Source: an archaeon
GTDB lineage: Archaea > Nanobdellota > Nanobdellia > Pacearchaeales > GW2011-AR1
Direction of reading: 5' to 3'
NCBI GenBank assembly: GCA_018657525.1
Contig: JABHWZ010000002.1
Span: 84,590-148,589, forward strand
DNA: 64,000 nucleotides
Numbering within the stretch: the first letter of the stretch is position 1; each line of letters begins with the position of its first letter. This document shows positions 1 to 64,000 of this stretch, one piece after another. The notes under the pieces are model-generated. The model ran no database searches and was not told where the DNA came from. It saw only the letters and a list, made by a program, of their open reading frames with translations. The position numbers and the translations under genes are program-made.

Positions 1-293
1 ATAAAGAACAAGGGACCAAAAAAGTCTCAAAAGTTTTTTTGGGTGCTGACGCCATTCTTAAAAAAGGAATAATAAATAAGATTGGAAGTGAAACAATCGC
101 TAGAATTGCTAAACAAGAAAAAATCCCCCTTTACATAATTGCTGATTCTTGGAAAAAATCCCCTAAACAAGTTAAACTGGAGCAAAGATCTTTTAAGGAA
201 ATATGGAAAAAATCCCCTCGAGAAATAAAAATAAAAAACCCAGCTTTTGAGCTTGTTCCAAAAAAACTAATCACTAAAATAATTACAGAATGA
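1..293 (+). CDS. eIF-2B alpha/beta/delta family protein (ribose-1,5-bisphosphate isomerase-like), C-terminal fragment; 5' end lies off the window
   Basis: Frame 3 is open from base 3. ...KVFLGADAILKKGIINKIGSETIARIAKQEKIPLYIIADSWK resembles the conserved C-terminal core of the eIF-2B/MtnA/e2b2 family. Confidence 0.6.
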   Translation, partial: KEQGTKKVSKVFLGADAILKKGIINKIGSETIARIAKQEKIPLYIIADSWKKSPKQVKLEQRSFKEIWKKSPREIKIKNPAFELVPKKLITKIITE

Positions 294-388
294 ATAGGTT
301 TAAAAGTCCCCAAATTATCCCTTAATATGTTAAAGTTTAGGAAGGTACACAATTTAGTTCTATTTATAGAATTGTAAGGAGGATTAAT

Positions 389-640
389 ATGAAGATATAT
401 GTAGGTAACTTGCCTTGGAGTGTCGATAATGAAGGATTGAAAAAGATCTTTGAAGGTTTCGAACTTGAAGAAGCAACAATTATCCAAGATAAGTTTTCTG
501 GTCGATCAAAAGGATTTGGTTTTGCAACAATCACTGATGATGCATCAGCTCAAAAGGCTATTGAAGCACTGAACGGAAAAGAAATCGAAGGAAGAGAATT
601 GAAAGTTTCAGAGGCCAAACCAATGGAAAACTCTCGATAA
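389..640 (+). CDS. RRM-domain RNA-binding protein (83 aa)
   Basis: RNP-2 (KIYVGNL) and RNP-1 (KGFGFATI) motifs at canonical spacing. Strong SD AAGGAGG lies 8 nt upstream of the ATG. Confidence 0.85.
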   Translation: MKIYVGNLPWSVDNEGLKKIFEGFELEEATIIQDKFSGRSKGFGFATITDDASAQKAIEALNGKEIEGRELKVSEAKPMENSR

Positions 641-690
641 ATCAAAACTTTTAAGTTTTGATAACATTTTATTTTTTATTGTTTTTATTA
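641..690 (+). terminator. hairpin plus T-tract downstream of the RRM gene
   Basis: Perfect inverted repeat ATCAAAACTT/AAGTTTTGAT (641-662) followed by T-rich runs. Confidence 0.45.
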
Positions 691-727
691 TAATAATCCT
701 TATTAATTAGTTCTAATTCATCTTTTG

Positions 728-1207
728 ATGAAAGAACTAATTAGAAATTTATTCCCTGTCAAACAAGCCGGTGCAATGAATTATCTTTGGGAAGATGACC
801 CTGCCTTGAGATTATCTGTTGCCAAGTCTGTGGGAACAAAATTATTAAGCAAAGAGGCAATTTATTCTGATGCCCCTTCCCAAGTTATGGCCCTAATGTC
901 TTTAGCGAGTTTTGCTAATTCAGACCAAGAATGTATTCATGTTGCTGGTGCAATAAATAAATTAGTAACCTCTCGCGACCCGCTCCCATTAGTTTCCGTC
1001 CATAGGGGTTATGCTTTAGCATCAAGATGTTTAATTTCATTAGGAATGTTTTACAAAGGAATCGAGCATCGCCATAAATACCATGGAGCTCCCAATCCCT
1101 CGTTTTATCGTAAAATAGGAAAACAAACTTTTGATACAATTGGACAAAAAGGAATAGCAGGAAATTTTGAAAAATGGGAAACTTTCCTACAAGAAATTTT
1201 TATATAA
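728..1207 (+). CDS. hypothetical protein (159 aa)
   Basis: Long ORF in AT-rich DNA; first ATG at 728 (the track start at 725 is TTG). No recognisable motif. Confidence 0.5.
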   Translation: MKELIRNLFPVKQAGAMNYLWEDDPALRLSVAKSVGTKLLSKEAIYSDAPSQVMALMSLASFANSDQECIHVAGAINKLVTSRDPLPLVSVHRGYALASRCLISLGMFYKGIEHRHKYHGAPNPSFYRKIGKQTFDTIGQKGIAGNFEKWETFLQEIFI

Positions 1208-1609
1208 TTATTGACTCTCCCTAAATTTTTCAACTAAACCAGTCATTTCTTTATTAATTTGTTCTAGAGTTTTTTCCAACTCAACTTTGGCAACTTCTAA
1301 TTTTTCCAGTTGTCCTTGAATAATTTCATTTGTGCCATCAATATCTTTTTTAACTAAATTTTTATTTCCAACATCTACAATTAATTCTTCCGAAATAATC
1401 TTGGCTTTAACAAAAATTCCTTTTCCAATCTGCGCCAAAATTTCTGAATCTTTTTTTCCTTTTAATTCAGTTATTCCTTTGATTAAATCATCCATATCTA
1501 CCCTCGCATTTTCAACCGCTTGAATTTGTTGATGAATGTTCTGAATCTGTTGTTCATACATTTGCAATTTATAAATCAGCTCTTGTTGATTTGCATTTGG
1601 TTGTTCCAT
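1208..1609 (-). CDS. pfdA: prefoldin alpha subunit
   Basis: Two coiled-coil arms flanking a central beta-hairpin region (GKGIFVKAKI...LIVDVG). ATG at 1609 overlaps the upstream stop as TAATG; the track start at 1636 is TTG. Confidence 0.7.
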   Translation of the reverse strand: MEQPNANQQELIYKLQMYEQQIQNIHQQIQAVENARVDMDDLIKGITELKGKKDSEILAQIGKGIFVKAKIISEELIVDVGNKNLVKKDIDGTNEIIQGQLEKLEVAKVELEKTLEQINKEMTGLVEKFRESQ

Positions 1610-2091
1610 TATTCTTGCTCCTCCTTGTCTTCCCAAAAACTTTCAAATTTTTTGTGGTATTTTTTCATGATTTCTGAAAATTCTCCCCTATCAAATTCAG
1701 TCAACTCATCAATAAATTTTCCTTCTTCAGAAGTTTCTTCAAATGAAAGACGCTTTGATTTTCTCACAAAATACATAATTTTCGCAATTAACTGATAAAT
1801 CTCTTGCTTTTCTTCTTGACTCAGTTTTTTAGCTTCTGCAGAATAAATCATATCTTGAGGATTTGGCATAATCCATGAATGCAAAACTGACACCCAAGAA
1901 TAAACTTTCTCACTAATTCGATTAATCAGCTGTCTTGAAAAGTTCGGACTCACATAGCCGTCAGTCAGAATCATGTCTTCAATAAATCCAACCTTCTCCA
2001 AATCTTCATAACTTGATTTAAACCCTAAATCCTTTTTCAATTTTGCAAATTCAGTTTTCAATTCTTCTAATAATTTTTCTTTTCTTTCCAT
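1609..2091 (-). CDS. hypothetical protein (160 aa), translationally coupled to pfdA
   Basis: Long ORF whose stop overlaps the pfdA start by 1 nt. Confidence 0.55.
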   Translation of the reverse strand: MERKEKLLEELKTEFAKLKKDLGFKSSYEDLEKVGFIEDMILTDGYVSPNFSRQLINRISEKVYSWVSVLHSWIMPNPQDMIYSAEAKKLSQEEKQEIYQLIAKIMYFVRKSKRLSFEETSEEGKFIDELTEFDRGEFSEIMKKYHKKFESFWEDKEEQE

Positions 2092-2125
2092 AAATATTCG
2101 AGAATTAATTAGTTTAAAAGTCTTA

Positions 2126-2683
2126 CTACGCTGCCTTCATCCACTTTCTTAAGAATCCACTAAATATCATTACAAAAATTAAGTAATACCAGAACCAAGT
2201 CATAAATCCAAAAAATCTGAAATCTGGAATTGCCGAAAAATAATCCATGAACCATCTAAATAATAATATAAACGGAATAATTGTGAAAACACTCCCCTTC
2301 ATTGTAATACTCATAATCTTCCCAGTAATCTCTAAATTTTTGGACATATTTTTCTTATTCATTTCCATCATCTTTTGAGGATCGTCTTTATACTGTTTTA
2401 ATTCTTGTTGCAGTTCTTTCTGCTCTTTTTTCAATTCCCGTAGAGCATCTTGATCTGTTGCATATTTTTGAACTGCAGTAGTAATAGCCGCGATAAAGAA
2501 AACTAAAATTGTCATTCCCCATGCAAGATTCCAATTTAATAAAGACCCAATAGTCGGATCAAGAACAGCATGCACCCCGTTTTTTATATACGGTACACTT
2601 TGCCAAAGACTAGCAAGAACCAACGCTAAAACCATTAATCCAAACATCATTCCAAAAGCCTTTGCCATCCCTTTGTCGTCCAT
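2126..2683 (-). CDS. DUF106 / EMC3-TMCO1-like membrane protein (archaeal YidC/Oxa1-like insertase)
   Basis: TM helix, then a charged coiled coil (ELKKEQKELQQELKQYKDDPQKMMEMNKK), then two TM helices. This is the typical DUF106 layout, and the family is usually near secY in archaea. Confidence 0.65.
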   Translation of the reverse strand: MDDKGMAKAFGMMFGLMVLALVLASLWQSVPYIKNGVHAVLDPTIGSLLNWNLAWGMTILVFFIAAITTAVQKYATDQDALRELKKEQKELQQELKQYKDDPQKMMEMNKKNMSKNLEITGKIMSITMKGSVFTIIPFILLFRWFMDYFSAIPDFRFFGFMTWFWYYLIFVMIFSGFLRKWMKAA

Positions 2684-2728
2684 CTTTGTTTAAAATTAAT
2701 TTACTTTATAAGTTTACCTCTTAAAGAA

Positions 2729-3325
2729 TTATCTTAATGGTTTAGCAAGTCTTAACCCAATATGGCACCCACCATATGAACATAACTCCAAATCAATTTT
2801 TCTATTATTGTGTGATTGGAAAACTGCCACACTTCCATCAGAGGGGGCATGATATCTCAGATTCCCCTTTCCAATATTTTCTCTGGGTAGTCCTTGACTT
2901 GTCGGATTACTTGTCCACTCTTCCAAGTTAATCCCTTCAAATCTGTGCTCTCTTAACCCATCAATAATTTTTTCTTTTGGACATGTGCCATCAGGGAATT
3001 TCTGATTATCTGTATACATATATAATCCATTAGAAGCTCGCTCAAATCTAGCATCAATTGCTTCAAAGTGATAAGCTTTTGGTTTTAAAATTTTCCCATA
3101 AATTCCCTCATTTTCTGAATCTTCTGATGTTTTTAAAAAATCTAAAAATTTTGCAAATTCATAAAGAGTCAGCATCCGCCCTTCTTCTGGATGAAAAAGA
3201 GTTTCCCATTGACACCCCCACCAATTTTTATCTTCTCCCCCCAAGCTTAATTCTTTTGCGATAGCTAATCCTAATTGCGGAACTTCAATGTACGGTTCTG
3301 AAATAACTTCTACTTTTGGCTTCAT
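2729..3325 (-). CDS. hypothetical protein (198 aa)
   Basis: Long ORF with an ATG start. There is only a weak resemblance of the C-terminus (GGCHIGLRLAKPL) to FGE/SUMF1-like folds, which is not enough to call. Confidence 0.5.
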   Translation of the reverse strand: MKPKVEVISEPYIEVPQLGLAIAKELSLGGEDKNWWGCQWETLFHPEEGRMLTLYEFAKFLDFLKTSEDSENEGIYGKILKPKAYHFEAIDARFERASNGLYMYTDNQKFPDGTCPKEKIIDGLREHRFEGINLEEWTSNPTSQGLPRENIGKGNLRYHAPSDGSVAVFQSHNNRKIDLELCSYGGCHIGLRLAKPLR

Positions 3326-3387
3326 AATTTAATAATAATCTCTTTGCTTTTAAATATTTATCTTTAAAATTTCCCCATTTCATAACG

Positions 3388-3395
3388 TTTATAAA
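3388..3395 (+). promoter_or_regulatory. TATA box candidate for secY
   Basis: TTTATAAA lies 22-29 nt upstream of the secY ATG, suggesting a leaderless or short-leader layout. Confidence 0.4.
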
Positions 3396-3416
3396 ACATA
3401 ATTCGCATACTTTATA

Positions 3417-4865
3417 ATGGTAGATTTACGTAAAATATTCAATCTAATTCCCGAAGTGAGAAAACCAGAAGAAAAGAAATTGGACTTTAATACAAAGTTA
3501 AAATGGACTTTGGTTATTTTGGGATTCTTTTTTGTTTTAGCAAACATCCCGCTTTTTGGTTTATCAAATAATGCTCTTGAACGATTTCAGTACCTTGCAA
3601 TCATCATGGGGACAGATTTTGGTTCAATTATTTCATTAGGTATCGGACCAATTGTAATGGCGTCGATTATTCTTCAATTATTAAGTGGAGCAGGAATAAT
3701 TAACATTGACCAATCAACAACCGAGGGAAAACGATTTTTCCAAGGAGTTCAAAAATTATTAGTTTTATTCTTTATTATTTTTGAAGCATTAGTTTATGTT
3801 TTAATGGGTGGACTTCAGGCCATGCCTGGTTTGGCCTGGCTACTAATAGCCCAATTAATTTTGGGTGGCTTAGCCATATTTTTTATGGACGAAGTTTGTC
3901 AGAAGTGGGGATTCGGATCAGGAATTAGTTTATTCATCGCAGCAGGAGTTTCATGGAGATTGTTTACTTCTGCTTTCCAGTTCGTCAATGCTCAAGGTGC
4001 AAACTGCCTACTTAGCTTTAAATCAACTCCTTGCGCAGGGAAAATTCTAGTTTTAATCCAGTCACTTATGAATGGAGATCAAATGCAATTCGGGGTCGCT
4101 CTTGCTGCTCTTCTAGCCACAATAATTATTTTCTTAGTGGTTGTCTGGGCTCAATCTTTGAAGGTAGAAATTCCATTAAGTTTCGGAAAAATTCGAGGCT
4201 ACGGAGTTAAGTGGCCATTATCTTTCTTTTACGCTTCAGTTCTTCCAGTAATTCTAGTTGCAGCTTTAATAGCAAACATCCAATTATTTGGAGGAATGTT
4301 AGAAAATGCAGCAGCACCATGCGTGACAGAAGGACTCGAGGCATCATGTACTTTCTTGCCTAAAGTGGCCTCTTATTTTGGATGGTTGGGACATTTTGTC
4401 AACGGACAAGCTGTATCTGGTTTAGCTTTCTGGTTAGGTTCCAGTCCAATTCTCGAACTAGCAATTAGGGGAAGTTTGCTGCCAATTCAAATACTTCAAG
4501 GTCTAATCCATGTTCTAGCGTTTGTAATTTTATGTTCAGTTTTCTCAGTCTTCTGGGTGAAAACTTCTGGAATGGACTCACGAGCACAAGCCGAAAAAAT
4601 AGCCGCTTCAGGATTACAAGTCGCAGGTTTCAGACAAGACACAAGAATCTTAGAAAGTATTTTGGACAGATATATTATGCCTTTGACAATTATGGGCGGA
4701 GCAGCAATTGGACTTTTAGCCTCGCTGACAAATCTTTTAGGAGCTTTAGTTTCAGGAACTGCAATACTATTAGTAATCATGATTATGTTCCAGTTCTACC
4801 AAAACATTGCACAGCAACATATGTCCGACATGAATCCAGCATTCAGAAAGTTCATGGGTCAATAA
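3417..4865 (+). CDS. secY: preprotein translocase subunit SecY
   Basis: 482 aa, about 10 TM segments. N-terminus (PEVRKPEEKKLDFNTKLKWTL...) and plug/TM2 region are typical of archaeal SecY/Sec61alpha. Confidence 0.95.
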   Translation: MVDLRKIFNLIPEVRKPEEKKLDFNTKLKWTLVILGFFFVLANIPLFGLSNNALERFQYLAIIMGTDFGSIISLGIGPIVMASIILQLLSGAGIINIDQSTTEGKRFFQGVQKLLVLFFIIFEALVYVLMGGLQAMPGLAWLLIAQLILGGLAIFFMDEVCQKWGFGSGISLFIAAGVSWRLFTSAFQFVNAQGANCLLSFKSTPCAGKILVLIQSLMNGDQMQFGVALAALLATIIIFLVVVWAQSLKVEIPLSFGKIRGYGVKWPLSFFYASVLPVILVAALIANIQLFGGMLENAAAPCVTEGLEASCTFLPKVASYFGWLGHFVNGQAVSGLAFWLGSSPILELAIRGSLLPIQILQGLIHVLAFVILCSVFSVFWVKTSGMDSRAQAEKIAASGLQVAGFRQDTRILESILDRYIMPLTIMGGAAIGLLASLTNLLGALVSGTAILLVIMIMFQFYQNIAQQHMSDMNPAFRKFMGQ

Positions 4866-4866
4866 A

Positions 4867-5139
4867 TTAAATATAGTCTCTTTCTTCTCGCCATTGTTGA
4901 ACTTTTCTTTGGCAATATTCCCTGAATCTTGGATCGCTAGTATACCAACCTTTATTCACAAGTCCCAATCCTGTTTTAACTGATCTTTTTCTTCCTGAAG
5001 AATCATAGAATAAAACTTTTCCATCTAATTCATTAATATCTAATCCAAAAAAATCTCTCATAAACAAAGTTAATGCATCCCCCTGAATTCCACAACTATC
5101 ATTATGTCCTTTTTCTTGTTGTTTTAAAATACTATTCAA
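4867..5139 (-). CDS. hypothetical protein; the 5' part is probably displaced by a frameshift (see findings)
   Basis: The ORF has no ATG (the track start is TTG). Its frame is open upstream to a TAG at 5245-5247, and an ATG at 5290 in another frame fits the operon packing. Confidence 0.4.
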   Translation of the reverse strand: MNSILKQQEKGHNDSCGIQGDALTLFMRDFFGLDINELDGKVLFYDSSGRKRSVKTGLGLVNKGWYTSDPRFREYCQRKVQQWREERDYI

Positions 5140-5289
5140 ATAATGTTTTAGAGCAGCTTTTTCTCCCCACTCGAGTTCAATTCCATAAGCTTGTTTTATT
5201 AATCTTGCTCCTTTTTCTAAATTACTTTGCAGAAAACTCTCTCTCTAGTCTAATTCCTTGAGGTTTAAATTCATCAACGAATTGGGTCA

Positions 5290-5889
5290 TTATTCAAACC
5301 TTCCATAAAATCCTGGCTTTGTCGGAGTTTCTCCCCAATGTGATTTTGTAACTAATGCAATATTGCTACCTTTCAACTCTCTCATTATAACATGTCGAAT
5401 ATATTTCTTTCCTTCTAACCTAAATCTTCCAACTTCCCAAATTTTATTTTGTATAAATGGGGCAGTTCCCAATTCCCTGATGAGGTGTGTTCCAACCCTT
5501 TTGTTTCTTTTATTTTCAACAACATCAATGAATCGAGTGTGATATCTCCAAAAATTATTTCCTTGTTTTACCCATTGTAATGCACAAATTCCAATTATCT
5601 CTCTCCCGCTTAAAGCCAAAATAGACCGGTCATATTTTTCATTTTCCAAAGTCAAATCCTCCTGCTTTTCCATGGGGGATAAATCAGCTTCGTTAAAATA
5701 GTTTGAATCATCAGTAAATCTTTCTTTAATCATCCTAGGACCCAAATATTGGAACTTAACAAACGTTGGACACCTGGAGAAAGGGTCATTCACTGAATTT
5801 TTCATATTTGACAAAATATTTTCCATCTCTAGATTATCCACAATTTTTATTTCAATTTTAGACCCGTCCTTTAGGACAGCAGAATTCAT
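5290..5889 (-). CDS. putative GNAT-family N-acetyltransferase
   Basis: IGICALQWV...VVENKRNKRVGTHLIREL resembles the GNAT motif A (Q/R-x-x-G-x-G/A) region. It abuts the upstream gene with 0 nt gap. Confidence 0.4.
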   Translation of the reverse strand: MNSAVLKDGSKIEIKIVDNLEMENILSNMKNSVNDPFSRCPTFVKFQYLGPRMIKERFTDDSNYFNEADLSPMEKQEDLTLENEKYDRSILALSGREIIGICALQWVKQGNNFWRYHTRFIDVVENKRNKRVGTHLIRELGTAPFIQNKIWEVGRFRLEGKKYIRHVIMRELKGSNIALVTKSHWGETPTKPGFYGRFE

Positions 5890-7356
5890 TTACAAATCTC
5901 CTGCCCAATAAATCTGAGCTTGTTCTCCGTCACATTCCACACAAACATCTCTTAAAACTGCACCATACTTTCTTCTTTCAACATTATTTGGAAAAGTCTG
6001 TTCTAACATTCTTATTTTAGATTGCAATCTCTGGGCATCATTTTTATTAATACCAATAACTGGATGAGAATTTTGTAATTCATGCAACGTTTGAATTAAA
6101 GATCCAAATGAATGCGTCGCTTCATGATATTTATCTCCAAAATATCTAGTAGGAACTATCATCCCTCTACATGGTTTCTTTACAAACTCTCCACATAAAT
6201 AATTAAATTTTTGATTTGTTTCCAAGCTGCCAATCTCTGTAATAAATAAAGGTAAAACAATATCTCCCTCTGAAATATCATATCCCTCAGTATCTTGGAG
6301 TACCACTAAATTGCCAGAAAATCTATCACTAACATAAGCATCTTCCATTCCAATTATTCCTCTAAGAGGCTCTTGCAATTCTACCATAATAATGTCTCTT
6401 TCTTTAGGGATAGAATATTTTCTAAGTTGATGTAAATGAGTCTCCCCTAAAGGATGGCTCAGCATACATCCCTCAATTTCAGCTTCTTCATTTCCAGTTT
6501 TTAATGATTCCAATAATCTAAAAAAAGAAAAAATATCTTCATCATAATCAAAATGCAAAGGATTACAAACATCTGCCAATAAATTTTCTCCAGGCAATCT
6601 CGAACACCATGTTTTATAATTATCATAATCATATGTTACTTGAAGAATTTGGGAGGGATCAGCTAATCTAATTATTTCTGAAACATCTTGTTTAACTCCA
6701 TTTTGTGAACTATGGAGGTAACTATCTTTTAAATTAAGGCATTTGGTTCCTTCTGGACCATTAAAAATAATTGAAACATTTTGTTGCTGAGAAATTTTTC
6801 CTACTAACGCACTTGTTAACCCTCTTGTTGAATAAATTATAGAATGATTTTTTTTAAGGTAAGTATGTGATTTAAAAACAAATCCAGTATCTTCTCCACC
6901 AAAACAAGGTTCTTGAAAATGTTGTGGCTTTCTCTCGTCATCCATCATGTAAAATTTTTCTCTTGACAGAGTATTAGCCATTACCTGACAAGCAACTCCT
7001 CCCGCTCCTGAATCTCGAACTTTCTCTATTGCTTCAATTAATTCCCCCACATATTTTTCTGGTTTTTTTGGGTCCCATAAACAGGTGTGACTTTCAAATT
7101 TTCCCGGACTCTCATTTCTATCTGAACTTCTTGCAATAATTAATTTAGGTTCCTCTGGTCCCCTAGTTAGTCTTACAGAAATTTCTTCTACTTTTCTATT
7201 ACCCTCAACCTTTTCATTTTCTGAAATTGCAAACCCCTTATCTACAACATATTTTCCTGTGTTTCTATTTATTAATTCAACTAACCCTTCTGTCTTTAAT
7301 CCAAATTCAGAAATATCTCCCTTTTCTTTAGCGAGGTCTTTTAACATTAGTGGCAT
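5890..7356 (-). CDS. hypothetical enzyme with a PPDK_N-like (PEP/pyruvate-binding, ATP-grasp) N-terminal region
   Basis: FGLKTEGLVELI...VVDKGFAIS and LIIARSSDRNESPGKFES resemble the GGK..L.EL...VP.GF and AVRSSA..ED..SFAG motifs. The gene starts 18 nt after the rpl15 stop. Confidence 0.4.
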   Translation of the reverse strand: MPLMLKDLAKEKGDISEFGLKTEGLVELINRNTGKYVVDKGFAISENEKVEGNRKVEEISVRLTRGPEEPKLIIARSSDRNESPGKFESHTCLWDPKKPEKYVGELIEAIEKVRDSGAGGVACQVMANTLSREKFYMMDDERKPQHFQEPCFGGEDTGFVFKSHTYLKKNHSIIYSTRGLTSALVGKISQQQNVSIIFNGPEGTKCLNLKDSYLHSSQNGVKQDVSEIIRLADPSQILQVTYDYDNYKTWCSRLPGENLLADVCNPLHFDYDEDIFSFFRLLESLKTGNEEAEIEGCMLSHPLGETHLHQLRKYSIPKERDIIMVELQEPLRGIIGMEDAYVSDRFSGNLVVLQDTEGYDISEGDIVLPLFITEIGSLETNQKFNYLCGEFVKKPCRGMIVPTRYFGDKYHEATHSFGSLIQTLHELQNSHPVIGINKNDAQRLQSKIRMLEQTFPNNVERRKYGAVLRDVCVECDGEQAQIYWAGDL

Positions 7357-7374
7357 TTTAATTGTAGCCCCTTT

Positions 7375-7890
7375 TTATTTTTTGTCTTTACTTTCAGATT
7401 TTTTCTTAGAATCTTTTTCAACAACTTTCTTATCTTCTTTCTTTGTTTCAGATTTCTTAATAACTTTTTCCTTTACAACTGGTAAAATTATTTTTCCACC
7501 AGCTTTCTCAATTTTTTGAATTGCTGATTTTGATGCCTGGAAAGCTGTAATTTCAAATTTATCTTTGACTTCTCCCCCACCTAGAATTTTGTGCTTTGAT
7601 AAATTTATTTTCCCTGCTTTAAAGTCTAATTGAATCTGCCCAACATTAATTCTTTTTCGAGTATCTCTAGCTGTTGCTCTACTTGTAATTCCTTGTTTCC
7701 CAAAGTAATCGTTTCCATATAATTTTGTAATTAAAGTTTTTTTGTGATCTGCTCTCTTACCTGAACCAGCCATACCAACTCCCCCTCGATGTCCGTGTCC
7801 TTTTCGTTTCTTTCTTGCTCCGCCACCATGTGTTCCCATATTCTTCCCATGCATTCTCGACGACTTTGTTCGTTTTTTTATTTTTATCAT
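7375..7890 (-). CDS. rpl15: 50S ribosomal protein uL15 with a Lys-rich C-terminal extension
   Basis: SSRMHGKNMGTHGGGARKKRKGHGHRGGVGMAGSGKR is the uL15 signature. Confidence 0.9.
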   Translation of the reverse strand: MIKIKKRTKSSRMHGKNMGTHGGGARKKRKGHGHRGGVGMAGSGKRADHKKTLITKLYGNDYFGKQGITSRATARDTRKRINVGQIQLDFKAGKINLSKHKILGGGEVKDKFEITAFQASKSAIQKIEKAGGKIILPVVKEKVIKKSETKKEDKKVVEKDSKKKSESKDKK

Positions 7891-7891
7891 T

Positions 7892-8260
7892 TTACAACAT
7901 CCTCCTAATTAATTCATTAATTTTATCTTTGTGATTTCCTAAAACTCCTTTTTTAACTCCGAAATGTTTCTTTGAGTCAATTCCTCCTCGTGCTGGATGC
8001 AATCTAAAGAAAGGTTTTAGTTTTCCATCAACATCTTTTTTCCCTCGCTTTGCAACAAGTTCTTTGTAAGTAGCGTCGTCGATTTCTCCATAAGCAACAA
8101 AATCTCTCAATGTTTTAATCATTCCCATTTGTTCCTTTGAAGGTTTTTCTAAGATCACACAAACATATTTTCTTCTAAGTCGTAATCTATCTAGAGTTTC
8201 AGCTATATCTCTATTAATTCCAATCATTCCTTTAATTCGGATTACAGCTATTTTATTCAT
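7892..8260 (-). CDS. rpl30: 50S ribosomal protein uL30 (L7e)
   Basis: IAVIRIKG...TLDRLRLRRKY...GEI...INELIRRM is the archaeal L30 pattern. The position between S5 and L15 fits. Confidence 0.85.
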   Translation of the reverse strand: MNKIAVIRIKGMIGINRDIAETLDRLRLRRKYVCVILEKPSKEQMGMIKTLRDFVAYGEIDDATYKELVAKRGKKDVDGKLKPFFRLHPARGGIDSKKHFGVKKGVLGNHKDKINELIRRML

Positions 8261-9162
8261 TGTGCTCCCTCCACATTTGTTTTCTTTAAAGCATTAATAC
8301 AAGCTTTCGCTAAATTAAAAGTTGTCCTTTGCTGCCCATCTGTTCTACTATAGACATCTTTAATTCCTGCAAGTTTTAAAATTTTCTTTAATTCATTTGC
8401 AACAGCTAATCCAGTTCCCTGCGGAGCAGGTATCAAAGTAACTTTAACACTTCCAGATTTTCCAGTAACCTTAAATGGAACAGTATGTAATTCTGCACAA
8501 GCACAATCAAACGAAGCACAAGACCGTCCAATTTTCATAACATTCAGTTTTGCCTTTCTAATCCCTTTATCCCTCGCTGGCAAAGTTTCTTGAGACTTTC
8601 CAGATCCAATTCCAATGTGCCCATTTTCATCCCCAACTACTGCCATTGTAGAAAATGTAGGAACATTTCCTTCCTTAGTTTTTCTTTGAGTTTGTCTCCA
8701 CGCTCTTCTTTTTCCACCACCAAACTTTCCTTTAGCTTGTCCAATGGCAATTAAATCAGTTTTAACAATTAGCAAACAATCAATAATTTGCGGCTCTAAT
8801 ATTTTTTTATCTGCTTCTAAAATTTCATCAATACTTTTAACTTTCCCGTCCTTAACCTCTCTACCTAATTTTGTCTTTGGCTCCCATTCTGCAACAATCT
8901 CTTCCCGAGTTTTTTCATTTCTTCTTCTTCCTCTCCGCGGCCTTCCTTTCTTTTTATCTTCCTTATCCTTTTCTTCCATTTTAACAATCTTCTTTTCTTT
9001 CTCAGCTTTAGTAGATGGATCTTCTGCTTCTTTCTTAATTTCTTTTTCAATCATTTTTTCACTAACTGTTTCAGCATTCGCTGCTTTATCTAACGCTGTT
9101 TCTTCTGAAAGAGCGCCTTGCGCTTCAACAGTTTTTTTTACTTCTTCGTCTATTTTTGCCAT
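8257..9162 (-). CDS. rps5: 30S ribosomal protein uS5 with an N-terminal Lys/Glu-rich extension of about 95 aa
   Basis: The core FSTMAVVGDENGHIGIGSGKSQE...PAPQGTGLVA is uS5. The ATG at 9162 lies 1 nt after the rpl18 stop; the track start at 9198 would overlap rpl18. Confidence 0.9.
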   Translation of the reverse strand: MAKIDEEVKKTVEAQGALSEETALDKAANAETVSEKMIEKEIKKEAEDPSTKAEKEKKIVKMEEKDKEDKKKGRPRRGRRRNEKTREEIVAEWEPKTKLGREVKDGKVKSIDEILEADKKILEPQIIDCLLIVKTDLIAIGQAKGKFGGGKRRAWRQTQRKTKEGNVPTFSTMAVVGDENGHIGIGSGKSQETLPARDKGIRKAKLNVMKIGRSCASFDCACAELHTVPFKVTGKSGSVKVTLIPAPQGTGLAVANELKKILKLAGIKDVYSRTDGQQRTTFNLAKACINALKKTNVEGAQ

Positions 9163-9163
9163 T

Positions 9164-9664
9164 TTATTTACTTCCCTCAATCTTAGATTTAATTTCACTA
9201 AATGTTTTTGAAAAATCTTCTTTTAAGTTTTTCCCTTCAATTCTTTCCTGTTCTGGAAACGCTTCTTCCTTACATTGAATTTCTAATCCTGAATCAATAA
9301 GTCCTTTAATAAAAGAATAAACTTTTGTCTTGTAACTTGTTTTTTGCATTCCTAAATCCACAATCGGCGTTTCTAATTTCTTGTCTTGAATTTTTTTACC
9401 CATCAAATATCCAGTTAAATACGACGCTGGAATTGACTTTAAACTTCCTTTTGATTTTTCAGGCCACCCGCATTTTAACAACTCTTTTGAATTAAGAGTC
9501 ATTACTATTTTATCTTGAGCAGCTTCGCTTGTAACATATTGCGCAAGAGCAAACTTGTTTGATTTTCTAAAAACTAATCTCGGTTTCCCCCCCTTCAACA
9601 ATTTAAGTCTAACTAAATAATTCGTCTTCCCTTCTCTCCTTCTTCGTTTTGCTATTCTTTTCAT
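9164..9664 (-). CDS. rpl18: 50S ribosomal protein uL18 (L5e)
   Basis: KRRRREGKTNYLVRLKLLKGGKPRLVFRKSNK is the uL18 N-terminus. The ATG at 9664 forms an ATGA overlap with the upstream ORF. Confidence 0.9.
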   Translation of the reverse strand: MKRIAKRRRREGKTNYLVRLKLLKGGKPRLVFRKSNKFALAQYVTSEAAQDKIVMTLNSKELLKCGWPEKSKGSLKSIPASYLTGYLMGKKIQDKKLETPIVDLGMQKTSYKTKVYSFIKGLIDSGLEIQCKEEAFPEQERIEGKNLKEDFSKTFSEIKSKIEGSK

Positions 9665-9981
9665 TTTCTTAATCCCTCCCATATTTTTTGTAAATCTCTA
9701 TATCCTCGACATTTTTTTGTAAAGACTGGTTGAGCGGTTCTGTTTGTTCCAGGCAAAAAAAGACCTTCTTTATCAATTTCTGAAACTTCTCCTTTGTAAA
9801 TATCAAAACTGAAGACATCATCTCCCACCAAGTTTGATCTAGTTAAAACTAATTGACCTTCTTTAGGAGCATTCCCAAAGAAAAATTTTCTAAGTTCAGG
9901 ATTTCTTTCAACTCTCCCCATAAAACCTATATAATAATAATCTACTGAAGTATCATATACTCTCCCGACTTCAGCATTCAT
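9661..9981 (-). CDS. hypothetical protein (106 aa) intercalated between rpl19e and rpl18
   Basis: The ORF fills the junction exactly, with ATGA overlaps at both ends. It has no r-protein similarity and carries the SD GGGAGGG for rpl18 in its last codons. Confidence 0.65.
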   Translation of the reverse strand: MNAEVGRVYDTSVDYYYIGFMGRVERNPELRKFFFGNAPKEGQLVLTRSNLVGDDVFSFDIYKGEVSEIDKEGLFLPGTNRTAQPVFTKKCRGYRDLQKIWEGLRK

Positions 9982-10382
9982 TTTCTTAATCCTCCAATAT
10001 ACTCTTTCAAGTTTGCTTTACTTCTAAACATTTTATTTCTTATCCTCTTCCTAATTTCATTCACTTCTTCGATATTTAAGGCTTTTTGTTTTTTCAATTC
10101 ATTAACATAGGCTCTCAACTTCCGAGTCATAATCACATATTTCTTTTTTCTATCATTGACTTTCTTTCTAATATTCCCCGTACTTCTTTTAACCTTTGTC
10201 TTAATTTTTTTTCTTCCTTGAACATTCTTAATCAAAATTGCTCCATCCTTTAATAAATCCCGAATATCTTGCTTTGTAATGGCCTCTTTAATTTCTTCTA
10301 ATCGCGCTTCTACAAAATTAATTCTTGCTTTCCCCACATTTAATGTTCTTGCTGTTAATTCTTTCTTTTTCCTTAAGTTCAT
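9978..10382 (-). CDS. rpl19e: 50S ribosomal protein eL19
   Basis: LRKKKELTARTLNVGKARI...IKEAITKQDIRDL is the L19e pattern. Confidence 0.9.
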   Translation of the reverse strand: MNLRKKKELTARTLNVGKARINFVEARLEEIKEAITKQDIRDLLKDGAILIKNVQGRKKIKTKVKRSTGNIRKKVNDRKKKYVIMTRKLRAYVNELKKQKALNIEEVNEIRKRIRNKMFRSKANLKEYIGGLRK

Positions 10383-10795
10383 TTTTTATTATCCTTCGCT
10401 TTTTTAGTTGATTCTTTTTTCTCATTCTTTTTCAAAAACTTTTTTTCATTTAAATTTAAAATTTTAATTCCTAATTCTTTTGCTTTTTTAACCAATTCAA
10501 TCTTTTTCTTTTTTCCAATACTCGCCAAAGTAATCTCCTTACTTTTAACATTTTCTAATTCTTTCATATTTTCAATTGTTTCAATTTTAATTCTATCTGC
10601 CTCGCCTTTTTTATAACCAATTGCTACAACAGCGGGATATCCTTTTTTTTGCTCTCTCATTTTATTATCTCTTCCAGTTGGTCTTCGCCATTTTTGATTT
10701 TTCTTAGTTCTCTTTCCAAGTTTAACATATCGAGCTGCATCTCTTCTCAAAAATTTCGGCTTTTTCTTTTTAATAGTTTTATTTTCTTCAACCAT
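10379..10795 (-). CDS. rpl32e: 50S ribosomal protein eL32
   Basis: KPKFLRRDAARYVKLGKRTKKNQKWRRPTGRDNKMR is the L32e signature. Confidence 0.85.
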   Translation of the reverse strand: MVEENKTIKKKKPKFLRRDAARYVKLGKRTKKNQKWRRPTGRDNKMREQKKGYPAVVAIGYKKGEADRIKIETIENMKELENVKSKEITLASIGKKKKIELVKKAKELGIKILNLNEKKFLKKNEKKESTKKAKDNKK

Positions 10796-11338
10796 TTACA
10801 TTACCTTCCCGGCTTTATTTATAATGAAAATTCCATCCTGGAAAACACGCCTATCCTTATTTGTGATTCTCGTCGCTGTTTCTAAATTAGCCGCAGCTTG
10901 TCCTGCGATTTCTTTGTCTATCGAAGTAACTGTGATAAACTCTTTGTCAACTTTTATCTCAGCTCCTTTCGGAAGTCTTGCAATCCGTGGAATTTTTTCT
11001 CCTAAGAAATTTTTAATTTCCACATCGTCTTCTCTAATCGTAACAGTCATCGGGAAATGATGGAAACAAACCTTCAAGTTATATTCAAATTTTTCTTGCA
11101 CGCCCTTAATCATATTTTCAATATGCGCCCTAAATGTGTTAATTCTTTTCTTTTCTTTTTTAGTTGATTTTTTATTTCCTAAAGTAATTTTATTATCTTT
11201 AATCTCAAAATCTATTTTAGAAAGATTAAATTTCTTTTTATTTTCTCCTTCTTTACCCTTAACAATTAATTCAGAATCTTCTAATTTAACTTCCACTCCT
11301 TCTGGAATTTCAATTGTTTGAAAAATTTCTTTACGCAT
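10796..11338 (-). CDS. rpl6: 50S ribosomal protein uL6
   Basis: IEIPEGVEVKLED..LIVKGKEG and the two-domain repeat fit uL6. The position after S8 also fits. Confidence 0.9.
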   Translation of the reverse strand: MRKEIFQTIEIPEGVEVKLEDSELIVKGKEGENKKKFNLSKIDFEIKDNKITLGNKKSTKKEKKRINTFRAHIENMIKGVQEKFEYNLKVCFHHFPMTVTIREDDVEIKNFLGEKIPRIARLPKGAEIKVDKEFITVTSIDKEIAGQAAANLETATRITNKDRRVFQDGIFIINKAGKVM

Positions 11339-11339
11339 T

Positions 11340-11573
11340 TTATTCTAAATCTCCTTTTAGATAAGTCCTAAATCTTATATTAAAATCCTCAATTTGTTCA
11401 CCGCTCAAATAACGATTACAAACATTGCTAGCTTTAATATATTCTCCAATTATTGCAGGTATTTGGCAATCAATGCTTATTCGACGATCTAAGTGGATCA
11501 TCTCGCTATGAAACTTTTCTAATTTTGCTTCCATTATACTTGCTGCAGCATCTCTAAGTCCCATTTTACACAT
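11340..11573 (-). CDS. hypothetical protein (77 aa) intercalated between rps8 and rpl6
   Basis: There are 1-nt gaps on both sides when started at the ATG at 11573. The SD AAGGAG for rpl6 sits in its last codons. Confidence 0.6.
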   Translation of the reverse strand: MCKMGLRDAAASIMEAKLEKFHSEMIHLDRRISIDCQIPAIIGEYIKASNVCNRYLSGEQIEDFNIRFRTYLKGDLE

Positions 11574-11574
11574 T

Positions 11575-11955
11575 TTAATAAAAGTATGCAATTAAGCACC
11601 CTCCAATTCCTTCTTCTTGAGCTTCTGTATGAGTCATTAAACCTTTATTTGTAGAAACAATAACTACTCCCATATTTCTCGACGGCAGATATCTTCTTCG
11701 ATAATTTTCAATCTGATCTTTATCAACAGTAAATCTCGGCTTGATTGATTTACAATCCATTAAATTACCAATTTCTATTTCCAGAGTTTTTTCCTTCGGA
11801 TTAATTTTATATTTTTTAATTGCTCCTTCTTGCTTCATAATCTTCAAAACTTCAATTAATACATTCGAAATCCGCTTCACTACAATTATATCTTTTCTAG
11901 CTTTCTTTGCATTCCTAATCATATTCAACGCATCCGCAACAGTATCATGTGACAT
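11575..11955 (-). CDS. rps8: 30S ribosomal protein uS8
   Basis: DTVADALNMIRNAKKARK...VVIVSTNKGLMTHTEA...GIGGCLIAYFY is the uS8 pattern. Confidence 0.9.
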   Translation of the reverse strand: MSHDTVADALNMIRNAKKARKDIIVVKRISNVLIEVLKIMKQEGAIKKYKINPKEKTLEIEIGNLMDCKSIKPRFTVDKDQIENYRRRYLPSRNMGVVIVSTNKGLMTHTEAQEEGIGGCLIAYFY

Positions 11956-11956
11956 T

Positions 11957-12313
11957 TTATTCTTGACCTCCTCTACTCATTTGAGTTTTTCTTGAAAGGA
12001 TATCTGCCCCCATTCTTTCATATTGTTCTTGCGGGATACCATATTTGCTTTTAGCCAGAGTTATTGCTTCATCCAATTCTCTTAATTTTCCCCTAAGCTT
12101 TGAACGATCATAACCTACTAGGTAATCTTCTAATTCTGATAGATATTTTATTTTTCCTGGTAAACTCCATCCACTAACTGTTTCTCCATTTAAATGCTCG
12201 AGTGCTTGAGTAATTACTAAGTCCTTCTGTCCGCTTAAATCTTTTGCGGTATTTGTCAATGCTGCTATGAACCTTCTATCTAATTCACTTAATTGTTTCG
12301 TTTCAGTTGTCAT
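11957..12313 (-). CDS. hypothetical protein (118 aa) intercalated between rps14 and rps8
   Basis: There are 1-nt gaps on both sides. The last codons AGA GGA GGT CAA GAA provide the SD GGAGGT for rps8. Confidence 0.65.
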   Translation of the reverse strand: MTTETKQLSELDRRFIAALTNTAKDLSGQKDLVITQALEHLNGETVSGWSLPGKIKYLSELEDYLVGYDRSKLRGKLRELDEAITLAKSKYGIPQEQYERMGADILSRKTQMSRGGQE

Positions 12314-12314
12314 T

Positions 12315-12545
12315 TTAACTATATTTTGTAAAGCCGATTTCTACTGCTAACTTTCGAAAACAGTGTCGACATAAATTTAATCCGTATGAGTTTACTCTTG
12401 CACCAAACCGACCGCAGTTCTCGCATTTTTGCGCAGCAACTCCAAACTTTCTGTCCCTTGGTTTATTATGTTTCAAAAACTTTGCTTTTATTGCTGGTTT
12501 ATTATCCAACTGCGTCATTACTTTTTTCCAATCGCTTGCTGTCAT
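12315..12545 (-). CDS. rps14: 30S ribosomal protein uS14 (zinc-binding type) with an N-terminal extension
   Basis: CENCGRFGARVNSYGLNLCRHCFR is the C-x2-C...C-x2-C uS14 core. Confidence 0.85.
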   Translation of the reverse strand: MTASDWKKVMTQLDNKPAIKAKFLKHNKPRDRKFGVAAQKCENCGRFGARVNSYGLNLCRHCFRKLAVEIGFTKYS

Positions 12546-12880
12546 TTTACTAATCTTGCCTCCCCATATTTTTTTATCAATTTTCTCCCTTCAAAAGTTT
12601 CAGAGTCAAATCTTTCTATTATAATACCCTCTTGATAATTATCTATCGCGAACCTTCCAGCGTAAGCAATTACTTCTTCAATAGGCACCATCCATTGTGT
12701 CCAATTCCTTCCACAAATCCCTTTATCTCCCAATAAAATCATTGTTCCTTCTTCATCCCTTTCTAACAACATAGCATCAAACCTTCCGTCGATGTAATCT
12801 CCTTGATCTAGTACTGGGAAGACGTCCCCGACTTGTAAATTTTTTACTTGTTCCATATTTTCTAATGTTTCATATTTCAT
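12542..12880 (-). CDS. hypothetical acidic protein (112 aa) intercalated between rpl5 and rps14
   Basis: ATGA overlaps at both ends. The SD GGGGAGG for rps14 sits in its last codons. Confidence 0.65.
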   Translation of the reverse strand: MKYETLENMEQVKNLQVGDVFPVLDQGDYIDGRFDAMLLERDEEGTMILLGDKGICGRNWTQWMVPIEEVIAYAGRFAIDNYQEGIIIERFDSETFEGRKLIKKYGEARLVK

Positions 12881-13407
12881 TTTAGTTTACCAATAAATTC
12901 GATTCCGAATTCTTTCTCCATAAATTTAATTATTTCTTCTCGAGTTATAACTTGTCTCTTTGGAATTTTTCCCCGCTTAACTTTCTTCAATTTAACTCTT
13001 CTTCCAGTTCTTTTAAAAGCTACTGTTACATCAAATCCAAGAATTCCTAAATCTCTTTGATATTCAACTCCCGGGATTTCAATATATTCTTTAATCCCAA
13101 ACGAAAAATTGTTCTCGCTGATTTGCTTTTTCTTTAGTTTGTTTTCAATAGCAATAAATAATCTTTTCAATAATTCCTCCTTACCCTTTCTAATTGTAAC
13201 AACTGCCCCAATTTCTAAACCCGGTCTAACTCCTAATGAAGGAATTCTTTTATTTGATTTCGTCTTCGCTGGTTTTCTGTTTGTAACAAGCTGTAAAAGT
13301 TTATATCCCTTCTCAAGATTATCCCCAATCCCGCCTACACTCAACACAACTTTTTCCATCTTAATCGTTCTCATTACATTTTCTGTTTTTATTTTTTCGT
13401 CTGCCAT
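12877..13407 (-). CDS. rpl5: 50S ribosomal protein uL5
   Basis: NVMRTIKMEKVVLSVGGIGD...GILGFDVTV is the uL5 pattern. Confidence 0.9.
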   Translation of the reverse strand: MADEKIKTENVMRTIKMEKVVLSVGGIGDNLEKGYKLLQLVTNRKPAKTKSNKRIPSLGVRPGLEIGAVVTIRKGKEELLKRLFIAIENKLKKKQISENNFSFGIKEYIEIPGVEYQRDLGILGFDVTVAFKRTGRRVKLKKVKRGKIPKRQVITREEIIKFMEKEFGIEFIGKLK

Positions 13408-13408
13408 T

Positions 13409-14059
13409 TTATTCTATTACAATTACCTGTTTATTTAATACTTTGATTGACTTGTCGCCTTCTGAAATTTCTACTGCTTTTCTTTCCTTATCTAGAACTT
13501 TGATAACTCCTTTTTCTCCTGCGTGCTTTCCTTGGAAAACAAGTACCTTTGATTTTTCTTTCAGAGGCAAACATTTTTCTATTTTTTTATCTTTTAAATT
13601 AATCAAAACAGAATCTCCAATATCACATTTAACCTCTGAAATAAAGTTTTTACCGTCGATTAAATTTATCTGAGTTTTTTTACCTTTCAATGTTTTTTTG
13701 TTAATTACTTTTGAAACTTTTTTCCCTGCTTCAGTTGCTTTAATCTCAACCAATTCAAATTTACCTTTGTTAGATAATTCTAATCTATAATGTTTTTTAG
13801 AAGGCACCAAACTTAAAGTATCCAATAAAACTAGTGCATTTTTATCATCTCTAACTTCTTTATTATTTCTCAAAATTAATCTTTCATTAATTGCCTTCTT
13901 AACTTCTTTTCGAGTAGCTGCAACTTTTAAAATATCCCTCAGCACAACCAGTATCGGTAAACCTAAATGTTTCTCAAAGTTAGGACAAACTACATACGCT
14001 GTTCCCTTCTTTGGAATCGGCCAGTTCTTGGGTATTGTTTGTCTCTTTAAATATGCCAT
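13409..14059 (-). CDS. rps4e: 30S ribosomal protein eS4
   Basis: MAYLKRQTIPKNWPIPKKGTAYVV... is the S4e N-terminus, followed by a KOW-like C-terminal part. Confidence 0.9.
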   Translation of the reverse strand: MAYLKRQTIPKNWPIPKKGTAYVVCPNFEKHLGLPILVVLRDILKVAATRKEVKKAINERLILRNNKEVRDDKNALVLLDTLSLVPSKKHYRLELSNKGKFELVEIKATEAGKKVSKVINKKTLKGKKTQINLIDGKNFISEVKCDIGDSVLINLKDKKIEKCLPLKEKSKVLVFQGKHAGEKGVIKVLDKERKAVEISEGDKSIKVLNKQVIVIE

Positions 14060-14407
14060 TTACAATCCTGCCTCCGTTAGTTTTGGATCTAATTTTTCAT
14101 ATTCTGCGCTTCCTTCAAGAAAGCTTCCATTTAAGATATTTTGTCCCATCCAAGAATCCTCTTTATATTCTAAAACGCTAATACTTTTCGGATAAGCAGG
14201 TATAATCCCTCCCAATATTTCAAGACTCCCTGTTGCAGGTCTTCTGACAAGGGTATATAATTTTTTCTCCTCTAAATCAACCTTTGCAACTAATTCGCGT
14301 GACGCACATGGCTTTAATAAAACATCTTTAATCATTATATCATGTAGAGTTCTATCTAAAGAATCCCTCCATGGGTCTATTATTAATTCATGCCCGTTTC
14401 GTATCAT
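14060..14407 (-). CDS. hypothetical protein (115 aa) intercalated between rpl24 and rps4e
   Basis: ATGA overlap with the rpl24 stop and 0-nt gap to the rps4e ATG. The SD GGAGG for rps4e sits in its last codons. Confidence 0.65.
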   Translation of the reverse strand: MIRNGHELIIDPWRDSLDRTLHDIMIKDVLLKPCASRELVAKVDLEEKKLYTLVRRPATGSLEILGGIIPAYPKSISVLEYKEDSWMGQNILNGSFLEGSAEYEKLDPKLTEAGL

Positions 14408-14859
14408 TTTTTCTCCTTGTTTGTTTTAGTTTTTGGATCTATTTTTTTCTCTACTTTTTCTTTCTTCTTTGTCTTTTTAGTTGTTTCTGTTGCAGTCTTT
14501 TTTGTCTTTGCGGTTCTATCTACCATCGAAACAATTTGTAAATTTGACGGTTGCATTTTAATTACAACTTTTGAGCCATCTTGTTTCTTCGCTTGAATTC
14601 CCTCAATTGTAACTTTGCCCTGCTTTGTAAAAACCTGCAAAATTTTCCCTTCTTTACCCTTGAATTTTCCACGCATAATTTTAACTTTGTCCTCTTTTCT
14701 TATTACAACATTTCTTGCTCCAACTTTCTTTCTTAAATCTTTAGCTAAATTTACTCCAAGAAGTTTTCTCTTAATATGAATCGGAGCGTTCGCTCTAAAT
14801 TTCCTCTGCTTCCGAGGCTGTTTACTTGCTTTCCACGCTGTTGAAAATTCTTTTTTCAT
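14404..14859 (-). CDS. rpl24: 50S ribosomal protein uL24 with a Lys/Thr-rich C-terminal extension
   Basis: KQPRKQRK...IRKEDKVKIMRGKFKGKEGKI is the KOW motif. The ATG at 14859 lies 1 nt after the rpl14 stop. Confidence 0.85.
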   Translation of the reverse strand: MKKEFSTAWKASKQPRKQRKFRANAPIHIKRKLLGVNLAKDLRKKVGARNVVIRKEDKVKIMRGKFKGKEGKILQVFTKQGKVTIEGIQAKKQDGSKVVIKMQPSNLQIVSMVDRTAKTKKTATETTKKTKKKEKVEKKIDPKTKTNKEKK

Positions 14860-14860
14860 T

Positions 14861-15262
14861 TTAATAAACCACTGAAGCGATTTTTGCAACTTGCGGCCAT
14901 CGCTCTAGAACCTCCCTTGCAATTGGTCCTTTAATCTGAGTTCCTTTTGGATTGCCTTTTTCATCTTTCAAAATAGCAACTGCATTATCTTCAAATGCCA
15001 CTCGCTCTCCGCTGTTTCTTCTCCATGATTTTTTCTGTCGAATTATTACTGCGTCAAAAACTTTCCCTTTCATGTCAGGCACGCCCTTCCGGATTGAAAC
15101 CTTTACCCAATCTGCAATTTTAGCACTTACCTGTTTAGATTTTTTAGCTTTAGCCTTTTTAACTGAAACAATTTTAACCATCTTCGCCCCACTATTATCT
15201 GCCGCGGGCATAATTGCACCGAGGTTAAAAGCTGAAGTTGTTCGCGCGCTTATTGCTTTCAT
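14861..15262 (-). CDS. rpl14: 50S ribosomal protein uL14
   Basis: ADNSGAKMVKIVSV...VFDAVIIRQKK..RR..G..V.FEDNA is the uL14 pattern. Confidence 0.95.
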   Translation of the reverse strand: MKAISARTTSAFNLGAIMPAADNSGAKMVKIVSVKKAKAKKSKQVSAKIADWVKVSIRKGVPDMKGKVFDAVIIRQKKSWRRNSGERVAFEDNAVAILKDEKGNPKGTQIKGPIAREVLERWPQVAKIASVVY

Positions 15263-15537
15263 TTTACATCCTCCCCTAATAATCCCTCAACTCTTAAATG
15301 ATTCCATGCTCTACTTCTTCTAATTTCTGCACTTTCACATCCTCCAATGCACCCACATCCTATTTGATATTCTCTAATGGTCACTTTTTCTCCATCCGAG
15401 TAAGCAAATATATTTGTTCCACATTGAGGATTTTGGCATCCAAATAAAACTCCTTTTTGCCCACTCACTAAAATATTCTGTGGGACATATGGATTAGATT
15501 CAAACCTGTGAATATCTTGAGGCCTTATTGCTTTCAT
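15259..15537 (-). CDS. hypothetical Cys-rich protein (92 aa) intercalated between rps17 and rpl14
   Basis: ATGA overlaps at both ends. Its first 14 nt are identical to the rpl14 start (MKAI). CQNPQCG...CGCIGGC is a possible metal site. The SD GGGGAGGA for rpl14 sits in its last codons. Confidence 0.65.
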   Translation of the reverse strand: MKAIRPQDIHRFESNPYVPQNILVSGQKGVLFGCQNPQCGTNIFAYSDGEKVTIREYQIGCGCIGGCESAEIRRSRAWNHLRVEGLLGEDVK

Positions 15538-15971
15538 TTTTTCTCTTCTCCAGATTTATCTTCTTTATTCAGTGTTTCACGATGCTCATGTGAAATGGAT
15601 TTAATAAACACAAAATGGATAATCTTACTCAAAGGTCGGCACTCTTGAATCTGAACTAAGTCCCCAATATTTACTGACGCTTCTAAGCATATTGGCAATC
15701 TAGCATGAAGTTTGGTTCTTGATTTAGTATATCTTTCATATTTTCTTACGTAAACTGTTCTTTCAAGTTCAATTACAATTCTTTTTTTAAATTTCTTGGT
15801 AACTGTTCCTTCAAAGATTCGCCCATGAGTTTTTAATTTTCCATGAATATTACAATCTATATCTTTGCATTCTTTCAGAGTCTCTGCTACTTTTGCTCCC
15901 TTCCGTGCTTCGCGATGCCTATGCGCAATGGCGCTTTCTGTTTTTTTCTTTGTCATTTTCTTTTCTGTCAT
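15534..15971 (-). CDS. rps17: 30S ribosomal protein uS17 with terminal extensions
   Basis: GRIFEGTVTKKFKKRIVIELERTVYVRKYERY...IGDLVQIQECRPLSK is uS17. The ATG at 15971 has AGGTGA 13 nt upstream; the alternative ATG at 16040 would overlap sui1 by 11 nt. Confidence 0.85.
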   Translation of the reverse strand: MTEKKMTKKKTESAIAHRHREARKGAKVAETLKECKDIDCNIHGKLKTHGRIFEGTVTKKFKKRIVIELERTVYVRKYERYTKSRTKLHARLPICLEASVNIGDLVQIQECRPLSKIIHFVFIKSISHEHRETLNKEDKSGEEKK

Positions 15972-16029
15972 TTTTGTGTATGTCACCTTTTTTTCCGGGC
16001 CACCTCGAAGAGGTTCTCGTGACCTTTGG

Positions 16030-16332
16030 TTATTCTTCATCTACGGAATCTTCATCAAATCCCATCTTTCCTAAAAGAGGTTTTATTCTCTTTCGATGAT
16101 CTCCTTGGAGTTCAATTCTGCCATCTTTGTAAGTCCCTCCACAAGCTAACTCATTTTTCAGAGCCTTTGCGGTTTTCTTTACATCGACGCTGTTGTCGAA
16201 CCCACTAACCACAGTAACAATCTTTCCGTACCTTTTCTTGTCGGTTGTTACCTTTATTCTTTGTGAACTTTTTACTATCTGCTCACACACACATGCTTGC
16301 TCAGGCAAGCCACATTTTGGACATATTTCCAT
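16030..16332 (-). CDS. sui1: translation initiation factor aIF1 / SUI1
   Basis: CPKCGLPEQACVCE zinc knuckle plus the SUI1 core (KRYGKIVTVVSGF...LKNELACGGTYKDGRIELQGDHR). Confidence 0.9.
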   Translation of the reverse strand: MEICPKCGLPEQACVCEQIVKSSQRIKVTTDKKRYGKIVTVVSGFDNSVDVKKTAKALKNELACGGTYKDGRIELQGDHRKRIKPLLGKMGFDEDSVDEE

Positions 16333-16334
16333 AT

Positions 16335-16520
16335 TTATTGTGTCCCAACTCCAGTTTTATTAGAGGTGAGTATTCTCGCAATTATTTTTCTGATTTCTTT
16401 GTTTTTAGTACTTCCTGTTTTAGTCGAGCTTGACTTTGATTTTATTAATTCCATTTTCAACTCTTTAATCTTTTTTTCCTTATCTTTCTCGCTTAGTTTT
16501 TGTACTTCTTTGAATTTCAT
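16335..16520 (-). CDS. rpl29: 50S ribosomal protein uL29
   Basis: KEVQKLSEKDKEKKIKELKMELIK...IRKIIARILT is the uL29 pattern. Confidence 0.85.
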   Translation of the reverse strand: MKFKEVQKLSEKDKEKKIKELKMELIKSKSSSTKTGSTKNKEIRKIIARILTSNKTGVGTQ

Positions 16521-16690
16521 TTTATTTCTCCTTTCATTTCTTTTTCTAACTTTGCCATTTTTAGTTGATGAGTTTTAAGGCTCTCTTCTAAAACCTTTCT
16601 ACCTCCAGAAACAGGTATTTCTCCTAAATACTTTTGACATGTCGTTATTGCATGTTTACATTGTGTATATTCTTCTTGATGGTCTTTCAT
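16517..16690 (-). CDS. hypothetical protein (57 aa, MKDHQEEYTQCKHAITTCQKYLGEIPVSGGRKVLEESLKTHQLKMAKLEKEMKGEIK) intercalated between rps3 and rpl29
   Basis: Not in the ORF track (under 60 aa). I translated it by hand: 58 codons, with ATGA overlaps to both the rps3 stop and the rpl29 start. The SD AAGGAG for rpl29 sits in its last codons. Confidence 0.55.
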   Translation of the reverse strand: MKDHQEEYTQCKHAITTCQKYLGEIPVSGGRKVLEESLKTHQLKMAKLEKEMKGEIK

Positions 16691-17394
16691 TTCTTTGCCT
16701 CCTCGACTTTTTTAGTTGCTTTCTTTCTTGTGCTCTTCTTTTTCTTAGGTTTTAAACTTACATCTTTTAGTTTCATATTTTCTTTTAACTTATTAATCAT
16801 GGCCTCATCAATAACTACTTTATCTGTCAGTTTTACATAAGGGGATAAAATTGCAACTTTAATTCCTACAACTCCTGGTTTAGTCATCGCAACTGCTTGC
16901 GCCCTATCTACTAACTTTGCACTCTCTCCCGCTTTTTTCAAATATCCCTGAGCAAATCTCCATGTTTTTGCCCTAGTGCTCGGAAGCTTTCCACTCAATT
17001 TAAGTTCTGCACCCAAGGCTCCAGCTTTCATTATTGTCTCCAATGCTCTATAAGCTATAACTTTAAATTTCAAAGGTCCAACTCTTTCCAGACCCAACGC
17101 AATTTCATCCGCCATTAATTGTGCATCAAGCTCAGGCTCAGTTATCTCCTTTATTTCCACATGAGGATTAGCTAATTTGAATTCCTTTTTCAAAAATTCA
17201 GTTAATTCTCCAATTCTCTCACCCTTTCTACCAATAACTAATCCAGGTTTATGCGTCGATACAATAATTTTTTCACCAACCGGAGTGTATTCAATTTCAA
17301 CTTTGCTGGCCTTACCCTTTCCAAGCGATGTTTTAACATATTCTTTAACTGCGAATTCTTCTTTTTTCAAAGCTACTGATTTTCTTTCTTCCAT
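16687..17394 (-). CDS. rps3: 30S ribosomal protein uS3 with a Lys-rich C-terminal tail
   Basis: KH domain (VIGRKGERIGELTEFLKKEF) plus the uS3 C-terminal domain. Confidence 0.95.
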   Translation of the reverse strand: MEERKSVALKKEEFAVKEYVKTSLGKGKASKVEIEYTPVGEKIIVSTHKPGLVIGRKGERIGELTEFLKKEFKLANPHVEIKEITEPELDAQLMADEIALGLERVGPLKFKVIAYRALETIMKAGALGAELKLSGKLPSTRAKTWRFAQGYLKKAGESAKLVDRAQAVAMTKPGVVGIKVAILSPYVKLTDKVVIDEAMINKLKENMKLKDVSLKPKKKKSTRKKATKKVEEAKK

Positions 17395-17395
17395 T

Positions 17396-17965
17396 TTATT
17401 TCTTTGCCCCCTTATTTACTTTCTTTTCTGTTACTACAATTTTAAGATGAGTTCTTTTTCTTTTTATTCGCCCAAATCTTCCAAAAGGTCGAGCCGCTTT
17501 ATTTGCAACAGCCTCGGTGATTATCGGTGCTTCAAGTCCATTAACATTTGCATTGCCTCGTAAACCCTTTAAGATTATAATAAATTCTCCTGATGCTTTT
17601 CCTGGAAATCTGCCTGACATGATTCCTTTACCCTTTCTATGTGGAATTTCCCCAATCATTGGAACTGCTTTTTTCTTCCGTATAACTAATTCCAAATCTT
17701 CCATTGCTTTTTCAATAGTTTTACCTTTAATAAATTTACAAATAAATTTTGCATCCAAAGTTGAAATTGGCACGCTAGTTGAATTAACTTCTGCTTTATC
17801 TCGCTTGACTATTTTTTGTTGAACCGGTTTCTTTGTTTCTTTTTTAACTTCTTCAACTTTCTTATCCTTTTTTATTTCTGTAACTGGAACCCTTGCCCCA
17901 GCTTTTGATTGCTTCTTCATTGTCTTCGAAGTTTTCTGTTCTGGGTTATAATTTTTTTCTGTCAT
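17396..17965 (-). CDS. rpl22: 50S ribosomal protein uL22 with an N-terminal Lys-rich extension
   Basis: AKFICKFIKGKTIEKAMEDLE...GRFPGKASGEFIIILKGLRGNA is the uL22 pattern. Confidence 0.9.
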   Translation of the reverse strand: MTEKNYNPEQKTSKTMKKQSKAGARVPVTEIKKDKKVEEVKKETKKPVQQKIVKRDKAEVNSTSVPISTLDAKFICKFIKGKTIEKAMEDLELVIRKKKAVPMIGEIPHRKGKGIMSGRFPGKASGEFIIILKGLRGNANVNGLEAPIITEAVANKAARPFGRFGRIKRKRTHLKIVVTEKKVNKGAKK

Positions 17966-18020
17966 TGTGTTTTTTGTTCTGCAAAAAATGCAGTTAAAAT
18001 GTTTGCCATTTTGTCTTTAT

Positions 18021-18416
18021 TTAGTGTTTACTTAAAGTTTTTGTCCCCTTTGTAGACCCAACTCCTGCTTTTCCATGGTTAACTCTTCCTCTTGTCGGAG
18101 AGAATTCCCCAAAATAACGTCCAAGCATTTCAATAGTTATATCAGTTGGAATAAATTTATTTCCATTATGAATTTGTATTCTCATTCCAACTAAATCTGG
18201 AACAACAATCAAATCTCTTAAATGAGTTCTGATCTGTTTACCATTTGCTACTTTTTTCTTAGCTCTTGCCACAAAATTTTCTATATCTTGGAAATTTCTC
18301 AAAACCGTTCTCCTTTCTCTCGACTTCAAAAGTTTCGCAAATTCTCTTACATCTAGAGTTTTCAGTTCTTCAATTTTCTTTCCTCGAAATGTTAATTCCT
18401 TTTTTCCTAATACCAT
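18021..18416 (-). CDS. rps19: 30S ribosomal protein uS19
   Basis: IRTHLRDLIVVPDLVGMRIQIHNGNKFIPTDITIEMLGRYFGEFSPTR is uS19. The ATG at 18416 lies 1 nt after the upstream stop; the track start at 18530 runs through the neighbouring ORF. Confidence 0.9.
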   Translation of the reverse strand: MVLGKKELTFRGKKIEELKTLDVREFAKLLKSRERRTVLRNFQDIENFVARAKKKVANGKQIRTHLRDLIVVPDLVGMRIQIHNGNKFIPTDITIEMLGRYFGEFSPTRGRVNHGKAGVGSTKGTKTLSKH

Positions 18417-18417
18417 T

Positions 18418-18669
18418 TTAATCTGTTCCTTGCCTCCAATCCTTAGCTGAGCGATAATTTCCATCATACAAACATTTTTTACATCCTTGATCACTACTAG
18501 AGTATGTGCAATAGTGAGAAATTGCTCCACTAGATTTCATATATGGGGCCCAAGTTTCTTTTCTCCCTTTTTGAGCAGGGCAATCTTTTTCAAATTCTCT
18601 TAACATTCCCATTACTTTTATTGCTTCACTATTATCTTCTTCTGTGCTTGTCGTTGTTTTTTTTACCAT
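18418..18669 (-). CDS. hypothetical Cys-containing protein (83 aa) intercalated between rpl2 and rps19
   Basis: There are 1-nt gaps on both sides. The SD GGAGG for rps19 lies near its 3' end. Confidence 0.6.
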   Translation of the reverse strand: MVKKTTTSTEEDNSEAIKVMGMLREFEKDCPAQKGRKETWAPYMKSSGAISHYCTYSSSDQGCKKCLYDGNYRSAKDWRQGTD

Positions 18670-18670
18670 T

Positions 18671-19381
18671 TTATTTTTTCTTACCTGTTCTTTTCGGCCT
18701 GATTAATCCAACTTTCTGTCCAGGTGCTGAATTTCTTTTTGCAATCCTTGATTTAGGAACCTTTCCTCTTCCCGAACCAAACGGATGATCAATTGCATTC
18801 ATTTTACAAGCAGATGTCCTCGGCCATAATTTATTTTTTGACTTTTTCATGTGATGTTTTTTACCCGCTTTCAATATCGGTTTGTCTAGTCTCCCGTGAC
18901 CTGCAACTACTCCTACAATAGCCCGACATTTTCCATTTAACTTCTTTTCCTTTTTAGAAGGCAGAAGCACATAGATTGAATCTCCCACAATTCTACTTAT
19001 CATTGCAGAACTTCCTGCACTTTTCATAAGCTTCCCACCGTCGCCAGTTCTTGATTCAATGCAATGAATTGGAGTTTTAACCGGGATATCTGCAACCTTC
19101 ATAATGTTCCCATCTTTAACTTCTTTACTTTCAAAATTAATCTTTTGCCCTTCTTGCATTCCCTTAAATGCCGGAACATAAAAATAACTTTTTTTATTTT
19201 CTTTAATATATTCAATTTTTGCTAACGGTGCAGTGTGCGCCTTCGACGCCAATAATTCAACAACAATCCCTTCTCCAGATAATCGCGGCGGATATTGAAT
19301 CTTGTAAATAAACGATTTCTTGTTTACTCTATAAGTTTTACTTCCTTTCCCACGTCTTTGCATAATAATTCTTTTTCCCAT
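18671..19381 (-). CDS. rpl2: 50S ribosomal protein uL2
   Basis: GGKLMKSAGSSA...VAGHGRLDKP..KAG...MNAIDHPFGSGRG is uL2. Confidence 0.95.
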   Translation of the reverse strand: MGKRIIMQRRGKGSKTYRVNKKSFIYKIQYPPRLSGEGIVVELLASKAHTAPLAKIEYIKENKKSYFYVPAFKGMQEGQKINFESKEVKDGNIMKVADIPVKTPIHCIESRTGDGGKLMKSAGSSAMISRIVGDSIYVLLPSKKEKKLNGKCRAIVGVVAGHGRLDKPILKAGKKHHMKKSKNKLWPRTSACKMNAIDHPFGSGRGKVPKSRIAKRNSAPGQKVGLIRPKRTGKKK

Positions 19382-19382
19382 C

Positions 19383-19655
19383 TTACATTAATCTCCTTTG
19401 CTTTATTGTTCTTGGAAATCCATATTCTCTCGCGCCTTGCCTTTTGATATATTTCACGTCTACATATTTCATCTGGCCTTCTACAGTAAATATAATCTCT
19501 CTCCGGAGTGGTGCTAAACAATGTCTTATCGGGCTATTTTGCCTACGCTCTTTTATAACAATTCCCTCTCCTACTTCCGGGATTAATACAAGAGCACCTT
19601 CTTCTTTTGCAGTTCTCATTTCAATAGTTGTCATATTTCCAATATTTTTCTCCAT
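19383..19655 (-). CDS. hypothetical Arg-rich protein (90 aa) intercalated between rpl23 and rpl2
   Basis: TAATG overlap with the rpl23 stop and a 1-nt gap to rpl2. The SD AAGGAG for rpl2 sits in its last codons. Confidence 0.6.
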   Translation of the reverse strand: MEKNIGNMTTIEMRTAKEEGALVLIPEVGEGIVIKERRQNSPIRHCLAPLRREIIFTVEGQMKYVDVKYIKRQGAREYGFPRTIKQRRLM

Positions 19656-19912
19656 TATATAATACCTATTTTAGTCGCCAGGTCAATTGCTGGAAACTCC
19701 TTTTTTAATTTAACGTAAGTGTATTTTTTATTATTTCTAATTGATGTTCTAACCTTTTCAACCTTAACTTCAAATAATTCCTCAACTGTTTTCTTAACTT
19801 CGTCTTTTGAAAATTTCGGACTGACTGTGAAAGTTATAACATTATCTTTTTCAATTAACATAACTGCTTTTTCCGTCGTTATTGGTTTAAGTTGAACTCC
19901 GATTGTTTTCAT
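19655..19912 (-). CDS. rpl23: 50S ribosomal protein uL23
   Basis: KPITTEKAVMLIEKDNVITFTVSPKFSKDEVKKTVEELFEVKVEKVRT is uL23. Confidence 0.9.
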   Translation of the reverse strand: MKTIGVQLKPITTEKAVMLIEKDNVITFTVSPKFSKDEVKKTVEELFEVKVEKVRTSIRNNKKYTYVKLKKEFPAIDLATKIGII

Positions 19913-20157
19913 TTTTTATTTTTCCCTATCTGTAAAAGACTTTTTAATTCTGATGTTCGTTCGAAAACTAAAATATCTGTCCCATGGACTTCCAAGATCC
20001 TAGAATTAAATCGATACCCGCTATCAGTTCCCTTTAATCCAAAACAATGCCAAATTGTATCTTTATATGAGTATTCTTTAAAGTATTCTGCTTCTACAAC
20101 TAAGTTTTCATGTTGAGCATCAATTAAAGTATACATTGAATCAAGACTTAATGTCAT
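19909..20157 (-). CDS. hypothetical protein (82 aa) intercalated between rpl4 and rpl23
   Basis: ATGA overlaps at both ends; no recognisable motif. Confidence 0.6.
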   Translation of the reverse strand: MTLSLDSMYTLIDAQHENLVVEAEYFKEYSYKDTIWHCFGLKGTDSGYRFNSRILEVHGTDILVFERTSELKSLLQIGKNKK

Positions 20158-20975
20158 TTCTTAGCCTCCACTTTTTTAATTCCCTTGAACTTATTATTTA
20201 ATTCTTCAACTGCTTTTTCAGTATAAACTGTTAATCTTCCAAGACCACCATTTGCTAAATTATCCACTCCCAAGTTCCCAGCTTGAACAACATCTATAAT
20301 TGTTGATTTTACTTTTTCGTCTTTACCTAAAACTAAAAGCATACCTGCAGATTTTTTGTACTTTCTTCCTCTTCGTGAACCTCTTCCTGCTCGAACTTTC
20401 TTAGTTTGAAGTGCAATTTCAAATAATGTTTCTCCCAAAATTTTCTTTAAACTATCTTTCAATTCTTTTGCTTTCAAAGAACTTAATTTTGAATCAACAA
20501 TAAACGGAACCTGTTTTTCTAATTTTTCTATTCTTTGATATTTGTGCTGGATATATTCTACATTCGCTGTCGCGCTTAACGCAGATTCTAAAGCTATTTT
20601 CATTTCCTTTTTATTTATTTTTAAAATATTAATCATTGAAGTTGGTTTTGGTGGATGGGCTCTTCGTCCTCCACGAGTATTCGGTGATGTGGCCCCAACC
20701 CAATTAAATTGTGTTCCTCGTCGTGACATTTGTTTTCTTGGAACTCTTGAAGCTCCTCGCCCGTATCCTGATTTCCAAACATGTCTTCTACGAATTAATT
20801 TTCCCGACGCCGACGCTTGAAGTCCTGCCATAGGTGATGGCCCATAAGGTTGCTTTGTTTTCTTAACTTCCAAAACTTTCGCAACAATATCTTCTCGAAC
20901 TTTTTTAGAAAAATAACTAGGACTATCCATTTCCTTTCCTTGCTTTCCGTCTATTTGATATATTTTAATTTTCAT
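20154..20975 (-). CDS. rpl4: 50S ribosomal protein uL4 (L1e)
   Basis: QPYGPSPMAGLQASA...GRGASRVPR...GGRRAHPPK is archaeal uL4. Confidence 0.9.
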   Translation of the reverse strand: MKIKIYQIDGKQGKEMDSPSYFSKKVREDIVAKVLEVKKTKQPYGPSPMAGLQASASGKLIRRRHVWKSGYGRGASRVPRKQMSRRGTQFNWVGATSPNTRGGRRAHPPKPTSMINILKINKKEMKIALESALSATANVEYIQHKYQRIEKLEKQVPFIVDSKLSSLKAKELKDSLKKILGETLFEIALQTKKVRAGRGSRRGRKYKKSAGMLLVLGKDEKVKSTIIDVVQAGNLGVDNLANGGLGRLTVYTEKAVEELNNKFKGIKKVEAKK

Positions 20976-21205
20976 TTTCTTTTAAAATCTTCTTGTTCAA
21001 GATATAAAATATCTCTAGTAACGTGAACTCCTTCACTGCAAGCAATTCCTTTTCCGTCAGAGGCCACACCTAAATAAGCACTTCTTTCCCCCTCTAATTG
21101 GGAAATTACTCCCATGCATTTTTTCATATCCCCATTTATATCAATCTCTGTTTTGTATGCAGGACAAGTTTTTGCACAACTACATAGGATTCCTGCTATT
21201 TTCAT
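20972..21205 (-). CDS. hypothetical Cys-rich protein (77 aa) intercalated between rpl3 and rpl4
   Basis: ATGA overlaps at both ends. Contains a CSCAKTCP...C...C pattern. Confidence 0.6.
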   Translation of the reverse strand: MKIAGILCSCAKTCPAYKTEIDINGDMKKCMGVISQLEGERSAYLGVASDGKGIACSEGVHVTRDILYLEQEDFKRK

Positions 21206-22155
21206 CGCAACGCCACCAGCTCAAAAGCTTTTTTATTTTGTTTTTTAGTCTCTCTCAACGGAGCAGTAATTAATAATTGTCTTTTTGCCGATCCTTGCAC
21301 ACTTCCTGCAACAACTAAATATTCATTATGAACATTTCCATAATTTTTAATATTTGCAATCGGTTTATCATCTGCTTTGGCCAAGTCAATGATTTTATTG
21401 TTGTAAACCACCCTCGTAAACATACCCAGCTGACCAGCCATCGGAGTTCTAAAAGTTACACGAGCCGGATGCCACGGAGCAATTGAACCAACTTTTCTCA
21501 GCCCTTTTTCTGATTTATGAAATCTAAGTTTAATACCAAATCTTTTTACTGGACCTGAAAAACCTTTACCTTTTGTTAAACCTCTAACATCTACCAACTT
21601 TCCTACCTCAAAAATATCTGAAACCGCAATTTCCTTTGTCAAATTTTCTTTAATCCATGCCATTTTTTCAGTGATATCTTGGCCTGTCAATCCAATTTCT
21701 ATTAAATCTGGTGTTTTTTTAATTTCAGTTTTTTTAACTTGAGAATAAGCAATCACCGCAACATCATCATACTCCTCAATTTTAACATCATCTAATTTTG
21801 CTTTATTTTGTTTAGGAATTTTAACTTTCTTTTTTAGTTCTTTATCTAAGTTTTCAGAAAGAATATCTTTCGCCACTTTTTTGTTTTTATAAAATCTTAC
21901 AGAAAAAATCTTTAATGTTGGACACTCGAGAATAGTTACCGGGACAACAATTTCCTTGCCCTTTGTCATTGAATCTTCTGTGCTGTCTTTAACATAAGCC
22001 GAAGCCATTCCAGCTTTATAACAAATGAATCCTTTAAGTCCTTTAGAATTTTCAGATGGAATCGCACTCCAGTTAACTCTAGGCAAAGCTTTTCTGGCTC
22101 GCTTCCGCGGCCAAAATTGCAAACTTCCTCTTCGTGGTCTTGATAATGTTGGCAT
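21202..22155 (-). CDS. rpl3: 50S ribosomal protein uL3
   Basis: RPRRGSLQFWPRKRA...GFICYKAGM...TKGKGFSGPVKRFG is archaeal uL3. Confidence 0.95.
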   Translation of the reverse strand: MPTLSRPRRGSLQFWPRKRARKALPRVNWSAIPSENSKGLKGFICYKAGMASAYVKDSTEDSMTKGKEIVVPVTILECPTLKIFSVRFYKNKKVAKDILSENLDKELKKKVKIPKQNKAKLDDVKIEEYDDVAVIAYSQVKKTEIKKTPDLIEIGLTGQDITEKMAWIKENLTKEIAVSDIFEVGKLVDVRGLTKGKGFSGPVKRFGIKLRFHKSEKGLRKVGSIAPWHPARVTFRTPMAGQLGMFTRVVYNNKIIDLAKADDKPIANIKNYGNVHNEYLVVAGSVQGSAKRQLLITAPLRETKKQNKKAFELVALR

Positions 22156-22289
22156 TTTCTATATTTGTTTGTGTAGCGAAGATTTTCATTTACTTACCCT
22201 GGATATAATCTAAGGGAAAAAACCCTTTAAAAGTCTTTCGTAAAAGGGTGGCAAGAAAGCTTTATAAATCAAAATTAATAAACATTTAT

Positions 22290-22628
22290 ATGACAAAAAG
22301 TTATCTAGATGAACTTCGAGGGATATTTGGTAAAGGTAGTCTCTTTGAAAATCCTAGTCTTAATAGTATGATGCATCCTCCCCAAGTTAAACCAGATTTG
22401 GGCAAAGAATATTTTTTACACGGGGACACAATTTATTTGAATCCACAATTAGATGAAACAGGAAGGCCTGTTTTAGAATTAAACTTTCCCAATAAACAAA
22501 GAGCTAGAGTACCAATTTCCAAAACTGCTTCAAAAGTAAGATATGCTTCTCCTACCGATAACGCCCCAAGAACAATCCAAGTTTTATATGTCAAAAGAAG
22601 ATGGAGTATCGCTTTACTGGCTGATTAA
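22290..22628 (+). CDS. hypothetical protein (112 aa)
   Basis: The track start at 22248 is GTG. The ATG at 22290 sits 22-29 nt downstream of TTTATAAA (22261-22268). Confidence 0.5.
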   Translation: MTKSYLDELRGIFGKGSLFENPSLNSMMHPPQVKPDLGKEYFLHGDTIYLNPQLDETGRPVLELNFPNKQRARVPISKTASKVRYASPTDNAPRTIQVLYVKRRWSIALLAD

Positions 22629-22696
22629 TTTACCTCCTTTAAATATTATTGCACTAAATTTAGTAAGTATTTTGAATTATTTTTTGAGGTTAGATT

Positions 22697-22766
22697 TAAG
22701 ATTTTATTTTACAAAGTAAAAGGGGTCTTCGAAGCGTAGTGAACTACGTGAGAAGATAAAATCTTA
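22697..22766. other. 70-nt compound hairpin between convergent genes (possible bidirectional terminator or small structured RNA)
   Basis: Outer stem TAAGATTTTAT/ATAAAATCTTA, middle stem TCTTC/GAAGA, inner stem CGTAG/CTACG with a TGAA loop. Confidence 0.35.
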
Positions 22767-22792
22767 GATATAAACCAAAAAGAAACAAAAGA

Positions 22793-23503
22793 TTAAGCAG
22801 TAAATTCAAACTCTTTCTTAACCTCTTCCTCATCAATTATCCCTTCACGAATAATTCTACCAATTCTTTTGGAGGCTTCACGAATCAAAGCAAAATCCTT
22901 GCTGTCTTTCATATCTTCTGGCATTTGGATTTTTTCTACAAAAAAATTATGCTTTAATTCTGCTTTTGTAAAATCAGGTTTTTCAAAAATAAAACTTTCC
23001 CCAATTGATTTATCATTCGTAACCAATTTACAAAAATTTGCTTTCGGCTGTTCTCCACCTTTCCCTGGTTTTCCAGATTTTGGAGCTTTCGGCTTAATTT
23101 TTAATTTTGTACTTTCGTCAGGGGTATTAAAACTCAGAGCAAAAAAAGTTTTAGGAAATTTTTCCTGTAAATTTAAAATTTCATGACCTGACATTTCAGA
23201 ATCAATTAAATATCTTTTTACTCCCTGAAATTGTTTCTTGCCTGTAAATTCAAACTCTCCTGTTAAATCTGATGTAGAAACAATTGCTCCTGTAACTTGC
23301 ACTCTTGCCTCGCCAACTTTTTTAGCAACAGCCTGAACTAATTCATTAGCAAATTCAGCAGAAGTATTAATTGTGTGTTTGTTTTTAGATTTTTTTGCTT
23401 TAATAACTGCCCGGTCTCTAAATTCTCCCTTAGAAAATTTCTGAAACTGAAGATGCGCAAAAGCATCACCTTCTCCATCAAACAACTTTTTTATAAAATT
23501 CAT
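22793..23503 (-). CDS. hypothetical protein (236 aa)
   Basis: Long ORF with no recognisable motif. Confidence 0.55.
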   Translation of the reverse strand: MNFIKKLFDGEGDAFAHLQFQKFSKGEFRDRAVIKAKKSKNKHTINTSAEFANELVQAVAKKVGEARVQVTGAIVSTSDLTGEFEFTGKKQFQGVKRYLIDSEMSGHEILNLQEKFPKTFFALSFNTPDESTKLKIKPKAPKSGKPGKGGEQPKANFCKLVTNDKSIGESFIFEKPDFTKAELKHNFFVEKIQMPEDMKDSKDFALIREASKRIGRIIREGIIDEEEVKKEFEFTA

Positions 23504-23602
23504 AGATTTAAAAAAGAATCTTTATTTTTAAACCTTTCTTCAAAAAAAGAACCCCAACATTTAAAAGTTTCAACTACTTGTTTTAAGTAATAAAAAGAGA
23601 AA

Positions 23603-24634
23603 ATGGAAAAACAAAATACCCCCAAAATTATCGACGCTGCAATTTTGCTAGCATTAGTTGTTTTGTCTTTCTTTCTACTTAAGCCAATTCTTTTATCAGT
23701 TTTGTTAGGAATAGTTTTAGCTTTCATCTTCCTTCCATCATATGAAAGACTCTATAAAAAAACTAAATCAAAAAACATTTCTGCTCTTGCTCTTTGTATT
23801 TTCCTAGCTGTTCTAGTAGTTTTACCTTTTTGGTTCCTCACTCCAATTTTTATAAGTCAGTCAGTAAAGATTTATCTTGCAATTCAACAAGCAGATTTTA
23901 TGACCCCTCTCAAATCTCTATTCCCTAAATTGTTTTCTTCAGAAGAATTCTCAATAGAATTAGGTGCAATTGTAAAAGACTTCGTTACTCGTCTAGCTAA
24001 CACAACTGTAACAACTTTTTCAAACTTAATCCTTGAAGCACCAAAATTATTTCTTCAGTCACTAGTCGTATTTTTCACCTTCTTTTTCGTTTTGAGGGAT
24101 AGGGATGAACTAATAATTTATCTAAAAAGTTTGCTACCATTTTCAGAAAACATCCAACAAAAATTATTTAAACAATCAAAAGAAATAACTCGCTCAGTCC
24201 TTTATGGTCAAATTATTATTGGAATTTTACAAGGGTTATTAGTGGGGGTAGGTTTCTTTTTATTCGGAGTTTCTAATGCATTGTTTATGACTCTTTTAGC
24301 AGTTATCTCCGGTGTTTTCCCAATTATTGGGACAACCATTGTTTGGTTCCCCTTGGTGATTTATCTTTTCATTAAAGGCCACATGCTTGCCGTCGTCGGA
24401 ATTACTTTCTTCGGAATTATTTCCTATTTATTAGATAACTGGATAAAACCAATTTTAGTTTCACGAAGAATCGAAATGCATTCCTCTGTTGTATTATTTG
24501 GAATGATTGGAGGATTATTTTTGTTCGGAATTATGGGATTCATTTTAGGACCACTAATTTTAGCATATCTTTTAATTTTATTGGAGATTCATAGAAACAA
24601 AAAATCTCAAGGAATATTTTTTAAAAAAGGGTAG
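23603..24634 (+). CDS. AI-2E family transporter (PerM/UPF0118-type permease)
   Basis: About 8 TM segments. The loop region (LPFSENIQQKLFKQSKEITRSVLYGQIIIGILQGLLVG) and C-terminal layout are typical of UPF0118. Confidence 0.7.
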   Translation: MEKQNTPKIIDAAILLALVVLSFFLLKPILLSVLLGIVLAFIFLPSYERLYKKTKSKNISALALCIFLAVLVVLPFWFLTPIFISQSVKIYLAIQQADFMTPLKSLFPKLFSSEEFSIELGAIVKDFVTRLANTTVTTFSNLILEAPKLFLQSLVVFFTFFFVLRDRDELIIYLKSLLPFSENIQQKLFKQSKEITRSVLYGQIIIGILQGLLVGVGFFLFGVSNALFMTLLAVISGVFPIIGTTIVWFPLVIYLFIKGHMLAVVGITFFGIISYLLDNWIKPILVSRRIEMHSSVVLFGMIGGLFLFGIMGFILGPLILAYLLILLEIHRNKKSQGIFFKKG

Positions 24635-26116
24635 ATGGAATTAAAAACTAAACTTCTAAAATGGTCTGCAGGGTTGCCTGTAGCTATGCTTAACGAGACA
24701 ACAGCAAATAAAATCGGAGTCCATGCCCAAGAAAGAATTCTTTTACAAACTACTTCAAGGCCCCCTAAATCTTTGGCAACAATAGTAGATATTGTGGGAG
24801 ACTTAGTAAAAAAGAAAGAGGTTTTAGTTTCATCAGAATTAAAAACAAGACTTGGATTAAAAATTGGGCAAAAAGTAGAAGTGTTTTTAGCCCCTTCCCC
24901 CCAGAGCATGATTTATATTCAAAAAAAATTGAACAAGCATACCTTAAATAAAAAAGAAATAAAATCAATAATCTCTGATGTAGTTAACAATTCGCTTTCC
25001 GACGCTGAGATTTCTTTATTTGTATCTGCAATGTATGAAGAGGGAATGTCCCTGAAAGAAACAATCTTTTTAGTTGAGGCAATATTAGAAACCGGAAATA
25101 AATTAAAATTAAAACAAAATCTTATTGTAGATAAACATAGCATTGGAGGTATTCCCGGCAATAGAACAACTCCCCTAGTTGTTGCAATTTGTGCAACAGC
25201 CGGTTTAATAATGCCAAAAACTTCTTCACGAGCAATTACTTCTGCAGCAGGAACTGCCGATGTTATAGAAACAATTGCAAGAGTGGATTTTTCAATAGAT
25301 GAGTTGGAAAAAATTATTAAAAAAACAAACGCTTGTATGGTTTGGGGCGGAGCACTAGGATTAGTCCCAGCGGATTCAAGAATAATTCATGTGGAAAAAT
25401 TATTAAAAATAGATCCAGAATCTCAACTATTGGCCTCAATAATGTCCAAAAAATTAGCAGTAGGAAGTAAATACGTTTTAATTGATATTCCTTATGGAAA
25501 GGGAGCGAAAGTAGACAAACAAAAGGCATTGAAATTAAAAAGAAAATTTGAATTACTCGGCAAACATTTTAAGATAAAAATAAAAGTGGTGTTAACAAAG
25601 GGTTTCCAACCAATTGGGAATGGTATTGGTCCTGCTTTAGAATTAAAAGACATACTTAAGATATTAGATCCAGAACAATCTGGGCCAAGAGATTTAGAGG
25701 ACAAATCAATTTTTTTAGCTGGCCAAATTTTTGAATTAGTTGGAAAAACTAAAAAAGGCAAGGGATCTGCAATGGCAATGGATATTTTAGATTCTGGAAA
25801 GGCGTACGAAAAGTTTAAGGAAATTATTCGAGAACAAAAAGGAATGCTTTGCGAAATTCCATTAGCTAAATATAAAAAAGACATTTTTGTGAAAAAGGCA
25901 GGAAAAATAACTGAAATTAATAATAAAAAAATAGCTTCCTTAGCCAAAATAGCTGGATGCCCCACAGATAAGGCCGCAGGTCTCTACTTGTACTCTCACG
26001 TTGGAGCAGAGGTCACAAAAAAACAAAAATTATTAACAATTTACGCAGACTCCCTCCCAAGATTAAAAGAAGCCATTAAATTCCTAAAATGTTCTAACCC
26101 AATAAAGATTGTTTGA
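24635..26116 (+). CDS. deoA: AMP phosphorylase (archaeal thymidine-phosphorylase family, with the extra N-terminal domain)
   Basis: 493 aa. DKHSIGGIPGNRTTPLVVAI and SSRAITSAAGTADVIE are glycosyltransferase family 3 motifs. The length and N-terminal domain fit the archaeal AMPpase type. Confidence 0.75.
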   Translation: MELKTKLLKWSAGLPVAMLNETTANKIGVHAQERILLQTTSRPPKSLATIVDIVGDLVKKKEVLVSSELKTRLGLKIGQKVEVFLAPSPQSMIYIQKKLNKHTLNKKEIKSIISDVVNNSLSDAEISLFVSAMYEEGMSLKETIFLVEAILETGNKLKLKQNLIVDKHSIGGIPGNRTTPLVVAICATAGLIMPKTSSRAITSAAGTADVIETIARVDFSIDELEKIIKKTNACMVWGGALGLVPADSRIIHVEKLLKIDPESQLLASIMSKKLAVGSKYVLIDIPYGKGAKVDKQKALKLKRKFELLGKHFKIKIKVVLTKGFQPIGNGIGPALELKDILKILDPEQSGPRDLEDKSIFLAGQIFELVGKTKKGKGSAMAMDILDSGKAYEKFKEIIREQKGMLCEIPLAKYKKDIFVKKAGKITEINNKKIASLAKIAGCPTDKAAGLYLYSHVGAEVTKKQKLLTIYADSLPRLKEAIKFLKCSNPIKIV

Positions 26117-26157
26117 ATCACAACTAATCTTTTAAACTATTTCTCCCTAAAATTTAT

Positions 26158-26424
26158 ATGAGAGAATCAGAACAAAGAAAAAAAATAGTAGAATACCTTA
26201 AAAGAAATCTGAAAAAAGGTTATACTCTGGACTCACTTCGTTGGGCATTAATCAATCAAGATTATTCAAAAGTTTTAATTGAAAATGCAATTGACAAAGT
26301 GCACCAAGAATTAGCAGAAAAAGCCCCAATCTTAAAAGAAAAACCAAAGATTACATATCAGATTATGGATGAAGAAGATAATCCGGTAAATTTTAAAAAA
26401 CCATGGTGGAAGTTTTTTTCATAA
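26158..26424 (+). CDS. hypothetical protein (88 aa)
   Basis: ORF with a TATA-like CTTTTAAAC about 25 nt upstream. Confidence 0.5.
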   Translation: MRESEQRKKIVEYLKRNLKKGYTLDSLRWALINQDYSKVLIENAIDKVHQELAEKAPILKEKPKITYQIMDEEDNPVNFKKPWWKFFS

Positions 26425-26462
26425 AACAAAACCTTTAAAACTCTTTCATTTCTATTTTTAAT

Positions 26463-26478
26463 ATGCCGCCATCGCATA
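26463..26478 (+). repeat. direct repeat copy 1 of ATGCCGCCATCGCATA (the tRNA-Ser 5' acceptor/D segment)
   Basis: 16/16 identical to 26538-26553, 75 bp upstream of it. Confidence 0.9.
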
Positions 26479-26539
26479 GTTCCTTTGGTCTCGCTAACGC
26501 GAACACGATGGTTAAGATAAAAGAACCAAAGAGACACAT

Positions 26540-26620
26540 GCCGCCATCGCATAATGGTATTGCATCCGGCTTGAGACCGGAGCCCTTTTGGGCGTCCCCG
26601 TTCGATTCGGGGTGGCGGCG
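26540..26620 (+). tRNA. tRNA-Ser (anticodon UGA), class II with a 14-nt variable arm; no encoded CCA
   Basis: Hand-folded cloverleaf. Acceptor GCCGCCA/TGGCGGC, D stem GCA/TGC, anticodon stem TCCGG/CCGGA with loop CTTGAGA, variable arm GCCC-TTTT-GGGC, T arm CCCCG-TTCGATT-CGGGG, discriminator G. Confidence 0.85.
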
Positions 26621-26703
26621 TTCTGGAGAATCGAACTTCGATTTCGAGCGATTTCGTGGTAGCAGGATAATCCCAAAAAAACTGCGAGCGAGATCGGGAG
26701 TCA

Positions 26704-26733
26704 GGGTGGCGGCGTTTTGTGGGAGAATCGAAC
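26704..26733 (+). repeat. direct repeat copy 2 of the tRNA-Ser 3' end plus trailer (GGGTGGCGGCGTT..GGAGAATCGAAC)
   Basis: GGGTGGCGGCGTT (26704-26716) equals 26610-26622, and GGAGAATCGAAC (26722-26733) equals 26625-26636. The copies are 94-97 bp apart. Confidence 0.85.
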
Positions 26734-26854
26734 TGGTTAAACACAGATATTTTTCTGCAATCTTTGATGTTGGGCTCTTTAATTTAATACTAAGTCAGAG
26801 CAGAATGTTTATAACTATTAATGATTAGTAGGTATAGTAAAAGGAGGTAAAAAA

Positions 26855-27052
26855 ATGTTTGAAAAAAAAATGAAAAATCTTGATCTACATGATATAGCAT
26901 TAACAAAACTAACAGTCTTTGCTCTGACTCTTTTCTTGATTACAGTATGGCCTGCCGCATTAACTTTAGCGCTTAGTATTCATTGGGGTTGGTTTTTAGG
27001 TGTAGGAATCTTAGCTATGTTAAGACCGATGTATAGATTTTATCTTAAATAA
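26855..27052 (+). CDS. small membrane protein (65 aa, 2 TM)
   Basis: SD AAGGAGGT lies 8 nt upstream; two hydrophobic helices. Confidence 0.5.
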   Translation: MFEKKMKNLDLHDIALTKLTVFALTLFLITVWPAALTLALSIHWGWFLGVGILAMLRPMYRFYLK

Positions 27053-27148
27053 TAATCTATTTTTTAATTTTTATTTTTTTAGTTATGTGGGCACAACTTA
27101 TTAAAATTCCACATATGCCCTTTTCAATAATAAGCAGAGGCGTTTCTT

Positions 27149-27535
27149 TTATTTTGGGATATTTTCTTTTTTCTGTTTCTTCAAAAATTTATTTAATCTA
27201 GCATTAATCACTGGCAACTCTCTTTTTATTTGAGCCATTTTTTCTTTATATTTCTTCATACGGATATTATAAATTAACCCAGAAATTTTCCCTTCCTTGA
27301 ACCTTTCTTTTTGAGTCTTTTTTATCAGGAAAATTAATGAAGATTGTTTTGCTAAATATTCTGCAACTTTGTTGCGCAATAATCTCACCCTAAATTTTTT
27401 ATAACCAAAATAAGCTCCAATGGAAATGAAAATTAAAAATATTAAAACATAAAACCAATTCCTTCCTATAAAATTTGCAACATTTTTTTTGAGGCTACTA
27501 GTTATGGATGCTTCTGTGCTAATCTCTTCCATCAA
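27149..27535 (-). CDS. membrane-anchored Lys-rich coiled-coil protein (128 aa)
   Basis: One TM helix (WFYVLIFLIFISIGAYFGY) followed by a basic helical tail. It is the last gene of a three-gene operon. Confidence 0.5.
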   Translation of the reverse strand: MMEEISTEASITSSLKKNVANFIGRNWFYVLIFLIFISIGAYFGYKKFRVRLLRNKVAEYLAKQSSLIFLIKKTQKERFKEGKISGLIYNIRMKKYKEKMAQIKRELPVINARLNKFLKKQKKENIPK

Positions 27536-27541
27536 CTTTTT

Positions 27542-28114
27542 TTATTCTTGAAGCAATTCTTCTCCATCATTATATCTCTCCTCTCTTAACGCAATTTGCA
27601 CTTCTTTCAATAAATTTTCTACAACACTCAGATTAAGATTAGGATAGTTTTCAATTCTCAACTCCACTACCATAATTCCATCCCTCAAATTAATGGCTCT
27701 ATTCTTAAGACTTTCAATTTCACCAGTGTAAACTAAAATATCCGTGTATTCAATTTTATTCCAATCAATAAGTTGTAGAGCTTGTCTTGCTTCGAATCTT
27801 TGCGCATTACTTGCCTGAATTTGTCCCCTTAAGATTTCTGCATAATTTACTTGCTCCAACAATTTTTCTGCTAGTAATAATCTATCCTTCAAATAAATAT
27901 TGGAAAAATTATTTTCCTCCATCCAAATAATTATACCCTTTGCTTCTTCAATGCTAATCAACGCGTCTTCGTGAGTGAATACAGAGCCATTCTCAATGTC
28001 AGATTCTAAGACTACTTGGCCGGTAAATCTGATAAAATTTATGTTAAAAAATAAATAAGAGATTCCTAAAATAAATAATGCACTTATCAAAACAATTTTT
28101 ATTTCATCTTTCAT
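27542..28114 (-). CDS. membrane-anchored protein (190 aa)
   Basis: N-terminal TM/signal anchor; ATGA overlap with the upstream 652-aa gene. Confidence 0.5.
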   Translation of the reverse strand: MKDEIKIVLISALFILGISYLFFNINFIRFTGQVVLESDIENGSVFTHEDALISIEEAKGIIIWMEENNFSNIYLKDRLLLAEKLLEQVNYAEILRGQIQASNAQRFEARQALQLIDWNKIEYTDILVYTGEIESLKNRAINLRDGIMVVELRIENYPNLNLSVVENLLKEVQIALREERYNDGEELLQE

Positions 28115-30069
28115 TTTTGCCCCTCCGATTTGTTATTAGGTGTATGTTGGGCAGCCCTTCCCTTTGCATTATCTAATGTTTCTTTTATTCTTTTCATAAT
28201 CTTTTCTTTTTCTAATTTTCTTTTTCTTTCTTTTCTTCCCCTAAATTTTTCCCATGCTTCCTTAACCTTTGCTTTAATTTTATTCCAAATGCCCTCTTGA
28301 GGGACAATTTCTTTTTTTTCTTTTAAGTTGATTTTATGAGCTGTCTTTCCCTTTATCTTAAACTTTTTTTGCCTAATCTTTTTATCTTGCATCAAAGCAA
28401 GAGTAGTTCTCTCTTCTTCTATTTCTGCCAACCTTTCGTTAAGTATATGGAATTGATATTTGTATGCTCTTTCAGAAACCTTTTTATTAATATAATAGGC
28501 TCTTTGGATTATTTTCAATTCAGTTTCAATTTGCATAGACTCAATTTTTAAGTCAGTTCTAATTTGTGATGGCGCAATTAATTTAATTCGTTTATTCCTC
28601 AAACTGATCCTTGATTTTCTTAATATTGCCAGTCTTTTTTCATTGCCCCTAATTGATTCATTATAATCACTAATACTCATTTTTCCAGAATAATATTTAT
28701 TTTGATTATTTGCAATTATTTGCATAACATTACTTTCTTCTTTATTGGTGTCCTCGATATTTTCACTAAGATTAACTTTTTGGTATTTCCTATAACCAAT
28801 TATCCCTGAAATAGAAATTAAGAATATCCCTATGAAAATTAAATGCCAGTACAAGTATAGGAATAATAAAAAATTTCCTTTTCTTTCTAACAATAATAAT
28901 GTCCGCGCTTCTTTCGCTCGTTCAAGAGAAGTAGTATAGTCCCCTCTCCCAAAAGAGATAATTCCCAAATCAACTATTTCTTCAATTGAATCACTTGCAA
29001 ACACCGTGCTTCCTGTGAGCATATTTTTCAAAGGGGTTTTTTTGTCATAATCCCCAAAATTATTTATAACATTTCCCACAAGAAGATTAATTTTTCTAGG
29101 AGTTTCCAATGCAGCAATGACTCTTCTTAACAAATCATCCGATTCAATAGCCGAGTTTTTTATCTTAATAATATTTTGAGACATTTCCCAAGATTCTTTA
29201 TTTTTCCTCTCTACATTCAATAACATTTCCGCTTCTTTAAGTAATTTTTCGGCTTCATCAAAATTAAATCCTTTCTCTTGCATTTCCTTCACAGCACTTC
29301 GTGCCTCTAATAGACTAAGATTAGAGGTTTCAAAAGAAATTTCCTGGATAATTAATCTAATTGTTTGAATCTCTTTATAATTTTGGATTTTGATTTCTTC
29401 TCCCACCATTTGCCCAGTAATTATCCCTTTAATTTCATATTCTTGATAACCACTATAATTCGGAGCACTTAATTGAAGAGTAAAATATGCTGTCTCATTA
29501 TATTCTAATGTTGAAATTATTGCAGGAGATATTGAAATATATGTTTCTAAAAATCCTGTTATATTTAACCTTAAGTTTTTGAGCACTTGCGATTTATATT
29601 GATTATGAACTGGAATCTGGAAGCTTTCATCAAAACCTCGCACAATTTCTATGGTTCTATCATATGTAATTATTTTATTTGTTGCTCCTCCTATACTTGA
29701 CCCAGATCCTCCTCCCGCTCCTCCTCCCGTGGAAACTACTGCTACCCTGGGTAGTTGAAGAATTGTAATATTTTCAGTATCTGATACTTCTGTCAAATTT
29801 GTCCCTGTCGCAGTAGCTGTTATACTTGCATTTTCAACTGTTGCTCCACTATTTACCGAAATTGTTAAAGTATTTGTCCCGCTAGCCCCAATAGCTAAAG
29901 TTCCCAGATTCCTACTTTCATTACCATTAGTTATCGTAAAGTAATCTGGGAGCGACCAGTTTAGATAAACGCTCGTTCCTTCCTTTGTTCCTAAATTCGT
30001 AACTCGGGCAATTAAACTAACGTCGCTATCTCCTTGCGTAACACTTGTTGGAAAAGTCTCAATATCCAC
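28111..30069 (-). CDS. large membrane protein: CARDB-like N-terminal domain, Gly/Ser linker, helical region, TM helix, Lys-rich cytoplasmic tail; N-terminus probably truncated
   Basis: SLIARVTNLGTKEGTSVYLNW is CARDB-like, with a TM helix at LLFLYLYWHLIFIGIFLISISGIIGY. The track start is GTG, and there is no ATG or signal peptide in the open upstream frame. Confidence 0.55.
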   Translation of the reverse strand: MDIETFPTSVTQGDSDVSLIARVTNLGTKEGTSVYLNWSLPDYFTITNGNESRNLGTLAIGASGTNTLTISVNSGATVENASITATATGTNLTEVSDTENITILQLPRVAVVSTGGGAGGGSGSSIGGATNKIITYDRTIEIVRGFDESFQIPVHNQYKSQVLKNLRLNITGFLETYISISPAIISTLEYNETAYFTLQLSAPNYSGYQEYEIKGIITGQMVGEEIKIQNYKEIQTIRLIIQEISFETSNLSLLEARSAVKEMQEKGFNFDEAEKLLKEAEMLLNVERKNKESWEMSQNIIKIKNSAIESDDLLRRVIAALETPRKINLLVGNVINNFGDYDKKTPLKNMLTGSTVFASDSIEEIVDLGIISFGRGDYTTSLERAKEARTLLLLERKGNFLLFLYLYWHLIFIGIFLISISGIIGYRKYQKVNLSENIEDTNKEESNVMQIIANNQNKYYSGKMSISDYNESIRGNEKRLAILRKSRISLRNKRIKLIAPSQIRTDLKIESMQIETELKIIQRAYYINKKVSERAYKYQFHILNERLAEIEEERTTLALMQDKKIRQKKFKIKGKTAHKINLKEKKEIVPQEGIWNKIKAKVKEAWEKFRGRKERKRKLEKEKIMKRIKETLDNAKGRAAQHTPNNKSEGQK

Positions 30070-30203
30070 TGATAAAAATGCATCCGCTGAAGTTTGAATA
30101 TTAAATTGTTTATTATAACTTGATATCCTTCTTTTTCTAAAACCGTTTTTACAGTTGTTCTAATATCTGCTTCGTCATCAACTATTAATATTTTCTTAGC
30201 CAT
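30012..30203 (-). pseudogene. remnant of a second receiver (REC) domain gene
   Basis: The first 29 aa (MAKKILIVDDEADIRTTVKTVLEKEGYQV) form a good REC beta1-alpha1-beta2. The rest is non-REC sequence read through the start of the 652-aa gene in another frame. Confidence 0.55.
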
Positions 30204-30547
30204 TAAATTAGTGCCTCCGTTTTTTGAATCAATGTTTCTTGAGAAAATGGTTTTTGGATAAACCCATCTACCGCATCCATATTAACTTCATTCTTTGGAA
30301 TTATAGAAACATAAACCATTTTTGAAGTTCCATCTACTTTCTCTCTTAATAATCTTAATAAGTCATATCCTGAGAGAGTTGGCATTTTAATATCAATAAA
30401 TATTAGATCAAATTTAGATTCATCAATAGCATCAATTGCTTCTGCACCATTATTCTCCACGAGCACTTCATAACCCTTTGCTTCCAAAATAGATTTCATG
30501 CTATCTGAATCTTTTTGATCATCATCCACAATTAGAATTTTTTTCAT
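30203..30547 (-). CDS. stand-alone response-regulator receiver domain (CheY-like)
   Basis: KILIVDDD, phospho-acceptor context LIFIDIKMP, then ...SIIPK. 114 aa with no output domain. Confidence 0.85.
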   Translation of the reverse strand: MKKILIVDDDQKDSDSMKSILEAKGYEVLVENNGAEAIDAIDESKFDLIFIDIKMPTLSGYDLLRLLREKVDGTSKMVYVSIIPKNEVNMDAVDGFIQKPFSQETLIQKTEALI

Positions 30548-30584
30548 TTTCCCTCTCTTTAATATTTATACAGAAACTTATTAT

Positions 30585-32612
30585 TTAAACTTTCTCTTTT
30601 TCAAACGCATCTAAAACTCTTGAATCAGGACTTAAAACTTCAACTTTATCTTCTTTAAATCTTAACCCTCGATAAACTTTTTGCCAAAGCTCACGCTTTG
30701 CTTTATCTCGATAAAATTCCCAATAATATTGCGGCTGGGTTTTATTTAGAATTTTCCAAAAAGCATCCTTAACATTTGGATTTGGATATTTAGTAAAAAT
30801 AATCGAATTACATTGCTCCCCCGGAAAATCAATCCCCCGCGAACATTTTGTAGAAAATAAAACATCCATTTGACCATCTTTAAATTTTTCAATTATTTTC
30901 CCGGTTTTATCTTTTTCTTGCAATTCTAAAAATTTCTCTCTAGAAATTAAATTGTCTATATCACAATTTTCTAATTCAACTTCCGTGGGCAAATCACTAA
31001 AAGCATTTACATGAATCAGCGTTGGTTTTTTAGCAACTTCCACACATTTACTGAACGCTTTCAAATAATCTTCTCGAGTATATAATCCAGAAGAAAAATT
31101 AGAATATTTACAATCCATTTCCAACCCAGTTCTCTTAACTTCAATTTCCCCTTGCTGTTCAATTTCAGCATCTATTTTTTTAAATTCCTCTATCCCAAAA
31201 ATATCCCTCAACACTTGATCCGAATGAAGTGTACCCGACATTAAAACCAACGCTTTATTTTTATCAATTAATTGTTTAAACATTTTTGCCAAATTTGTAG
31301 TAACCACACTAATAACTAAAGACTCATTTTTTTTGCTAACAGTAATAAAACTATCTAAAATAAAACTTTCAAACATCCTCGCTGTTTCCTCAAAATCAAA
31401 TAGGTAATTTTCTTCATCAATTGCATATAACATTCCCTGGTTTTTCAAAAGTAACCTAAACAAATCATAAATTCCGGTTTCTCTTAACGGAATAATTATA
31501 TCTTTATCCATGGCATTTAGAATTCTTTCATCCCGTTTTATATACGAAATAATCTCCCCCATTTCTTTAATGACCTCTACAAAATCTTCTGCCAGCCAAG
31601 AAGCATTAACTAATGAATTCTGCAATCTATCTAAATTTATCTCTCTCGAATTTGAAAATTTATCTAAAAACTCATCACACTCGTCAATTATTTCAACTTC
31701 AGTTAGAGGTTTTCTATTCAACAAAGTTTCAAGTTTATATTTTAAGGAATTGAAAACAAGCACATCGGCCTCGACATATGCATTAAATTGTTCATAAAAA
31801 GAACAACCTGGTTTGCCCTGATAAAAAATATATTTCTCATTATTTAATCCCATATAAGATTTCTTTTTTGAATCTGAAAAACATTTTAATTCATATCTAT
31901 CTGGAAGAACCGGACTCCAATACGGACAAACCGCCGCCACTGACGCCCGTTTAACATCTTTAATATCATCAAAATCTTTTAAATTAACATTTTTATTTTG
32001 ATTAATATATCTTTTAATTTTTTGCCAATTCTTTTCTCGAATCTCAATCTTGCACGGAATATTAAAATTATTTGCACTCTCATCTTTTCCAATTAATTCT
32101 TTTGCTTCCTCTTTTTTCCCCTCAAAAATATCATGTAGCTTTGCATTAATCTCTTGTTTTATCCTCGGAATTGCAGATTGATTGTCCTTCAAAAATTTAC
32201 AAACATGATTTTTTCTCCCAGTCATTACAGAAATTTTTAGTCGATCCCCATTTTCTTTCAATAAATATTTATTTCCTTCATAGTCTTTTTTATATTGCGC
32301 TTGCAAACCCTTCACTGGAACAACTACTGAAGTCTTGCCTAATTTTCGAGCCACATTTAATGCAATCGCTGATTTCCCCGTACCACAAACTCCGTGCACA
32401 AAAATAATTTTATGTCCTTCTTCAATCGCGTTTAAAATCTCTTTAACAACATCCTGTTGAGTTTTTCCATTACAAAAAGTGAGCGGTTTCAACTCGCGAT
32501 GCTTTTCTTCTTCAGAATTCTCATCAACTTCGTAAAGTGACCATGTCATGAAGTAACGAAATCTATTCCAATTAAAAGTATTTTGGTGATATAATAGATT
32601 CAGATTTTTCAA
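30585..32612 (-). CDS. XPD/Rad3-DinG-like superfamily 2 DNA helicase
   Basis: Walker A HGVCGTGKS, DEAH-like IIDECDEF, LMSGTL, C-terminal FSTKCSRGIDFPGE...YRGLRF. Four Cys between motifs I and II (VCKF, PCKI, VCPYW, GCSFY) could form the Fe-S cluster. Confidence 0.65.
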   Translation of the reverse strand: MKNLNLLYHQNTFNWNRFRYFMTWSLYEVDENSEEEKHRELKPLTFCNGKTQQDVVKEILNAIEEGHKIIFVHGVCGTGKSAIALNVARKLGKTSVVVPVKGLQAQYKKDYEGNKYLLKENGDRLKISVMTGRKNHVCKFLKDNQSAIPRIKQEINAKLHDIFEGKKEEAKELIGKDESANNFNIPCKIEIREKNWQKIKRYINQNKNVNLKDFDDIKDVKRASVAAVCPYWSPVLPDRYELKCFSDSKKKSYMGLNNEKYIFYQGKPGCSFYEQFNAYVEADVLVFNSLKYKLETLLNRKPLTEVEIIDECDEFLDKFSNSREINLDRLQNSLVNASWLAEDFVEVIKEMGEIISYIKRDERILNAMDKDIIIPLRETGIYDLFRLLLKNQGMLYAIDEENYLFDFEETARMFESFILDSFITVSKKNESLVISVVTTNLAKMFKQLIDKNKALVLMSGTLHSDQVLRDIFGIEEFKKIDAEIEQQGEIEVKRTGLEMDCKYSNFSSGLYTREDYLKAFSKCVEVAKKPTLIHVNAFSDLPTEVELENCDIDNLISREKFLELQEKDKTGKIIEKFKDGQMDVLFSTKCSRGIDFPGEQCNSIIFTKYPNPNVKDAFWKILNKTQPQYYWEFYRDKAKRELWQKVYRGLRFKEDKVEVLSPDSRVLDAFEKEKV

Positions 32613-32718
32613 AAATTATTGCAAGTAATTATTAGATAACTTAATTCAGCGAAGTGCATTGGGCTTGCTCTGGCACGTAGCAAGGGAGGATTTGAATGAA
32701 AAAATTACAGAGCAAAAG

Positions 32719-32743
32719 AGGTAATTATTATAAATCTTTATTA
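32719..32743 (+). repeat. direct repeat AGGTAATTATTATAAATCTTTATTA, left copy
   Basis: Identical to 33894-33919 except for a 1-nt indel. The two copies bracket the convergent toxin-like/Panacea-like gene pair. Confidence 0.85.
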
Positions 32744-32856
32744 CTATTTATGATTAAATCCAGAATAGAAATAATACCAAATAAAACTAGCTTTATTTTA
32801 ATTATATAATTTAGTTCATAATATATTTAAACTTGCTTTTTATATATTAATTTTAT

Positions 32857-33234
32857 ATGGAAAGTGGTGAAAAGCCTAAAATAAAATATGTTAATGAATT
32901 TGAGAAAGATATTCATAAACTAAAGAAGTATAGGTCAATAGTAAGTGATGTTGAAGTTTTTATAAAAGCTCTATTGGGATATTTTCCCAATTTAGAACAT
33001 TCAACTTTTCATGTAAAAAAGTTAACAGATTTTGGAGAAGGATTTCACTTCATATATAAGGCAAGAAAAGTTCGTTGTAAATATCTTAAAAGTACAAGGG
33101 ATTTAAGAATTATTTACACTTATAATCCTTACGAAAATAAAATAATCTTAATCGCAATTTATGCAAAAAATAAACAGGCAAATCATGATGTCAATAGAAT
33201 AAAACCTTATTTGGTAAAAAAAATTAACAACTAA
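32857..33234 (+). CDS. RelE/ParE-superfamily toxin-like protein (125 aa)
   Basis: EFEKDIHKLKK... and C-terminal LRIIYTYNPYENKIILIAIYAKN resemble the RelE/ParE/HigB pattern (RiiY...i.l..i..k). Confidence 0.45.
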   Translation: MESGEKPKIKYVNEFEKDIHKLKKYRSIVSDVEVFIKALLGYFPNLEHSTFHVKKLTDFGEGFHFIYKARKVRCKYLKSTRDLRIIYTYNPYENKIILIAIYAKNKQANHDVNRIKPYLVKKINN

Positions 33235-33766
33235 TTTCGAGACCATTTTTTACAGAAAATTTATCATCCCTATAAAACACTAATTCATAATCTATTTCTT
33301 TCCCACTTTCTGTAGCTTTCCAGGGAATATCTTCATGAGAATATGCGCTCGCTCCACTGCCAGACATAGATGAAAGTTTTTGTATAGCTTTATCTATAAT
33401 TCTAAGTTCGTCCCCATTAAGTAAATTTAAGCTAGGTTCAGAGAATGATATAGCCTTTATTTGATTAAATGAGCCATATTTCGTGTTGATAACTTTAACT
33501 TTCTTTTTTGACTGAAGTTTTGTTATTCCCGTCTCGAAATGTGATGGAGCAGGTCCAAGGGGCAATTTAAAATAGCTTTCTCCACTAATAGATTTATCAC
33601 ATAATTCATAGAAATCAAAGTCTGAAAAATACATTATTTTGTAGAGTACAACTTTACCTACATTTTGCAATCCCGATGTTTTATAAATAACATAATGTAA
33701 CATTTGTAGGAACTTTTGTTCATCAAAGACATTATTATCGTCTACCATAATAACCTCTTTTTTCAT
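33224..33766 (-). CDS. DUF4065 / Panacea (SocA-like) domain protein, putative antitoxin
   Basis: VVLYKIMYFSDFDFYELCDKSISGESYFKLPLGPAP matches the KL.KLLYf.D......G.pi.g..y.....GPv core of DUF4065. Confidence 0.55.
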   Translation of the reverse strand: MKKEVIMVDDNNVFDEQKFLQMLHYVIYKTSGLQNVGKVVLYKIMYFSDFDFYELCDKSISGESYFKLPLGPAPSHFETGITKLQSKKKVKVINTKYGSFNQIKAISFSEPSLNLLNGDELRIIDKAIQKLSSMSGSGASAYSHEDIPWKATESGKEIDYELVFYRDDKFSVKNGLEISC

Positions 33767-33893
33767 AGGTTTAAATAGTTTTTCGAGTTTAAATATTTTT
33801 AGTATACTTTGGAGTAGTTCTACTTTTTATTATTACAAATTAATGATGATGCTTTGTAAAAAAAGGAAGAGTTCAAGTCAGCATATCCCGGCG

Positions 33894-33919
33894 AGGTAAT
33901 TGATTATAAATCTTTATTA
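33894..33919 (+). repeat. direct repeat AGGTAATTGATTATAAATCTTTATTA, right copy
   Basis: See 32719-32743. Confidence 0.85.
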
Positions 33920-33979
33920 TTGAATATGAAGAATCTCATCAATCACAAATTATTTAAATTAAATAATTAGATTATTCAT

Positions 33980-34156
33980 ATGGCAAATCCTTCAAAAGTA
34001 TCTTTTATAATCGGAGCAATAATCCTATTATCCGGATTTTTATTTCAAAGTTCCGCAAGCGCAAATTTAATTGTTCAGATTTATTCTAAATGGATATTTG
34101 CCCTCGGAGGATTATTCATTTTAATCGGGCTTCTAAATTTAGCATTGGGAAAATAA
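33980..34156 (+). CDS. small membrane protein (58 aa, MANPSKVSFIIGAIILLSGF...)
   Basis: Hand-translated and not in the track. Two hydrophobic helices. Confidence 0.35.
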   Translation: MANPSKVSFIIGAIILLSGFLFQSSASANLIVQIYSKWIFALGGLFILIGLLNLALGK

Positions 34157-34201
34157 TCTTTTTAAGAAAGTTATCTGATTTAATAATCTAAATAGAGGGG
34201 A

Positions 34202-34762
34202 TTAAACTTTTTTAATTATTAAAACAAAATCCCTTTTTTTTACAGATTTAATATCCTCAAAGTCTTTTTCTAGAAACCTCTTTATATAAGCATTTTTTTG
34301 CCCAGAACTTTTTTCAAAATTAAGCATGTATATTACTAATTTCTTAAATTTTTTGTTATACTCCCTTAATTGTCTATTTAGTCTATCTCTAATTCTCTTC
34401 ACTCCACCCTCTTTACATAGTTTTATTTCAATGCCAATTTTTTTATAACTCATATCCACTATTCCATTACTTTTCTTAATCTGACTTTTAATCCCCTTTA
34501 ACTTAACTCCCAAAGCTCCAAATAGTATATTTTCAATATCTTTTTCATTTTTCTTTTTGAGCGTGTGAGGACTTAAAACTTCTTTTGGATTAAAAGACAT
34601 TAATATTTTTTTAATCTTTTTAAAATCATTATTTATTCTTGTGCTAGATAGTGAACTTTGTTGGTTTGATTTTTTATTAATTGTCTTTTTCTTAACTTTC
34701 TTTTTTATAGATCTTTTTTTTCTCTTTGGAGCTTCTCCCCAAAAATCTTCAAATAACCCCAT
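34202..34762 (-). CDS. hypothetical protein with a basic N-terminus and a possible PD-(D/E)xK nuclease-like core
   Basis: IVDMSYKKIGIEIKL fits a D...E-x-K spacing. This is weak. Confidence 0.3.
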   Translation of the reverse strand: MGLFEDFWGEAPKRKKRSIKKKVKKKTINKKSNQQSSLSSTRINNDFKKIKKILMSFNPKEVLSPHTLKKKNEKDIENILFGALGVKLKGIKSQIKKSNGIVDMSYKKIGIEIKLCKEGGVKRIRDRLNRQLREYNKKFKKLVIYMLNFEKSSGQKNAYIKRFLEKDFEDIKSVKKRDFVLIIKKV

Positions 34763-34916
34763 TTTATATCTACTATAAAAATCTCTAACTTATAAATTTA
34801 TCCCTCTCCAAATTCATTCTAACTCTCGCTACGCTCGTCTCTTGTTACTTTCTTATTTAGAAGTTCAAACTAATGTGTTTGAGGGTAGATGATATTTGAA
34901 TTAAAATAAATTAAAT

Positions 34917-35222
34917 TTATCCAAATAGAGCACCTAGCCCTTCTGCTGCAGCTTCTTTCTTTTCTTCTTTTGGCTTCTCAGCTTTTGCTTCTCCACCTTC
35001 AGCTCCACCCGCAGGTGCGCTTCCAGCAGCAGGAGCACTAGCAACTAAACTAGCACTTGCTAATTCAGCTTCGATATCCACGTCCTTCAAACTAGCAACA
35101 AGAGACTTGATTTTACTCTCGTCCACGTCGATGCCAGCGGCTGCAACAACACTTTTGATTCCTTCTTCATTAACTTCCTTTCCTGCCTTATGCAGTAAAA
35201 GTGCTGCGTATACGTTTTCCAT
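34917..35222 (-). CDS. rpl12: 50S ribosomal stalk protein P1 (archaeal L12)
   Basis: MENVYAALLLHKAGKEVNEEGIK..., an Ala/Gly hinge, and the C-terminal EKKEAAAEGLGALFG. Confidence 0.9.
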   Translation of the reverse strand: MENVYAALLLHKAGKEVNEEGIKSVVAAAGIDVDESKIKSLVASLKDVDIEAELASASLVASAPAAGSAPAGGAEGGEAKAEKPKEEKKEAAAEGLGALFG

Positions 35223-35237
35223 TTTATTGTTTTCCTC
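35219..35237. repeat. 19-nt perfect direct repeat (CCATTTTATTGTTTTCCTC on the plus strand) spanning the stop/start junction, copy 1
   Basis: Identical to 35430-35448. On the coding strand it reads GAGGAAAACAATAAAATGG, i.e. -GKQ stop, A, ATG G. Confidence 0.9.
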
Positions 35238-35433
35238 TCCCAGAATTTAGTTCTGTTTGAGTTGAATATCTATTACAAATTTGATAATCATTTGGACAAC
35301 TCATTGCCCAGAATCGATCTATTTCACTTGCGCAGGGACTACCATCATATAAAAACGGACACATCTTTCCTTCTTCTTTCAAATTTTCAAGTCTTTGAGT
35401 AATTTCTTCTGACATTATTAAATTTTCTGCCAT
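35224..35433 (-). CDS. hypothetical Cys-rich protein (69 aa) intercalated upstream of rpl12
   Basis: There are 1-nt gaps on both sides when started at the ATG at 35433. Contains a CPF...C...C...C pattern and is flanked by the 19-nt perfect repeat. Confidence 0.6.
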   Translation of the reverse strand: MAENLIMSEEITQRLENLKEEGKMCPFLYDGSPCASEIDRFWAMSCPNDYQICNRYSTQTELNSGRGKQ

Positions 35434-35448
35434 TTTATTGTTTTCCTC
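35430..35448. repeat. 19-nt perfect direct repeat, copy 2
   Basis: See 35219-35237. Confidence 0.9.
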
Positions 35449-35764
35449 CATTTAAATTTGGAGTTTGAACTTGGTAAGCTCTTACCCAAAATTTATTTGA
35501 AAAGTCAACTTCATCCATTCCTTCTGAAATAAGTACTCCTGCTAATAAACCTTCTACAATTCCTTGTCCGTCCGGAGCACATCTTCTCCCTATTTTATTC
35601 CAAGAATTATCTGGATCTCTCCTAACATCACGAAACCGGATGTTTTTACAACCCTGTGAATGATATACCTCTATTTTTACCATTAGAGTCTCTCCAGTAG
35701 ATGGTGCAGGATATTGATAAATTTCATCCAACATCCCTTGTGGGATAGAATCTCTTTCTGTCAT
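35435..35764 (-). CDS. hypothetical protein (109 aa) intercalated downstream of rpl10
   Basis: The ATG at 35764 lies 1 nt after the rpl10 stop; the track start at 35857 overlaps rpl10. Confidence 0.6.
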   Translation of the reverse strand: MTERDSIPQGMLDEIYQYPAPSTGETLMVKIEVYHSQGCKNIRFRDVRRDPDNSWNKIGRRCAPDGQGIVEGLLAGVLISEGMDEVDFSNKFWVRAYQVQTPNLNGGKQ

Positions 35765-35765
35765 T

Positions 35766-36722
35766 TTATCCAAACAGTGCACCAAGACCTTCAGCTGCTG
35801 CTTCTTTCTTGGGCTCCTCCTTTTTTTCTGGTTTTGATTCTTCTGCTGGTGCTTCAACTGCCACTGGCTCTGGTTCCCCAGTCATTATTCTATGAACTTT
35901 AGTTCCATGTGCATTTGCTTTTGCTAACAAGTGAGAAATTGTATCTTTTGAGACATATCCCATAGAAACTGCAAAAGACAATGCCTTCCCATAATCTGCC
36001 TTCAAATTTTCAAGAGCCCCTTCAATATCAATTTTAATTTCTGCATAAAATTTATTCTCTTTAGTATCAAGCGCACTCAAAGGTAAGAACCCAATTGAAA
36101 ACGGTTTAATATCTAACTTACTCATCATCGCCGCTGCCCCCGAAGAAATCTCTTCGCCTTCTTTAACTAAAACTTTATCTTCCTTAATTGCAATTTTCCC
36201 ATCTTTAATCTGAATCTGAATTCCCAAAGCACCCAATTCTGAAATTGCTGGACCTGGAACTAAATCTGTTGGACCTGCTGAAACAATAATGTCCAACGGA
36301 GCAATTTGTCCAACTTTTGCTTTTGCAGGACTTTTGTTTCTTAATAAATCCAGAGATAAATCAAATGCATCACTTTCTGAAAATAATATTGCAACAGCTT
36401 CGCCAATCGAACCCTTTAATTTTTCTCCTTCTTTTGTTTCCGCTTCATCGATCGCTCTAAGAATTAAATTTTTCTTTGGAACTTTTACAACTGCTTGTCC
36501 TCGAAGTTTCTTAACAATTTCTTGAAATTGTGAGCCAGGCAAATTCTTAATTGAAGCAATTAAAACTGTTTTACTCCCACTAACTAAATCCTTTAACTCT
36601 GTAACAGTTTCCAATTTCCACTTTGGTGGATCAGTTCTTGCCGAGCGTTTTTGCGAACCTTTCGCGTCGCCCTTGATGTGAGCGGGAGCGCGAGTTTGAG
36701 CTGGTTTTTTTATTTCTGCCAT
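35766..36722 (-). CDS. rpl10: 50S ribosomal stalk protein uL10 (P0)
   Basis: PKWKLETVTELKDLV...VLIASIKNLPGSQFQEI and the C-terminal KKEAAAEGLGALFG. Confidence 0.9.
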   Translation of the reverse strand: MAEIKKPAQTRAPAHIKGDAKGSQKRSARTDPPKWKLETVTELKDLVSGSKTVLIASIKNLPGSQFQEIVKKLRGQAVVKVPKKNLILRAIDEAETKEGEKLKGSIGEAVAILFSESDAFDLSLDLLRNKSPAKAKVGQIAPLDIIVSAGPTDLVPGPAISELGALGIQIQIKDGKIAIKEDKVLVKEGEEISSGAAAMMSKLDIKPFSIGFLPLSALDTKENKFYAEIKIDIEGALENLKADYGKALSFAVSMGYVSKDTISHLLAKANAHGTKVHRIMTGEPEPVAVEAPAEESKPEKKEEPKKEAAAEGLGALFG

Positions 36723-36723
36723 T

Positions 36724-36972
36724 TTATTCTATCACCTTCCTTTTTAATTTTCCGTTAATTATTTCATATGTTCTGGAAAATTCTTCCTCTGTCCCATAAT
36801 TAGTATAAACTCGACTTCCTTCCTCTCCCCAAATAAAAACATAGTTCTCTTCTATTGATCCAGATAAATTATGAACTATTTGTTTCGCCTCTCTTCCATT
36901 TAAAACTTCTAAAAGTCCTTTTCGTCCATCATCAACTTCTCTTCCAATCCATTGTTTCCAATTATTTTCCAT
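36724..36972 (-). CDS. hypothetical protein (82 aa) intercalated between rpl1 and rpl10
   Basis: There are 1-nt gaps on both sides. Its last codons encode GGAAGGTGAT, the SD for rpl10. Confidence 0.6.
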   Translation of the reverse strand: MENNWKQWIGREVDDGRKGLLEVLNGREAKQIVHNLSGSIEENYVFIWGEEGSRVYTNYGTEEEFSRTYEIINGKLKRKVIE

Positions 36973-36973
36973 T

Positions 36974-37606
36974 TTATCTTATCGAAATTTTCTGCGGTTT
37001 AGTCATTGTGAATTTAACTTCAACATTCTTTACATTTTCTTTTTCTCGCGGTAAATGTTTCAGAACAGTTTTGTAAATTGTATTAATATTCTCAATTATG
37101 TCTTCATCTTTCATACTCTGTTTCCCAATCGCAAGTTTAATACTAGCCTCTTTAACTTTAATTTTTATACTATTACTAATTTTTGCTTTCACTTCATTTA
37201 TTGCTTTATCATCTGCATTTAGAATTATTCCTAACTGGGGAGAAGGCATTTTTCCTGCTGGTCCTAACGCTCTACCAAAGGTTGTTGCAATTTTTGGCAT
37301 TAAACTTCCTTGCGCAAGAAAAAAATCATAACTCTCTACTAATTTTTTTAATTTCTTCTTATCATTATATTTCTTAAATTGCTCTGGAGTAATCGTATCC
37401 ACATTTTTATTGTCTGATTCTAAGAAACCTGCAATTTTTTTCTCTTTTACTTGATGCGGAACATTCACAATAACATTAAGTGTTGTTTTTTTCAAATCAA
37501 CTTTTTGCAAATTTATAATTAAATCAACTGTTTGGTCAAACTTCCGTTCCTTCCCTTTACGTAACTCTTCCAGAGCTTTTTTTAAATCGGTTTTCAAATC
37601 TGCCAT
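36974..37606 (-). CDS. rpl1: 50S ribosomal protein uL1
   Basis: RKFDQTVDLIINLQKVDLKK...LGPAGKMPSPQLG is uL1. Confidence 0.9.
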   Translation of the reverse strand: MADLKTDLKKALEELRKGKERKFDQTVDLIINLQKVDLKKTTLNVIVNVPHQVKEKKIAGFLESDNKNVDTITPEQFKKYNDKKKLKKLVESYDFFLAQGSLMPKIATTFGRALGPAGKMPSPQLGIILNADDKAINEVKAKISNSIKIKVKEASIKLAIGKQSMKDEDIIENINTIYKTVLKHLPREKENVKNVEVKFTMTKPQKISIR

Positions 37607-37720
37607 TTTATTATATGTATCTCCTATATCACGCGTCTCAAACCTAGAGTGTATTTTGAAACGATATAGTCAAGCAATACAAAAACTTTAGATAATTTGA
37701 GTTTATAAATTATTCGGTAG

Positions 37721-38197
37721 TTAATCTGTTACAGGATCACCCATAATATTTGTATGCCCATATTGTTCCAATTCTTTGAGGTTTTGAAGACCAACCAATC
37801 CCATCATACCTATAGAAGTATTACTTATTCTTACCATGCCCAACTTTAATCTTTCATCAATGTCTGAATTGTTCTCTTTTTTTAAGAAAATTTTCTTCAA
37901 CCTTTCATAGTCAGCTTCTGTCAGGTGAATGTCTTCTAAATCTCCTTTCCTTTCTTGTTTTGGAAGTACAACTGCATCAACAAAAACATCTGCCTTTGTG
38001 TTTGTAGGGCAAATAAAATAAATCGCGTCTCCCCGTTTAAAAATTCCCTCATAAATGTCAAACTTTTCTCTTAAACCTCGGACTATTTTCTGACGGTAAT
38101 CAGCATTCAATTTTCCTTTTGCTGATTCATACATTTCAATCCAAGGAGCTTTAAATTCCGCAACACTTACTTCGTTTAACATATCTTTTTGCCACAA
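37721..38197 (-). CDS. hypothetical protein (158 aa)
   Basis: Long ORF with no recognisable motif. Confidence 0.5.
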   Translation of the reverse strand: MWQKDMLNEVSVAEFKAPWIEMYESAKGKLNADYRQKIVRGLREKFDIYEGIFKRGDAIYFICPTNTKADVFVDAVVLPKQERKGDLEDIHLTEADYERLKKIFLKKENNSDIDERLKLGMVRISNTSIGMMGLVGLQNLKELEQYGHTNIMGDPVTD

Positions 38198-38283
38198 TTT
38201 TACTTTATATTCTTTATGGTTTTCGAATATATTATGTTTTCTAGAATATAAAACATTAAAAAGAAATCTATCTCTCTTATTTC

Positions 38284-38634
38284 ATGGAATTAATTTGTTT
38301 ACTATCTTCAGGCAAGGGAACATGGGCGCAGGTTTCTGGTTTAATGAAGCATGGCGAATGGGAAAAAATAATTTTAATCGGTGACGATTTTGCAAAAGAT
38401 TTCAAACACGAAAAAGAATTCGAATTTATTAAAATTGATTTAAGTCAAAGAATTAAAGATTTGAAAGAAGATTTATCTCAAAAATTAAAGGGCAAAATTC
38501 ACGGACTTGAAGTCGCACTCACGCTAGCTTCTGGCGACGGAAAAGAACATATGGCATTACTTTCTGCATTAATCAATTTGCCAGTCGGAGTTAGATTCGC
38601 AGCTCTAACAAAAGAGGGAGTAATTGATTTATAG
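38284..38634 (+). CDS. hypothetical protein (116 aa)
   Basis: ORF of possible small Rossmann-like alpha/beta type. No firm motif. Confidence 0.5.
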   Translation: MELICLLSSGKGTWAQVSGLMKHGEWEKIILIGDDFAKDFKHEKEFEFIKIDLSQRIKDLKEDLSQKLKGKIHGLEVALTLASGDGKEHMALLSALINLPVGVRFAALTKEGVIDL

Positions 38635-38711
38635 GATGAATCTTTCTGAACAATTACAAGAATATCAAGAACAACTTGAACGCAGAGAATTAACTTCTTA
38701 CCCCCTTTGCT

Positions 38712-39032
38712 ATGACTGAATTGCCTAGAGAATTATTTACTGAAGAAAATTGGAGCGAAGAAGAACTAGCAGATTTTGAAACAGCTAGAAAATTAGAATC
38801 AAAAGGTTTTGGATTATTAACCAAATTAGAAAAATCAGAAACAACTACAGTTATTCCAAACAGAGAAAATCCCTGGATAATTAATGCTCAAGGAAGGGTA
38901 ATGGCTCCAGAACAATTGGAAAAAATTCCGCCTTTAAAAATAGGGGATTCAAACAGCGAAGAATTAAGAGACGCTTGTTCTTATTTCACCATTTATCAAA
39001 GATATAAAGAATTTATTTCTCTTGATGGTTAA
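38712..39032 (+). CDS. hypothetical acidic protein (106 aa)
   Basis: ORF preceded by a coupled 27-codon mini-ORF (38636-38719). Confidence 0.5.
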   Translation: MTELPRELFTEENWSEEELADFETARKLESKGFGLLTKLEKSETTTVIPNRENPWIINAQGRVMAPEQLEKIPPLKIGDSNSEELRDACSYFTIYQRYKEFISLDG

Positions 39033-39072
39033 TTTTCCTAAAATTTAAATAGGTGTAAAACATTTTAATCTC

Positions 39073-39261
39073 ATGAAATATGAACTATACTATCCTGGTG
39101 AATCAATGCCTGAGATATGTGATACTGCTACAAGACCATTGCCCGAAAAAGATAGGCAGTATCGTTCTTCAAAGAGAAAAGAATCATTTGTTTTAAGTTA
39201 TATAGATGATTCTAAAATTCCTTGCAAAGTTTATTTTTGTAATAATTGGAACAAAAGATAA
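39073..39261 (+). CDS. hypothetical protein (62 aa)
   Basis: Short ORF with a TATA-like AATTTAAATA about 25 nt upstream. Confidence 0.35.
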   Translation: MKYELYYPGESMPEICDTATRPLPEKDRQYRSSKRKESFVLSYIDDSKIPCKVYFCNNWNKR

Positions 39262-39330
39262 ATTCAACCTCCTCATCTCCATCTTTCACCAAAACAATAA
39301 TTTTTTAAATAAACTCGGTTTGATTATTAA

Positions 39331-39699
39331 ATGAATGGACAATATCAAGAAGGATTCCCAATAATTTCTAAATCAAGAATAAATTCTATGCTTCAACAGA
39401 GAAATTTATTTCCCGGGGAATTAGACAAGGATCATTTAATTTTTAATAAAGGAGATATCGCTGCTAACATAACCTTTGATCACATCGAAGGAAGGCCCAT
39501 TGATCCCAAAACTGTGTTTAAGCTTGTGAGCCATTTGGGAATTAACACCTCCGATAGATATTATCTTTTTGATTATAATAGGCAACAATGGAAACTAGAT
39601 GGAGATTCTCATTTTGGGGGCGATTTCACAAGAATTACTTTAAGATGGCTGGAAGTGGAAGAAAAGGATTGTACCCTCGCCGGATTAGCCGGTGATTAA
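39331..39699 (+). CDS. hypothetical protein (122 aa)
   Basis: ORF whose 3' end overlaps the convergent taw1 by 4 nt. Confidence 0.5.
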   Translation: MNGQYQEGFPIISKSRINSMLQQRNLFPGELDKDHLIFNKGDIAANITFDHIEGRPIDPKTVFKLVSHLGINTSDRYYLFDYNRQQWKLDGDSHFGGDFTRITLRWLEVEEKDCTLAGLAGD

Positions 39700-40691
39700 T
39701 TCCACTTAATTTTTAATTCTTTTTTATCCTTCCCCAAAACAATTGCCCTTGACACTTCGTGCTCGTCGAGGATTTTCCATTTTCCACCCAAGTTCTCAAC
39801 AAGTTCCTTGGCGAATTTTTGCATATCCTTGTGCCAAGGCATTTTATCATAACCCAATCTTGCGCGCGCAAATCCCACGCTCATAAAACCTTTCAATTCA
39901 ATAAACTTTGGATTTGCCTCTTTAATTAATTCAGCAAATTCCAAAATATTTTTCTGCGACATATTTTTTGTTTTAATCAGATTAATTCTAAAAACACTTC
40001 TAGGAAATTGACTCATTAAACTCAAACTTTCATTTAGTTTTTCCCACGCATTTTTTATAGAACTTTTATGGAATTTTGTATAATCTTTTTCATTCGAAGT
40101 ATTAACTGAAATATAAAGTTGCGTAGGCTTTTGTCCTTTTGCTAAAAGTTCTTTCAACTTTTGTGGATAAAGTCCATTAGTGACTAAAAAAGAAGTTTTC
40201 TTTCTTTTTCTCAGCTCTTCAATTAAACTTCCAATTTTCGGATACAGCGTCGGTTCCCCACTCAATGAAATTGCAAATTGCATTGGCTCTTGTGCCTCTT
40301 CAAATTTTTCCATATTTGTATCTTGCCTAACTTGCCGTTTGAATTTACTTGGATCTCCTGACGATTTTTTAAATCCCTCCAAAAGTTTTTTCTGTGCCTC
40401 AATACATCCATCAATAATTGCAGAAGGAGAATTAATTTCATTTCCTAATTTATCCCCAAGATTTAATTCAATTGCTCTCCAACAATGTTCACATTGGTTC
40501 GGACACCACATAACCGCCGGCGTCATTTGGCAACATCTATGGCTTTTTATTCCGTAAAACTTTTCTTTGTAACAAACTCCTTGATCTCGCAAAGACTTTT
40601 TCGTCCAATGACAAACTTGCACTGCTGAATGTTTCCCTACAATTTCATAATGTTGCTTTTTCAAAACTTCCTTAACTTTTTCAGGTATCAT
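39696..40691 (-). CDS. taw1: tRNA 4-demethylwyosine synthase (Taw1/TYW1, radical SAM)
   Basis: N-terminal Cys cluster region (VCHWTKKSL...GVCYK..FYGI.SHRC.QMTP) and the radical-SAM motif CPNQCEHC. Confidence 0.8.
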   Translation of the reverse strand: MIPEKVKEVLKKQHYEIVGKHSAVQVCHWTKKSLRDQGVCYKEKFYGIKSHRCCQMTPAVMWCPNQCEHCWRAIELNLGDKLGNEINSPSAIIDGCIEAQKKLLEGFKKSSGDPSKFKRQVRQDTNMEKFEEAQEPMQFAISLSGEPTLYPKIGSLIEELRKRKKTSFLVTNGLYPQKLKELLAKGQKPTQLYISVNTSNEKDYTKFHKSSIKNAWEKLNESLSLMSQFPRSVFRINLIKTKNMSQKNILEFAELIKEANPKFIELKGFMSVGFARARLGYDKMPWHKDMQKFAKELVENLGGKWKILDEHEVSRAIVLGKDKKELKIKWN

Positions 40692-40723
40692 AAAACTTCA
40701 GAGAAACCATCAATTAAAAATCT

Positions 40724-42115
40724 TTAGAAAAAACTCTTGACCCAGAAAATCATCAAAACTAACAATAATAATAGGAAAAACTGGGTTAATATTGCAAAAC
40801 TTCTTCTTGCAATTTTTTTGCTTCCAGTAATGCCTAAGACGGTTAGATAAAAGAATCTTCCTCCGTCGAAGATCCCAACTGGCAACATATTAATTAGAGC
40901 TACACTTATTGAGATTAAAATTAACCACCATAATAAATTATAAATGAAAACACTTGCTCCATCCCAACGCGGTTTGTAATAAACATTTGGCTTTTTGTAA
41001 CGCATAAAAATCTTAGTAATTTTTTCAGCAAGTCCCGAACTTTCTTGATTGATAAATACAATCTCTGGATGCTGTCCCAAACTAATTTCCGAAGTCCTCA
41101 GCACATCTCTCTCAATACTAGTCAAGGTTATCGTTTCCCCTGCAGAATATTTATTTAATTCTTTCCCAAGTTTTTCTCTATCTAAAATCTCAACTCCATT
41201 AACTTTTGTTATTATCCCCCCAAGGAGATTATTAATCGCTGGAGCATCGTAATATAGTAAAGCATATTCTTCTCCTACAAATTGTTTAACCCCGACGAAT
41301 ACTTCCCCGTTGTATGTTATTTCATTTAATTCTCCGCTATTTAATAATTCTACAACTTGTGGGACGTTTGGATTTTCTAACTGAATTCCATTCACATTTG
41401 CTATCCCGCTAACATTTGCAATTTCATAAGCATAACTATCAAACTGAACTCCGCCAGGTACGAATGCCATAGAAAAAAATACAGACAAAATAATTCCGAA
41501 GAAAATCGCAACTAAAATATTTGCAAAAGTTCCAGCAGAAAGAATTGCCATTTGTTCTGTTTTTTTGTGCTTCTGCATATTCTCTTCGTCGAGCTCAACA
41601 AAGGCCGCTAAAAATACTGGAAGGAAGAATGGAAAGAATCCAAATCCTGTAGATTTGATTTTAATTTTATGGTACGCTGCAAAAATACCGTGGGCAAATT
41701 CATGGGAAATTGCGATTACTGCCAAGATAACAATCCAATAAATAAAAAAGAACGGAGGCAGAAAATCCAATTTAAACGCTTGAGGTAAGTAAGGAATCAA
41801 AGGCATTATCGGCGGAATTTTAATCGCTCGAACAATATCTGGAGCAAAAGCGTAAATCCAAACAATCCGCCCCAAAAACCACAACATCGTAGCCATCAGC
41901 ACATAGCCTAGAGCAATAGAAACATAACTCAAAACTTTCAAAGTTTTAGTGTATTTATTCCCAACATAATTAATAAGTTTAATTCCCCAACCAGCTTTAT
42001 ATAAAAATAGCAAACCTTCTTTTTTTAAATTCTTACGATTCTTATATAAAAATAACGAAACGAAAATTGCAAATAAAGCTAACAATACCAAATCATAAAC
42101 AATAAATTCAACCAT
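40724..42115 (-). CDS. M50-family site-2 protease with an inserted PDZ-like region
   Basis: HEFAHG (HExxH) in a TM helix and NMLPVGIFDGGR (the NxxPxxxLDG motif); multiple TM segments. Confidence 0.8.
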   Translation of the reverse strand: MVEFIVYDLVLLALFAIFVSLFLYKNRKNLKKEGLLFLYKAGWGIKLINYVGNKYTKTLKVLSYVSIALGYVLMATMLWFLGRIVWIYAFAPDIVRAIKIPPIMPLIPYLPQAFKLDFLPPFFFIYWIVILAVIAISHEFAHGIFAAYHKIKIKSTGFGFFPFFLPVFLAAFVELDEENMQKHKKTEQMAILSAGTFANILVAIFFGIILSVFFSMAFVPGGVQFDSYAYEIANVSGIANVNGIQLENPNVPQVVELLNSGELNEITYNGEVFVGVKQFVGEEYALLYYDAPAINNLLGGIITKVNGVEILDREKLGKELNKYSAGETITLTSIERDVLRTSEISLGQHPEIVFINQESSGLAEKITKIFMRYKKPNVYYKPRWDGASVFIYNLLWWLILISISVALINMLPVGIFDGGRFFYLTVLGITGSKKIARRSFAILTQFFLLLLLVLMIFWVKSFF

Positions 42116-42162
42116 CTTTTTACCTAATAATTAAGAAAGTGAAAAAGGGTTTTTAAAATGAA

Positions 42163-42531
42163 CTAATCAAAAAAGGATTCATATTCACGTATAGCCCAAA
42201 ATGTATCTTCTGCTGGAATACCTTTTTCAGTAGCATTTTCTATTGTTTTTAGACCATTCGAGACAGCAATAAATTTTGCTTCCCCTCTTTCAACTCTTTC
42301 CTTTACTTGAGGTAAATTCCAAATAGTTTCAGAAGGTGTAACATCTGGGCTTCCACTATGCCCAAAATTAGCATCCATTAAATATCTATCATAATCTTTT
42401 GCTTGAGCCTGGGCTTCCATTTCCTCAAAAGTATCTATTACCTTAACATAATAACCTCGAATCTCAGCTAATGCTTCCACATTCTCTTTAAGAACATAAT
42501 CATGCAATCCTATTAAAGCTGTTTTTGTCAT
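42163..42531 (-). CDS. hypothetical protein (122 aa)
   Basis: ORF with a possible flavodoxin/CheY-like alpha/beta pattern. Not callable. Confidence 0.5.
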   Translation of the reverse strand: MTKTALIGLHDYVLKENVEALAEIRGYYVKVIDTFEEMEAQAQAKDYDRYLMDANFGHSGSPDVTPSETIWNLPQVKERVERGEAKFIAVSNGLKTIENATEKGIPAEDTFWAIREYESFFD

Positions 42532-42573
42532 AGAATTTCTTTTATTTATTGACTTTTAAACTTTCCGAAAGAA

Positions 42574-42738
42574 TCATTTCTTCTTCAAAGGTCTAAATGC
42601 TCTTTTGTTACATTTCCGACATTTTTCTTTGCCCTCTAGAACTTTAAGCGAAGTCGACTTTTTTTTAGTCTGACAATTCTTACACACAAATACATTCTTG
42701 AACAATCGCGCTTGCGCTTCAGGTATTTTTGTTGCCAT
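42574..42738 (-). CDS. rpl40e: 50S ribosomal protein eL40 (54 aa, MATKIPEAQARLFKNVFVCKNCQTKKKSTSLKVLEGKEKCRKCNKRAFRPLKKK)
   Basis: Hand-translated and not in the track. FPEAxARxF-like N-terminus and the C-x2-C...C-x2-C zinc ribbon are typical of archaeal L40e. Confidence 0.75.
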   Translation of the reverse strand: MATKIPEAQARLFKNVFVCKNCQTKKKSTSLKVLEGKEKCRKCNKRAFRPLKKK

Positions 42739-42793
42739 ATTAATTAAGAATAAATTTGGTTTTTAAATGTTGGGATTTATTGTGAGATAATCC

Positions 42794-43021
42794 TTAAAGA
42801 ACTGGAGTCAAAAGTTTCAACGTAAGTTTACCAAATTCTCTTTGTTTATCTTTATATTCTTGGAGCACATCTGCTTCTTCTAGAAAAGCCATGGGGTCTC
42901 CTCGATATCCCTCTTCACTTAATCCACTAGACATTTTTCTTCTCAGAGGAAATCTTCTAGTTGGCTCTTTTCCTAAATGAGCAAAAACTTCTTTATATTC
43001 TGGTTGGTTTTTTTCTGTCAT
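42794..43021 (-). CDS. hypothetical protein (75 aa)
   Basis: Short ORF with no motif. Confidence 0.4.
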   Translation of the reverse strand: MTEKNQPEYKEVFAHLGKEPTRRFPLRRKMSSGLSEEGYRGDPMAFLEEADVLQEYKDKQREFGKLTLKLLTPVL

Positions 43022-43063
43022 ATTTTTACATAGAAATTTAGTTTTTAAAAATATCTATTCAGG

Positions 43064-43082
43064 ATCATAGTTTCCGTTTAAT
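43064..43082. repeat. 19-nt perfect direct repeat ATCATAGTTTCCGTTTAAT (duplicate of the aIF5A stop region), distal copy
   Basis: Identical to 43131-43149, which contains the last 5 codons plus the stop of aIF5A. The copies are separated by 48 bp containing a hairpin. Confidence 0.9.
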
Positions 43083-43131
43083 TATTTTCGTTCCTTGTCT
43101 GCTGATTTTTCAGCAAGGATAGGTGCAAAAA

Positions 43132-43524
43132 TCATAGTTTCCGTTTAATGATTTTTGTACCTTCAATATCCCAGTATTCGCAATTTCCACTTTCTTCTAA
43201 AGAATCACAAACTTCTTTTTCTGGGCAATCAATATCTAAAGTTTCAAAAGATTCCATATCCATAACGCTGGCCTTTCCTTCGCTTTTTGAAAGAACCTGG
43301 CCCTTTCGTTTGTCTACCATTGGCACCTCTAGTCTATCGTGTCCAGGCACAACAAAAACTTTTTTGTTTCCAGTAATCAAACCAACAGCCTCGATTCTCG
43401 CCTTTGCATGTCCATGTTTACCTGTCTTAGAAATATCAATTTTTTTCACAACACATGGGTGTCCATCCACAATAATATTCGTCCCAACTTTTGCTTCAGT
43501 AGCGTTAATAATTTTTAATACCAT
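43132..43524 (-). CDS. eif5a: translation initiation factor 5A (aIF5A)
   Basis: Hypusination loop SKTGKHGHAKARIE. Confidence 0.9.
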   Translation of the reverse strand: MVLKIINATEAKVGTNIIVDGHPCVVKKIDISKTGKHGHAKARIEAVGLITGNKKVFVVPGHDRLEVPMVDKRKGQVLSKSEGKASVMDMESFETLDIDCPEKEVCDSLEESGNCEYWDIEGTKIIKRKL

Positions 43525-43572
43525 CTTTCAAAGAAAATTTCCTTATTTATAAAAGTTTGTATGATTTTTTAC

Positions 43573-43974
43573 TTAATCTGATTTTATTTGTTCAAGTAAT
43601 GAACTTAAAACCTTTCTATAAACTTCTGCTTCATAAACCTCAACAGGTAAAATGCGCGATGACCTAAGAACAAATGGCTTGGAATAATCCTTCCCTCCGG
43701 CAATCTTGAAAGCATCCCCCAGGGAGTGGGTAGTATGGAAAATTAATTGACTAGCAATTGAATTGGAATTTGGGCTATCAAAATTTTTGTATTCTACTTT
43801 TACTTCCAAATTTCTTGGAAGATTAATGGAACAGCTATGAAAACATGAATTTTCAAATAACATTTGAGATAGTTCCCTACTAAAATCTTCTAAAGTCTGT
43901 GCGTCTTGAGGAGATCGACCTGGAAAAAAGTCAGGCATAATTTTCCCATATTCTAAACTTAAAATTTTACCCAT
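43573..43974 (-). CDS. hypothetical protein (133 aa)
   Basis: ORF with no motif. Confidence 0.5.
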   Translation of the reverse strand: MGKILSLEYGKIMPDFFPGRSPQDAQTLEDFSRELSQMLFENSCFHSCSINLPRNLEVKVEYKNFDSPNSNSIASQLIFHTTHSLGDAFKIAGGKDYSKPFVLRSSRILPVEVYEAEVYRKVLSSLLEQIKSD

Positions 43975-44085
43975 AAACTACAATCCCTTTCAAACTTCTT
44001 AAATCTTTAGACGCTTTAAAATTTATCAAAAACATAACTTCTATATTTCAATTAATTTTATAAACACTCTAACTAACTTACAATT

Positions 44086-44808
44086 ATGGCACTTCAAGAA
44101 AAAGACTTTATTGAAATTGAATTCACTGGCAGAATAAAAGACACCGGAGAAATTTTCGATTCAAACATCCAAGCTGACTTAGACACGGCAGGTTTACAAA
44201 AACAAGAAGTAAAACCATTTGCATTCGCGTTAGGTCAAGGAATGTTTCTAAAAGGTATCGACGAATTTTTAATCGGCAAAGAACAAGGAGAGTATAATAT
44301 TGAACTCTCGCCAGAAAAAGCCTTCGGCCTCAGATCATCTGAACTAGTTCAATTAATGCCAATAAAAGTTTTTGCCCAACAAAAAATAAATCCTGTACCA
44401 GGAGCAGTATTTAATTTCGACGGAAGAATGGGAAAAGTTCTGTCTGCATCGGGCGGTAGAGTAATGATCGATTTCAATCACCCAATGGCAGGAAAGACAG
44501 TAATTTACGATGTCAAAATTTTAAGAAAAATAGAAGATATGAACGAAAAAATTGGTGCCTTTGTAAATTTCTTATTTAGAAAAGATTTCAACTTCGAGGT
44601 TAAATCAAATAAAATAGTTTTGGAAGTTGAAAAAGCAATGTCTAAATTCGCACAAATGTTTGAAGAAAAGTTCAAAGAACTTTTCGGTTTAGGTTTAGAA
44701 ATAAAAGAAATTGCAGAACAAGCTGAAAAAATAGTTGAAAAAGCAGTCAGTGAAAAAAATCTAGATAAAGCGAAAGACATATCAGAAGAAGCAGACCCTT
44801 CTGAATAA
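44086..44808 (+). CDS. FKBP-type peptidyl-prolyl cis-trans isomerase (long archaeal/SlyD-like type)
   Basis: DFIEIEFTGRIKDTGEIFDSN...LGQGMFLKGIDEFLIGK...HPMAGKTVIYDVKIL. Confidence 0.85.
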   Translation: MALQEKDFIEIEFTGRIKDTGEIFDSNIQADLDTAGLQKQEVKPFAFALGQGMFLKGIDEFLIGKEQGEYNIELSPEKAFGLRSSELVQLMPIKVFAQQKINPVPGAVFNFDGRMGKVLSASGGRVMIDFNHPMAGKTVIYDVKILRKIEDMNEKIGAFVNFLFRKDFNFEVKSNKIVLEVEKAMSKFAQMFEEKFKELFGLGLEIKEIAEQAEKIVEKAVSEKNLDKAKDISEEADPSE

Positions 44809-44861
44809 TCATTCTACCTCTCAACAATCCTCTCGAATAATTATCTTTTAGCCCAACAATA

Positions 44862-44870
44862 CTTATAAAT
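44862..44870 (+). promoter_or_regulatory. TATA box candidate for ftsZ, preceded by CCAACAAT
   Basis: CTTATAAAT lies 21-29 nt upstream of the ftsZ ATG. The same CAACAAT-plus-TATA architecture occurs at 46431-47154. Confidence 0.4.
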
Positions 44871-44890
44871 CTAAAAACTATTTTTTAAAC

Positions 44891-46030
44891 ATGGATAGTT
44901 TTAATCAAGAGGGGGGAGAGCAAAATTCTACACAATCTGTCCCTCGCGAAGAAATGCCTTCACGCGGAGTTTCTAATGAAGTTCGAGAAATAGATAGAGA
45001 ACTCGAAGAATTATTAAAACAACAAACTGCAAAAATTAAAGTAATTGGAATCGGAGGCGGAGGAAATAATTCTTTGTCTCGAATGAAAGAAATAGGAATC
45101 AAAGGTGGAGAATTAATTGCAATAAACACCGACGCGCAAGATTTACTTTACGCCCAGGCAGACCAAAAAATTCTAATTGGAAAAGAATTAACTCAAGGAC
45201 TTGGTGCAGGAAGCAATCCCAAAATAGGTGAGGAATCAGCAAAAGAATCTGAATCAGAAATCAAGAAAAAAATTGCAGGTGCAGATATGATTTTCATAAC
45301 TTGTGGTTTGGGTGGAGGAACAGGTACCGGAGCCGCTCCTGAAGTCGCAAGAATCGCAAAAAAGCAAGGTGCTTTAACAATTGGCGTCGTTACACAACCA
45401 TTTGCCATCGAGGGTAAAAAAAGATTGGAAAATGCAACAGAAGGTTTAGAAAAAATGGAGTCAATGGTAGACACTTTAATAGTCATCCCCAACGACAGAC
45501 TTTTAGATTTAGCCCCAGAATTGCCACTTCACACCGCCTTCAAAATCTCAGACGAAATTTTAACCAACGCAGTTAAAGGAGTTACAGAGTTAGTAACAAC
45601 TTCTGGACTAGTAAACTTAGACTTCGCAGATATCAAAGCAGTAATGTCAAACGGAGGAGTTTCTTTAATCGGAATGGGAGAATCAGACACCGAAAACAGA
45701 GCAATTGACGCAATCCAAAAAGCAATAGAAAATCCACTTTTAGATGTCGATATAAATAACGCTGGAGGCGCTTTAGTAAATATTGTTGGAGGACCAGACA
45801 TGAGTTTAGATGAGTGCAAATCAATAATTGAGTTAATCGGCAATAAACTTAGCCCCGACGCAAAACTAATCTGGGGGTCACAAATTTCTGCTGACATGGA
45901 AAAATCAATAAGAGTAATGATAATTATAACCGGTGTCAAAAGTAATCAAATAATCGGACACGGAAAAACAATCGACCAATTAAAACACGACGAAATCGAG
46001 GACGAACTCGGGATTGAATTTTTTGAATAA
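44891..46030 (+). CDS. ftsZ: cell division GTPase FtsZ
   Basis: IGIGGGGNN, tubulin signature GLGGGTGTGAAPEVA, NTDAQ. Confidence 0.95.
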   Translation: MDSFNQEGGEQNSTQSVPREEMPSRGVSNEVREIDRELEELLKQQTAKIKVIGIGGGGNNSLSRMKEIGIKGGELIAINTDAQDLLYAQADQKILIGKELTQGLGAGSNPKIGEESAKESESEIKKKIAGADMIFITCGLGGGTGTGAAPEVARIAKKQGALTIGVVTQPFAIEGKKRLENATEGLEKMESMVDTLIVIPNDRLLDLAPELPLHTAFKISDEILTNAVKGVTELVTTSGLVNLDFADIKAVMSNGGVSLIGMGESDTENRAIDAIQKAIENPLLDVDINNAGGALVNIVGGPDMSLDECKSIIELIGNKLSPDAKLIWGSQISADMEKSIRVMIIITGVKSNQIIGHGKTIDQLKHDEIEDELGIEFFE

Positions 46031-46031
46031 A

Positions 46032-46427
46032 ATGAAAAGTTTAAGGCAGCAAATGGAATCAAATGGATATGAAATAAGAATTTTAACTAAAGGTAACTTT
46101 GCAGATTTTTTAGCATCATCTGCAGTTGCGTTGGCAAAAGCTAATTATTTAGATCTTCAAATTTTTGATTCTAAAAGAGCATTTGAGGGAGAGGATAGAA
46201 TCTTAGTTGAGAGACAGAGGGTTGCATTTATTTATCCTTCTAAGGCATATGATGATTGTAGATTTAACACTCCAAATAAAGGGTTTCCGATGGGACAACA
46301 ATACTATAATCTTTCTTGGAAAGATGCTACAACTGGGGAAGTAGATGATCTGATGCCCTTTCAATCTGATTTTATAGGTCCCTTGAGAGTCAGAAAGGAA
46401 AAAGACTATAATTGGAATAAAGATTAA
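46032..46427 (+). CDS. hypothetical protein (131 aa) tightly coupled to ftsZ
   Basis: The ATG at 46032 lies 1 nt after the ftsZ stop; the track start at 46014 overlaps ftsZ. Confidence 0.55.
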   Translation: MKSLRQQMESNGYEIRILTKGNFADFLASSAVALAKANYLDLQIFDSKRAFEGEDRILVERQRVAFIYPSKAYDDCRFNTPNKGFPMGQQYYNLSWKDATTGEVDDLMPFQSDFIGPLRVRKEKDYNWNKD

Positions 46428-46430
46428 ACC

Positions 46431-46448
46431 ACAACAATTATTAAAAAC
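46431..46448 (+). promoter_or_regulatory. promoter cassette ACAACAATTATTAAAAAC
   Basis: Copy 1 of a repeated CAACAATT-N-TTAAAAAC(C) motif. Its TATA part lies about 21-28 nt upstream of the ATG at 46469. Confidence 0.45.
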
Positions 46449-46468
46449 TACTTTTCTTATTAAATAAA

Positions 46469-46738
46469 ATGGATAAACAATATCGCGACAGAGACCCTCA
46501 ATTAGTTCGTCTCTCTAAGCTAAGAATGTATTGCGGAATTTCTTTTCATAATTTAAAAGCAAAATGTCTTGGAACTGAAGACAATTCTTGCGGTCCTGAA
46601 AATTGTCCTTTGGCTAGAAAAGCAACTTCAGATGATTTAAGAGAACATAAACCCGAACCAATCTCCGAAGATGAACTTGAAACAGGCAATCCTTATCAAG
46701 TTTGGATGGTTCAAACAAGAGAAGTAATTAGGAAGTAA
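46469..46738 (+). CDS. hypothetical protein (89 aa)
   Basis: ORF with its own promoter cassette. Confidence 0.5.
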   Translation: MDKQYRDRDPQLVRLSKLRMYCGISFHNLKAKCLGTEDNSCGPENCPLARKATSDDLREHKPEPISEDELETGNPYQVWMVQTREVIRK

Positions 46739-46755
46739 AATTTAGACAAGGCCCC

Positions 46756-46804
46756 ACAACAATTTTAAAAACCTTTCAGCAGACTACAACAATTCTTAAA
46801 AACC
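46756..46804 (+). promoter_or_regulatory. two tandem promoter cassettes (ACAACAATTTTAAAAACC and ACAACAATTCTTAAAAACC)
   Basis: The copies are 30 nt apart. The second is 21-28 nt upstream of the ATG at 46824. Confidence 0.45.
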
Positions 46805-46823
46805 ATTTTCCTTTTTGAATAAA

Positions 46824-47105
46824 ATGAGCGAAGAATCCCCTTCAGAAGGAAGACAATATTCTAAGGACCAAGTACAACAAATTAGGAACATTGATAGTCA
46901 ACAGAGAGATTTAACTGAAGGATTAAAGAAAAATAAAAACCCTCCTCTTCCAGAAGTTTATTCTCAGGTTTTAATATTGAGAGAAAAAATGGATGAGTAT
47001 CTTGAATTTTATGGAGAAAGAATTATTCCAGAGCAGGAAATAGGTAAAACTCTCTTAACTTTTCTAGGATCCAAACAGGGGGATCTTGATGATATTCCGT
47101 TCTAA
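46824..47105 (+). CDS. hypothetical protein (93 aa)
   Basis: First ATG at 46824; the track start at 46815 is TTG. Confidence 0.5.
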   Translation: MSEESPSEGRQYSKDQVQQIRNIDSQQRDLTEGLKKNKNPPLPEVYSQVLILREKMDEYLEFYGERIIPEQEIGKTLLTFLGSKQGDLDDIPF

Positions 47106-47137
47106 TCAATATCAACTTAAAACACCTTAATGTAATC

Positions 47138-47154
47138 CAACAATTTTAAAAACC
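47138..47154 (+). promoter_or_regulatory. promoter cassette CAACAATTTTAAAAACC upstream of secE
   Basis: The same motif, 19-28 nt upstream of the secE ATG at 47173. Confidence 0.45.
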
Positions 47155-47172
47155 CTTTATCTCTATTTATTT

Positions 47173-47346
47173 ATGGTAACTCAAAAACTAAAATCATTTT
47201 TCGTTCAATGCAAACGAGTTTGGACTGCATTAAAAAAACCATCCAAAAAAGAATTTAATCAAACCGCAAAAGTTGCAGCAATCGGAATTTTAATCTTGGG
47301 CGCTTTAGGGTTTTTAATCTCAATTGCAATGAAAATTTTTGTATAA
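47173..47346 (+). CDS. secE: preprotein translocase subunit SecE / Sec61gamma (57 aa, MVTQKLKSFFVQCKRVWTALKKPSKKEFNQTAKVAAIGILILGALGFLISIAMKIFV)
   Basis: Hand-translated and not in the track. An amphipathic basic N-terminus plus a single C-terminal TM helix. The position upstream of spt5-rpl11 is the conserved archaeal context. Confidence 0.7.
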   Translation: MVTQKLKSFFVQCKRVWTALKKPSKKEFNQTAKVAAIGILILGALGFLISIAMKIFV

Positions 47347-47362
47347 AAAGATTTAAAAGGTT

Positions 47363-47869
47363 ATGACCATTAATCATTTTATGACGTTGATAAAAGGTTA
47401 TTTAAAATTTCTAAAATATTTTGTTCCAATAGTTATCGGATTGTTTTTGATATTTATTCTTTTTGTTTCATTTATTGCTAAGCAATTTCCCGATGGATTC
47501 GCGATGATGGGTTTATTATTATTAATTGGAGGATTAGGGGTAATTTTATTTCTTGTGGGGGTAATTTTAGCTTTAATTGATTATTTTTTTGGAAAAGGCG
47601 AAGAGGAAATCAAAACAATTGAAAGTAATCCTCAAAATAAACCAAAAACAATTCTCTCTGTTCCAAATGAATCAAAAAAATTTCCTCTTCCCCTTCTGGG
47701 AGGTTTAATAGGAATTTTATTTGGTCTTTTAACAAGTTTAACTTATCTTGGAAAGGATTACGCAGATTTTGGATATATTGCTTTAAATGTTGGGGCAGCA
47801 ACTTTTTTTGCCTATCTCCCTTTAGGAGTTTTTATTGGATGGCTAATTGCTAAATTCAAAAAAGATTAA
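47363..47869 (+). CDS. hypothetical membrane protein (168 aa, about 4 TM) inserted between secE and spt5
   Basis: Hydrophobic helices; starts 16 nt after the secE stop. Confidence 0.55.
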   Translation: MTINHFMTLIKGYLKFLKYFVPIVIGLFLIFILFVSFIAKQFPDGFAMMGLLLLIGGLGVILFLVGVILALIDYFFGKGEEEIKTIESNPQNKPKTILSVPNESKKFPLPLLGGLIGILFGLLTSLTYLGKDYADFGYIALNVGAATFFAYLPLGVFIGWLIAKFKKD

Positions 47870-47946
47870 TCATAAAAAGATTTAAATACCCCTAATTTTA
47901 ATTAATTATATCTACTTCTTTGAAGTTAAGAAGTAGTGGACACAAA

Positions 47947-48399
47947 ATGATTTTCATTATAAAAGTAACAACAAACAAAGAAGAACGATCCGTCGACATG
48001 ATTGCTGAGAAAGCTCAGAAAAAAAATCTAAATGTTTTTTCAGTTTCAAGACCTTTCGGACTTCGAGGATACATCTTACTAGAAGCTGAGGACAGAGATT
48101 CTGCAGAAGAATCAGTTTTTAATTTACCTTATGTAAAGGGAATAATTGGGAAAACAATTCCTTATGAAGAAATTCAAAACATGGTTGAACCATCAGCGAC
48201 GACAATTTCAATTCAAGAAGGTGACATCGTTGAAATTATTGGAGCAACTCTAAAAGGCGAAAAAGCCAAAGTTACAAGAATCGACAAACAAAAAGAAGAA
48301 GTCGTTGTAAATTTATTAGGAGCAGTAGTTCCATTACCAGTCTCAATTAAATTGGATAGCGTAAAGGTTATAAGGCGTGAATCTGAGGAAGAAGAGTAA
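47947..48399 (+). CDS. spt5: transcription elongation factor Spt5 (archaeal NusG)
   Basis: NGN domain (IFIIKVTTNKEERSV...GYILLEAEDRD) plus a KOW motif (EGDIVEIIGATLKGEKAKVTRID). ATG at 47947. Confidence 0.85.
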   Translation: MIFIIKVTTNKEERSVDMIAEKAQKKNLNVFSVSRPFGLRGYILLEAEDRDSAEESVFNLPYVKGIIGKTIPYEEIQNMVEPSATTISIQEGDIVEIIGATLKGEKAKVTRIDKQKEEVVVNLLGAVVPLPVSIKLDSVKVIRRESEEEE

Positions 48400-48833
48400 T
48401 GGAAATAAAAGATTTATTAGAATTAGGGAGGGGAAAAATTAGAGACTTTAAAAGCAAAGTTATGCCTAAAGGATATTTTGAAGAATCTGTTAGGGTTTGT
48501 TTAAATTTAAAAGGAAAAGACCCCGCTTCAGATAAATTTGCAGAAGCATTCGAAGAATTTTGGTTATTCAATATTAGACAAGCTACCTATCAAGAAACGC
48601 TTCATGATAGAATGAAAGCAATTGTTGAATCTAGTAGGAATGTCGAGGGGGGGAAAGATCTCGTTGAGTATCTTGGACGAACCTCTTTAGAGTTTAGAGC
48701 AAGGTCAGACGCAATCACCCAAGTAAGAACTAATTATAGACTTTGGAGAGAAGGTCAACAAGATTATTCTGTTTTTGAAGATTCTTTAAGAGGAGCATTA
48801 ACTTTAAATAAACAAATCGGAGTAACTCAATAA
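48399..48833 (+). CDS. hypothetical protein (144 aa) intercalated between spt5 and rpl11
   Basis: TAATG overlaps at both ends. Its first 4 codons (MEIK) and 14 nt are identical to the rpl11 start. Confidence 0.65.
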   Translation: MEIKDLLELGRGKIRDFKSKVMPKGYFEESVRVCLNLKGKDPASDKFAEAFEEFWLFNIRQATYQETLHDRMKAIVESSRNVEGGKDLVEYLGRTSLEFRARSDAITQVRTNYRLWREGQQDYSVFEDSLRGALTLNKQIGVTQ

Positions 48834-49531
48834 TGGAAATAAAATTATTAGTTGAAGGTGGAGCAATGAAACCCGGACCAGCAATCAGTCAACAGCTTGG
48901 GCCAGCCGGAATCAATATGGGCAAAGTCATTTCTGATGTTAACGACGCTACTTCAGGTTTCAAAGGATTAAAAGTTCCAGTAACTTTAGAAGTTGATACA
49001 AAATTAAAAACATTTGAAATTAAAGTATTCTCCCCACCAGTTTCAGAATTATTAAAAAAACAATTAGGATTAGAAAAAGGCGCCGGAGAACAGAAAAAAA
49101 TTCAGGCAGGAAACGCCTCTATTGAAGATATAATTTCTGTTGCAAAAACAAAATTACCCAATTTATTATGTAAGGACTTGAAAGCTGCAGTTAAAACAAT
49201 TGCAGGAACTTGCGTTAGTTTAGGATTATTAATTGAAAATCAACCAGCTGTTAAAATTGCAAGCGAAGTAGAGGCAGGAAAATATGATAATGAAATTCAA
49301 GAACAAAAAACAGAAACAGATGCAGAAAAAAGAAAACAATTAGATTCATACTTTAAGGATTTACATTCAGCTCAAGAAAAGCAGAAGAAAGAAGAAGAAG
49401 AAGCTGCTGCTGAAGCTGAAAAGGAAGCAGCTGCTGCCGCTGAACCAAAAGAAGGAGAAGCAGCTCCAACAGCACCAACAGCAGAAGGCGAGGCTCCAGC
49501 ACCACCCGCAGCAACAGAGGAAAAGAAATAA
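48833..49531 (+). CDS. rpl11: 50S ribosomal protein uL11 with a Glu/Ala/Pro-rich C-terminal tail of about 70 aa
   Basis: The core KLLVEGGAMKPGPAISQQLGPAGINMGKV... is uL11. The tail is KKEEEEAAAEAEKEAAAAAEPKEGEAAPTAPTAEGEAPAPPAATEEKK. Confidence 0.9.
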   Translation: MEIKLLVEGGAMKPGPAISQQLGPAGINMGKVISDVNDATSGFKGLKVPVTLEVDTKLKTFEIKVFSPPVSELLKKQLGLEKGAGEQKKIQAGNASIEDIISVAKTKLPNLLCKDLKAAVKTIAGTCVSLGLLIENQPAVKIASEVEAGKYDNEIQEQKTETDAEKRKQLDSYFKDLHSAQEKQKKEEEEAAAEAEKEAAAAAEPKEGEAAPTAPTAEGEAPAPPAATEEKK

Positions 49532-49557
49532 AAACCCTCTGTAATTATAAAAATCAT

Positions 49558-49630
49558 GGGGCGGTAGTATAGCCTGGTAGTATTTCAGGTTTGGGACCTG
49601 ACGACCGCGGTTCAAATCCGCGCCGTCCCA
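49558..49630 (+). tRNA. tRNA-Pro (anticodon UGG); no encoded CCA
   Basis: Hand-folded. Acceptor GGGGCGG/CCGTCCC (one G-U pair), D loop AGCCTGGTA, anticodon stem TCAGG/CCTGA with loop TTTGGGA, T arm CGCGG-TTCAAAT-CCGCG, discriminator A. Confidence 0.85.
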
Positions 49631-49673
49631 TTCGGTGTTATAAACACCGTGGGTTTGAATTAAGTAAAATAAA

Positions 49674-49898
49674 ATGGCAACAAAATTAAAAAAAACAAAG
49701 TCAGCAGGAAGGTTTGGAGCTAGATATGGGAGTACCCTAAAAGCTAAACTTACTAACGTGGAAGAAAAACAAAGAAAAAGACAAACCTGCCCAATTTGCC
49801 AAAAGGCAGGCGCAAAAAGATTATCTAACGGAATCTGGCAATGTTCAAAATGCAACAAAAAATTTGCATCAAATACATATCACTTACAGGAGGATTAA
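49674..49898 (+). CDS. rpl37ae: 50S ribosomal protein eL43 (L37Ae)
   Basis: GRFGARYGSTLK... and the zinc ribbon CPICQ...WQCSKCNKKFA. Confidence 0.9.
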   Translation: MATKLKKTKSAGRFGARYGSTLKAKLTNVEEKQRKRQTCPICQKAGAKRLSNGIWQCSKCNKKFASNTYHLQED

Positions 49899-50036
49899 AT
49901 GGTAGAATACAAATGCTTCAAATGCGGGCACAAAATTGAATCAGAAGATCTTAACAAGAGATTTGTCTGTCCAGAATGTGGTTCAAAGATTTTCAACAAA
50001 CCGCGAACTAAAGTAAAAAAAATAAAAGCAATTTAA
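49899..50036 (+). CDS. rpoP: DNA-directed RNA polymerase subunit Rpo12 (RpoP) (45 aa, MVEYKCFKCGHKIESEDLNKRFVCPECGSKIFNKPRTKVKKIKAI)
   Basis: Hand-translated and not in the track. C-x2-C...C-x2-C zinc ribbon. It abuts rpl37ae and pfdB with 0-nt gaps, which is the conserved archaeal neighbourhood. Confidence 0.75.
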   Translation: MVEYKCFKCGHKIESEDLNKRFVCPECGSKIFNKPRTKVKKIKAI

Positions 50037-50354
50037 ATGGAATCTCAAGAAAACATACAAGAATTACAATTATTAGAACAAAATATGCAAAACATTCTTT
50101 TTCAAAAACAAGCCTTTCAAATGGAGGTTGTAGAAAACGAATCCGCATTAAACGAGATTGAAAAAGCCGGAGACGACGTTTTCAAAATAATTGGACAATT
50201 AATGATTAAATCAGATAAAGAAAAAATAAAAAAAGAATTAGATGAAAAACAGCAACTTCTAAACTTAAGATTAAAATCTTTAGAAAAACAAGAATCCGAG
50301 TTCAAGGAACAATTAGAAAGCTTAAGAAAAGAAGTAATTGACACTAAAAAGTAA
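50037..50354 (+). CDS. pfdB: prefoldin beta subunit
   Basis: 105 aa: coiled coil, beta hairpin (VFKIIGQLMIKSDK), coiled coil. Confidence 0.8.
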   Translation: MESQENIQELQLLEQNMQNILFQKQAFQMEVVENESALNEIEKAGDDVFKIIGQLMIKSDKEKIKKELDEKQQLLNLRLKSLEKQESEFKEQLESLRKEVIDTKK

Positions 50355-50432
50355 TTCTTTCCCTCTAAGTAAACTAAATAATATATCTTAAACTTACGAA
50401 ATCTTTATAAATATCCACAATATAATTTTTCT

Positions 50433-50831
50433 ATGGTTTTCGATAAAATAAAAAGAGCATTCTCAAGTTCACTTGATGGAGAGGGAACAGACAACGAATA
50501 TTTAGAGATTGATTTAGATTCAGAAGAAAAAGAAACTAAGAAAGTTTTAGTTAAACTTTTTGTCTTAAAAGATTACAATGAGGTTAACGCGATTTTAAAT
50601 GTATTGAGGGAAGGTTATACGATTGCAGTAATTGACATTTCAGTTCTAAAGAAAAAAGACCCAATTGAATTAAAGCGGGCAATTTCTAAAATAAAAAAGA
50701 CAACTGAAGCTCTTGAAGGAAACATAGCAGGATTTTTAGAAAATACAGTAATAGTAACGCCGGCCTTCGCAAAAATTTCTAGAGAAGTCTTAACAGAAGT
50801 TTCTGAAGAGTCTAAAGATAGATTTAGATAA
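50433..50831 (+). CDS. sepF: SepF-like cell division protein (DUF552)
   Basis: An N-terminal amphipathic helix (MVFDKIKRAF), a linker, then the SepF core (KLFVLKDYNEVNAILNVLREGYTIAVIDIS...LEGNIAGFLENTVIVTP). Confidence 0.75.
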   Translation: MVFDKIKRAFSSSLDGEGTDNEYLEIDLDSEEKETKKVLVKLFVLKDYNEVNAILNVLREGYTIAVIDISVLKKKDPIELKRAISKIKKTTEALEGNIAGFLENTVIVTPAFAKISREVLTEVSEESKDRFR

Positions 50832-50836
50832 TTATA

Positions 50837-51325
50837 TTAATCCTTTTTATTCCATTTCACTAAGTATTTTGAATCTGCCTCTAATTTAAAAGAATCACAC
50901 CAAAGATGATAATCCGTTTTTACTATTGGAATTGAACATTCTCTATCTAAATCTCTATAGAGTGAATCAAATCTAGCCTCAATGAATTGCCTCAACTCTA
51001 AACTTGTCATATCAAGCTCTGCCGCACGTAATCCCATTAAAAATTTTTGATCTTGGAATCCAATTGAATCATATAATTTTTGATAATTTAATTCTCCTGA
51101 AGGAAGAGTTAAACATTCTCTTGCAACTTTCCCTAAATTACTGTAGCCCTTAATTTGATTCTTGAACCAGTCTACTTGAGACATATCTGAAAAACCAAAA
51201 CAAATTTGCCACCCTCCTCTTCCAACATATTGAACTTCCATTTTTCTTTGTCTTTTAATTTTACCTTCTTGAATTTGCCTAGCTATTTCTTCAGTTAATG
51301 TTGTTCCATTTTTTCGCTTTTCCAT
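50837..51325 (-). CDS. hypothetical protein (162 aa)
   Basis: ORF with no motif. Confidence 0.5.
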   Translation of the reverse strand: MEKRKNGTTLTEEIARQIQEGKIKRQRKMEVQYVGRGGWQICFGFSDMSQVDWFKNQIKGYSNLGKVARECLTLPSGELNYQKLYDSIGFQDQKFLMGLRAAELDMTSLELRQFIEARFDSLYRDLDRECSIPIVKTDYHLWCDSFKLEADSKYLVKWNKKD

Positions 51326-51385
51326 AAAATTCTCATCAGGTTTGGCTTTAAAAAACTTTATAATTCCCTCTTTCTTATTTTCTAC

Positions 51386-52006
51386 ATGAAAACATTGTTT
51401 ATTTCAGCAAAATCTAAAGCAAAGTTCAAACTTCCCAAATTTGAAAAACTTCCAAAAAATTTGGCAATTGCTTATTCAATTCAGTTTCAAAAACAAGCTC
51501 AAGAAATAAAAAAAATTCTAGAAAAAAATCACAAAATTACTTTTTTTAATCAAGTTCTCGGTTGCTCACTTCTTAATTTTTCCCAAAACACCGAAGGTGT
51601 TTTATTAATCGGACAAGGAAAATTCCATGCAACTGGTTTAGCAATTGAAACCAAATTGCCAGTTTATATTTTAGAGCAAAATAAAATTTCAAAAATTTCA
51701 AAAAAGGAAATTGAAATTTTATCCAAAAAACAAAAAGGAGCATATTTAAAATTCCTTCATGCCGAAAAGATCGGAATTTTAGTTTCAACAAAACCTGGTC
51801 AGCAAAACTTAAAAGCCGCAATTAAATTTCAAAATAAATTGCAAAGTTCTGGGGCAAAAAAAGATTCCTATTTGTTTATCGCTAACGACCTTGACATCGC
51901 TGAATTTGAAAACTTTCCGCAAATACGATCATGGGTAAATACTTCTTGTAGACGAATGGACATGGCGAGTTCTTCAATTATTAATCTAGATAAAATTCCA
52001 AAATAA
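51386..52006 (+). CDS. dph2: Dph2-like diphthamide synthesis protein, N-terminally truncated (domains 2-3 only)
   Basis: QVLGC, LLIGQGKFHATGLA, KIGILVSTKPGQ and NTSCRR align from memory with the QVLGC / LFIGSGIFHPLGLA / KFGVIVSIKKGQ / ACPR blocks of Pyrococcus Dph2. It is only 206 aa versus about 340. Confidence 0.6.
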   Translation: MKTLFISAKSKAKFKLPKFEKLPKNLAIAYSIQFQKQAQEIKKILEKNHKITFFNQVLGCSLLNFSQNTEGVLLIGQGKFHATGLAIETKLPVYILEQNKISKISKKEIEILSKKQKGAYLKFLHAEKIGILVSTKPGQQNLKAAIKFQNKLQSSGAKKDSYLFIANDLDIAEFENFPQIRSWVNTSCRRMDMASSSIINLDKIPK

Positions 52007-52043
52007 AGAAAGACTTAAAAACATCTAATTCAAAATTTTTTTT

Positions 52044-52427
52044 ATGAATGTTTTAATATTAGATAGAAGATTAGACCCAGCAAAGAATAGTAATGGCGAA
52101 ATAGAAAAACGTCAAGAATGGATTTCAGATGTATTTCACCGTTTGATTGAGGGAGAATATTCAATTAAGAGAACATATTCATTACATCAATTAGAAGAAG
52201 AACCACCTCATTCTTTAGAAAATTATCAAGCAATTATAGCTCATCCCTATGCAAGAGATTATCGTTCATTATTCAGGGTAGCTAAGAGTAATCCTCTTTT
52301 AAAAGTAATAATGTATGGGGATTATACGTTCGAAGATCAAATTGATGCAGAGGAATATTCCCCAAATATCACTCTATTATTGGAAGGAGTTTGGTCGGAT
52401 GAATTATTGGAGATATTAGAAAAATAG
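52044..52427 (+). CDS. hypothetical protein (127 aa)
   Basis: ORF with no motif. Confidence 0.5.
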   Translation: MNVLILDRRLDPAKNSNGEIEKRQEWISDVFHRLIEGEYSIKRTYSLHQLEEEPPHSLENYQAIIAHPYARDYRSLFRVAKSNPLLKVIMYGDYTFEDQIDAEEYSPNITLLLEGVWSDELLEILEK

Positions 52428-52469
52428 AATAATCAAAAACTTTTTAAATGTCTTTTTTCAAAAAATTAT

Positions 52470-52691
52470 ATGGCACACATCAAAGACGCGCGAACCCCAA
52501 AACATTTGGTTTGTTATATTATAGAAAGGGAACCTTACAAAATTCAAACTACTTATGGGAGTTTAAATTTGCCAGAGGATTTAGTACCGAGCGAGTTAAG
52601 AGAAAATCAAGATAAAGACAATTTCAGAGCGAAAGTTACTGCTGATCTAAAAGCAAAAGAAATCACATCACTTATTTTCGAAAGTTTTTGA
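52470..52691 (+). CDS. hypothetical protein (73 aa)
   Basis: Short ORF with its own TATA-like element. Confidence 0.4.
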   Translation: MAHIKDARTPKHLVCYIIEREPYKIQTTYGSLNLPEDLVPSELRENQDKDNFRAKVTADLKAKEITSLIFESF

Positions 52692-52717
52692 AAAATATTA
52701 ATTCTTTAATTTCATCT

Positions 52718-53104
52718 CTAAATATTAGCAATATTGAAAACTGTTTTCAAAGCTACTATTATTGTAGCCGGAACAAATAATGCTAAAAGCGCACCAAAGA
52801 TAGAACTAACGATTCCTCCAACTCCAATGCCGATTAATGAACCCTGCACACTGTCCATACCAAATCTACTAACAATAACTAAAATAGTTCCAGCAATTAA
52901 AAAGTTCTGTGACTCGCGCCCTCCAACATTCATGAATCCCACAACAAGCCCCAATAAAACAAGCACTCCATAAACCTGCGCACTATAACGCGTCAAAAAC
53001 GGAATAGAAACAAGCGAACTCGAAAGCCCAATTACAATTGCAAGAATCACACCCAGCAAAAACGCCCATGCACCAATAACATTTTCCCGCGCTCTAATCA
53101 CCAT
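52718..53104 (-). CDS. hypothetical integral membrane protein (128 aa, 4 TM)
   Basis: Four Gly/Val/Ile-rich hydrophobic helices. Confidence 0.55.
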   Translation of the reverse strand: MVIRARENVIGAWAFLLGVILAIVIGLSSSLVSIPFLTRYSAQVYGVLVLLGLVVGFMNVGGRESQNFLIAGTILVIVSRFGMDSVQGSLIGIGVGGIVSSIFGALLALFVPATIIVALKTVFNIANI

Positions 53105-53212
53105 TTTCCTCGACCAAATAAAATCTACTAATTATATAAATGTTTCTTTTATTTTCAAGATTATGACTTTTTTAATATAAACATTTAAATATCTGAACCT
53201 AATCGCTTTTTT

Positions 53213-53863
53213 ATGGCCCAAAAAACTTTAGCATATAATGAACCCAGATTTGGAATGTTTGGAGTGAAAGAAGCAGCAGTTAGAGAGTTTATTCTTAATG
53301 GCAATAGCCAAGCAGAAAATTCTGAGCTAGATTTATTTGTGGGTGATGCTATGGATTCAAAAAAGGTAGATCCAGATGCTTTAGAAAGGGATTTTGACAG
53401 AGTCAATCAAAGATTTGGAAAAATATTAGTCGCAGTTCGAGATTTGAATCCTGATACGTTCAGAAAGGACAGATATAATTTCATTAATACTTTATATCAA
53501 AAACATCCAAATAATGAATTCAGATTAGTTTATGCTCAAGATAGTTTTGAGGTTACTCCACATCTTCCAAAATTACCCAATTTCGAAGCTTGCTTTGAAC
53601 AAGATTCACGCTCATGGGCAAAATGCTGGTTAGAGCAACAGGAAATAGTAAAGATACCTTCTGCATTATTACATTTTTCTTATCAACGTGGAGCAGATGA
53701 AACATCCAGACAGGGTGCAGCAAATGTTTGGCATGGACTCCTAGATTGCGTTCCATCTTTACCTGAAGTATTTATAAGATACTTTTCTCCAGGTTGGAAG
53801 GATGCAGATCACGAACACCCTCTGGCTAAAATGACCGTAGAGGATTGGATAGAATTCATGTAA
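53213..53863 (+). CDS. hypothetical protein (216 aa)
   Basis: ORF with no motif. Confidence 0.5.
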   Translation: MAQKTLAYNEPRFGMFGVKEAAVREFILNGNSQAENSELDLFVGDAMDSKKVDPDALERDFDRVNQRFGKILVAVRDLNPDTFRKDRYNFINTLYQKHPNNEFRLVYAQDSFEVTPHLPKLPNFEACFEQDSRSWAKCWLEQQEIVKIPSALLHFSYQRGADETSRQGAANVWHGLLDCVPSLPEVFIRYFSPGWKDADHEHPLAKMTVEDWIEFM

Positions 53864-53965
53864 TAATCCTTTCTGTATAATATAACCGCGCTCTTTTACT
53901 CATAACCTATATTCTAAAAAACAGAAATCTTTATAAACCATTAGTAACTCCGAAATTACAACAAG

Positions 53966-55918
53966 ATGAAAAACAAAATATTCAACTTAATGTTCGTGAG
54001 CGTTTTCGCAGTAATTCTTTTAGCTGGAATGGCTAGTGCAGCGGGGTTAAATTTTGTGGATGTTGAGTATTCTTCAACAGGAGACCACAATTCAGATTTA
54101 GAAGTTAAATTTAAATTACAAAATGAAATTTCAAATGGTTATGATATTTCAAATATTATTTTAGACTTTGATTTAGTTGCAGATGGAACATGGTCTCTGC
54201 CTTCTACAAGCGGATTAGATTTGGCTTCTGGAGAAGAGTCTTCATTATTAACTGCCACTCTTACTATACCAGAGAATAAAAATGCAGGAGACTATTCAGG
54301 AGAGTTAGGAGGAACATGTGAATATTCATCTTCAACAGGAAGTTCTAGAACAATTAATGATCATACTATTGATATCTCAATAAACCCCGCACCTTCTTTA
54401 ACAATCTCAAACGGAGAAGACGCATTAACAGAAGCAGACAAGGATACAACAATCACAATAACAAATGATGGAAACGTAGACTTAACAGGAATTGAATTAA
54501 TAGCATCAACAGAAGATTTCGATGTTACATTTAATTTAAATGATTTTGATTTAGCTGCTGGAGCAACAAAAGATGTAACAGTAACATTAAACGAAGACTA
54601 CGACGAAATATTTGGAGGCTCAGTTTCAATCACAGCTGAAGAATCAACAAACAACTTATCAGATACAGGCTCAGTTAATTATCAAGGAGACTTCTGCGAA
54701 GAAGTTGCAAATTTAGAAGACTTAGGAATAACAATCGAAGAAATAAATATTAAAGAAGGATTCGGAGAGGATGACGAATATGTTTACCCTTTCGACGAAG
54801 TAGAAGTTGAAATCACAATTGAACCAGGAAGATATGACATTCAAAAAATCGAAGTTGAGTGGGAATTATACACATTAGACGGAGAAAAAATCGCAGACGA
54901 TACTGAATCAAAATTCAACTTAGATGAAGATGACAGTGACAAAGAAATGATTATAAGATTCAAATTAGACGAAAGCTTAAATGATTTAGAAGGACAAGAC
55001 AAATTAAGACTTTTCGTAAGAGCAAAAGGTAAAGTCGACGACTCAGATTCAAGCAACGATAACGAAGATACTTGTGTTTCAGCTTACGAAGATATAGATG
55101 TTATCACAGACGACACTTTCATGGTTTTAGATAACATAGAATTTAGTGCAGATTCAGTTTCATGTGGAACAGACTTAACAATCACAGCAGAGTTATGGAA
55201 CATTGGAGATGAAAAACAAGAAGACATAACAGTTTTAATTTACAACTCAGAATTAGGAATAAGCAAAGAAGTTGAATTTGATGACGTAAGCGCATTTGAC
55301 AGCGAAGATTTAAACGCAGTAATCACAATACCTGAAAACGCAGTCGGAAAAATTTACGAATTGCAATTCAGAATATACGATGAAGACAATGACATTTACG
55401 AAACAAGCGAAGAGGAAGACACAGCAATATTCAAAGAACTTTTAACAGTTTCAGGAAGTTGCGCTTTATCTTCAACTCCAACTATTTCAGCAAGTTTAGA
55501 ATCAGATGCTCAAGCAGGAAAATCTTTGGTAGTTAAAACTACAATTGTAAATCCTGGAACAGAATTAGCAACTTACATTATCAAAGCAGCAGGTTACGCT
55601 GACTGGGCTGAATCAGCTGAGTTCGATTCTTCAACAGTTGTTTTAGAAGCCGGAGCAACTAAAGAATTAGAATTAACTTTCGAAGTAAAGAAAGACGCCG
55701 CAGGCGATGAAACTTTCGAGATCGAAGTTTATTCAGGAACAGATTTAGTATTAAAACAACCAGTTTCAATCACAATTACAAAAGCATCAGGATTTTTCGC
55801 TAGAATAACAGGCAACGTGGTCGGCGGAAACAGCTGGTACTTATGGGCAATCGGAGCACTAAATGTAGTCTTAGTTCTAGTAATAATCATAGTAGCTCTA
55901 AGAATCGCAAAGAGTTAA
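53966..55918 (+). CDS. very acidic secreted surface protein with repeated CARDB-like domains and a C-terminal TM anchor
   Basis: Signal peptide (MKNKIFNLMFVSVFAVILLAGMASA). Repeated x-I-T-N-x-G-type beta-sandwich signatures (ITITNDGNVDLTG, AELWNIGDEKQED, TIVNPGTELAT). C-terminal WYLWAIGALNVVLVLVIIIVALRIAKS. Confidence 0.7.
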   Translation: MKNKIFNLMFVSVFAVILLAGMASAAGLNFVDVEYSSTGDHNSDLEVKFKLQNEISNGYDISNIILDFDLVADGTWSLPSTSGLDLASGEESSLLTATLTIPENKNAGDYSGELGGTCEYSSSTGSSRTINDHTIDISINPAPSLTISNGEDALTEADKDTTITITNDGNVDLTGIELIASTEDFDVTFNLNDFDLAAGATKDVTVTLNEDYDEIFGGSVSITAEESTNNLSDTGSVNYQGDFCEEVANLEDLGITIEEINIKEGFGEDDEYVYPFDEVEVEITIEPGRYDIQKIEVEWELYTLDGEKIADDTESKFNLDEDDSDKEMIIRFKLDESLNDLEGQDKLRLFVRAKGKVDDSDSSNDNEDTCVSAYEDIDVITDDTFMVLDNIEFSADSVSCGTDLTITAELWNIGDEKQEDITVLIYNSELGISKEVEFDDVSAFDSEDLNAVITIPENAVGKIYELQFRIYDEDNDIYETSEEEDTAIFKELLTVSGSCALSSTPTISASLESDAQAGKSLVVKTTIVNPGTELATYIIKAAGYADWAESAEFDSSTVVLEAGATKELELTFEVKKDAAGDETFEIEVYSGTDLVLKQPVSITITKASGFFARITGNVVGGNSWYLWAIGALNVVLVLVIIIVALRIAKS

Positions 55919-55919
55919 A

Positions 55920-56285
55920 ATGGCATTTTTTCTACCTAAATGTATTCCTGATTATCGATTTTCAGATAAGTGGGTTCAATATTTACCTTTAATTGGAATT
56001 CCTGCAGAACTAAGGGGAAGGAGGAAAAAGAGAAATAGAATTGCAACTGATGTACAATCAGTTTCAGGAATTGCTGGGATGTTTGGAGCAGTATTGCTAT
56101 TGACTTCTTCTTTAAAAATGCCACAGACAAATCAACAATACAATCAAGCAATCACAGAAGGTTTACCTCCTGCAACTTATGAGGAAGTTCAATCTATCTC
56201 TCGAGAAAGATGGGTAAGAAAACTTGACGAATCAGATTATACTGCAGATGAAATTAGAGAATTCGTTAAAGGAGAAAGAGATTAA
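55920..56285 (+). CDS. small single-TM protein, paralog 1 of a tandem triplet (121 aa)
   Basis: Shares the C-terminal block NQQYNQ..EGLPPATYEEVQSISRERWVRKL.ESDYTADEIRE with the next two genes. It starts 1 nt after the surface-protein gene. Confidence 0.65.
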   Translation: MAFFLPKCIPDYRFSDKWVQYLPLIGIPAELRGRRKKRNRIATDVQSVSGIAGMFGAVLLLTSSLKMPQTNQQYNQAITEGLPPATYEEVQSISRERWVRKLDESDYTADEIREFVKGERD

Positions 56286-56286
56286 A

Positions 56287-56661
56287 ATGAAATCACTCCA
56301 TAATTTTATAACAAAAAAATTTCCAGATGAATGGGCACAATTGGTCCCAATTTATGGGATTCCAGCAGCGACTAGGGTTGGTGATTCATTGACTGTGAAA
56401 AGTGTTCTTACCTCAGTAATCCAATTGGCTTCAGTAGTTACAGGGGTTATTGGTTTAACTTTAACTAGTTTTGCGATTAATGATATGCCTAAGACAAATC
56501 AACAATACAATCAACTCCTCCAAGAAGGTTTACCTCCCGCTCCTTACGAACAAGTCCAATCTATCTCTCGAGAAAGATGGGTAAGAAAACTTAATGAATC
56601 AGATTATACAACTGAAGAAATTAGAGAACTAGTTAGAGGCAAATATGGAGAAAAGGAATAA
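56287..56661 (+). CDS. small single-TM protein, paralog 2 (124 aa)
   Basis: ATG at 56287, 1 nt after the paralog 1 stop. The N-terminal FPDEWAQLVPIYGIPAA block is shared with paralog 3. Confidence 0.65.
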   Translation: MKSLHNFITKKFPDEWAQLVPIYGIPAATRVGDSLTVKSVLTSVIQLASVVTGVIGLTLTSFAINDMPKTNQQYNQLLQEGLPPAPYEQVQSISRERWVRKLNESDYTTEEIRELVRGKYGEKE

Positions 56662-56662
56662 A

Positions 56663-57028
56663 ATGAAATTATACAATTTTCTAACAAAAAAAGTTCCAGA
56701 TGAATGGGCACAATTGGTCCCAATTTATGGGATTCCAGCAGCGAATAAGGTTGGTAGTGCATTGACTGTGAAAAGTGTTCTTGCCCCAGTAATCCAAATT
56801 TGTTCAGTAGTTACAGGGGTTATTGGTTTAAGTTTAATGTTAACTGGTTTTGTGCTTAATGATAGACCTAAAGATAATCAAAGATATAATCAACTTTTGA
56901 ATGAAGGTTTACCTCCTGCAACTTATGAAGAAGTTCAATCTATCTCTCGAGAAAGATGGTTAAAAAAACTTAACGAATCAGATTATTCCGCAGATGAAAT
57001 TAGAGAACTAGTTAGAGAAAGAGATTAA
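56663..57028 (+). CDS. small single-TM protein, paralog 3 (121 aa)
   Basis: ATG at 56663, 1 nt after the paralog 2 stop. Confidence 0.65.
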   Translation: MKLYNFLTKKVPDEWAQLVPIYGIPAANKVGSALTVKSVLAPVIQICSVVTGVIGLSLMLTGFVLNDRPKDNQRYNQLLNEGLPPATYEEVQSISRERWLKKLNESDYSADEIRELVRERD

Positions 57029-57029
57029 A

Positions 57030-57356
57030 ATGACATTATATAAATCTTTAAAAAACACAGGAAGAGCATTGGCCTTAAGTGGATTAATTACTTTGGCTGG
57101 TTGCAGTAAACCAGAAACTCCTGAAGAAGAACCAGACAGATTAACTCGAACTTTGGAAGTTGGAAAGAAAACTTTTAAAGGAGTAAGTTATAATGGGCTG
57201 ACACGAGATAATACCTTTTCAGTGAGTGAGAACACACATAATACTACTATCTTTCTTCCAAGAGATACAAATAATTTTCAATACAGGCACCAAAAATTTA
57301 AAGTTTTAAAATTAACCCCCAAATCAATAACTTTAAGATTAATAGAACCTTACTAA
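57030..57356 (+). CDS. putative lipoprotein (108 aa)
   Basis: Signal sequence ending in the lipobox-like LAGC; 1-nt gap after paralog 3. Confidence 0.5.
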   Translation: MTLYKSLKNTGRALALSGLITLAGCSKPETPEEEPDRLTRTLEVGKKTFKGVSYNGLTRDNTFSVSENTHNTTIFLPRDTNNFQYRHQKFKVLKLTPKSITLRLIEPY

Positions 57357-57400
57357 CCAAACTTCCCAAATTATTTAAACCTTTCAAAGTTTATTTTTCT

Positions 57401-57916
57401 ATGAAAAAACAAATCACAAATATTTTCATTAGATATTTAATTTTACTTTTAGTTGCAATCCCAAACCTTTATTTATTTTATAAAATTTTCACCCCTCTAA
57501 CTCTTTATTCAGTTTATTTTATCTTAGACATTTTCTTTGAACCCGGTTTAATTTTAAATATGATTTACCTCCCTTTTCTTAAACTTCCTGTCGTTTTAAT
57601 TCCTGCTTGCATAGCTGGCTCAGCCTACTATCTTTTATTAATCCTAAATCTTTCAATTTCAAATATAAAAATAAAAAAAAGAATCACCATGATTCTTTAC
57701 GCATTTGCCGCACTTTTAATTTTCAATATTTTAAGAATTTTCTTTTTAATTCTCCTAGCAGATTCTTCAATGTTCGAAATAACTCATAAGTTTTTTTGGT
57801 ATTTTCTTAGCACAATTTTCGTAGTTTTAATTTGGTTCTCTGAAGTTAAACTTTTTAAAATAAAACAAATCCCATTTTACTCAGATTTTAAATTTTTATA
57901 TAAACAAACAAAATGA
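57401..57916 (+). CDS. exosortase/archaeosortase-family membrane protein (short form)
   Basis: Polytopic, with candidate catalytic residues in the family-typical order: Cys in IPACIAGS, Arg in FNILRIFF, His in EITHKFFW. Confidence 0.5.
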   Translation: MKKQITNIFIRYLILLLVAIPNLYLFYKIFTPLTLYSVYFILDIFFEPGLILNMIYLPFLKLPVVLIPACIAGSAYYLLLILNLSISNIKIKKRITMILYAFAALLIFNILRIFFLILLADSSMFEITHKFFWYFLSTIFVVLIWFSEVKLFKIKQIPFYSDFKFLYKQTK

Positions 57917-58539
57917 TCTTTGATTTATTTTATAGCTTCATTGCAACAATTGTTTCCTTAGTGCAAAGCTCAGGTTATCTAGGAATATTTTTAGGAATGA
58001 CAATTGAAAGTTCTTTTATTCCCTTCCCGAGCGAGGTTATATTAATTCCGGCCGGAGCCTTAAGTGCAAGTGGACAAATGTCTTTCAGTTTAGTTTTGCT
58101 AGCAGGAATCTTCGGAAGTTTACTTGGAGCTCTCATTAATTATTTTTTAGCACTTTATCTTGGTAGAAATACAATTGATTTTTTAATTTCAAAATACGGA
58201 AAGTTAATGCTTTTAGATAATAAAAAATTAAAAAAAACAGATACTTTCTTCAACAAGCATGGAGATATAACAACTTTTACTGGAAGACTCATCCCTGTGA
58301 TTCGTCAGTTAATCTCACTTCCCGCAGGTTTCTCTAAAATGAATCTCACAAAATTCATATTCTTTACCTCACTCGGCGCAGGAATATGGTCGTTTATTTT
58401 AGTTTACATTGGATATTTATTTGGAAATAATTTAGAATGGTTACATGCAAACAAAAATTTATTAACTATCTCAATGATTTTATTATCCGGAATAATTATA
58501 ATTGGATATTTAGTTTACAAAAGAAAAATTAAATTATGA
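57913..58539 (+). CDS. DedA/VTT-domain (SNARE-associated) membrane protein
   Basis: GYLGIFLGMTIESSFIPFPSEVILIPAGAL and ...TGRLIPVIRQLISLPAG are DedA signatures. Confidence 0.85.
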   Translation: MIFDLFYSFIATIVSLVQSSGYLGIFLGMTIESSFIPFPSEVILIPAGALSASGQMSFSLVLLAGIFGSLLGALINYFLALYLGRNTIDFLISKYGKLMLLDNKKLKKTDTFFNKHGDITTFTGRLIPVIRQLISLPAGFSKMNLTKFIFFTSLGAGIWSFILVYIGYLFGNNLEWLHANKNLLTISMILLSGIIIIGYLVYKRKIKL

Positions 58540-58554
58540 TTTTAGAATTTTTAA

Positions 58555-59283
58555 TTAAATTATAGAAAGAGCTTCAGTAATAAATTTTTCAGTTACTTCT
58601 AAAATTTCACAATCACTTACATGAAATGTGTAACAACTAATGCCATTTTGTTCTATCTTACTTTCTTCCCCTTCAACAATATTTATGAAAGTGTACCGAT
58701 TTTCCTCGTCGCAAATTGCTTCTGGATCTTCCATAATTGTTGCTCCTAGATATGTAAAAAATTCATTGAACACATGATTTGCAAGAACTCCCTTCCCTTC
58801 ACATTGAAAATCTCCAGTGCTATTCAAAACAATCGCTTTATCGACGACTAACTCTCCACTAAATGGAATATCAATTTCATTTTTCCGTGGATCATTTCTT
58901 AAATAAAGATTATAATTCACAAGTTTTCCTTGATAAGATATTGGGAAACTTGTATGATAAAACTTAATCCCTTTTTCATCAAGAATTTCAAAATCTCTTT
59001 CTTGGTATTCAAAATGTTTAATCGCTTGCATCGAAAAATAAGTAATTAAAAAAATACCAATTATCCCCCCAATAATTATTAAAACCCCCCAAAGAATTTT
59101 ATTCTCTTTTTGAATTTGCCCTTTATTTACCTCTGGAATTTCCTGTTCACCACAAGCTTTTTCTAATTTTTCTTTTCCGCCTTTTTTAACCTCAAAAGTT
59201 TCACAAACCTTTGCCCCAGAATTCAGATTTTTGGGGTACACCGAGCGGTGAGTTTTTTCTTCACTTTCTTTCTTTTTTACCAT
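58555..59283 (-). CDS. hypothetical membrane-anchored extracytoplasmic protein (242 aa)
   Basis: A basic N-terminus, one TM helix (ILWGVLIIIGGIIGIFLITYF), then a Cys-containing globular domain. Confidence 0.5.
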   Translation of the reverse strand: MVKKKESEEKTHRSVYPKNLNSGAKVCETFEVKKGGKEKLEKACGEQEIPEVNKGQIQKENKILWGVLIIIGGIIGIFLITYFSMQAIKHFEYQERDFEILDEKGIKFYHTSFPISYQGKLVNYNLYLRNDPRKNEIDIPFSGELVVDKAIVLNSTGDFQCEGKGVLANHVFNEFFTYLGATIMEDPEAICDEENRYTFINIVEGEESKIEQNGISCYTFHVSDCEILEVTEKFITEALSII

Positions 59284-59370
59284 TTTAATTTATTGTATTC
59301 CGGGTTTTTAAACTTTATTCATTTTATCTAATAAAATGAATAAAGAGAAATTATATTTAAGAATTTCACT

Positions 59371-59946
59371 TTATTTAATTCCAATTATTTTCAATAAAAA
59401 TTCATCAACCAGCTTTACTAAATCTGAACTATTCCCCTCAATAAACACACAATTTTCTTCTTGCTTAATTGAATTCTCTTCTGTTTCAGAAATTATAATA
59501 AAATTATTCGAACAATTTTTTATGGGCAAATCTTCTTCACATTCTGTTCCTTCCAGACAAGCAAGTTGAATTCTTTGGGCCACATTATTCATATTAATAT
59601 AAACTTCTGAAAGAGCATCATTTTCTGAAGATGAAATGTATAAGGGTTTATTTTCATAGACTCCAATGGAATTCAACAATGAATTCTCTAGACCAGATAT
59701 TTCATTAGGATTTGTCTTAAAGCCAAATTGTCTACCTTCTTTCTCAACAATCCATAAACCATTATTTAAAATAAATTCATGTCCCCCATAATTTATTTGT
59801 GTTTGAATAGAAGAATCTTCCCCCTTATCATAAAAACTATATCCAATCGTCCCAAGAAACATTATTGAAATAAGCACGACCCCAATAATCAAATTGTTCC
59901 GCTCTTGTTTTTTCGCCCGGTTCTCTTTACTAATTAATTTTCTCAT
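59371..59946 (-). CDS. hypothetical membrane-anchored extracytoplasmic protein (191 aa)
   Basis: An N-terminal signal anchor (LIIGVVLISIMFLGTIGY) followed by a soluble domain. Confidence 0.5.
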   Translation of the reverse strand: MRKLISKENRAKKQERNNLIIGVVLISIMFLGTIGYSFYDKGEDSSIQTQINYGGHEFILNNGLWIVEKEGRQFGFKTNPNEISGLENSLLNSIGVYENKPLYISSSENDALSEVYINMNNVAQRIQLACLEGTECEEDLPIKNCSNNFIIISETEENSIKQEENCVFIEGNSSDLVKLVDEFLLKIIGIK

Positions 59947-59980
59947 AAATAAACAATTCTATAAATCTTTTTAAATACTT

Positions 59981-60223
59981 TTATTGTTGTTTTTTGTGGT
60001 ACAATCCCAAGATATAGATTAAATCTTTATTAATAATTAAATAAGAAAGTCTAAATGGTTTAATGTAAAGTTCTCTTGTCCCTTTTCTAACATTTCTCAT
60101 TGGTTTTCCAACTTCAGGATTATCTGATATTTTTTTAATTTGCTTTTGAATTTTTGTTCTAATAAAATTGTCTAACTTAGAAAAAATTTCAACAAATTTT
60201 TTATCAAAACGTATTTCTACCAT
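59981..60223 (-). CDS. RelE/ParE-family toxin
   Basis: 80 aa. ...ISDNPEVGKPMRNVRKGTRELYIKPFRLSYLI...IYILGLYHK is the RelE/ParE pattern. It overlaps the upstream antitoxin by 7 nt. Confidence 0.7.
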   Translation of the reverse strand: MVEIRFDKKFVEIFSKLDNFIRTKIQKQIKKISDNPEVGKPMRNVRKGTRELYIKPFRLSYLIINKDLIYILGLYHKKQQ

Positions 60224-60477
60224 TTTAACATTTCATCAAGATTTTCAGAATCAATACTAACAAACTCCCCAGTTTCAATTCTCTTGTGTGCTTCTTCAGT
60301 TCTTTTTGCAAATTCCAAATCTTCCTCGATATTATCTGCAAAATCCTCTACTTTTTTAAGAATTATCTGCTTATCATTTCTTATCACAATTAATTTGTCT
60401 CCTTCATTAAAATCTTTTCTAAGTGATTGAGGGATAACAACCTGCCCCCTTGAACTTACTTTTGTAATTTCTATCAT
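60217..60477 (-). CDS. AbrB/SpoVT (MazE-like) family antitoxin
   Basis: ITKVSSRGQVVIPQSLRKDF is the swapped-hairpin AbrB motif. Confidence 0.75.
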   Translation of the reverse strand: MIEITKVSSRGQVVIPQSLRKDFNEGDKLIVIRNDKQIILKKVEDFADNIEEDLEFAKRTEEAHKRIETGEFVSIDSENLDEMLKW

Positions 60478-60496
60478 AGTAAGATTAATCTTACTA
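60477..60496. promoter_or_regulatory. perfect 20-bp palindrome TAGTAAGATTAATCTTACTA abutting the antitoxin start codon (candidate operator)
   Basis: The sequence is exactly self-complementary. It lies between a TATA-like ATTTAAATA and the ATG. Confidence 0.5.
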
Positions 60497-60616
60497 ACTA
60501 TTTAAATCCTCCTACTTTAAAATATCTTTACTAACAATTGAATAAGATAATATCTAAGGCTACCGCCATAACCTTAAAAAAAAAGAAAAATAAAAAAATA
60601 AAAAATTTGTGTGTGT

Positions 60617-63061
60617 TTACATTTCTGTTAGAGTAGATGTTCCTGTAGCTCCAACAACTCCTAGGTAAGATTTACCAGCAGTTGTGTCAACTGTAGCAGG
60701 CATAGTAACTAATCTACTTGCAGCAGCAGCCGTGTCATCTTTTTCATAACCAGCAACAACTAATGCAATTTTTCCAGATGTGAAAGCTCCATCAACACTC
60801 TTAATTAAGTATTGACCTGCTCCAACTCCAGTAGCATCAGTAAATGCAGATCCACAAGTTCCACTAGTAACACCTAATGCAGTCGCAGTAGCCGAGTTAA
60901 TACATGATCCACCAACTAAAACAACATTCTTGGCTTGCCAAGATGCTTTTTCAGCGTCAGTAAATACCATGCTTCCTCCGTTTACAGCAGTACCTGTAGA
61001 ACCAGTTTCAGTTAAGTATACTTTAGCAGATGTTTCCGATGTTCCTGTAGGATAATACACTTCAGCATAATCCTCATCTGGATTAGTGTAATGTAATACT
61101 CTAGGAGCAACTTCTCCTTGCGTAACAACCATATAAGCCTCGTAAGTACTTGTTTCATCTATTTCTAGACCAGTACCTCCACCAGAACCTGCATGATTAA
61201 CCTGAGAAACTTGTAATGCTCCAGTACTTGTATCATCAATAGTTAAATTGAAAATACCTTTACCTAAGTTGTCATCTTTATCTTCATAATCGAAGCTTAA
61301 GAACCAACTAGCTGCACTATATCCTGCAACTGTTCCATTAGTAACGTTTATTGCACCAGGTACTGTCGCAGTATCAACTCCTTCGATAGGCAAGTAAATT
61401 CCCATTCCACCAGCAGTATATAATCTATTAAAGACTACATTTGTACCAGCTGCAATATCTATTGATTCTAAACCTCCTGAAGTGTAATTAACTGCGTTAA
61501 TAGTTAATGTAACATCTCCGATGTCACATGTATCAGCTGCAATTTTTTCCTTACAAACTGTTGTCCATGTCCCATCAACATTCTTTTCAATATCTGTTTC
61601 ATTTCTAGCATTAGTACTATCTTCACTAATTTTAGCTCTCAATAGATAAGATTCTCCTTCAGCAGTCACATTATATGAAGCAACAAAGTACGAGTGATAA
61701 TCATCACCAGTAGAGTTTTTCTCTTGGAATACAAGAGTACTTCCACTTGTAGTAAGCAATCTATCATCCACAGCTTTACCAAGACCAGTAAATTCACCAC
61801 TTGCGTTAGAGAATAATAAGTTTAGACTAACTGTTCCATCTTTGATAGGAGCTGTTAATTCCATACTTGTATCACTATCTTTTGCAACAATGATTTTCTC
61901 CTCTTCACTTCTTTCAAGTTCATTCATAGTAAATTTAACTGCTTCAAAACCAGGCATAACCATCTCTAATTCAGGACTTAAGTAAATCTCTTCGTCAGTC
62001 TTCCACTCTAAAACAATTTTATTGATTTTAGTAGCAGTAGTAGTACCACCCGAAGTTTTATAGACATAACCTTTAATACCTCCGACATTTTCGTCGTTTA
62101 GTTCAATTTCTGAACCATGAGTTATTTCAAGTTTACCTGAACCAATACTAAATGCAGTATTACCTGTTTCACCAGATACTTCTAATTTACTAATATCTCT
62201 TACCCCAATGTAATCTCCGTTGTTAAGTTTATAGCTACTACCCGCTGTAAGTTTTCCACTTGCAGGAGCTCTTTCACCATCAACCATGTAAACAACTTCG
62301 TCAGCATCAATATAACTGATAGAAACTTGATGTCCACTAACTGTAACTGTTTCACCTTCTGAAACTTCACCAACAGCAGCTGAATCTAATAGAGTTAATT
62401 TACCCCATTCAGTAGCAGCAGTTCCGTTTAATAGTTCTGATACGTAATAGCTTCTACCCATTAAAGGAATATCACTTCCTTCAATATCATCAGCACGCGC
62501 ATTAGAATCGATTGATGATTCAGCATCTTGAGTAAAATCAAGAGTATAGTTCATAACATATGTACTCGAACCTAATTTAAAACCAACAGTAGGTGTTTTT
62601 TCATTCAATCCTGCTGCACTTTCATAATCAGAGTCTCTGAAATGTTCAAGTGTAGGAGCACCTAATTCGATTTTTTGTTCATAACTAAATTCGTCGTTAT
62701 CATCTGCAATATATGTACCTTCTGCTAAAAGAGTCGATAATTCATCTTCGTCGATTGTTCCAGTAAAAGTTCCACTCCACGTGTCTCCAATGTTCAAGGC
62801 ATCACTTGGCTTTGCAAGTAATACACTGTCTCCAGAAGGAGCACCTGTAGTAGGCATCTGACTAGCTAAGTAACTAGCAATACTATTTGCTTGAGTTGCG
62901 TCCATAGCATCTGCACCAGCACCATAAACAACAGCAGTACCCGAAGTACCAGCAGCCTTAAATGGAGCAGGGAAAGATCCTGCAGCAGCAACACCCATAG
63001 TCATACCAGTTAATAAAACACTAGAAGCGATTGCACTTATTTTTTTGAAATTAAATTTCAT
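60617..63061 (-). CDS. S-layer protein candidate (814 aa)
   Basis: Signal peptide. N-terminal VVYGAGADAMDATQANSIASYL and C-terminal GKIALVVAGYEKDDTAAAASRL resemble the S_layer_N / S_layer_C blocks of Methanococcales-type S-layer proteins. The protein is Thr/Gly/Ser/Asp-rich, with a codon composition distinct from its neighbours. Confidence 0.65.
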   Translation of the reverse strand: MKFNFKKISAIASSVLLTGMTMGVAAAGSFPAPFKAAGTSGTAVVYGAGADAMDATQANSIASYLASQMPTTGAPSGDSVLLAKPSDALNIGDTWSGTFTGTIDEDELSTLLAEGTYIADDNDEFSYEQKIELGAPTLEHFRDSDYESAAGLNEKTPTVGFKLGSSTYVMNYTLDFTQDAESSIDSNARADDIEGSDIPLMGRSYYVSELLNGTAATEWGKLTLLDSAAVGEVSEGETVTVSGHQVSISYIDADEVVYMVDGERAPASGKLTAGSSYKLNNGDYIGVRDISKLEVSGETGNTAFSIGSGKLEITHGSEIELNDENVGGIKGYVYKTSGGTTTATKINKIVLEWKTDEEIYLSPELEMVMPGFEAVKFTMNELERSEEEKIIVAKDSDTSMELTAPIKDGTVSLNLLFSNASGEFTGLGKAVDDRLLTTSGSTLVFQEKNSTGDDYHSYFVASYNVTAEGESYLLRAKISEDSTNARNETDIEKNVDGTWTTVCKEKIAADTCDIGDVTLTINAVNYTSGGLESIDIAAGTNVVFNRLYTAGGMGIYLPIEGVDTATVPGAINVTNGTVAGYSAASWFLSFDYEDKDDNLGKGIFNLTIDDTSTGALQVSQVNHAGSGGGTGLEIDETSTYEAYMVVTQGEVAPRVLHYTNPDEDYAEVYYPTGTSETSAKVYLTETGSTGTAVNGGSMVFTDAEKASWQAKNVVLVGGSCINSATATALGVTSGTCGSAFTDATGVGAGQYLIKSVDGAFTSGKIALVVAGYEKDDTAAAASRLVTMPATVDTTAGKSYLGVVGATGTSTLTEM

Positions 63062-63240
63062 TCTTTTTTATTTATAACCTCCTTTCACCTCTATCAACTA
63101 TAAGTTGCCTAAGGCAACTCAACCTCAACTCGACCGTTATAGGGCTAAACTTTCCAGTTGAGATGAACATAATCTAACGCCCTATTAGATAACTCAAGGT
63201 GTGAGTTAATTAATAAAATTCATTTTTCTTTATAAAGCTT
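63062..63240 (-). promoter_or_regulatory. long structured 5' leader and TATA box of the S-layer gene
   Basis: TTTATAAA at about 63229-63236, which is about 170 nt upstream of the ATG. There is a GGAGGT SD, a hairpin GTTGCC-TAA-GGCAAC, and two interleaved 7-bp helices. Confidence 0.4.
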
Positions 63241-63517
63241 ATTCAAAGTTTTTTCGGTTCATAGGTAAATCTCTGTCATACTATAAGATTTACTTATAAA
63301 GGTTGCGTTATCACTTCTTAAACAAAACACTATTTATCCTATATAAAATTTTACCTAAACCAAACCTTTATTAACATGTATATCATAAACTTAATATATA
63401 TTATTTAATAATAGATAAGTTTAAAATATATATTGCACATATATATTAGAAAAAAACATATATACTACATCGACGATAAAAAAATAAAACTAAAATAAAA
63501 ATTATCCAGCATATTCA

Positions 63518-63871
63518 ATGGCCAAACAAAAAATAAGAGAAATCACAATAAATGAATCAGGAGGAACTTTTGCAATCCTTAAAAAACCAAAAATTGCAAA
63601 ATCAGATTACGATTTTGAAGGCCTATTATCTTTAAGACAGTTATTGAATAATGAAAAAGCAAGAATTTTACACACTATCAAAGTTGCAAAACCTTCTTCA
63701 ATTTATGCTTTGGCTAAGAAATTAGATCGTAATTTTAAGGCAGTTTTTGATGACATTAAACTTTTGGAGAGATTTGGGTTCATTGAATTATTAGAAGAAA
63801 AAACAAAGAATCGAACTCGCCATAGGCCAGTAGTAATTGTAGATTCTTTGATAATTCAATTTAATGTTTAA
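63518..63871 (+). CDS. putative winged-helix transcriptional regulator (117 aa)
   Basis: KPSSIYALAKKLDRNFKAVFDDIKLLERFGFIEL looks like an HTH plus wing. This is weak. Confidence 0.4.
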   Translation: MAKQKIREITINESGGTFAILKKPKIAKSDYDFEGLLSLRQLLNNEKARILHTIKVAKPSSIYALAKKLDRNFKAVFDDIKLLERFGFIELLEEKTKNRTRHRPVVIVDSLIIQFNV

Positions 63872-64000
63872 TAATAAGCTCTAAATAAAATTTGAACTGA
63901 TCTTCCAGATTGAGTAAAATCTTGCACAGCACCCTTATAATTTTTAGTTAGATTGCCTTTGAAAATCGAAGGAATTAATTCTTGTCCATCCACCTCAATT
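63868..64000 (-). CDS. C-terminal fragment of an unidentified ORF running off the window (...IEVDGQELIPSIFKGNLTKNYKGAVQDFTQSGRSVQILFRAYY)
   Basis: Hand-translated; open to the window edge. Confidence 0.35.
   Translation of the reverse strand, partial: IEVDGQELIPSIFKGNLTKNYKGAVQDFTQSGRSVQILFRAYY

Follow-up and report, generated by a model that had tools for sequence, protein, structure and literature searches.

The ribosomal protein super-operon that runs from L3 to L15 in an archaeon with a small genome raises the question of what eleven additional small ORFs, each lodged between two of its conserved genes, are doing there. The super-operon occupies positions 7375–22155 of the minus strand of the window, as we call the whole 64,000-nt stretch of DNA analysed, and comprises 23 conserved genes and 11 inserts, which we number X1 to X11 from the L3 end. 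A sequence-only reading of this DNA had listed these ORFs and described the gene order around them as intact, and both observations stand: the order from L3 to L15 is unbroken, with SUI1 between L29 and S17, and every one of the ORFs was recovered at its position on the minus strand. The inserts add 1,009 residues in total, and the super-operon measures 14,781 nt here versus 11,750 nt in L087, a relative without inserts. No interleaved ribosomal protein cluster of this kind was found described in the literature searched, in keeping with the earlier statement that none was known.

A base-by-base check, in which the called gene starts were used for S19, S14 and L18, agrees with the tight fit first reported, each ORF being joined to its neighbours by ATGA or TAATG overlaps or by gaps of 0–1 nt. 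ATGA is present at both the left and the right junction of X1 (77 aa, 20972–21205, L3|L4) and X6 (92 aa, 15259–15537, S17|L14), which are Cys-rich, and of X2 (82 aa, 19909–20157, L4|L23), X5 (57 aa, 16517–16690, S3|L29), X8 (112 aa, 12542–12880, L5|S14) and X11 (106 aa, 9661–9981, L19e|L18). X7 (115 aa, 14060–14407, L24|S4e) has ATGA on the left and a 0-nt gap on the right, and X3 (90 aa, 19383–19655, L23|L2) has TAATG on the left and a 1-nt gap on the right; X4 (83 aa, 18418–18669, L2|S19), which carries a four-Cys motif, X9 (118 aa, 11957–12313, S14|S8) and X10 (77 aa, 11340–11573, S8|L6) have a 1-nt gap at each end. Two more ribosomal protein operons within the window show the same interleaving, with an 82-aa ORF between L1 and L10 (36724–36972, minus strand, 1-nt gaps), two ORFs between L10 and L12/P1 (35224–35764, minus strand, all 1-nt gaps; 109 aa at 35435–35764 and 69 aa at 35224–35433), and a 144-aa ORF between Spt5/NusG and L11 (48399–48833, plus strand, 1-nt overlaps on both sides). 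Neither the 82-aa nor the 144-aa ORF has a Pfam match.

The character of the products is much as the sequence-only reading had proposed. All-versus-all BLASTP gave no match between any two X ORFs, which are thus mutually unrelated as claimed, and the products are not Lys-rich, their net charge ranging from −8 to +7 versus +7 to +41 in the ribosomal proteins. Nor are they known proteins: none falls into a family in Pfam, PHROG, PADLOC or NCBIfam, viral relatives were looked for and none were found, and in a phmmer search against 1.84 billion cluster representatives (representing 15 billion proteins) eight of the eleven match only themselves, one truncated X9 variant included. For X1, X2, X3, X5, X7 and X9 no homologue was found, outside the species in the case of X1, and homologues are limited to X10 (two), X8 (five) and X4 (one, weak). 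X4 has its single homologue in P0137 (34% identity, E 1e-4), a free-standing gene that lies in no ribosomal protein operon.

These ORFs have the properties of real genes. Off-frame stops occur at 0.09–0.11 per codon and the chance of one open frame of 57–118 codons is about 1e-3 to 1e-5, yet 11 of 11 are open on the operon strand, so their openness is not due to chance, as had been argued. Their codon periodicity matches that of the host, with GC1/GC2/GC3 of 0.44/0.37/0.22 versus 0.42/0.34/0.24 in the ribosomal protein genes. The exact X8 protein is present in 63 blocks of a public collection, and the same interleaved order is found on contigs from NCBI (GCA_018653175.1), JGI (3300072015) and ENA (ERZ23491529 and ERZ4200979), while another, independent contig of low coverage departs from it at 2 nt in 6.3 kb. 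X8 and X10 are constrained at the protein level, with pN/pS of 0.24–0.40/0.65–0.78 in the X8 family and 0.19/0.50 in the X10 family.

A synteny comparison with relatives, which the sequence-only reading had put forward as a check, covered about 90 related genomes, with junctions counted in 80 Pacearchaeota/Woesearchaeota operons, and revealed patchy inserts with homologues at differing junctions. Inserts of 150–1000 nt occupy 191 of 1,522 junctions; the typical insert is a single same-strand ORF, the best ORF covering a median of 1.0 of the gap, and 12 operons out of the 80 are free of inserts. The nearest relative, L087, shares the flanking synteny and has no insert, and L086 has one, S4e identity to the nearest relatives being 69–70%. 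L030 and L058 have one of 11 occupied junctions in common at 91% ribosomal protein identity, as do L051 and L052 at 84%, and singletons make up 139 of the 186 insert ORFs. The L5|S14 insert of L058 and the L19e|L18 insert of L070 are 69% identical over 233 aa, with clear homology beginning at the ATG and stopping a few nt short of the stop codon. Members of the X8 family sit at L5|S14 in the window, at S17|L14 in L004 and L091, and at L24|S4e in L053 and L092; X10 sits at S8|L6, and its homologues P0131 and P0132 (58–60% identical) and the weaker L036 and L055 sit at L14|L24. Certain insert families also have members outside ribosomal protein operons, and the larger of the inserts in other genomes encode ordinary enzymes, with RNase_T, B3_4, HAD, HD, MazG, NUDIX, GNAT and HTH domains. 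Seam-filling genes are gained, lost and relocated between seams quickly across the lineage, a behaviour that we have not found described for this highly conserved operon. Junctions in relatives are also filled by a conserved 17–19-codon mini-ORF (MKANQRFSFI...), with up to four copies per operon and at least 120 metagenome matches, and L057 has a hairpin repeat in at least four junctions and a related shorter segment at two further sites.

X1 to X11 are, on balance, probably genuine lineage-specific accessory genes inserted ORF-precisely at stop-start junctions, and belong to the lineage-wide, fast-turnover, promoterless "junction cassettes" of the Pacearchaeota and Woesearchaeota (DPANN). Of three roles suggested earlier, that of junction-targeting cassettes fits best because the inserts are patchy, turn over fast and have homologues at different junctions; ribosomal proteins and dedicated chaperones are poorly supported. 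The label "selfish" that had been attached to the cassettes is not borne out, X8 and X10 being constrained at the level of the protein. A point against the cassette reading is that 1,009 extra residues at ribosomal protein levels look expensive for benefit-free cargo.

Judging from its anatomy, such a cassette would lack its own promoter, terminator and spacer and would be transcribed by operon read-through. Ribosomes ending the upstream gene would reinitiate at an ATG that overlaps or adjoins its stop, and the downstream gene would in turn be reinitiated at the cassette stop, probably often with the aid of an SD motif in the final ~20 nt of the cassette. Termination-reinitiation coupling at such stop/start geometry has been demonstrated experimentally in archaea (PMC6728339, PMC10666635). 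An AGGAG for L2 is encoded within the X3 3′ end, GGAGG lies within that of X7, and the 3′ end of X9 provides GAGGAGGT to S8. A strong SD precedes the downstream ribosomal protein gene in 43% of cases after inserts versus 30% at empty junctions (p = 0.014), and at S14|S8 in 4 of 4 filled versus 0 of 32 empty junctions.

On either side of an insert the type of junction, whether ATGA, TAATG or TAAnATG, appears to be preserved, at times with duplication of 17–24 nt of the junction. In a near-isogenic pair with an empty and a filled allele the inserted unit is exactly "ATG...stop(+1 nt)", and left junction type is associated with right junction type (Fisher p = 2.6e-6). A 17-nt perfect direct repeat, AAAATGAAAGCAATAAG, lies on either side of X6 and copies the L14 start, and the final ~20 nt of X11, TATGGGAGGGATTAAGAAAATGA, duplicate the L19e 3′ end, TATTGGAGGATTAAGAAAATGA. 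Of 113 cognate pairs, 5 have a junction duplication with a score of at least 16, versus 0.6% of controls, with X11 scoring highest and X6 within the top five; clear duplications accompany only about 4% of the inserts. The cassettes may have entered by illegitimate or microhomology-type recombination at the common stop-start motif, a mechanism offered as conjecture because the searches revealed neither a recombinase or transposase nor a terminal repeat common to the cassettes. Within an operon that is essential, insertions that break coupling would be purged by selection, the flanking conserved genes could serve as homology arms for spread among relatives, and a coupled cassette would be lost only through an equally precise deletion.

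The products would then be heterogeneous accessory proteins for which a core ribosomal role is unlikely. They might instead be lineage-specific ribosome-associated proteins (assembly factors, ribosomal protein chaperones, hibernation factors or regulators) whose genes are retained in these operons because co-production with ribosomal proteins is required. All X8-family members that were located (5), and all those of the X10 family (6), lie within a ribosomal protein operon in a sample of 80 loci biased towards that operon. The operon is S10-spc for both, the X10 family occurring in the window, L036, L055, L088–L090 and L215; both families are under purifying selection, and the two could have a function linked to the ribosome instead of being generic cargo. 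The X8-family model is confident (pLDDT 79.7, pTM 0.77) and predicts a small β-barrel followed by a C-terminal helix, with eL6, RimM, RimP and a NusG-like protein as best structural matches, though these are non-significant (E 0.17–0.8) and small β-barrels are a common fold. In being neutral to acidic, the products resemble Yar1, Acl4 and Sqt1, which are dedicated chaperones of basic ribosomal proteins. Against this stand the zero or one insert of the nearest relatives, the operons with none, the eight X proteins lacking a homologue outside the species, the lack of a fixed ribosomal protein neighbour in the X8 and X10 families, and the other insert families that are generic enzymes or occur outside the operon. 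We consider this explanation unlikely, and the same evidence tells against the earlier proposals of lineage-specific ribosomal proteins or chaperones of the flanking ones.

The cassette interpretation must also be set against the rather improbable case that most X ORFs are "translated spacers" without a function of their own. Selection would then act on openness alone, a premature stop being enough to uncouple the essential gene that follows, and drift in the amino-acid sequence would yield orphans. The excess of singletons and the X ORFs without outside homologues favour it, as do the insert 3′ ends fitted to the downstream gene by their SD motifs and several small insert families of other genomes with pN/pS of about 0.8–0.9 and equal divergence at the three codon positions, values near 0.8 fitting weakly constrained or non-functional products. 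However, the strong periodicity of the X ORFs has not relaxed towards a GC3-like composition, clear constraint acts on X8 and X10, a confident fold is predicted for the X8 family, relatives carry many inserts that are bona fide, constrained enzymes, and 57–118 codons would not be needed, the mini-ORF showing that far shorter couplers exist.

No better placed, at a similarly low probability, is an active mobility system in which a trans-acting recombinase or reverse-transcriptase mechanism recognises stop-start junctions in the manner of integron cassettes or homing elements. Relocation between junctions with ORF-precise ends, the duplicated junction motif, the target-site-like duplications of 17–24 nt beside X6 and X11, and the multi-copy mini-ORF and L057 hairpin all point in this direction, but integrase, transposase and homing-nuclease domains are absent from the X ORFs, from the 149 longest inserts of relatives and from the Pfam lists of the window, no terminal or inverted repeat is common to the cassettes, which leave no space for an attC-like site, and the duplications are rare and variable in extent. 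Although the genome is a MAG and some ORFs are as short as X5, an artefact (chimeric contig, misassembled repeats, binning error or spurious ORFs) is effectively refuted and merits almost no credence, since independent assemblies concur on contigs of 211–288 kb, dozens of unrelated MAGs show like inserts and the frames are open beyond chance.

The junction cassettes resemble several known systems in part. Gene pairs that overlap and are translationally coupled (ATGA/TGATG; Huber et al. 2019, PMC6728339) have the stop/start geometry that flanks the X ORFs and presumably the same expression route, but that work covers the expression of existing neighbours and not insertion of a foreign ORF that recreates the coupling signal on both sides. 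Integron cassettes are likewise promoterless single-ORF units of diverse and mostly unknown functions, placed in an existing transcription unit and driven by its promoter, highly variable among close relatives and able to change position; the X ORFs, in contrast, have no attC (0–1 nt or overlap between ORFs) and no detected IntI integrase, use many junctions of an essential operon rather than one attI site, and would rely on translational coupling to essential genes for expression. Phage "morons" are also unrelated extra genes amid a conserved order, with the same junction empty in a close relative, but typically have their own promoter and terminator and reside in viruses, whereas the X ORFs are cellular and have no intergenic space. 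Free-standing homing-endonuclease genes (intronless homing; seg/mob of T-even phages), inteins and group I introns share the choice of conserved sites in essential loci, the tolerance of only precise loss and a patchy distribution, but the X units lie between genes rather than within them and no nuclease domain was found in the X ORFs or the 149 longest inserts of relatives. The conserved passengers of the archaeal S10-spc cluster (RNase P Rpp29, SUI1, SecY, Adk and Cmk) are also non-ribosomal, embedded in the super-operon and co-transcribed with it; those are ancient, cross-phylum and fixed in position, whereas the X ORFs are species-specific orphans that turn over rapidly and change position.

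Eleven ORFs, which we call X1-X11, interrupt the ribosomal protein (r-protein) super-operon at 7375-22155 on the minus strand; they are genuine ORFs, orphan or near-orphan, inserted with ORF precision and missing from the nearest relatives. The host is an AT-rich DPANN archaeon with relatives classed as Pacearchaeota, Woesearchaeota or Nanoarchaeota, and its order L3-L4-L23-L2-S19-L22-S3-L29-SUI1-S17-L14-L24-S4e-L5-S14-S8-L6-L32e-L19e-L18-S5-L30-L15 is unbroken. The X ORFs (57-118 codons) were all recovered exactly where the sequence-only reading had placed them, at the junctions L3/L4, L4/L23, L23/L2, L2/S19, S3/L29, S17/L14, L24/S4e, L5/S14, S14/S8, S8/L6 and L19e/L18, respectively. At each of their 22 boundaries the genes overlap by 4 nt (ATGA) or 1 nt (TAATG) or stand 0-1 nt apart. 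The idea that in-frame read-through, or a non-standard genetic code, fuses X products to r-proteins was rejected, since this -4/-1/+1 geometry sets all X ORFs out of frame with both neighbours. Off-frame stops occur in the operon DNA at about 0.1 per codon, and therefore eleven open frames on one strand are not explicable by chance, as the earlier reading had also held. The GC contents of codon positions 1/2/3 are 0.44/0.37/0.22 in the X ORFs and 0.42/0.34/0.24 in the r-protein genes, with similar codon-position periodicity, and the X products lack the Lys-richness of r-proteins (net charge -8 to +7 versus +7 to +41).

The X proteins are mutually unrelated, in agreement with the first inspection. 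X1-X10 gave no Pfam match at E values up to 1, the X ORFs gave none in NCBIfam and nothing significant in PHROGs (best E 0.007), and X11, scanned against PHROGs, PADLOC and NCBIfam only, had no match. They match none of the r-protein families in Pfam and NCBIfam and show no conserved presence in relatives, being absent from the two nearest loci, L087 and L086. An exhaustive phmmer search with the concatenated X proteins, run on 1.84 billion cluster representatives that stand for about 15 billion proteins, returned self-matches only for seven ORFs and a single truncated variant (91%) for X9, and eight of the eleven proteins have no homologue outside the species in this set. X10 has two homologues (58-60% identical), X8 has five (34-52% identity), and X4 has one weak match, a free-standing gene elsewhere. 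In an indexed protein search, X8 alone returned only a 99% variant. Comparison of X DNA with the window by blastn and tblastx gave A-rich noise with one exception: the first ~50 nt of X8 (MKYETLENMEQVKNLQ, 12839-12873) match an internal segment of L32e (IKIETIENMKELENVK, 10550-10584) over 51 nt at 78% DNA identity and in the same frame. This match could be coincidental or left over from the duplication of a fragment, and was judged too little to support a general origin of the X ORFs from duplicated or frame-shifted neighbouring genes. A viral origin is likewise unsupported by the PHROGs search, by viral contigs, where neither the X8 nor the X10 family has a relative, or by BFVD, which gave no significant fold match; so is a role in defence or as toxin-antitoxin systems, with no PADLOC match at E up to 0.1 for the ten X ORFs other than X5 and no toxin-antitoxin domain in the Pfam scan of X1-X10.

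We compared 80 related operons, found by scanning species-representative genomes with the window's L14, onto which 23 conserved genes were mapped to give 1,522 scorable junctions. Spacing is mostly -4, -1 or +1, and 191 junctions hold 150-1000 nt, of which the best same-strand ORF takes a median share of 1.0 and the best opposite-strand ORF 0.46. About 18 of the 191 are L18/S5 gaps, many with no junction-filling ORF found, and these may reflect an N-terminal extension or start call of S5 and not an insert. In the window, the longest S5 ORF carries a Glu/Lys-rich N-terminal extension of ~70 residues (8980-9198, minus strand) with a GTG start overlapping L18, which accounts for the apparent 184-nt gap there; L18/S5 gaps are similar in many relatives. 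In a clean set of 103 inserts, with both ends no more than 8 nt from their neighbours, most boundaries are again -4, -1, 0 or +1. Inserts are absent from 12 of the 80 operons and most numerous, at eleven, in the window. A minority of the 149 longest inserts encode ordinary enzymes or regulators (including RNase_T, B3_4, HAD, HD, MazG, NUDIX, GNAT and HTH families). An RNase_T-family exonuclease gene of ~210 aa fills L4/L23 in at least eight relatives at 43-61% identity (L016:3607-4260, L031:5244-5876, L035:1964-2611, L045, L049, L061, L066 and L068); this enzyme gene is a relatively stable occupant of the operon.

Inserts are patchy among relatives, and of the two nearest, L087, which has the same synteny upstream and downstream, carries none and L086 one. 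The L087 operon measures 11,750 nt and that of the window 14,781 nt, the difference equalling the combined length of X1-X11; among 5.8 billion proteins the closest S4e is only 70% identical. Among the 80 operons, loci L030 and L058, with core r-proteins 91% identical, share one of 11 occupied junctions, as do L051 and L052 (84% identical), and 139 of 186 insert ORFs are singletons in an all-versus-all comparison. Several families change position between genomes: the X8 family lies at L5/S14 in the window, at S17/L14 in L004 and L091 and at L24/S4e in L053 and L092; the X10 family lies at S8/L6 in the window and at L14/L24 in L036, L055, L088-090 and L215; and a 233-aa B3_4-like family lies at L5/S14 in L058 and at L19e/L18 in L070, the two copies being 69% identical with clear DNA homology from the start codon to a few bases short of the stop. 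A ~160-aa family occupies L3/L4 or L19e/L18 in relatives and lies outside the operon in the window (1609-2091), and an insert of L082 has its homologue at 42163-42531, also beyond the operon. Inserts of this kind turn over fast and shift junction, and in other genomes some of them encode ordinary enzymes.

When empty and filled alleles of a near-isogenic pair are set side by side, the insert proves to run exactly "ATG...stop", with one additional base where the junction is TAAnATG, and the junction type is repeated on both sides, as ATGA...ATGA, TAATG...TAATG or TAAnATG...TAAnATG. Left and right types are strongly associated among the insert ORFs of the 80 loci (34/5/9/20; Fisher p = 2.6e-6), and most X ORFs keep on both sides the type of the relatives' empty junction, least clearly at L3/L4 and L5/S14, where the relatives vary. 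Longer junction duplications are rare but real. The last ~20 nt of X11 copy the end of L19e, and a perfect direct repeat of 17 nt, copying the start of L14, flanks X6 and was recovered independently by a repeat finder; by anchored junction score X11 ranks first and X6 in the top five of 113 cases, and scores of at least 16 occur in 5 of the 113 cognate pairs versus 0.6% of controls. General target-site duplication is unsupported, as overall the 3'-end similarity is not significant (p = 0.13) and the anchored local score is not shifted (p = 0.2), the upper tail alone being enriched. A strong Shine-Dalgarno (SD) motif precedes the next r-protein gene after 43% of inserts versus 30% at empty junctions (p = 0.014), and at S14/S8 in four of four filled versus none of 32 empty junctions; a GGAG-type motif ends nine of the eleven X ORFs. 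From these motif counts, insert 3' ends tend to provide the SD for the following r-protein gene.

We read X1-X11, with moderate confidence, as promoterless junction cassettes. They would be transcribed by read-through of the operon and translated by termination-reinitiation at the stop-start junctions, a process that has been shown in archaea for gene pairs with an ATGA overlap or a short gap (PMC6728339, PMC10666635). The shared stop-start motif may serve as microhomology for insertion, and any event that uncoupled the neighbours would be lethal and hence selected out, which would explain the precision of insertion. Homologous recombination between conserved flanks would then spread the cassettes among relatives, and coupling would hinder their loss.

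An alternative is that the X proteins function in association with the ribosome. The X8 and X10 families reside exclusively in the r-protein operon, which favours this explanation, but the patchy occurrence of the inserts speaks against it, and we consider it unlikely. Non-synonymous divergence is well below synonymous divergence for both families: pN is 0.19 and pS 0.50 between X10 and an L14/L24 homologue, and 0.24-0.40 and 0.65-0.78 between X8 and four homologues. The confidently predicted X8-family model is a small β-barrel with a C-terminal helix (pLDDT 79.7, pTM 0.77) that has no significant structural neighbour, the best being eL6, RimM and RimP (E 0.3-0.8) and a viral NusG-like protein (E 0.17), and the X10 model (pLDDT 63) was too poor for a fold search. 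Some insert families of other genomes are clearly constrained and several small ones have pN/pS near 0.8, and the insert population is probably a mix of functional proteins and weakly constrained ORFs. That the X ORFs are translated spacers is quite doubtful.

Gap lengths in relatives peak at 46 and 52 nt, and these gaps hold a conserved mini-ORF (e.g. ATGAAAGCAAATCAAAGATTTTCATTCATCC...GGAGGTnATTTTGAATGA; 46-52 nt, sometimes ~70 nt; 17-25 codons) encoding MKANQRFSFIQ/R..., with ATGA overlaps to both neighbours and an SD (GGAGG) near its 3' end. An nhmmer search of 80 loci found 53 copies, every one inside the r-protein operon in coding-strand orientation and almost always at a junction; an operon has four at most (L012 and L016), and the window none. 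The element is seen, for example, at L060:7555-7613, L072:6466-6524 and 2420-2479, and L087:9051-9097 and 13138-13196, and at metagenome loci L095-L174. An unbiased metagenome pattern scan gave at least 120 matches; of 85 that were examined, about 40 are in S10-spc junctions and the rest upstream of L10, L35Ae, RNA polymerase subunits, NTP-transferase, phosphoglycerate mutase, SerRS and other genes. Conserved RNA structure was rejected for the mini-ORF, with a weak RNAalifold consensus (-1.3 kcal/mol, one covarying pair) and no Rfam family. Synonymous changes in FSFI hint at conservation of the peptide, and the mini-ORF looks like a minimal portable coupling module. It supports the idea that insertable units colonise the junctions of this lineage. 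Locus L057 carries a MITE- or REP-like non-coding hairpin repeat of ~100 nt (TTTCAAAATCTCAGCTGTGCCTTCGCACAGATCGCCATTAAAGATTTTGAAA...TTTTCTGTCT) in at least four r-protein operon junctions (3316-3417, 5890-5991, 6959-7060 and 8060-8161; also 1-63 and 5307-5369), which ends in an SD and the ATG of the next gene.

On a bolder interpretation, the stop-start junctions of highly expressed Pacearchaeota and Woesearchaeota operons would be recombination sites of a dedicated cassette system, at which ORFs bounded by ATGA or TAAnATG are actively captured, shuffled and exchanged, with the MKANQRFSFI mini-ORF (17-19 codons) as minimal cassette or coupling module and the r-protein super-operon as the lineage's main platform for gaining and expressing new genes. 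We regard this as improbable, and so too the proposal that a dedicated active mobility system moves the cassettes; neither an attC site nor an integrase was detected for such a system. The chance that the arrangement is an artefact is negligible: the X-interleaved order also occurs on long contigs of separate NCBI (JABIAR010000001.1, MAG GCA_018653175.1), JGI (e.g. 3300072015) and ENA (e.g. ERZ23491529) assemblies, and together with the open frames this excludes both assembly and gene-calling errors. A separate 6.3-kb contig differs from the window by only 2 nt.

Two further r-protein operons of the window are interleaved. At 34917-37606 (minus strand) an 82-aa ORF lies between L1 and L10, and ORFs of 109 and 69 aa lie between L10 and L12; at 47381-49531 (plus strand) a 162-aa ORF separates SecE from Spt5 and a 144-aa ORF separates Spt5 from L11. 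None has a Pfam match, and junctions are 1-nt gaps or overlaps in the L1-L12 stretch and between Spt5 and L11, with larger gaps around the 162-aa ORF. A tRNA gene (49558-49630, plus strand) directly follows L11. Within 3417-7356, SecY (3417-4865, plus strand) is inverted relative to the super-operon, and three ORFs (488, 199 and 90 aa), none with a Pfam match, lie between it and L15; in L087 SecY directly follows L15 on the same strand, and in L086 a 501-aa MutS_V protein lies between L15 and an inverted SecY. Elsewhere, three tandem paralogues of 121-124 aa (55920-57028, plus strand; 50-76% identical, one hydrophobic segment each) are spaced by 1-nt gaps, preceded by a 650-aa ORF without Pfam match and followed by a 108-aa probable lipoprotein, and a ParE-toxin/MazE-antitoxin pair (59981-60477, minus strand) adjoins an 814-aa S-layer-like protein.

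Few gene arrangements in prokaryotes are as conserved as the S10-spc cluster, which is routinely regarded as inviolate, as when it serves as a block of phylogenetic markers. In these archaea it behaves as a hot spot for gene gain, loss and relocation, with up to half of the junctions filled and occupancy almost wholly different in genomes that share 91% r-protein identity. The literature searched contained no account of r-protein operons interleaved in this way in DPANN archaea, an absence that is no proof of novelty. Should the cassettes be translated, as the geometry implies, organisms with very small genomes would be making orphan proteins at r-protein levels, a large unexplained investment. 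The loci offer a natural experiment in the expression of new genes without promoters, in translational coupling as both constraint and "lock-in" of insertions, and in the source of DPANN orphan proteins, and the conserved mini-ORF may serve as a portable translational-coupling module. Software for gene calling or marker-gene analysis that expects r-protein genes to be contiguous will treat these loci wrongly.

By analogy, the closest functional counterparts of the X ORFs would be integron cassettes and phage morons, both being promoterless or add-on genes within a conserved transcription unit. Integron cassettes each end in attC, an imperfect inverted repeat of ~57-141 nt, and enter at a single attI point beside an IntI tyrosine-recombinase gene and a Pc promoter; the X ORFs instead abut the next gene without attC or flanking inverted repeats and occupy 11 different junctions, and the Pfam lists for window positions ~2.5-64 kb contain no integrase family. 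Morons bring their own promoter and terminator into a phage or prophage genome, whereas the X ORFs leave no intergenic space, lie in a cellular r-protein operon and have neither significant PHROGs matches nor, in the X8 and X10 families, viral-contig relatives. Free-standing homing endonuclease genes encode HNH, GIY-YIG, LAGLIDADG or similar nucleases, and no such match was found in the Pfam scan of X1-X10 or among the best 25 of 32 Pfam families summarised for the 149 longest inserts. IS elements and MITEs have terminal inverted repeats and many near-identical copies, with a transposase in IS elements; the X ORFs lack terminal inverted repeats and resemble neither each other nor the rest of the window, and short flanking direct repeats occur at X6 and X11 only. 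All 22 X boundaries share the geometry of translationally coupled pairs, which are co-directional with a -4/-1 overlap or a gap of a few nt at most. On these sequence features the X ORFs would be cassette-like accessory genes in kind, new in their location, their junction grammar and their probable means of expression.

Follow-up and report, generated by a model that had tools for sequence, protein, structure and literature searches.

Between the genes for the ribosomal (r-) proteins L19e and L18 in an operon of a DPANN archaeon lies an inserted orphan ORF of 106 codons (ins106), whose two boundaries carry copies of the same short sequence: we consider it probable that the insertion took place in a stop/start overlap, that the cassette coupling translation across this overlap was duplicated and that translation of L18 was thereby preserved. 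In the analysed stretch of 64 kb (the window) all three genes are encoded on the minus strand, with rpl19e (9978..10382; Pfam PF01280 and PF25476; 2993 homologues) upstream, ins106 (9661..9981, taken from the ORF list) in the middle and rpl18 (uL18/L5e family; 9164..9664; Pfam PF17144) downstream. The true start of L18 is the ATG at 9662-9664 (MKRIAKRRR…), as the N-terminus obtained in this way aligns with the MR(I/V)AKRRR or MKIAKRRR of its relatives.

In the plus-strand reading of the window the two copies are TCATTTTCTTAATCCCTCCCATATT at 9661-9685 and TCATTTTCTTAATCCTCCAATATA at 9978-10001, whilst on the minus (coding) strand the 106-aa ORF ends in ...ATATGGGAGGGATTAAGAAAATGA and L19e in ...ATATTGGAGG-ATTAAGAAAATGA. 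Both copies contain a perfect core of 15 nt, GGATTAAGAAAATGA, which occurs exactly twice in the 64-kb window, and upstream of this core the match runs 9 nt further with one 1-nt indel and one mismatch, giving a total of about 23 nt: the coordinates and the extent of the repeat reported in the initial annotation are found in the sequence exactly as quoted. The translations of the ORF list also confirm that both proteins end in GLRK, with the L19e tail reading ...EYIGGLRK and the ins106 tail ...KIWEGLRK, each followed by a TGA that overlaps the next ATG. The same SD and ATGA overlap had been ascribed to both copies, and GGAGG and ATGA are indeed seen at both boundaries: the L19e/ins106 and ins106/L18 pairs are co-directional 4-nt ATGA overlaps, with GGAGG placed within the preceding ORF, 9 nt before the ATG of ins106 and 10 nt before that of L18. 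The copy at the L19e end (9978..10001, minus strand) covers the last 7 codons of this gene (…Y I G G L R K), with the GGAGG SD in the Gly-Gly codons, a 9-nt spacer formed by the Leu-Arg-Lys codons and the TGA overlapping the ATG of ins106. The copy at the other boundary (9661..9685, minus strand) covers the last codons of ins106 (…I W E G L R K) and exhibits GGAGG, the ATTAAGAAA spacer shared with the first copy and the TGA overlapping the ATG of L18. Upstream of the core the match is out of frame, and so the similarity there is not the result of convergence at the protein level; this extension adds little weight, given that it is mostly functionally constrained GGAGG.

Related genomes bear out the view, already expressed in the initial annotation, that the reading frame separating rpl19e from rpl18 was inserted: in each of the related operons examined, L19e runs into L18 either directly or via a 19-codon mini-ORF. 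The search for empty-site homologues was successful: empty L19e/L18 sites were found in loci L002-L004 and L005-L010 and in approximately 50 metagenomic loci, whilst no empty-site allele of the host species itself, in which the L19e tail would run straight into AAAGAATAGCAAAACG, was seen. All of the approximately 60 related operons are without ins106, and the nearest relatives exhibit the same flanking gene order with 0-2 inserts. In the empty-site relatives the L19e-tail sequence is present in one copy, immediately upstream of L18, and -YIGGL(R/K)K is the conserved C-terminus of L19e in the clade (120 L19e relatives). Comparison of these sequences identifies the L19e tail as the native copy; since ins106 is missing from the approximately 60 related operons and has no homologue, its own tail would be the derived one. 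The possibility that GLRK/ATGA is simply a conserved feature holds true for the ends of L19e, but it leaves the identical 15 nt at the end of the orphan unexplained. It may be that the ancestral state of the L19e/L18 junction was the 19-codon mini-ORF rather than a direct overlap, which would complicate a single-step scenario.

The ORF itself is an orphan: ins106 has no Pfam or PHROG match, and it matches only itself in 5.8e9 clusters and 1.84e9 cluster representatives. A weak HMMER match between ins106 and P0002 (E = 1e-4) is spurious, as P0002 is a 991-aa repeat protein and the match consists of one marginal segment summed over repeats, with no Pfam domain in common. The sequence is identical on 34 contigs from independent assemblies, which is the same count as obtained for the neighbouring L19e. 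The reading frame is maintained open with a host-like codon composition: the chance of such an open frame is P < 1/3000, every other frame contains 6-12 stops, and the GC content at the three codon positions (GC1/2/3 = 0.45/0.36/0.18) follows the order GC1>GC2>GC3 of host genes. Translation of ins106 can be presumed on these sequence grounds. A single-sequence AlphaFold2 model was uninformative (mean pLDDT of 51). Two other readings were rejected: recoding or read-through of the TGA joining L19e to ins106 (the L19e frame meets a TAG 12 codons on, as judged by eye) and descent of ins106 from a decayed duplicate of L19e or L18 (no similarity in six frames or at the DNA level).

In the scenario that we favour, ins106 would be a lineage-specific ORF inserted exactly at the 4-nt ATGA overlap that once joined L19e to L18. 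On insertion, or during repair shortly afterwards, the last ~23 nt of L19e, comprising the GGAGG SD, the 9-nt spacer and the ATGA overlap, would have been duplicated, so that both new boundaries came to carry a complete coupling cassette. Ribosomes ending L19e would restart on ins106, and those ending ins106 would restart on L18 in the sequence context that L18 had previously. ins106 would owe its start codon to the left copy and its stop codon to the right one, which requires the spacing between the copies to be ≡ 2 mod 3, as is the case for the 317 nt observed. Candidate routes to such a product include the filling-in of a staggered break, template switching or the integration, by a single crossover, of a circle that bears one copy of the junction.

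The coupling architecture invoked here has been demonstrated in Haloferax and E. coli, r-protein pairs included (PMC6728339); of the overlapping ATGA pairs tested, 13 of 14 were strictly coupled, with a variable contribution of the SD (Huber et al. 2019, PMC6728339). Both boundaries of ins106 resemble this termination-reinitiation system in being ATGA overlaps with an intragenic GGAGG 9-10 nt upstream, but differ in that the predicted cassette is duplicated and accommodates an extra ORF inside an essential operon. In the window, 11 r-protein genes are preceded by an insert, and for 9 of them the SD is supplied by the tail of the insert. Across the clade, 55% of genes after inserts have an SD upstream vs 39% at direct junctions (p = 4e-4), with corresponding values of 75% vs 0% for S8 and 39% vs 2% for L24. 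We infer that the role of the duplicated tail is to preserve the coupled translation of L18.

More remarkable than the repeat is its wider context: approximately 14 orphan ORFs are found at the r-protein gene junctions of this genome, the highest load among its relatives, and half of the junctions of the cluster hold such an ORF. Further examples, likewise on the minus strand, are ins77 between L3 and L4 (20972..21205), ins82 between L4 and L23 (19909..20157), ins90 between L23 and L2 (19383..19655), ins83b between L2 and S19 (18418..18669), ins57 between S3 and L29 (16517..16690), ins115 between L24 and S4e (14060..14407), ins112 between L5 and S14 (12542..12880), ins118 between S14 and S8 (11957..12313) and ins83 between S8 and L6 (11340..11573; start uncertain, 74-83 aa). 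To these are added ins82b between L1 and L10 (36724..36972; neighbours named by eye from their N-termini) and the Cys-rich ins75 between L10 and L12 (35224..35451; neighbours named by eye). The inserts of the window are mutually unrelated (all-against-all BLASTP, nothing below E = 0.04) and have no homologues among 192 insert ORFs of related loci. Concerning a viral origin, no PHROG match below E = 0.004 was obtained for any of them, and scans of viral contigs for ins118 and a 488-aa ORF were negative. No endonuclease domain is present in any window insert, the window ORFs scanned with Pfam include no recombinase, transposase or integrase (IntI included), and a search with Rfam for known RNA elements at the junctions gave tRNAs only. 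The amino-acid composition of the inserts is far from that of r-proteins, with 8% Lys as opposed to 17.5% and with more Cys, Trp and Tyr.

One reading that is compatible with the duplication is that ins106 stays open merely to carry ribosomes across the inserted DNA, its protein being without function. The orphan status of ins106 and its low-confidence fold agree with this, as do the bridging mini-ORFs of 16-19 codons in relatives, whose peptides vary freely whilst both overlaps are kept, and several small insert families with dN/dS of 0.4-0.86. The composition of the protein, however, is globular-protein-like and not random, several window inserts carry Cys motifs suggestive of metal binding, and the larger insert families of relatives (RNase_T, MazG, NUDIX) evolve under purifying selection (dN/dS 0.09-0.3) and are plainly functional genes: we assign this reading a low, albeit appreciable, probability.

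A second duplication is found at the S17/L14 junction, which holds ins92 (15259..15537, minus strand), a Cys-rich orphan ORF of 92 aa with no Pfam match, no match other than itself in 5.8e9 clusters and a chance of an open frame of P < 1/3000. Here, the 17-nt repeat AAAATGAAAGCAATAAG occurs as a left copy (15524..15540, minus strand), where the stop of S17 overlaps the start of ins92, and as a right copy (15249..15265, minus strand), where the stop of ins92 overlaps the native start of L14. Both ORFs open with M-K-A-I, and the start of ins92 copies the first codons of L14, this being the longest 5' run of 138 inserts. At the same junction, an independent insert family in L011/L027 opens with ATGAAAGCNATA, which corresponds to the first four codons of L14, whilst the sites in L017/L086 are empty. 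Over the 138 inserts of related genomes, copying of the 5'-end of the downstream gene is a significant general trend (p = 1e-4); copying of the 3'-end of the upstream gene shows no general trend (p = 0.07-0.26), and the case of ins106 stands alone on that side. A further related locus, L029, exhibits a fresh tandem duplication: a unit of 56 nt that reaches from one junction to the next is repeated 4.2 times, and three of the copies are identical. Both the copying of junctions and junction-to-junction tandem duplication occur in this clade.

How surprising the ins106 repeat is depends on the null. Under base composition, the null suggested in the initial annotation, 0.13 matches are expected for the 15-mer in the 64-kb window at ≤1 mismatch; with architecture-aware nulls the repeat is still improbable, but less overwhelmingly so. 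Background similarity is high because many operon junctions share GGAGG-N-AAAATGA or TAAAATG, and selection for SD distance, an A-rich spacer and ATGA might have recreated the same 15 nt without any copying. In keeping with such convergence, non-cognate junction pairs in the window score equally high (S4e/ins82b, 19.5; L4/S3, 17.0); insert tails are generally enriched in an SD for the downstream gene, and since that of ins106 is the only one to resemble the tail of the upstream gene, selection alone usually suffices. Under the strictest null, in which both ends already exhibit GGAGG and AAAATGA, 12-13 nt are shared by 1.2% of unrelated pairs. These convergent cases, however, arise solely via poly-A spacers, whilst the ATTAAG spacer has a position-specific (PSSM) probability of 1-3e-4 and is present in 1/1271 other ends. 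Furthermore, of all 630 junction pairs that the window offers, the cognate pair L19e/ins106 is the one in which the match falls (it ranks 2nd), and it is the best cognate pair among 141 inserts of related genomes. For the exact run of 12 nt that precedes the stop, the null frequency is ~1e-4 per pair, and the run is unique among 138 inserts. S17/ins92/L14 is also duplicated, and this in codons 2-5 of L14, which lie beyond the reach of SD selection. Subtraction of the constrained parts (SD and AAAATGA) leaves ~6 nt plus the spacing as truly informative, and the family-wise estimate for the repeat is about 1e-3 to 1e-2. Convergence is rather unlikely, and the tail of ins106 appears to have been copied: the proposal of a duplicated junction flanking the ORF is supported, with the L19e copy as the original and a frequency of ~1e-4 per pair for an independent origin.

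A further reading regards ins106 as the cargo of a junction-targeting mobile element, with the repeat as a target-site duplication or att core and AAAATGA / TAAAATG as the recombination site; this amounts to a narrower form of the explanation that we favour. Several observations in relatives point in this direction. Certain families of inserts change junction from genome to genome, namely L14/L24 in L023 vs S8/L6 in L058/L083, L14/L24 in L004 vs S8/L6 in L066, and L32e/L19e in L080 vs a family at L30/L15. Turnover is very fast, with 13 junctions differing between L058 and L083 at 89% L14 nucleotide identity, and a 159-aa family that resides at L19e/L18 in L014/L046/L061 is located outside the operon in the window. 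In addition, a mini-ORF element of ~52 nt (consensus ATGAAAGCAAATCAAAGATTTTCATTCATTC…GGAG…AAATG; nhmmer profile from 16 seeds) is found 39 times in relatives; every copy lies on the coding strand, and r-protein junctions account for nearly all of them. Against this, the element is absent from the window (best nhmmer match E = 0.05, inside L5; none in ins106), and the same profile search of the window led us to reject the idea that ins106 or ins92 derived from it. The window contains only one copy of ins106 and the databases searched contain no relative, inverted repeats (TIRs) are absent from 9600-10060, no integrase or transposase is found in the scanned window ORFs, the 4-nt overlaps at both boundaries leave no room for an attC-like site, and the target-site duplication left by a transposase would usually be shorter than 15-23 nt. 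We regard a mobile cassette as improbable.

The last alternative, a decayed tandem duplication of the 3' part of L19e and the 5' part of L18 in which the interior diverged and the constrained end survived, is largely refuted and very improbable: it draws on the junction-to-junction duplication seen in L029 and predicts the observed pattern (3' ends of inserts resembling that of the upstream gene, 5' ends that of the downstream gene), but none of the frames of ins106 or of the other window inserts is similar to an r-protein, DNA similarity does not extend past the junction, the Lys content is unlike that of r-proteins, a neutrally decaying AT-rich segment of 317 nt would not stay open, and the same test on the 19-codon mini-ORF of L005/L009, as a decayed L19e tail or L18 head, was negative (shuffle tests, P = 0.2-0.98).

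Comparison with known systems reveals partial likenesses. As with transposable elements and MITEs, a direct repeat of host sequence brackets ins106 and one copy corresponds to the empty site of relatives; unlike them, ins106 exhibits no TIRs, is accompanied by no transposase in the scanned window ORFs and is present as a single copy (64-kb window and databases), whilst its 15-23-nt repeat exceeds typical target-site duplications and is functional (start, stop, SD), forming part of the insert's own reading frame. Integron cassettes are promoterless, often orphan ORFs placed in an expressed array; the inserts resemble them as small promoterless ORFs of one orientation that have built up in a transcribed array and vary between close relatives, but ins106 has neither an attC, the imperfect inverted repeat of about 60-140 nt that lies downstream of the ORF in a cassette, nor space for one, there is no IntI in the scanned window ORFs, and the array is the r-protein operon itself, with inserts interleaved among essential genes and not stacked at one attI. 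A tandem segmental duplication would have an interior homologous to its flanks, for which six-frame and DNA comparisons of ins106 were negative. Free-standing homing endonuclease genes are found between conserved phage genes, where they spread by 'intronless homing'. Like these selfish ORFs, the present ones sit exactly at the boundaries between conserved genes of high expression, and their presence varies from relative to relative; the window inserts, however, contain no endonuclease domain, are much smaller and are mutually unrelated. Non-ribosomal genes embedded in archaeal r-protein clusters include those for SUI1, RNase P subunits, secY, adk and cmk. These, too, are carried in the S10-spc cluster and expressed together with it, and junctions in relatives carry RNase_T, MazG and NUDIX genes; the known passengers, however, are ancient and conserved, whereas here orphans that vary between close relatives occupy half of the junctions and come with junction duplications. 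Clusters of this kind have been surveyed (e.g. PMC10833476). The literature searched does not describe orphan ORFs or junction duplications for the r-protein operons of DPANN archaea; its coverage was incomplete, and this absence is no proof of novelty.

A broader possibility, which we put forward tentatively, is that the stop/start junctions of r-protein operons provide new genes with a landing pad and a nursery in this DPANN clade, through a process of junction-directed insertion or duplication that has the shared stop-start motif as recombination substrate and repeatedly gives rise to ORFs expressed at once via coupling. These ORFs would turn over fast and would have produced ~14 orphan proteins in this genome, within a gene array that ranks among the most conserved and most highly expressed; the junction duplication of ins106 would be a footprint of the process, and the ~52-nt mini-ORF element of the coding strand, along with the tandem arrays that it forms in relatives, its smallest unit.

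The S10-spc r-protein cluster is among the most conserved gene arrays and, on the assumption of its stability, supplies a set of phylogenetic markers. In at least two inserts of the present genome, a stretch apparently copied from a neighbouring gene maintains the predicted coupling of the operon. If this interpretation is correct, duplication of the cassette would be how an essential and tightly coupled operon tolerates insertions, and it would offer new or foreign ORFs a route to immediate high expression in promoter-poor genomes. Annotation and binning pipelines that assume a fixed order of r-protein genes will mis-handle such genomes; the junctions themselves would provide a natural system for dating the origin and turnover of orphan genes, junction by junction.

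The ribosomal protein operon that includes L19e (9978-10382), the 106-residue ORF ins106 (9661-9981) and L18 lies on the minus strand; L19e and L18 match Pfam families, ins106 has no Pfam match, and the true start of L18 is the ATG at 9662-9664, giving the N-terminus MKRIAKRRR. The initial annotation had described a repeat at 9661-9685 and 9978-10001, with an ATGA overlap at each junction, and we located both strings as quoted and both overlaps: the TGA of L19e overlaps the ATG of ins106 (ATGAATGCT…) and the TGA of ins106 overlaps the ATG of L18 (ATGAAAAGAATAGCA…). L19e ends …GAG TAT ATT GGA GGA TTA AGA AAA TGA and ins106 ends …AAA ATA TGG GAG GGA TTA AGA AAA TGA: the final 15 nt (GGATTAAGAAAATGA) agree without mismatch and in a shared frame, so that both proteins finish G-L-R-K. 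Upstream of this core the likeness (ATAT·GGAGG) resumes only with a 1-nt shift, and the Gly-Gly codons of L19e also serve as a GGAGG Shine-Dalgarno (SD) sequence.

That ins106 is no assembly artefact follows from its presence in identical form on 34 contigs from independent assemblies; its neighbour L19e is also counted 34 times, and there is no record of an empty allele. The ins106 frame stays open in none of 3000 dinucleotide shuffles, and all other frames of the region contain 6-12 stops each. GC by codon position, pooled over the orphan ORFs at ribosomal protein junctions of the window (0.44/0.36/0.22), matches that of the r-protein genes (0.42/0.34/0.24), whilst their pooled amino-acid composition differs, with Lys at 8% vs 17.5% and higher Cys, Trp and Tyr. 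A single-sequence AlphaFold2 model of ins106 reached a pLDDT of only 51, such that its fold cannot be read from the model.

The reading of ins106 as an insert between rpl19e and rpl18 was borne out by comparison with related loci (handles of the type L002-L086 denote related genomes and metagenomic loci). In three GTDB relatives (L002-L004), L19e joins L18 directly through an ATGA overlap; the three nearest relatives in the protein collection (L19e identity 81%, 75% and 74%) also lack ins106, keep the flanking order EMC3-like, prefoldin, RRM, IF-2B, SpoIIM and STT3 and carry only 0-2 inserts per whole cluster, and ins106 was likewise absent from about 50 further metagenomic loci. Neither 5.8 billion clusters nor 1.84 billion representatives, the latter scanned exhaustively with HMMER, yielded a homologue; the single weak match of the HMMER scan, to a repetitive protein, was rejected as an artefact. 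The 120 best relatives conserve -YIGGL(R/K)K as the L19e C-terminus, 31 ending in GLRK and 19 in GLKK. Taken together, the empty sites, the orphan status of ins106 and this conservation show that the copy in L19e is native, which makes that in the ins106 tail the derived one.

How much weight the repeat can bear depends on the null model. The 15-mer occurs twice in the window against a composition-only expectation of 0.13 at ≤1 mismatch, a figure that makes the repeat look too significant because operon junctions have a common design (GGAGG-N-AAAATGA or TAAAATG); for this reason we chose nulls that retain the junction architecture. Among 630 pairs of window junctions, the L19e/ins106 pair ranked second and the S17/ins92 pair (ins92 being a 92-residue orphan ORF between S17 and L14) third, with non-cognate pairs, that is, junctions not flanking one and the same insert, scoring equally high (19.5 and 17.0). 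Over 141 inserts in related loci, cognate junctions were more alike than non-cognate ones (Mann-Whitney p = 3e-4), with L19e/ins106 the best pair. Anchoring on the stop codon left ins106 as the only one of 138 inserts with an exact run of 12 nt (null frequency 1e-4 per pair). Where ends already carry GGAGG and AAAATGA, 12-13 nt are common to 1.2% of unrelated pairs, all via poly-A spacers; under the position-specific composition of such ends, the spacer ATTAAG has a probability of 1-3e-4, and just one of 1271 other ends carries it. The out-of-frame extension 5' of the core adds little, as it is mostly the SD pentamer. We put the chance of the L19e/ins106 repeat at about 1e-4 for a given pair and, corrected for insert number, at 1e-3 to 1e-2: the repeat goes beyond chance, the composition-only value was overstated, and the interpretation of an insert flanked by a duplicated junction is supported with moderate rather than overwhelming statistical weight.

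A comparable arrangement surrounds ins92 (15259-15537), which is bracketed by AAAATGAAAGCAATAAG at 15524-15540 and 15249-15265; ins92 and L14 both open M-K-A-I with identical codons. In L011 and L027, an insert family unrelated to ins92 at S17|L14 also starts with ATGAAAGCNATA, and the site is empty in L017 (L14 94.5% identical to that of L027) and in L086. Across 138 inserts, sharing of the first bases after the ATG between insert and downstream gene is a significant trend (run length p = 1e-4), with three runs of ≥8 nt observed vs 0.3 expected; no general trend of this kind exists for copies of the 3' end of the upstream gene, which leaves ins106 alone in this respect. That junction-to-junction duplication takes place in these operons is shown directly by L029: past the S17 stop, a 56-nt unit stands in 4.2 head-to-tail copies, three of them identical, followed by L14, each unit being a mini-ORF with an ATGA link to the next. 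The unit lengths of 56 (L029), 317 (ins106) and 275 nt (ins92) are all ≡ 2 mod 3, which is the condition for a unit that runs from one ATGA to the next.

With regard to known systems, the bracketing repeat of ins106 resembles a target-site duplication, whereas the defining features of transposons are lacking: we found no terminal inverted repeats at ins106 and no second copy in the window, and the window ORFs that were scanned include neither a transposase nor an integrase. An integron array shows a similar build-up of promoterless orphan ORFs, although its defining features did not turn up here either: the ins106 boundaries leave no space for an attC-like site, and IntI was absent from the scanned window ORFs. 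Derivation of the ins106 interior from neighbouring genes was ruled out, with no match in any frame. The insertion may have come about through a staggered break with fill-in, through template switching or through one crossover with a circle that bore a single junction copy; selection probably acted as a filter, the essential coupled operon keeping only insertions with a complete junction on both sides.

Ancestrally, the L19e tail would have provided both the SD and the stop/start overlap for L18, and DNA landing at the overlap would have cut L18 off from both. Duplication of the ~23-nt tail would leave the L19e C-terminus native and pass ribosomes to ins106, which, starting at the ATG of the left copy and stopping at the TGA of the right copy, would end in the same cassette and pass them on to L18. 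Both ins106 boundaries match the textbook form of termination-reinitiation junctions, and translation is likely coupled there in the host organism; in Haloferax and E. coli experiments, 13 of 14 ATGA pairs were strictly coupled, with a variable SD contribution (PMC6728339). Insert tails are generally tuned to the following gene, as seen from the SD lying in the last codons of the insert for 9 of the 11 window r-protein genes downstream of inserts and, clade-wide, from an upstream SD in 55% of genes after inserts vs 39% at direct junctions (p = 4e-4). The gain is largest where the conserved r-protein tail upstream cannot encode an SD (S8 from 0% to 75%, L24 from 2% to 39%, L2 from 16% to 71%).

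Several further observations were made in the window and its relatives. SecY directly follows L15 on the same strand in relatives, whilst window SecY (3417-4865) is inverted to the plus strand; within 3417-7356, L15 is followed by three unannotatable ORFs of 488 (5890-7356), 199 (5290-5889) and 90 aa (4867-5139), the first of which matched nothing in Pfam, PHROG or viral contigs. Over its first ~16 codons (MKYETLENMEQVKNLQ; 12831-12877), the junction orphan ins112 resembles an internal L32e stretch (…ETIENMKELENVK…; 10541-10587; 81% over 48 nt, E = 3e-5 within the window), with weaker matches from the junction orphans ins82b and ins75 to that stretch as well; the likeness may stem from the low complexity of A-rich sequence, or a small segment may have been copied. 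A tRNA gene (26540-26620, plus), detected only under permissive Rfam filters and missed by the whole-window gathering run, accounts for the GC-rich patch at 26.4-26.8 kb, and the 128-aa ORF on the opposite strand (26358-26744) is therefore probably spurious. A gene for a SocA/Panacea antitoxin-domain protein and a small AbrB/SpoVT-like plus RelE/ParE-like gene pair, the latter recognised by eye (33224-33766 and 59981-60477, minus), look like toxin-antitoxin modules amid housekeeping genes.

In the relatives, a recurrent element of ~46-57 nt occupies many r-protein junctions, where it forms a mini-ORF of 16-19 codons that bridges the gap exactly (consensus MKANQRFSFIRNKY.G.FK-stop; DNA ATGAAAGCAAATCAAAGATTTTCATTCATTC…GGAG…AAATGA). 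Within 837 kb it has 39 significant copies, each on the coding strand and almost every one at a junction (13 at S17|L14, 8 at L5|S14; at most 4 per locus), for example at L009:6319-6370 and L009:10406-10457, at several junctions of L061, L069 and L013, and as the 4.2-copy array at L029:1065-1300. Two more mini-ORF families read MTE..FSTNKNSGEFS-stop and MKNRKFFNVLVNSGYKKGGFA-stop; none of the families is in Rfam. Possible identities of the element are selfish repeat, internal promoter/SD cassette and structured RNA. A profile search did not find it in the window, where the 55-nt S19|L22 gap (18417-18020 region; gap at 17966-18020; …atggcaaacattttaactgcattttttgcagaac…) bears a vague, non-significant likeness to it.

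The window DNA is archaeal (33% GC), its closest named relatives being Pacearchaeota, Woesearchaeota and 'Nanoarchaeota' MAGs. Its S10-spc cluster (~22155 to 7375, minus) carries an extra ORF of 57-118 aa in 11 of 22 consecutive r-protein junctions, and three more orphans lie in the L1-L10-L12 and Spt5-L11 clusters. Besides ins106 there are thus 13 orphan ORFs of 57-144 aa (11340-21205 and 35224-36972, minus; 48399-48833, plus), at L3|L4, L4|L23, L23|L2, L2|S19, S3|L29, S17|L14, L24|S4e, L5|S14, S14|S8, S8|L6, L1|L10, L10|L12 and Spt5|L11. Several are Cys-rich; the window inserts show no Pfam or PHROG match and no mutual similarity, and no insert of the related loci is a relative of any of the 13, the large protein collections having been queried with ins106 and ins92. 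Archaeal r-protein clusters are known to carry non-ribosomal passengers; those are ancient and conserved, whereas the window inserts are orphans. In a literature coverage that is incomplete, we found no published account of orphan ORFs interleaved through an r-protein cluster or of duplicated coupling cassettes; the ins106 arrangement combines two known kinds, coupled-operon architecture and insertion with flanking duplication.

Junction inserts are frequent yet uneven in the clade, with 0 to 11 per cluster and the highest load in the window. The 192 insert ORFs in relatives are in the majority singletons, and all are packed to the base, their stop/start offsets being -4 or +1 at each end. A number of them are ordinary genes that evolve under purifying selection (dN/dS 0.09-0.3), such as an RNase_T-type exonuclease at L4|L23 and MazG and NUDIX genes at L30|L15, and some families sit at different junctions in different genomes. 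The L19e|L18 junction was hit repeatedly: by ins106 in the window, by a mini-ORF in L005, L009, L069 and L084, and by a family (159 aa) encoding a conserved 153-160-aa protein (L014:13934-14413, L046:13984-14457, L061:14233-14694; dN/dS about 0.09). The window homologue of the latter (1609-2091, minus; 41% identity, E = 3e-30) is located away from the r-protein genes, flanked by the EMC3-like and prefoldin genes, so that this gene belongs to the operon in some genomes but not in others. Occupancy of 13 of the 22 r-protein junctions differs between L058 and L083, whose L14 DNA is 89% identical, indicating very rapid gain and loss of inserts. This wider pattern of about 14 junction orphan ORFs, fast turnover and a junction mini-element is more remarkable than the lone repeat at ins106.

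Follow-up and report, generated by a model that had tools for sequence, protein, structure and literature searches.

How can the genes of a ribosomal-protein operon be kept in translation when most of the junctions between them are occupied by additional ORFs? Few known gene arrays are as conserved as the ribosomal-protein (r-protein) superoperon, whose genes must be expressed in a balanced manner. The window analysed here comprises 64,000 nucleotides, to which all coordinates refer, and carries thirteen inserted ORFs (X0 to X12), eleven of them (X0-X10) in the main operon (Table 1). The host genome (0.83 Mb, 32% GC) is that of a tiny marine DPANN archaeon of the Pacearchaeota/Woesearchaeota type. 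The initial annotation proposed that the Shine-Dalgarno (SD) sequences of the r-protein genes are encoded inside the last codons of the inserted ORFs, and this interpretation of the insert tails is supported by the analysis presented below.

Table 1. Inserted ORFs and one duplicated junction in the window, with the SD of the following r-protein gene (tail peptides end at the stop codon; dG in kcal/mol).
Feature	Junction	Coordinates	Strand	Tail and SD
X10, 106-aa inserted ORF	rpl19e/rpl18	9661..9981	-	tail IWEGLRK holds rpl18 SD TGGGAGGGATTA at 9670-9681, dG -13.3
Upstream copy of duplicated junction (rpl19e tail, SD, ATGA)	rpl19e/rpl18	9978..10001	-	now serves X10
X9, 77-aa inserted ORF	rps8/rpl6	11340..11573	-	tail KGDLE holds rpl6 SD AAGGAGA at 11350-11356, dG -7.1
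X8, 118-aa inserted ORF	rps14/rps8	11957..12313	-	tail SRGGQE holds rps8 SD GAGGAGGTC at 11965-11973, dG -11.3
X7, 112-aa inserted ORF	rpl5/rps14	12542..12880	-	tail KKYGEARLVK holds rps14 SD GGGGAGGC at 12551-12565, dG -11.7
X6, 115-aa inserted ORF	rpl24/rps4e	14060..14407	-	tail TEAGL holds rps4e SD CGGAGGC at 14063-14076, dG -11.1
X5, 92-aa Cys-rich inserted ORF	rps17/rpl14	15259..15537	-	tail GEDVK holds rpl14 SD GGGGAGGATGT at 15266-15276, dG -10.2
X4, 57-aa inserted ORF	rps3/rpl29	16517..16690	-	tail KGEIK holds rpl29 SD AAGGAGA at 16527-16533, dG -7.1
X3, 83-aa inserted ORF	rpl2/rps19	18418..18669	-	tail DWRQGTD holds rps19 SD TGGAGGC at 18432-18438, dG -9.3
X2, 90-aa inserted ORF	rpl23/rpl2	19383..19655	-	tail KQRRLM holds rpl2 SD AAGGAGA at 19392-19398, dG -7.1
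X1, 82-aa inserted ORF	rpl4/rpl23	19909..20157	-	exception: tail with weak AGGGAA only for rpl23, dG -4.0
X0, 77-aa inserted ORF	rpl3/rpl4	20972..21205	-	exception: tail without rpl4 SD, dG -1.8
X12, 69-aa Cys-rich inserted ORF	rpl10/rpl12	35224..35433	-	tail holds rpl12 SD TGGGAGAGGAA at 35232-35242, dG -9.2
X11, 82-aa inserted ORF	rpl1/rpl10	36724..36972	-	tail holds rpl10 SD AAGGAAGGTGATA at 36730-36742, dG -13.5

The presence of a CCUCC anti-SD at the 16S rRNA 3' end, a check set beforehand, was confirmed: the contig that contains the window carries at its end the 3' portion of the gene for 16S rRNA (positions 828-1478 of the 1478 in the Rfam model RF01959), which terminates in ...GGAUCACCUCCU and is aligned to the last position of the model. 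SD strength was scored as the hybridisation energy to this 3' end over the region -24 to -3, with an SD called at dG ≤ -7 kcal/mol. Genome-wide, a dG ≤ -6 is reached by 47% of the coupled genes, against 16% of random coding 20-mers and 9-22% of the non-coupled genes; the SD, usually placed 5-13 nt before the start, is mostly absent at leading genes and is used by genes that adjoin an upstream gene. In this genome, coupled genes thus as a rule have their SD inside the upstream gene.

The inserted ORFs follow this rule closely. The ten SD strings quoted in the initial annotation were all recovered exactly, each unique, on the minus strand and ending at the named start codon, and the C-terminal peptides were quoted correctly. 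Eleven of the 13 inserts hold an SD within their last 3-6 codons, with spacers of 3-15 nt (preceding L2, S19, L29, L14, S4e, S14, S8, L6, L18, L10 and L12); the SD is absent or weak for L4 and L23, which follow X0 and X1 and had been omitted initially. The spacer of 15 nt precedes rps19 and is unusually long for this genome; for rpl10, the SD pairs with an extended form of the anti-SD, ...AUCACCUCCU. Spacing at the 22 junctions on either side of X0-X10 is -4, -1, 0 or +1 nt throughout, and since neighbours lie this close and the SD is found 3-15 nt before the start, it must sit in the last 3-6 codons of the upstream gene. The Gly/Glu/Arg-rich character of the tails likewise follows from GGAGG being read in three frames (Gly-Gly, x-Arg, Glu-x). 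In a second check proposed by the initial annotation, the same SD geometry was found at uninterrupted r-protein junctions (S3, L32e, L30 and L15). In the reverse direction, r-protein tails hold the SD for six of the 11 main-operon inserts (X0, X1, X4, X5, X6 and X10): X1 is preceded by a strong TGGAGGC in the rpl4 tail (20164-20170), X6 by the ancestral AAGGAGA of the rpl24 tail (14412-14418), and X4 by GAGGAGGC in the rps3 tail (16697-16704), a motif that the S3 tails of relatives lack. The first 17 nt of X5 (AAAATGAAAGCAATAAG) duplicate the start of rpl14.

Two controls place these counts in context. An SD is present in 11% of the tails that no coupled gene follows (binomial p = 2e-9), and in 37% of all tails preceding a coupled gene (p = 6e-4). 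We consider it probable that the motifs are genuine intragenic SD sites, belonging to an archaeal operon whose genes are translationally coupled. Within the operon, the mean dG is -8.5 for an r-protein gene after an insert, -6.3 for an insert after an r-protein gene, and -6.6 for an r-protein gene after another; in this genome alone, the difference between SDs after inserts and those after r-protein genes is not significant (p = 0.09, or p = 0.058 when corrected for the canonical value of each gene).

A comparison with 95 related operons, comprising 194 interrupted and 1307 canonical junctions and stratified by gene, showed that the SD following an insert is 1.2 kcal/mol stronger than the canonical one (Wilcoxon p = 4e-5; permutation p < 2e-4). 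S14, S8, L6 and L29 have a strong SD here and none at uninterrupted junctions in relatives, whose canonical S14/S8 and S8/L6 junctions lack an SD (mean dG -1.1 for the latter). The strength of the SD before each insert tracks the relatives' canonical SD of the displaced gene (Spearman 0.61, p = 0.047), and no such tracking was seen for the SD now preceding the r-protein gene (rho 0.09). Upstream, each insert retains the ancestral junction; downstream, it supplies a new SD, X0 and X1 excepted.

The origin of the new SD differs between inserts. The tails of X10 and X12 are copies of the ancestral junction and do not derive from the protein that was inserted. The X10 tail is a copy of approximately 24 nt of the ancestral rpl19e/rpl18 junction, which in relatives reads YIGGLRK-stop (TATATTGGAGGATTAAGAAAATGA), with an exact core of 16 nt (GGATTAAGAAAATGAA) that is longer than in all non-cognate control pairs (maximum 13); the flanks of X12 carry a junction duplication of 17-19 nt (GGAAAACAATAAAATGG). 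Such long cognate repeats occur at three of the 13 inserts and vary in position and length. X7 belongs to a family of proteins of approximately 110 aa, whose 12 members are distributed over seven different junctions of related archaea (L5/S14, S17/L14, L24/S4e, L4/L23, L32e/L19e, S5/L30 and Rrp41/Rrp42). In ten of the 12 members, the codons for Y-[GKQ]-[EG] within a conserved C-terminal helix contain a site of the GGAG/GAGG type, and in an AF2 model of X7 (pLDDT 89) the SD codons fall in the C-terminal helix of the predicted fold. The family keeps the SD at the same codons of its tail across the seven junctions, so the SD-bearing tail relocates together with a mobile ORF. Among the 13 inserts, this site-to-site mobility, across different genomes, is seen for the X7 family only; among relatives, six further insert families each occupy more than one junction.

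One alternative sharpens the explanation by genuine SD sites, and both can hold. An insert would break the r-protein relay, whereupon selection would build a strong SD in the unconstrained tail, and the downstream gene would initiate independently of translation of the insert. Such compensation is consistent with the excess of insert tails over the genome's own coupled tails and with SDs after inserts being stronger than those of the same genes in canonical position, a difference also found in this genome (paired Wilcoxon p = 0.01). The gain is moreover concentrated in genes without a canonical SD (S8, -3.5 to -10.0; S14, -3.5 to -7.4; L24, -2.0 to -5.0; and L6, -1.1 to -4.2). Where the canonical SD is already good (L14, L23, L18 and L15), however, genes gain nothing or lose, so that the pattern could simply reflect relief from the coding constraint that conserved C-termini of r-proteins impose; uninterrupted junctions of this genome are also approximately 2 kcal/mol stronger than those of relatives, and the SD of the X7 family predates the particular junction. 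Compensation by selection is therefore possible but somewhat doubtful.

It is unlikely that the GGAGG-like runs merely reflect conserved Gly, Glu and Arg residues of the inserts themselves and have no initiation role, the r-protein genes being translated from internal leaderless transcripts or through re-initiation that needs no SD. Relatives do have many canonical junctions that work without an SD (L6, S14, S8, L24 and L22), and the X7 family motif lies within a conserved, structured helix. The motif is nevertheless enriched 7-fold over the tails of genes with nothing coupled downstream, it occurs in all three frames of unrelated proteins at the genome's normal SD distance, and in a 155-aa family the SD lies in locus-specific C-terminal extensions that were added after the conserved domain.

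Similarly improbable is the view that most of the inserted ORFs are not protein genes but translated or untranslated spacer RNA that, like a relay ORF, would serve solely to deliver ribosomes to the next gene. For 10 of the 13, a search for relatives found none; X8 is a strict orphan, with no relative among the 5.8e9 proteins searched, and X9 has a weak relative at L14/L24 in L078. For X10, AF2 run on the single sequence yields a poor model (pLDDT 51), and a genome of the same genus contains none of these inserts. Against this view, the codon usage of all 13 inserts (log-likelihood ratio 0.33-0.51 bits/codon) exceeds the 95th percentile of spurious ORFs and is as good as that of long genes, the inserts are 57-118 codons long without internal stops in a genome of 32% GC, and the X7 family is conserved across its 12 members with a confidently predicted fold. 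Each X ORF is single-copy, unrelated to the other X ORFs and, in its interior, without other match in the genome; their arrangement is identical in assemblies from metagenomes of 2012, 2016 and 2017. The claim that the inserts are not loosely parked in spacers also held, as they abut or overlap both neighbours throughout, have native codon usage and in 11 of 13 cases hold the next SD; they may well be functionally woven into the translational coupling of the operon. Chance occurrence in purine-rich tails of an A-rich genome, in which Lys/Glu-rich C-termini are common and random coding 20-mers reach -6 kcal/mol at the rate given above, is rejected by the binomial test against uncoupled gene tails.

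Under the preferred explanation, that of genuine intragenic SD sites, the inserts would be exact start-to-stop units that landed at the start codon of an r-protein gene. The 5' side of the insert would take over the ancestral junction, including an SD if there was one, and the 3' side would give the displaced gene a replacement SD, which may be built into the mobile ORF and move along with it (X7 family), stem from a duplicate of the ancestral junction (X10 and X12), or, for the other inserts, have been brought in or evolved in place. Ribosomes finishing the insert would then re-initiate on the r-protein gene, or 30S subunits would bind de novo, in either case aided by the tail SD, and inserts without such a tail SD would presumably be selected against. 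In both Haloferax and E. coli, termination-reinitiation is known to be supported by SDs inside the upstream gene (Huber 2019, PMC6728339); in Haloferax, removal of the intragenic SD lowered re-initiation by only 20-80%, and the tail SDs may therefore be helpful and not necessary. More tentatively, and with slightly less than even confidence, we suggest that a pool of single-ORF mobile units may exist in DPANN archaea of the Pacearchaeota/Woesearchaeota type, landing exactly on stop/start junctions of coupled, highly expressed operons (ribosomal-protein and exosome). The built-in tail SD would keep the essential downstream gene translated, so that the insertion could be tolerated; the first case that can be traced would be the X7 family, and the occasional junction duplications of 16-32 nt would be footprints of the insertion reaction.

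An SD within the upstream gene is textbook coupling, and the finding as first stated is therefore ordinary. What is new is that foreign or orphan ORFs occupy most junctions of an r-protein operon, each, with the exception of X0 and X1, supplying the essential gene that follows with a new ribosome-binding site, and that in at least one family (X7) the SD is a conserved part of a protein relocating between junctions. This suggests a simple rule by which essential operons can gain genes without suffering polar damage, and offers a testable handle on the spread and persistence of orphan genes in reduced archaeal genomes.

Among known systems, the coupled gene pairs described by Huber 2019 (PMC6728339) and reviewed by Brown and Wade 2025 (PMC12548453) are likewise co-directional and spaced by -4, -1 or +1 nt. 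The pairs of Huber 2019 also share the SD complementary to the 16S 3' end inside the upstream ORF, as found here for 11 of 13 inserts, and the archaeal usage of SDs, rare at leading and common at coupled genes. In contrast to those pairs, the upstream partner here is a lineage-specific inserted ORF and not a functionally related subunit, and in the X7 family its SD-bearing tail relocates with the ORF between junctions. The mobile mycobacterial interspersed repetitive units (MIRUs) insert at start codons, whereby an ORF that they carry becomes coupled, at -4 nt, to the gene they target (PMC12548453). The inserts resemble them in their insertion at a start codon and in the coupling of the element's ORF at -4 or +1, which in both presumably limits damage to expression. 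MIRUs, however, are short, near-identical repeats present in multiple copies in one genome, whereas the inserts are of 57-118 codons, mutually unrelated, single-copy, protein-like and archaeal. MIRU-like short repeats were observed at junctions in relatives (L080). Integron gene cassettes are similarly promoterless, roughly ORF-sized and added to an expressed array, and are drawn from an extremely diverse, mostly orphan pool; unlike cassettes, the inserts have no single attachment site, as at least 20 different junctions are used, and at their flanks no attC-like repeat was seen, these sharing only the A-rich stop/start consensus TAAAATGA. Phage morons are also extra genes placed between genes that are adjacent in relatives, and typically bring their own promoter and terminator. 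The inserts described here have neither room nor need for these, because they are fused into the translation relay of the host operon.

The genome that carries the window (contig C8, positions 84590-148589) is a 0.83 Mb assembly of 14 contigs with a GC content of 32%, and its closest named relatives are metagenome-assembled genomes (MAGs) labelled Pacearchaeota, Woesearchaeota or Nanoarchaeota. The ORFs X0 to X12, which are inserted among its ribosomal protein (r-protein) genes, are mutually unrelated and each single-copy in the genome; Pfam searches gave zero matches for all 13 of them, and likewise for nine orphan inserts of relatives. The spacing at every junction that flanks an insert is -4, -1, 0 or +1. 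The operon's only loose junction is the rps19/rpl22 spacer (window 17966-18020), which is 55 nt long and lacks a Shine-Dalgarno (SD) sequence; an internal promoter may lie there, with rpl22 read from a leaderless transcript.

Features of the ribosomal operons, with the hybridisation energy (dG, kcal/mol) between the region upstream of each gene that follows an insert and the 16S rRNA 3' end
Feature	Location	Strand	Gene served	dG
Archaeal r-protein superoperon, rpl3 to rpl15	22155 down to 7375	minus
X0-X10, eleven extra ORFs, 57-118 codons	superoperon gene junctions	minus
X11, X12, two further ORFs	rpl1-rpl10-rpl12 operon
X0	L3/L4		L4	-1.8
X1	L4/L23		L23	-4.0
X2	L23/L2		L2	-7.1
X3	L2/S19		S19	-9.3
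X4	S3/L29		L29	-7.1
X5	S17/L14		L14	-10.2
X6	L24/S4e		S4e	-11.1
X7	L5/S14		S14	-11.7
X8	S14/S8		S8	-11.3
X9	S8/L6		L6	-7.1
X10	L19e/L18		L18	-13.3
X11	L1/L10		L10	-13.5
X12	L10/L12		L12	-9.2

The initial annotation had placed the SDs of ten r-protein genes within the last codons of the inserted ORFs, and each of the ten upstream strings it quoted was found exactly once, with its 3' end at the named start codon. The matching anti-SD is present, because the 3' part of the 16S rRNA gene, found at the end of the contig to which the window belongs, ends in ...CUGCAGAUGGAUCACCUCCU and was aligned to the Rfam archaeal SSU model through the model's last position. The 16S gene is broken across two contig ends (C10:210205-211260 and C8:217763-218383); the two ends share about 250 nt but differ there at several positions, pointing to either two rRNA variants or heterogeneous strains as the cause of the broken assembly. 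When the 22 nt at -24 to -3 of each start were scored against GAUCACCUCCU, a dG of -7 or lower was obtained for 11 of the 13 insert tails, compared with 11% of tails without a coupled downstream gene (p = 2e-9) and 37% of all tails that precede a coupled gene (p = 6e-4).

An SD within the upstream gene is known biology, and to this extent the observation is largely ordinary. Genome-wide, an SD (dG of -6 or lower) precedes 47% of the genes located at most 15 nt from an upstream gene on the same strand, against 16% of random coding 20-mers and 9-22% of other genes. GGAGG start positions peak 10-18 nt 5' of the start codon; where genes abut, the SD necessarily falls within the final codons of the preceding gene, whichever that is. 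It does so at uninterrupted junctions of this genome as well (dG of -9.1 for S3, -7.6 for L32e, -10.6 for L30 and -10.0 for L15), and in the reverse direction, the SDs for X0, X1, X4, X5, X6 and X10 lying in the tails of rpl3, rpl4, rps3, rps17, rpl24 and rpl19e, respectively. The Gly/Glu/Arg-rich ends of the inserts are GGAGG translated in three frames. The proposal that the inserts are part of the operon's translational coupling withstood two of the checks named with it, those of the anti-SD and of the uninterrupted junctions, and appears sound at the level of sequence. The operon was not found in three metatranscriptomes of the same study.

The inserts have the properties of native genes: their codon-usage log-likelihood ratios (0.33-0.51 bits per codon; mean of long genes 0.36) exceed the 95th percentile of spurious ORFs (0.29), and their GC3 is native. 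The arrangement is reproduced with zero differences by contigs from 2012, 2016 and 2017 metagenomes, and in four other metagenomes, too, the contigs match the window exactly, leaving zero variants for dN/dS; a joint with low support in which X7 is skipped stems from a relative without X7. An origin as diverged or frameshifted copies of neighbouring genes was rejected, as tblastx and blastn searches with the insert interiors came back empty. A single-sequence AF2 model of X10 had a pLDDT of 51 and gave no useful information.

The inserts were compared with the operons of 20 relative genomes and 80 named MAGs, which gave 95 distinct operons. X7 is the sole window insert with a clear relative among them, X9 having one weak match. 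A word-indexed search of 5.8e9 proteins for X8 and X7 homologues returned self matches only; an 89%-identical fragment was rejected as coming from the same strain, on a chimeric contig of low coverage. A second genome of the same genus (G001) has zero inserts. The habit of insertion at junctions is nevertheless lineage-wide: at least one junction gap of at least 150 nt occurs in 56 of the 80 named loci (maximum 11 per operon), the 95 operons have 195 interrupted junctions, of which 172 are taken up by an ORF abutting the downstream gene, and the 234 inserted ORFs that entered the comparison (the 13 described here and 221 belonging to relatives) include 171 singletons. Another organism, known from metagenome contigs (L112/L113), has five consecutive junctions occupied by orphan ORFs (L3/L4, L4/L23, L23/L2, L2/S19 and S19/L22) in a similar fashion, the L4/L23 ORF being a relative of X7. 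In loci L007, L008, L010, L011, L014 and others, the rpl4/rpl23 junction holds a conserved gene for a DEDDh exonuclease of 209-229 aa (Pfam RNase_T, E = 3e-13; a 13-ORF cluster, some duplicate loci included), with the rpl23 SD within its conserved Pro-Glu codons (CCGGAGG). Our literature search found no paper describing inserted ORFs in DPANN ribosomal operons.

What the inserts add to the known principle is the way they are accommodated, with the old junction taken over and a new SD donated downstream. On comparison with uninterrupted (canonical) junctions, the upstream side of each insert proves to be the ancestral junction: SDs 5' of the X ORFs vary in strength with those that the displaced genes have at canonical junctions (Spearman 0.61, p = 0.047), and the SDs by which the r-protein genes are now served show no such relation (rho 0.09). 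Strong SDs stand behind the inserts preceding S14, S8, L6 and L29, genes with none at their canonical junctions. Taken gene by gene over the 95 operons, SDs that follow an insert surpass their canonical counterparts in strength by 1.2 kcal/mol (Wilcoxon p = 4e-5; stratified permutation p < 2e-4). A compensatory strengthening is only suggestive, because the gain is limited to genes normally without an SD and the contrast within this genome, between SDs after inserts and after r-protein genes, is marginal (p = 0.09 and 0.058). The rps3 tail (window 16691-16710) ends in ...KKVEEAKK-stop, and its GAGGAGGC serves X4; S3 tails of relatives are Lys-rich and without an SD, so that at X4 the upstream side has gained an SD as well.

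The tail SDs of the inserts have more than one origin: junction duplication in some, and carriage by the ORF itself in the X7 family. In relatives, rpl19e ends in ...TATATTGGAGGATTAAGNAAATGA (YIGGLRK-stop), with the rpl18 SD inside; here a TATATTGGAGGATTAAGNAAATGA-type copy is kept 5' of X10, and X10 ends in a second copy, AATATGGGAGGGATTAAGAAAATGA (IWEGLRK-stop). Similarly, GGAAAACAATAAAATGG flanks X12, and the 5' end of X5 equals 17 nt of the rpl14 start. These three duplications exceed every non-cognate control pair, and the other ten inserts retain a weak residual excess (p = 0.004). As a general source of tail SDs, duplication was rejected: although significant in this genome, it is rare in relatives, where 6 of 195 junctions exceed the 99th percentile against 2 expected.

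Several spacers of relatives hold other elements. A Woesearchaeota MAG (L080) carries a hairpin-rich repeat of about 100 nt (TTTCAAAATCTCAGCTGTGCCTTCGCACAGATCGCCATTAAAGATTTTGAAAATACAGAAAA...) at L14/L24, S14/S8 and L6/L32e, and 23 nt of the rpl6 tail are duplicated at the flanks of the last copy. An element of about 55 nt (...GTAGGTC..AAAATTTTCATTCATTCAAAA..(C)GGAGGTTATTTTAAATG), a possible portable promoter/SD or relay module with a GGAGG of its own, occurs in loci L005, L006, L013 and L014 at S17/L14, L24/S4e, L4/L23, L3/L4 and S8/L6 in several genera, and once in the present genome, outside the window (C8 near base 184,460). In locus L009, a 6-codon, SD-bearing mini-ORF (ATGGAAAACGGAGAAAAATAA), coupled on both sides, lies between rps14 and rps8 and could be a remnant or seed of an insert.

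A profile of X7 and its one relative retrieved about ten more proteins of approximately 110 aa from 1.84 billion representatives (E from 7e-13 to 6e-4). All members are exact ORFs coupled at -4 or +1, and they occupy L5/S14 (in the window), S17/L14, L24/S4e, L4/L23, L32e/L19e, S5/L30 and, in the exosome operon, Rrp41/Rrp42. Their C-terminus, (I/V)KKY-x-E-x-L-K, is conserved, and 10 of the 12 have a GGAG/GAGG-type site at the Y-[GKQ]-[EG] codons. AF2, run on an 11-sequence alignment, gave a confident model (pLDDT 89, pTM 0.83) that predicts a beta-rich domain and a C-terminal helix, the SD codons falling within the helix; a Foldseek search of the PDB gave no match with E below 0.07. Eight repeats of P0005, a 2029-aa protein of the representative library, match profile residues 29-60 (E = 9e-15), and the family core may be related to the repeat module of this giant protein. 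In L115/L116, where the family member lies between Rrp41 and Rrp42, a second orphan of 106 aa stands between SBDS and Rrp4; junction inserts thus extend beyond r-protein operons. Two further families were found at more than one junction: a 233-aa family (L5/S14 and L19e/L18) keeps GAGGTG/GAGGTT in conserved tail codons, and a 155-aa family (L19e/L18 and L3/L4) has its SD in locus-specific Glu-rich extensions. The X7 family gives, for the first time, direct evidence of an SD-bearing ORF family moving from one junction to another in essential operons. Among described systems the nearest analogue is the MIRU, an element that inserts at start codons and brings a coupled ORF with it.
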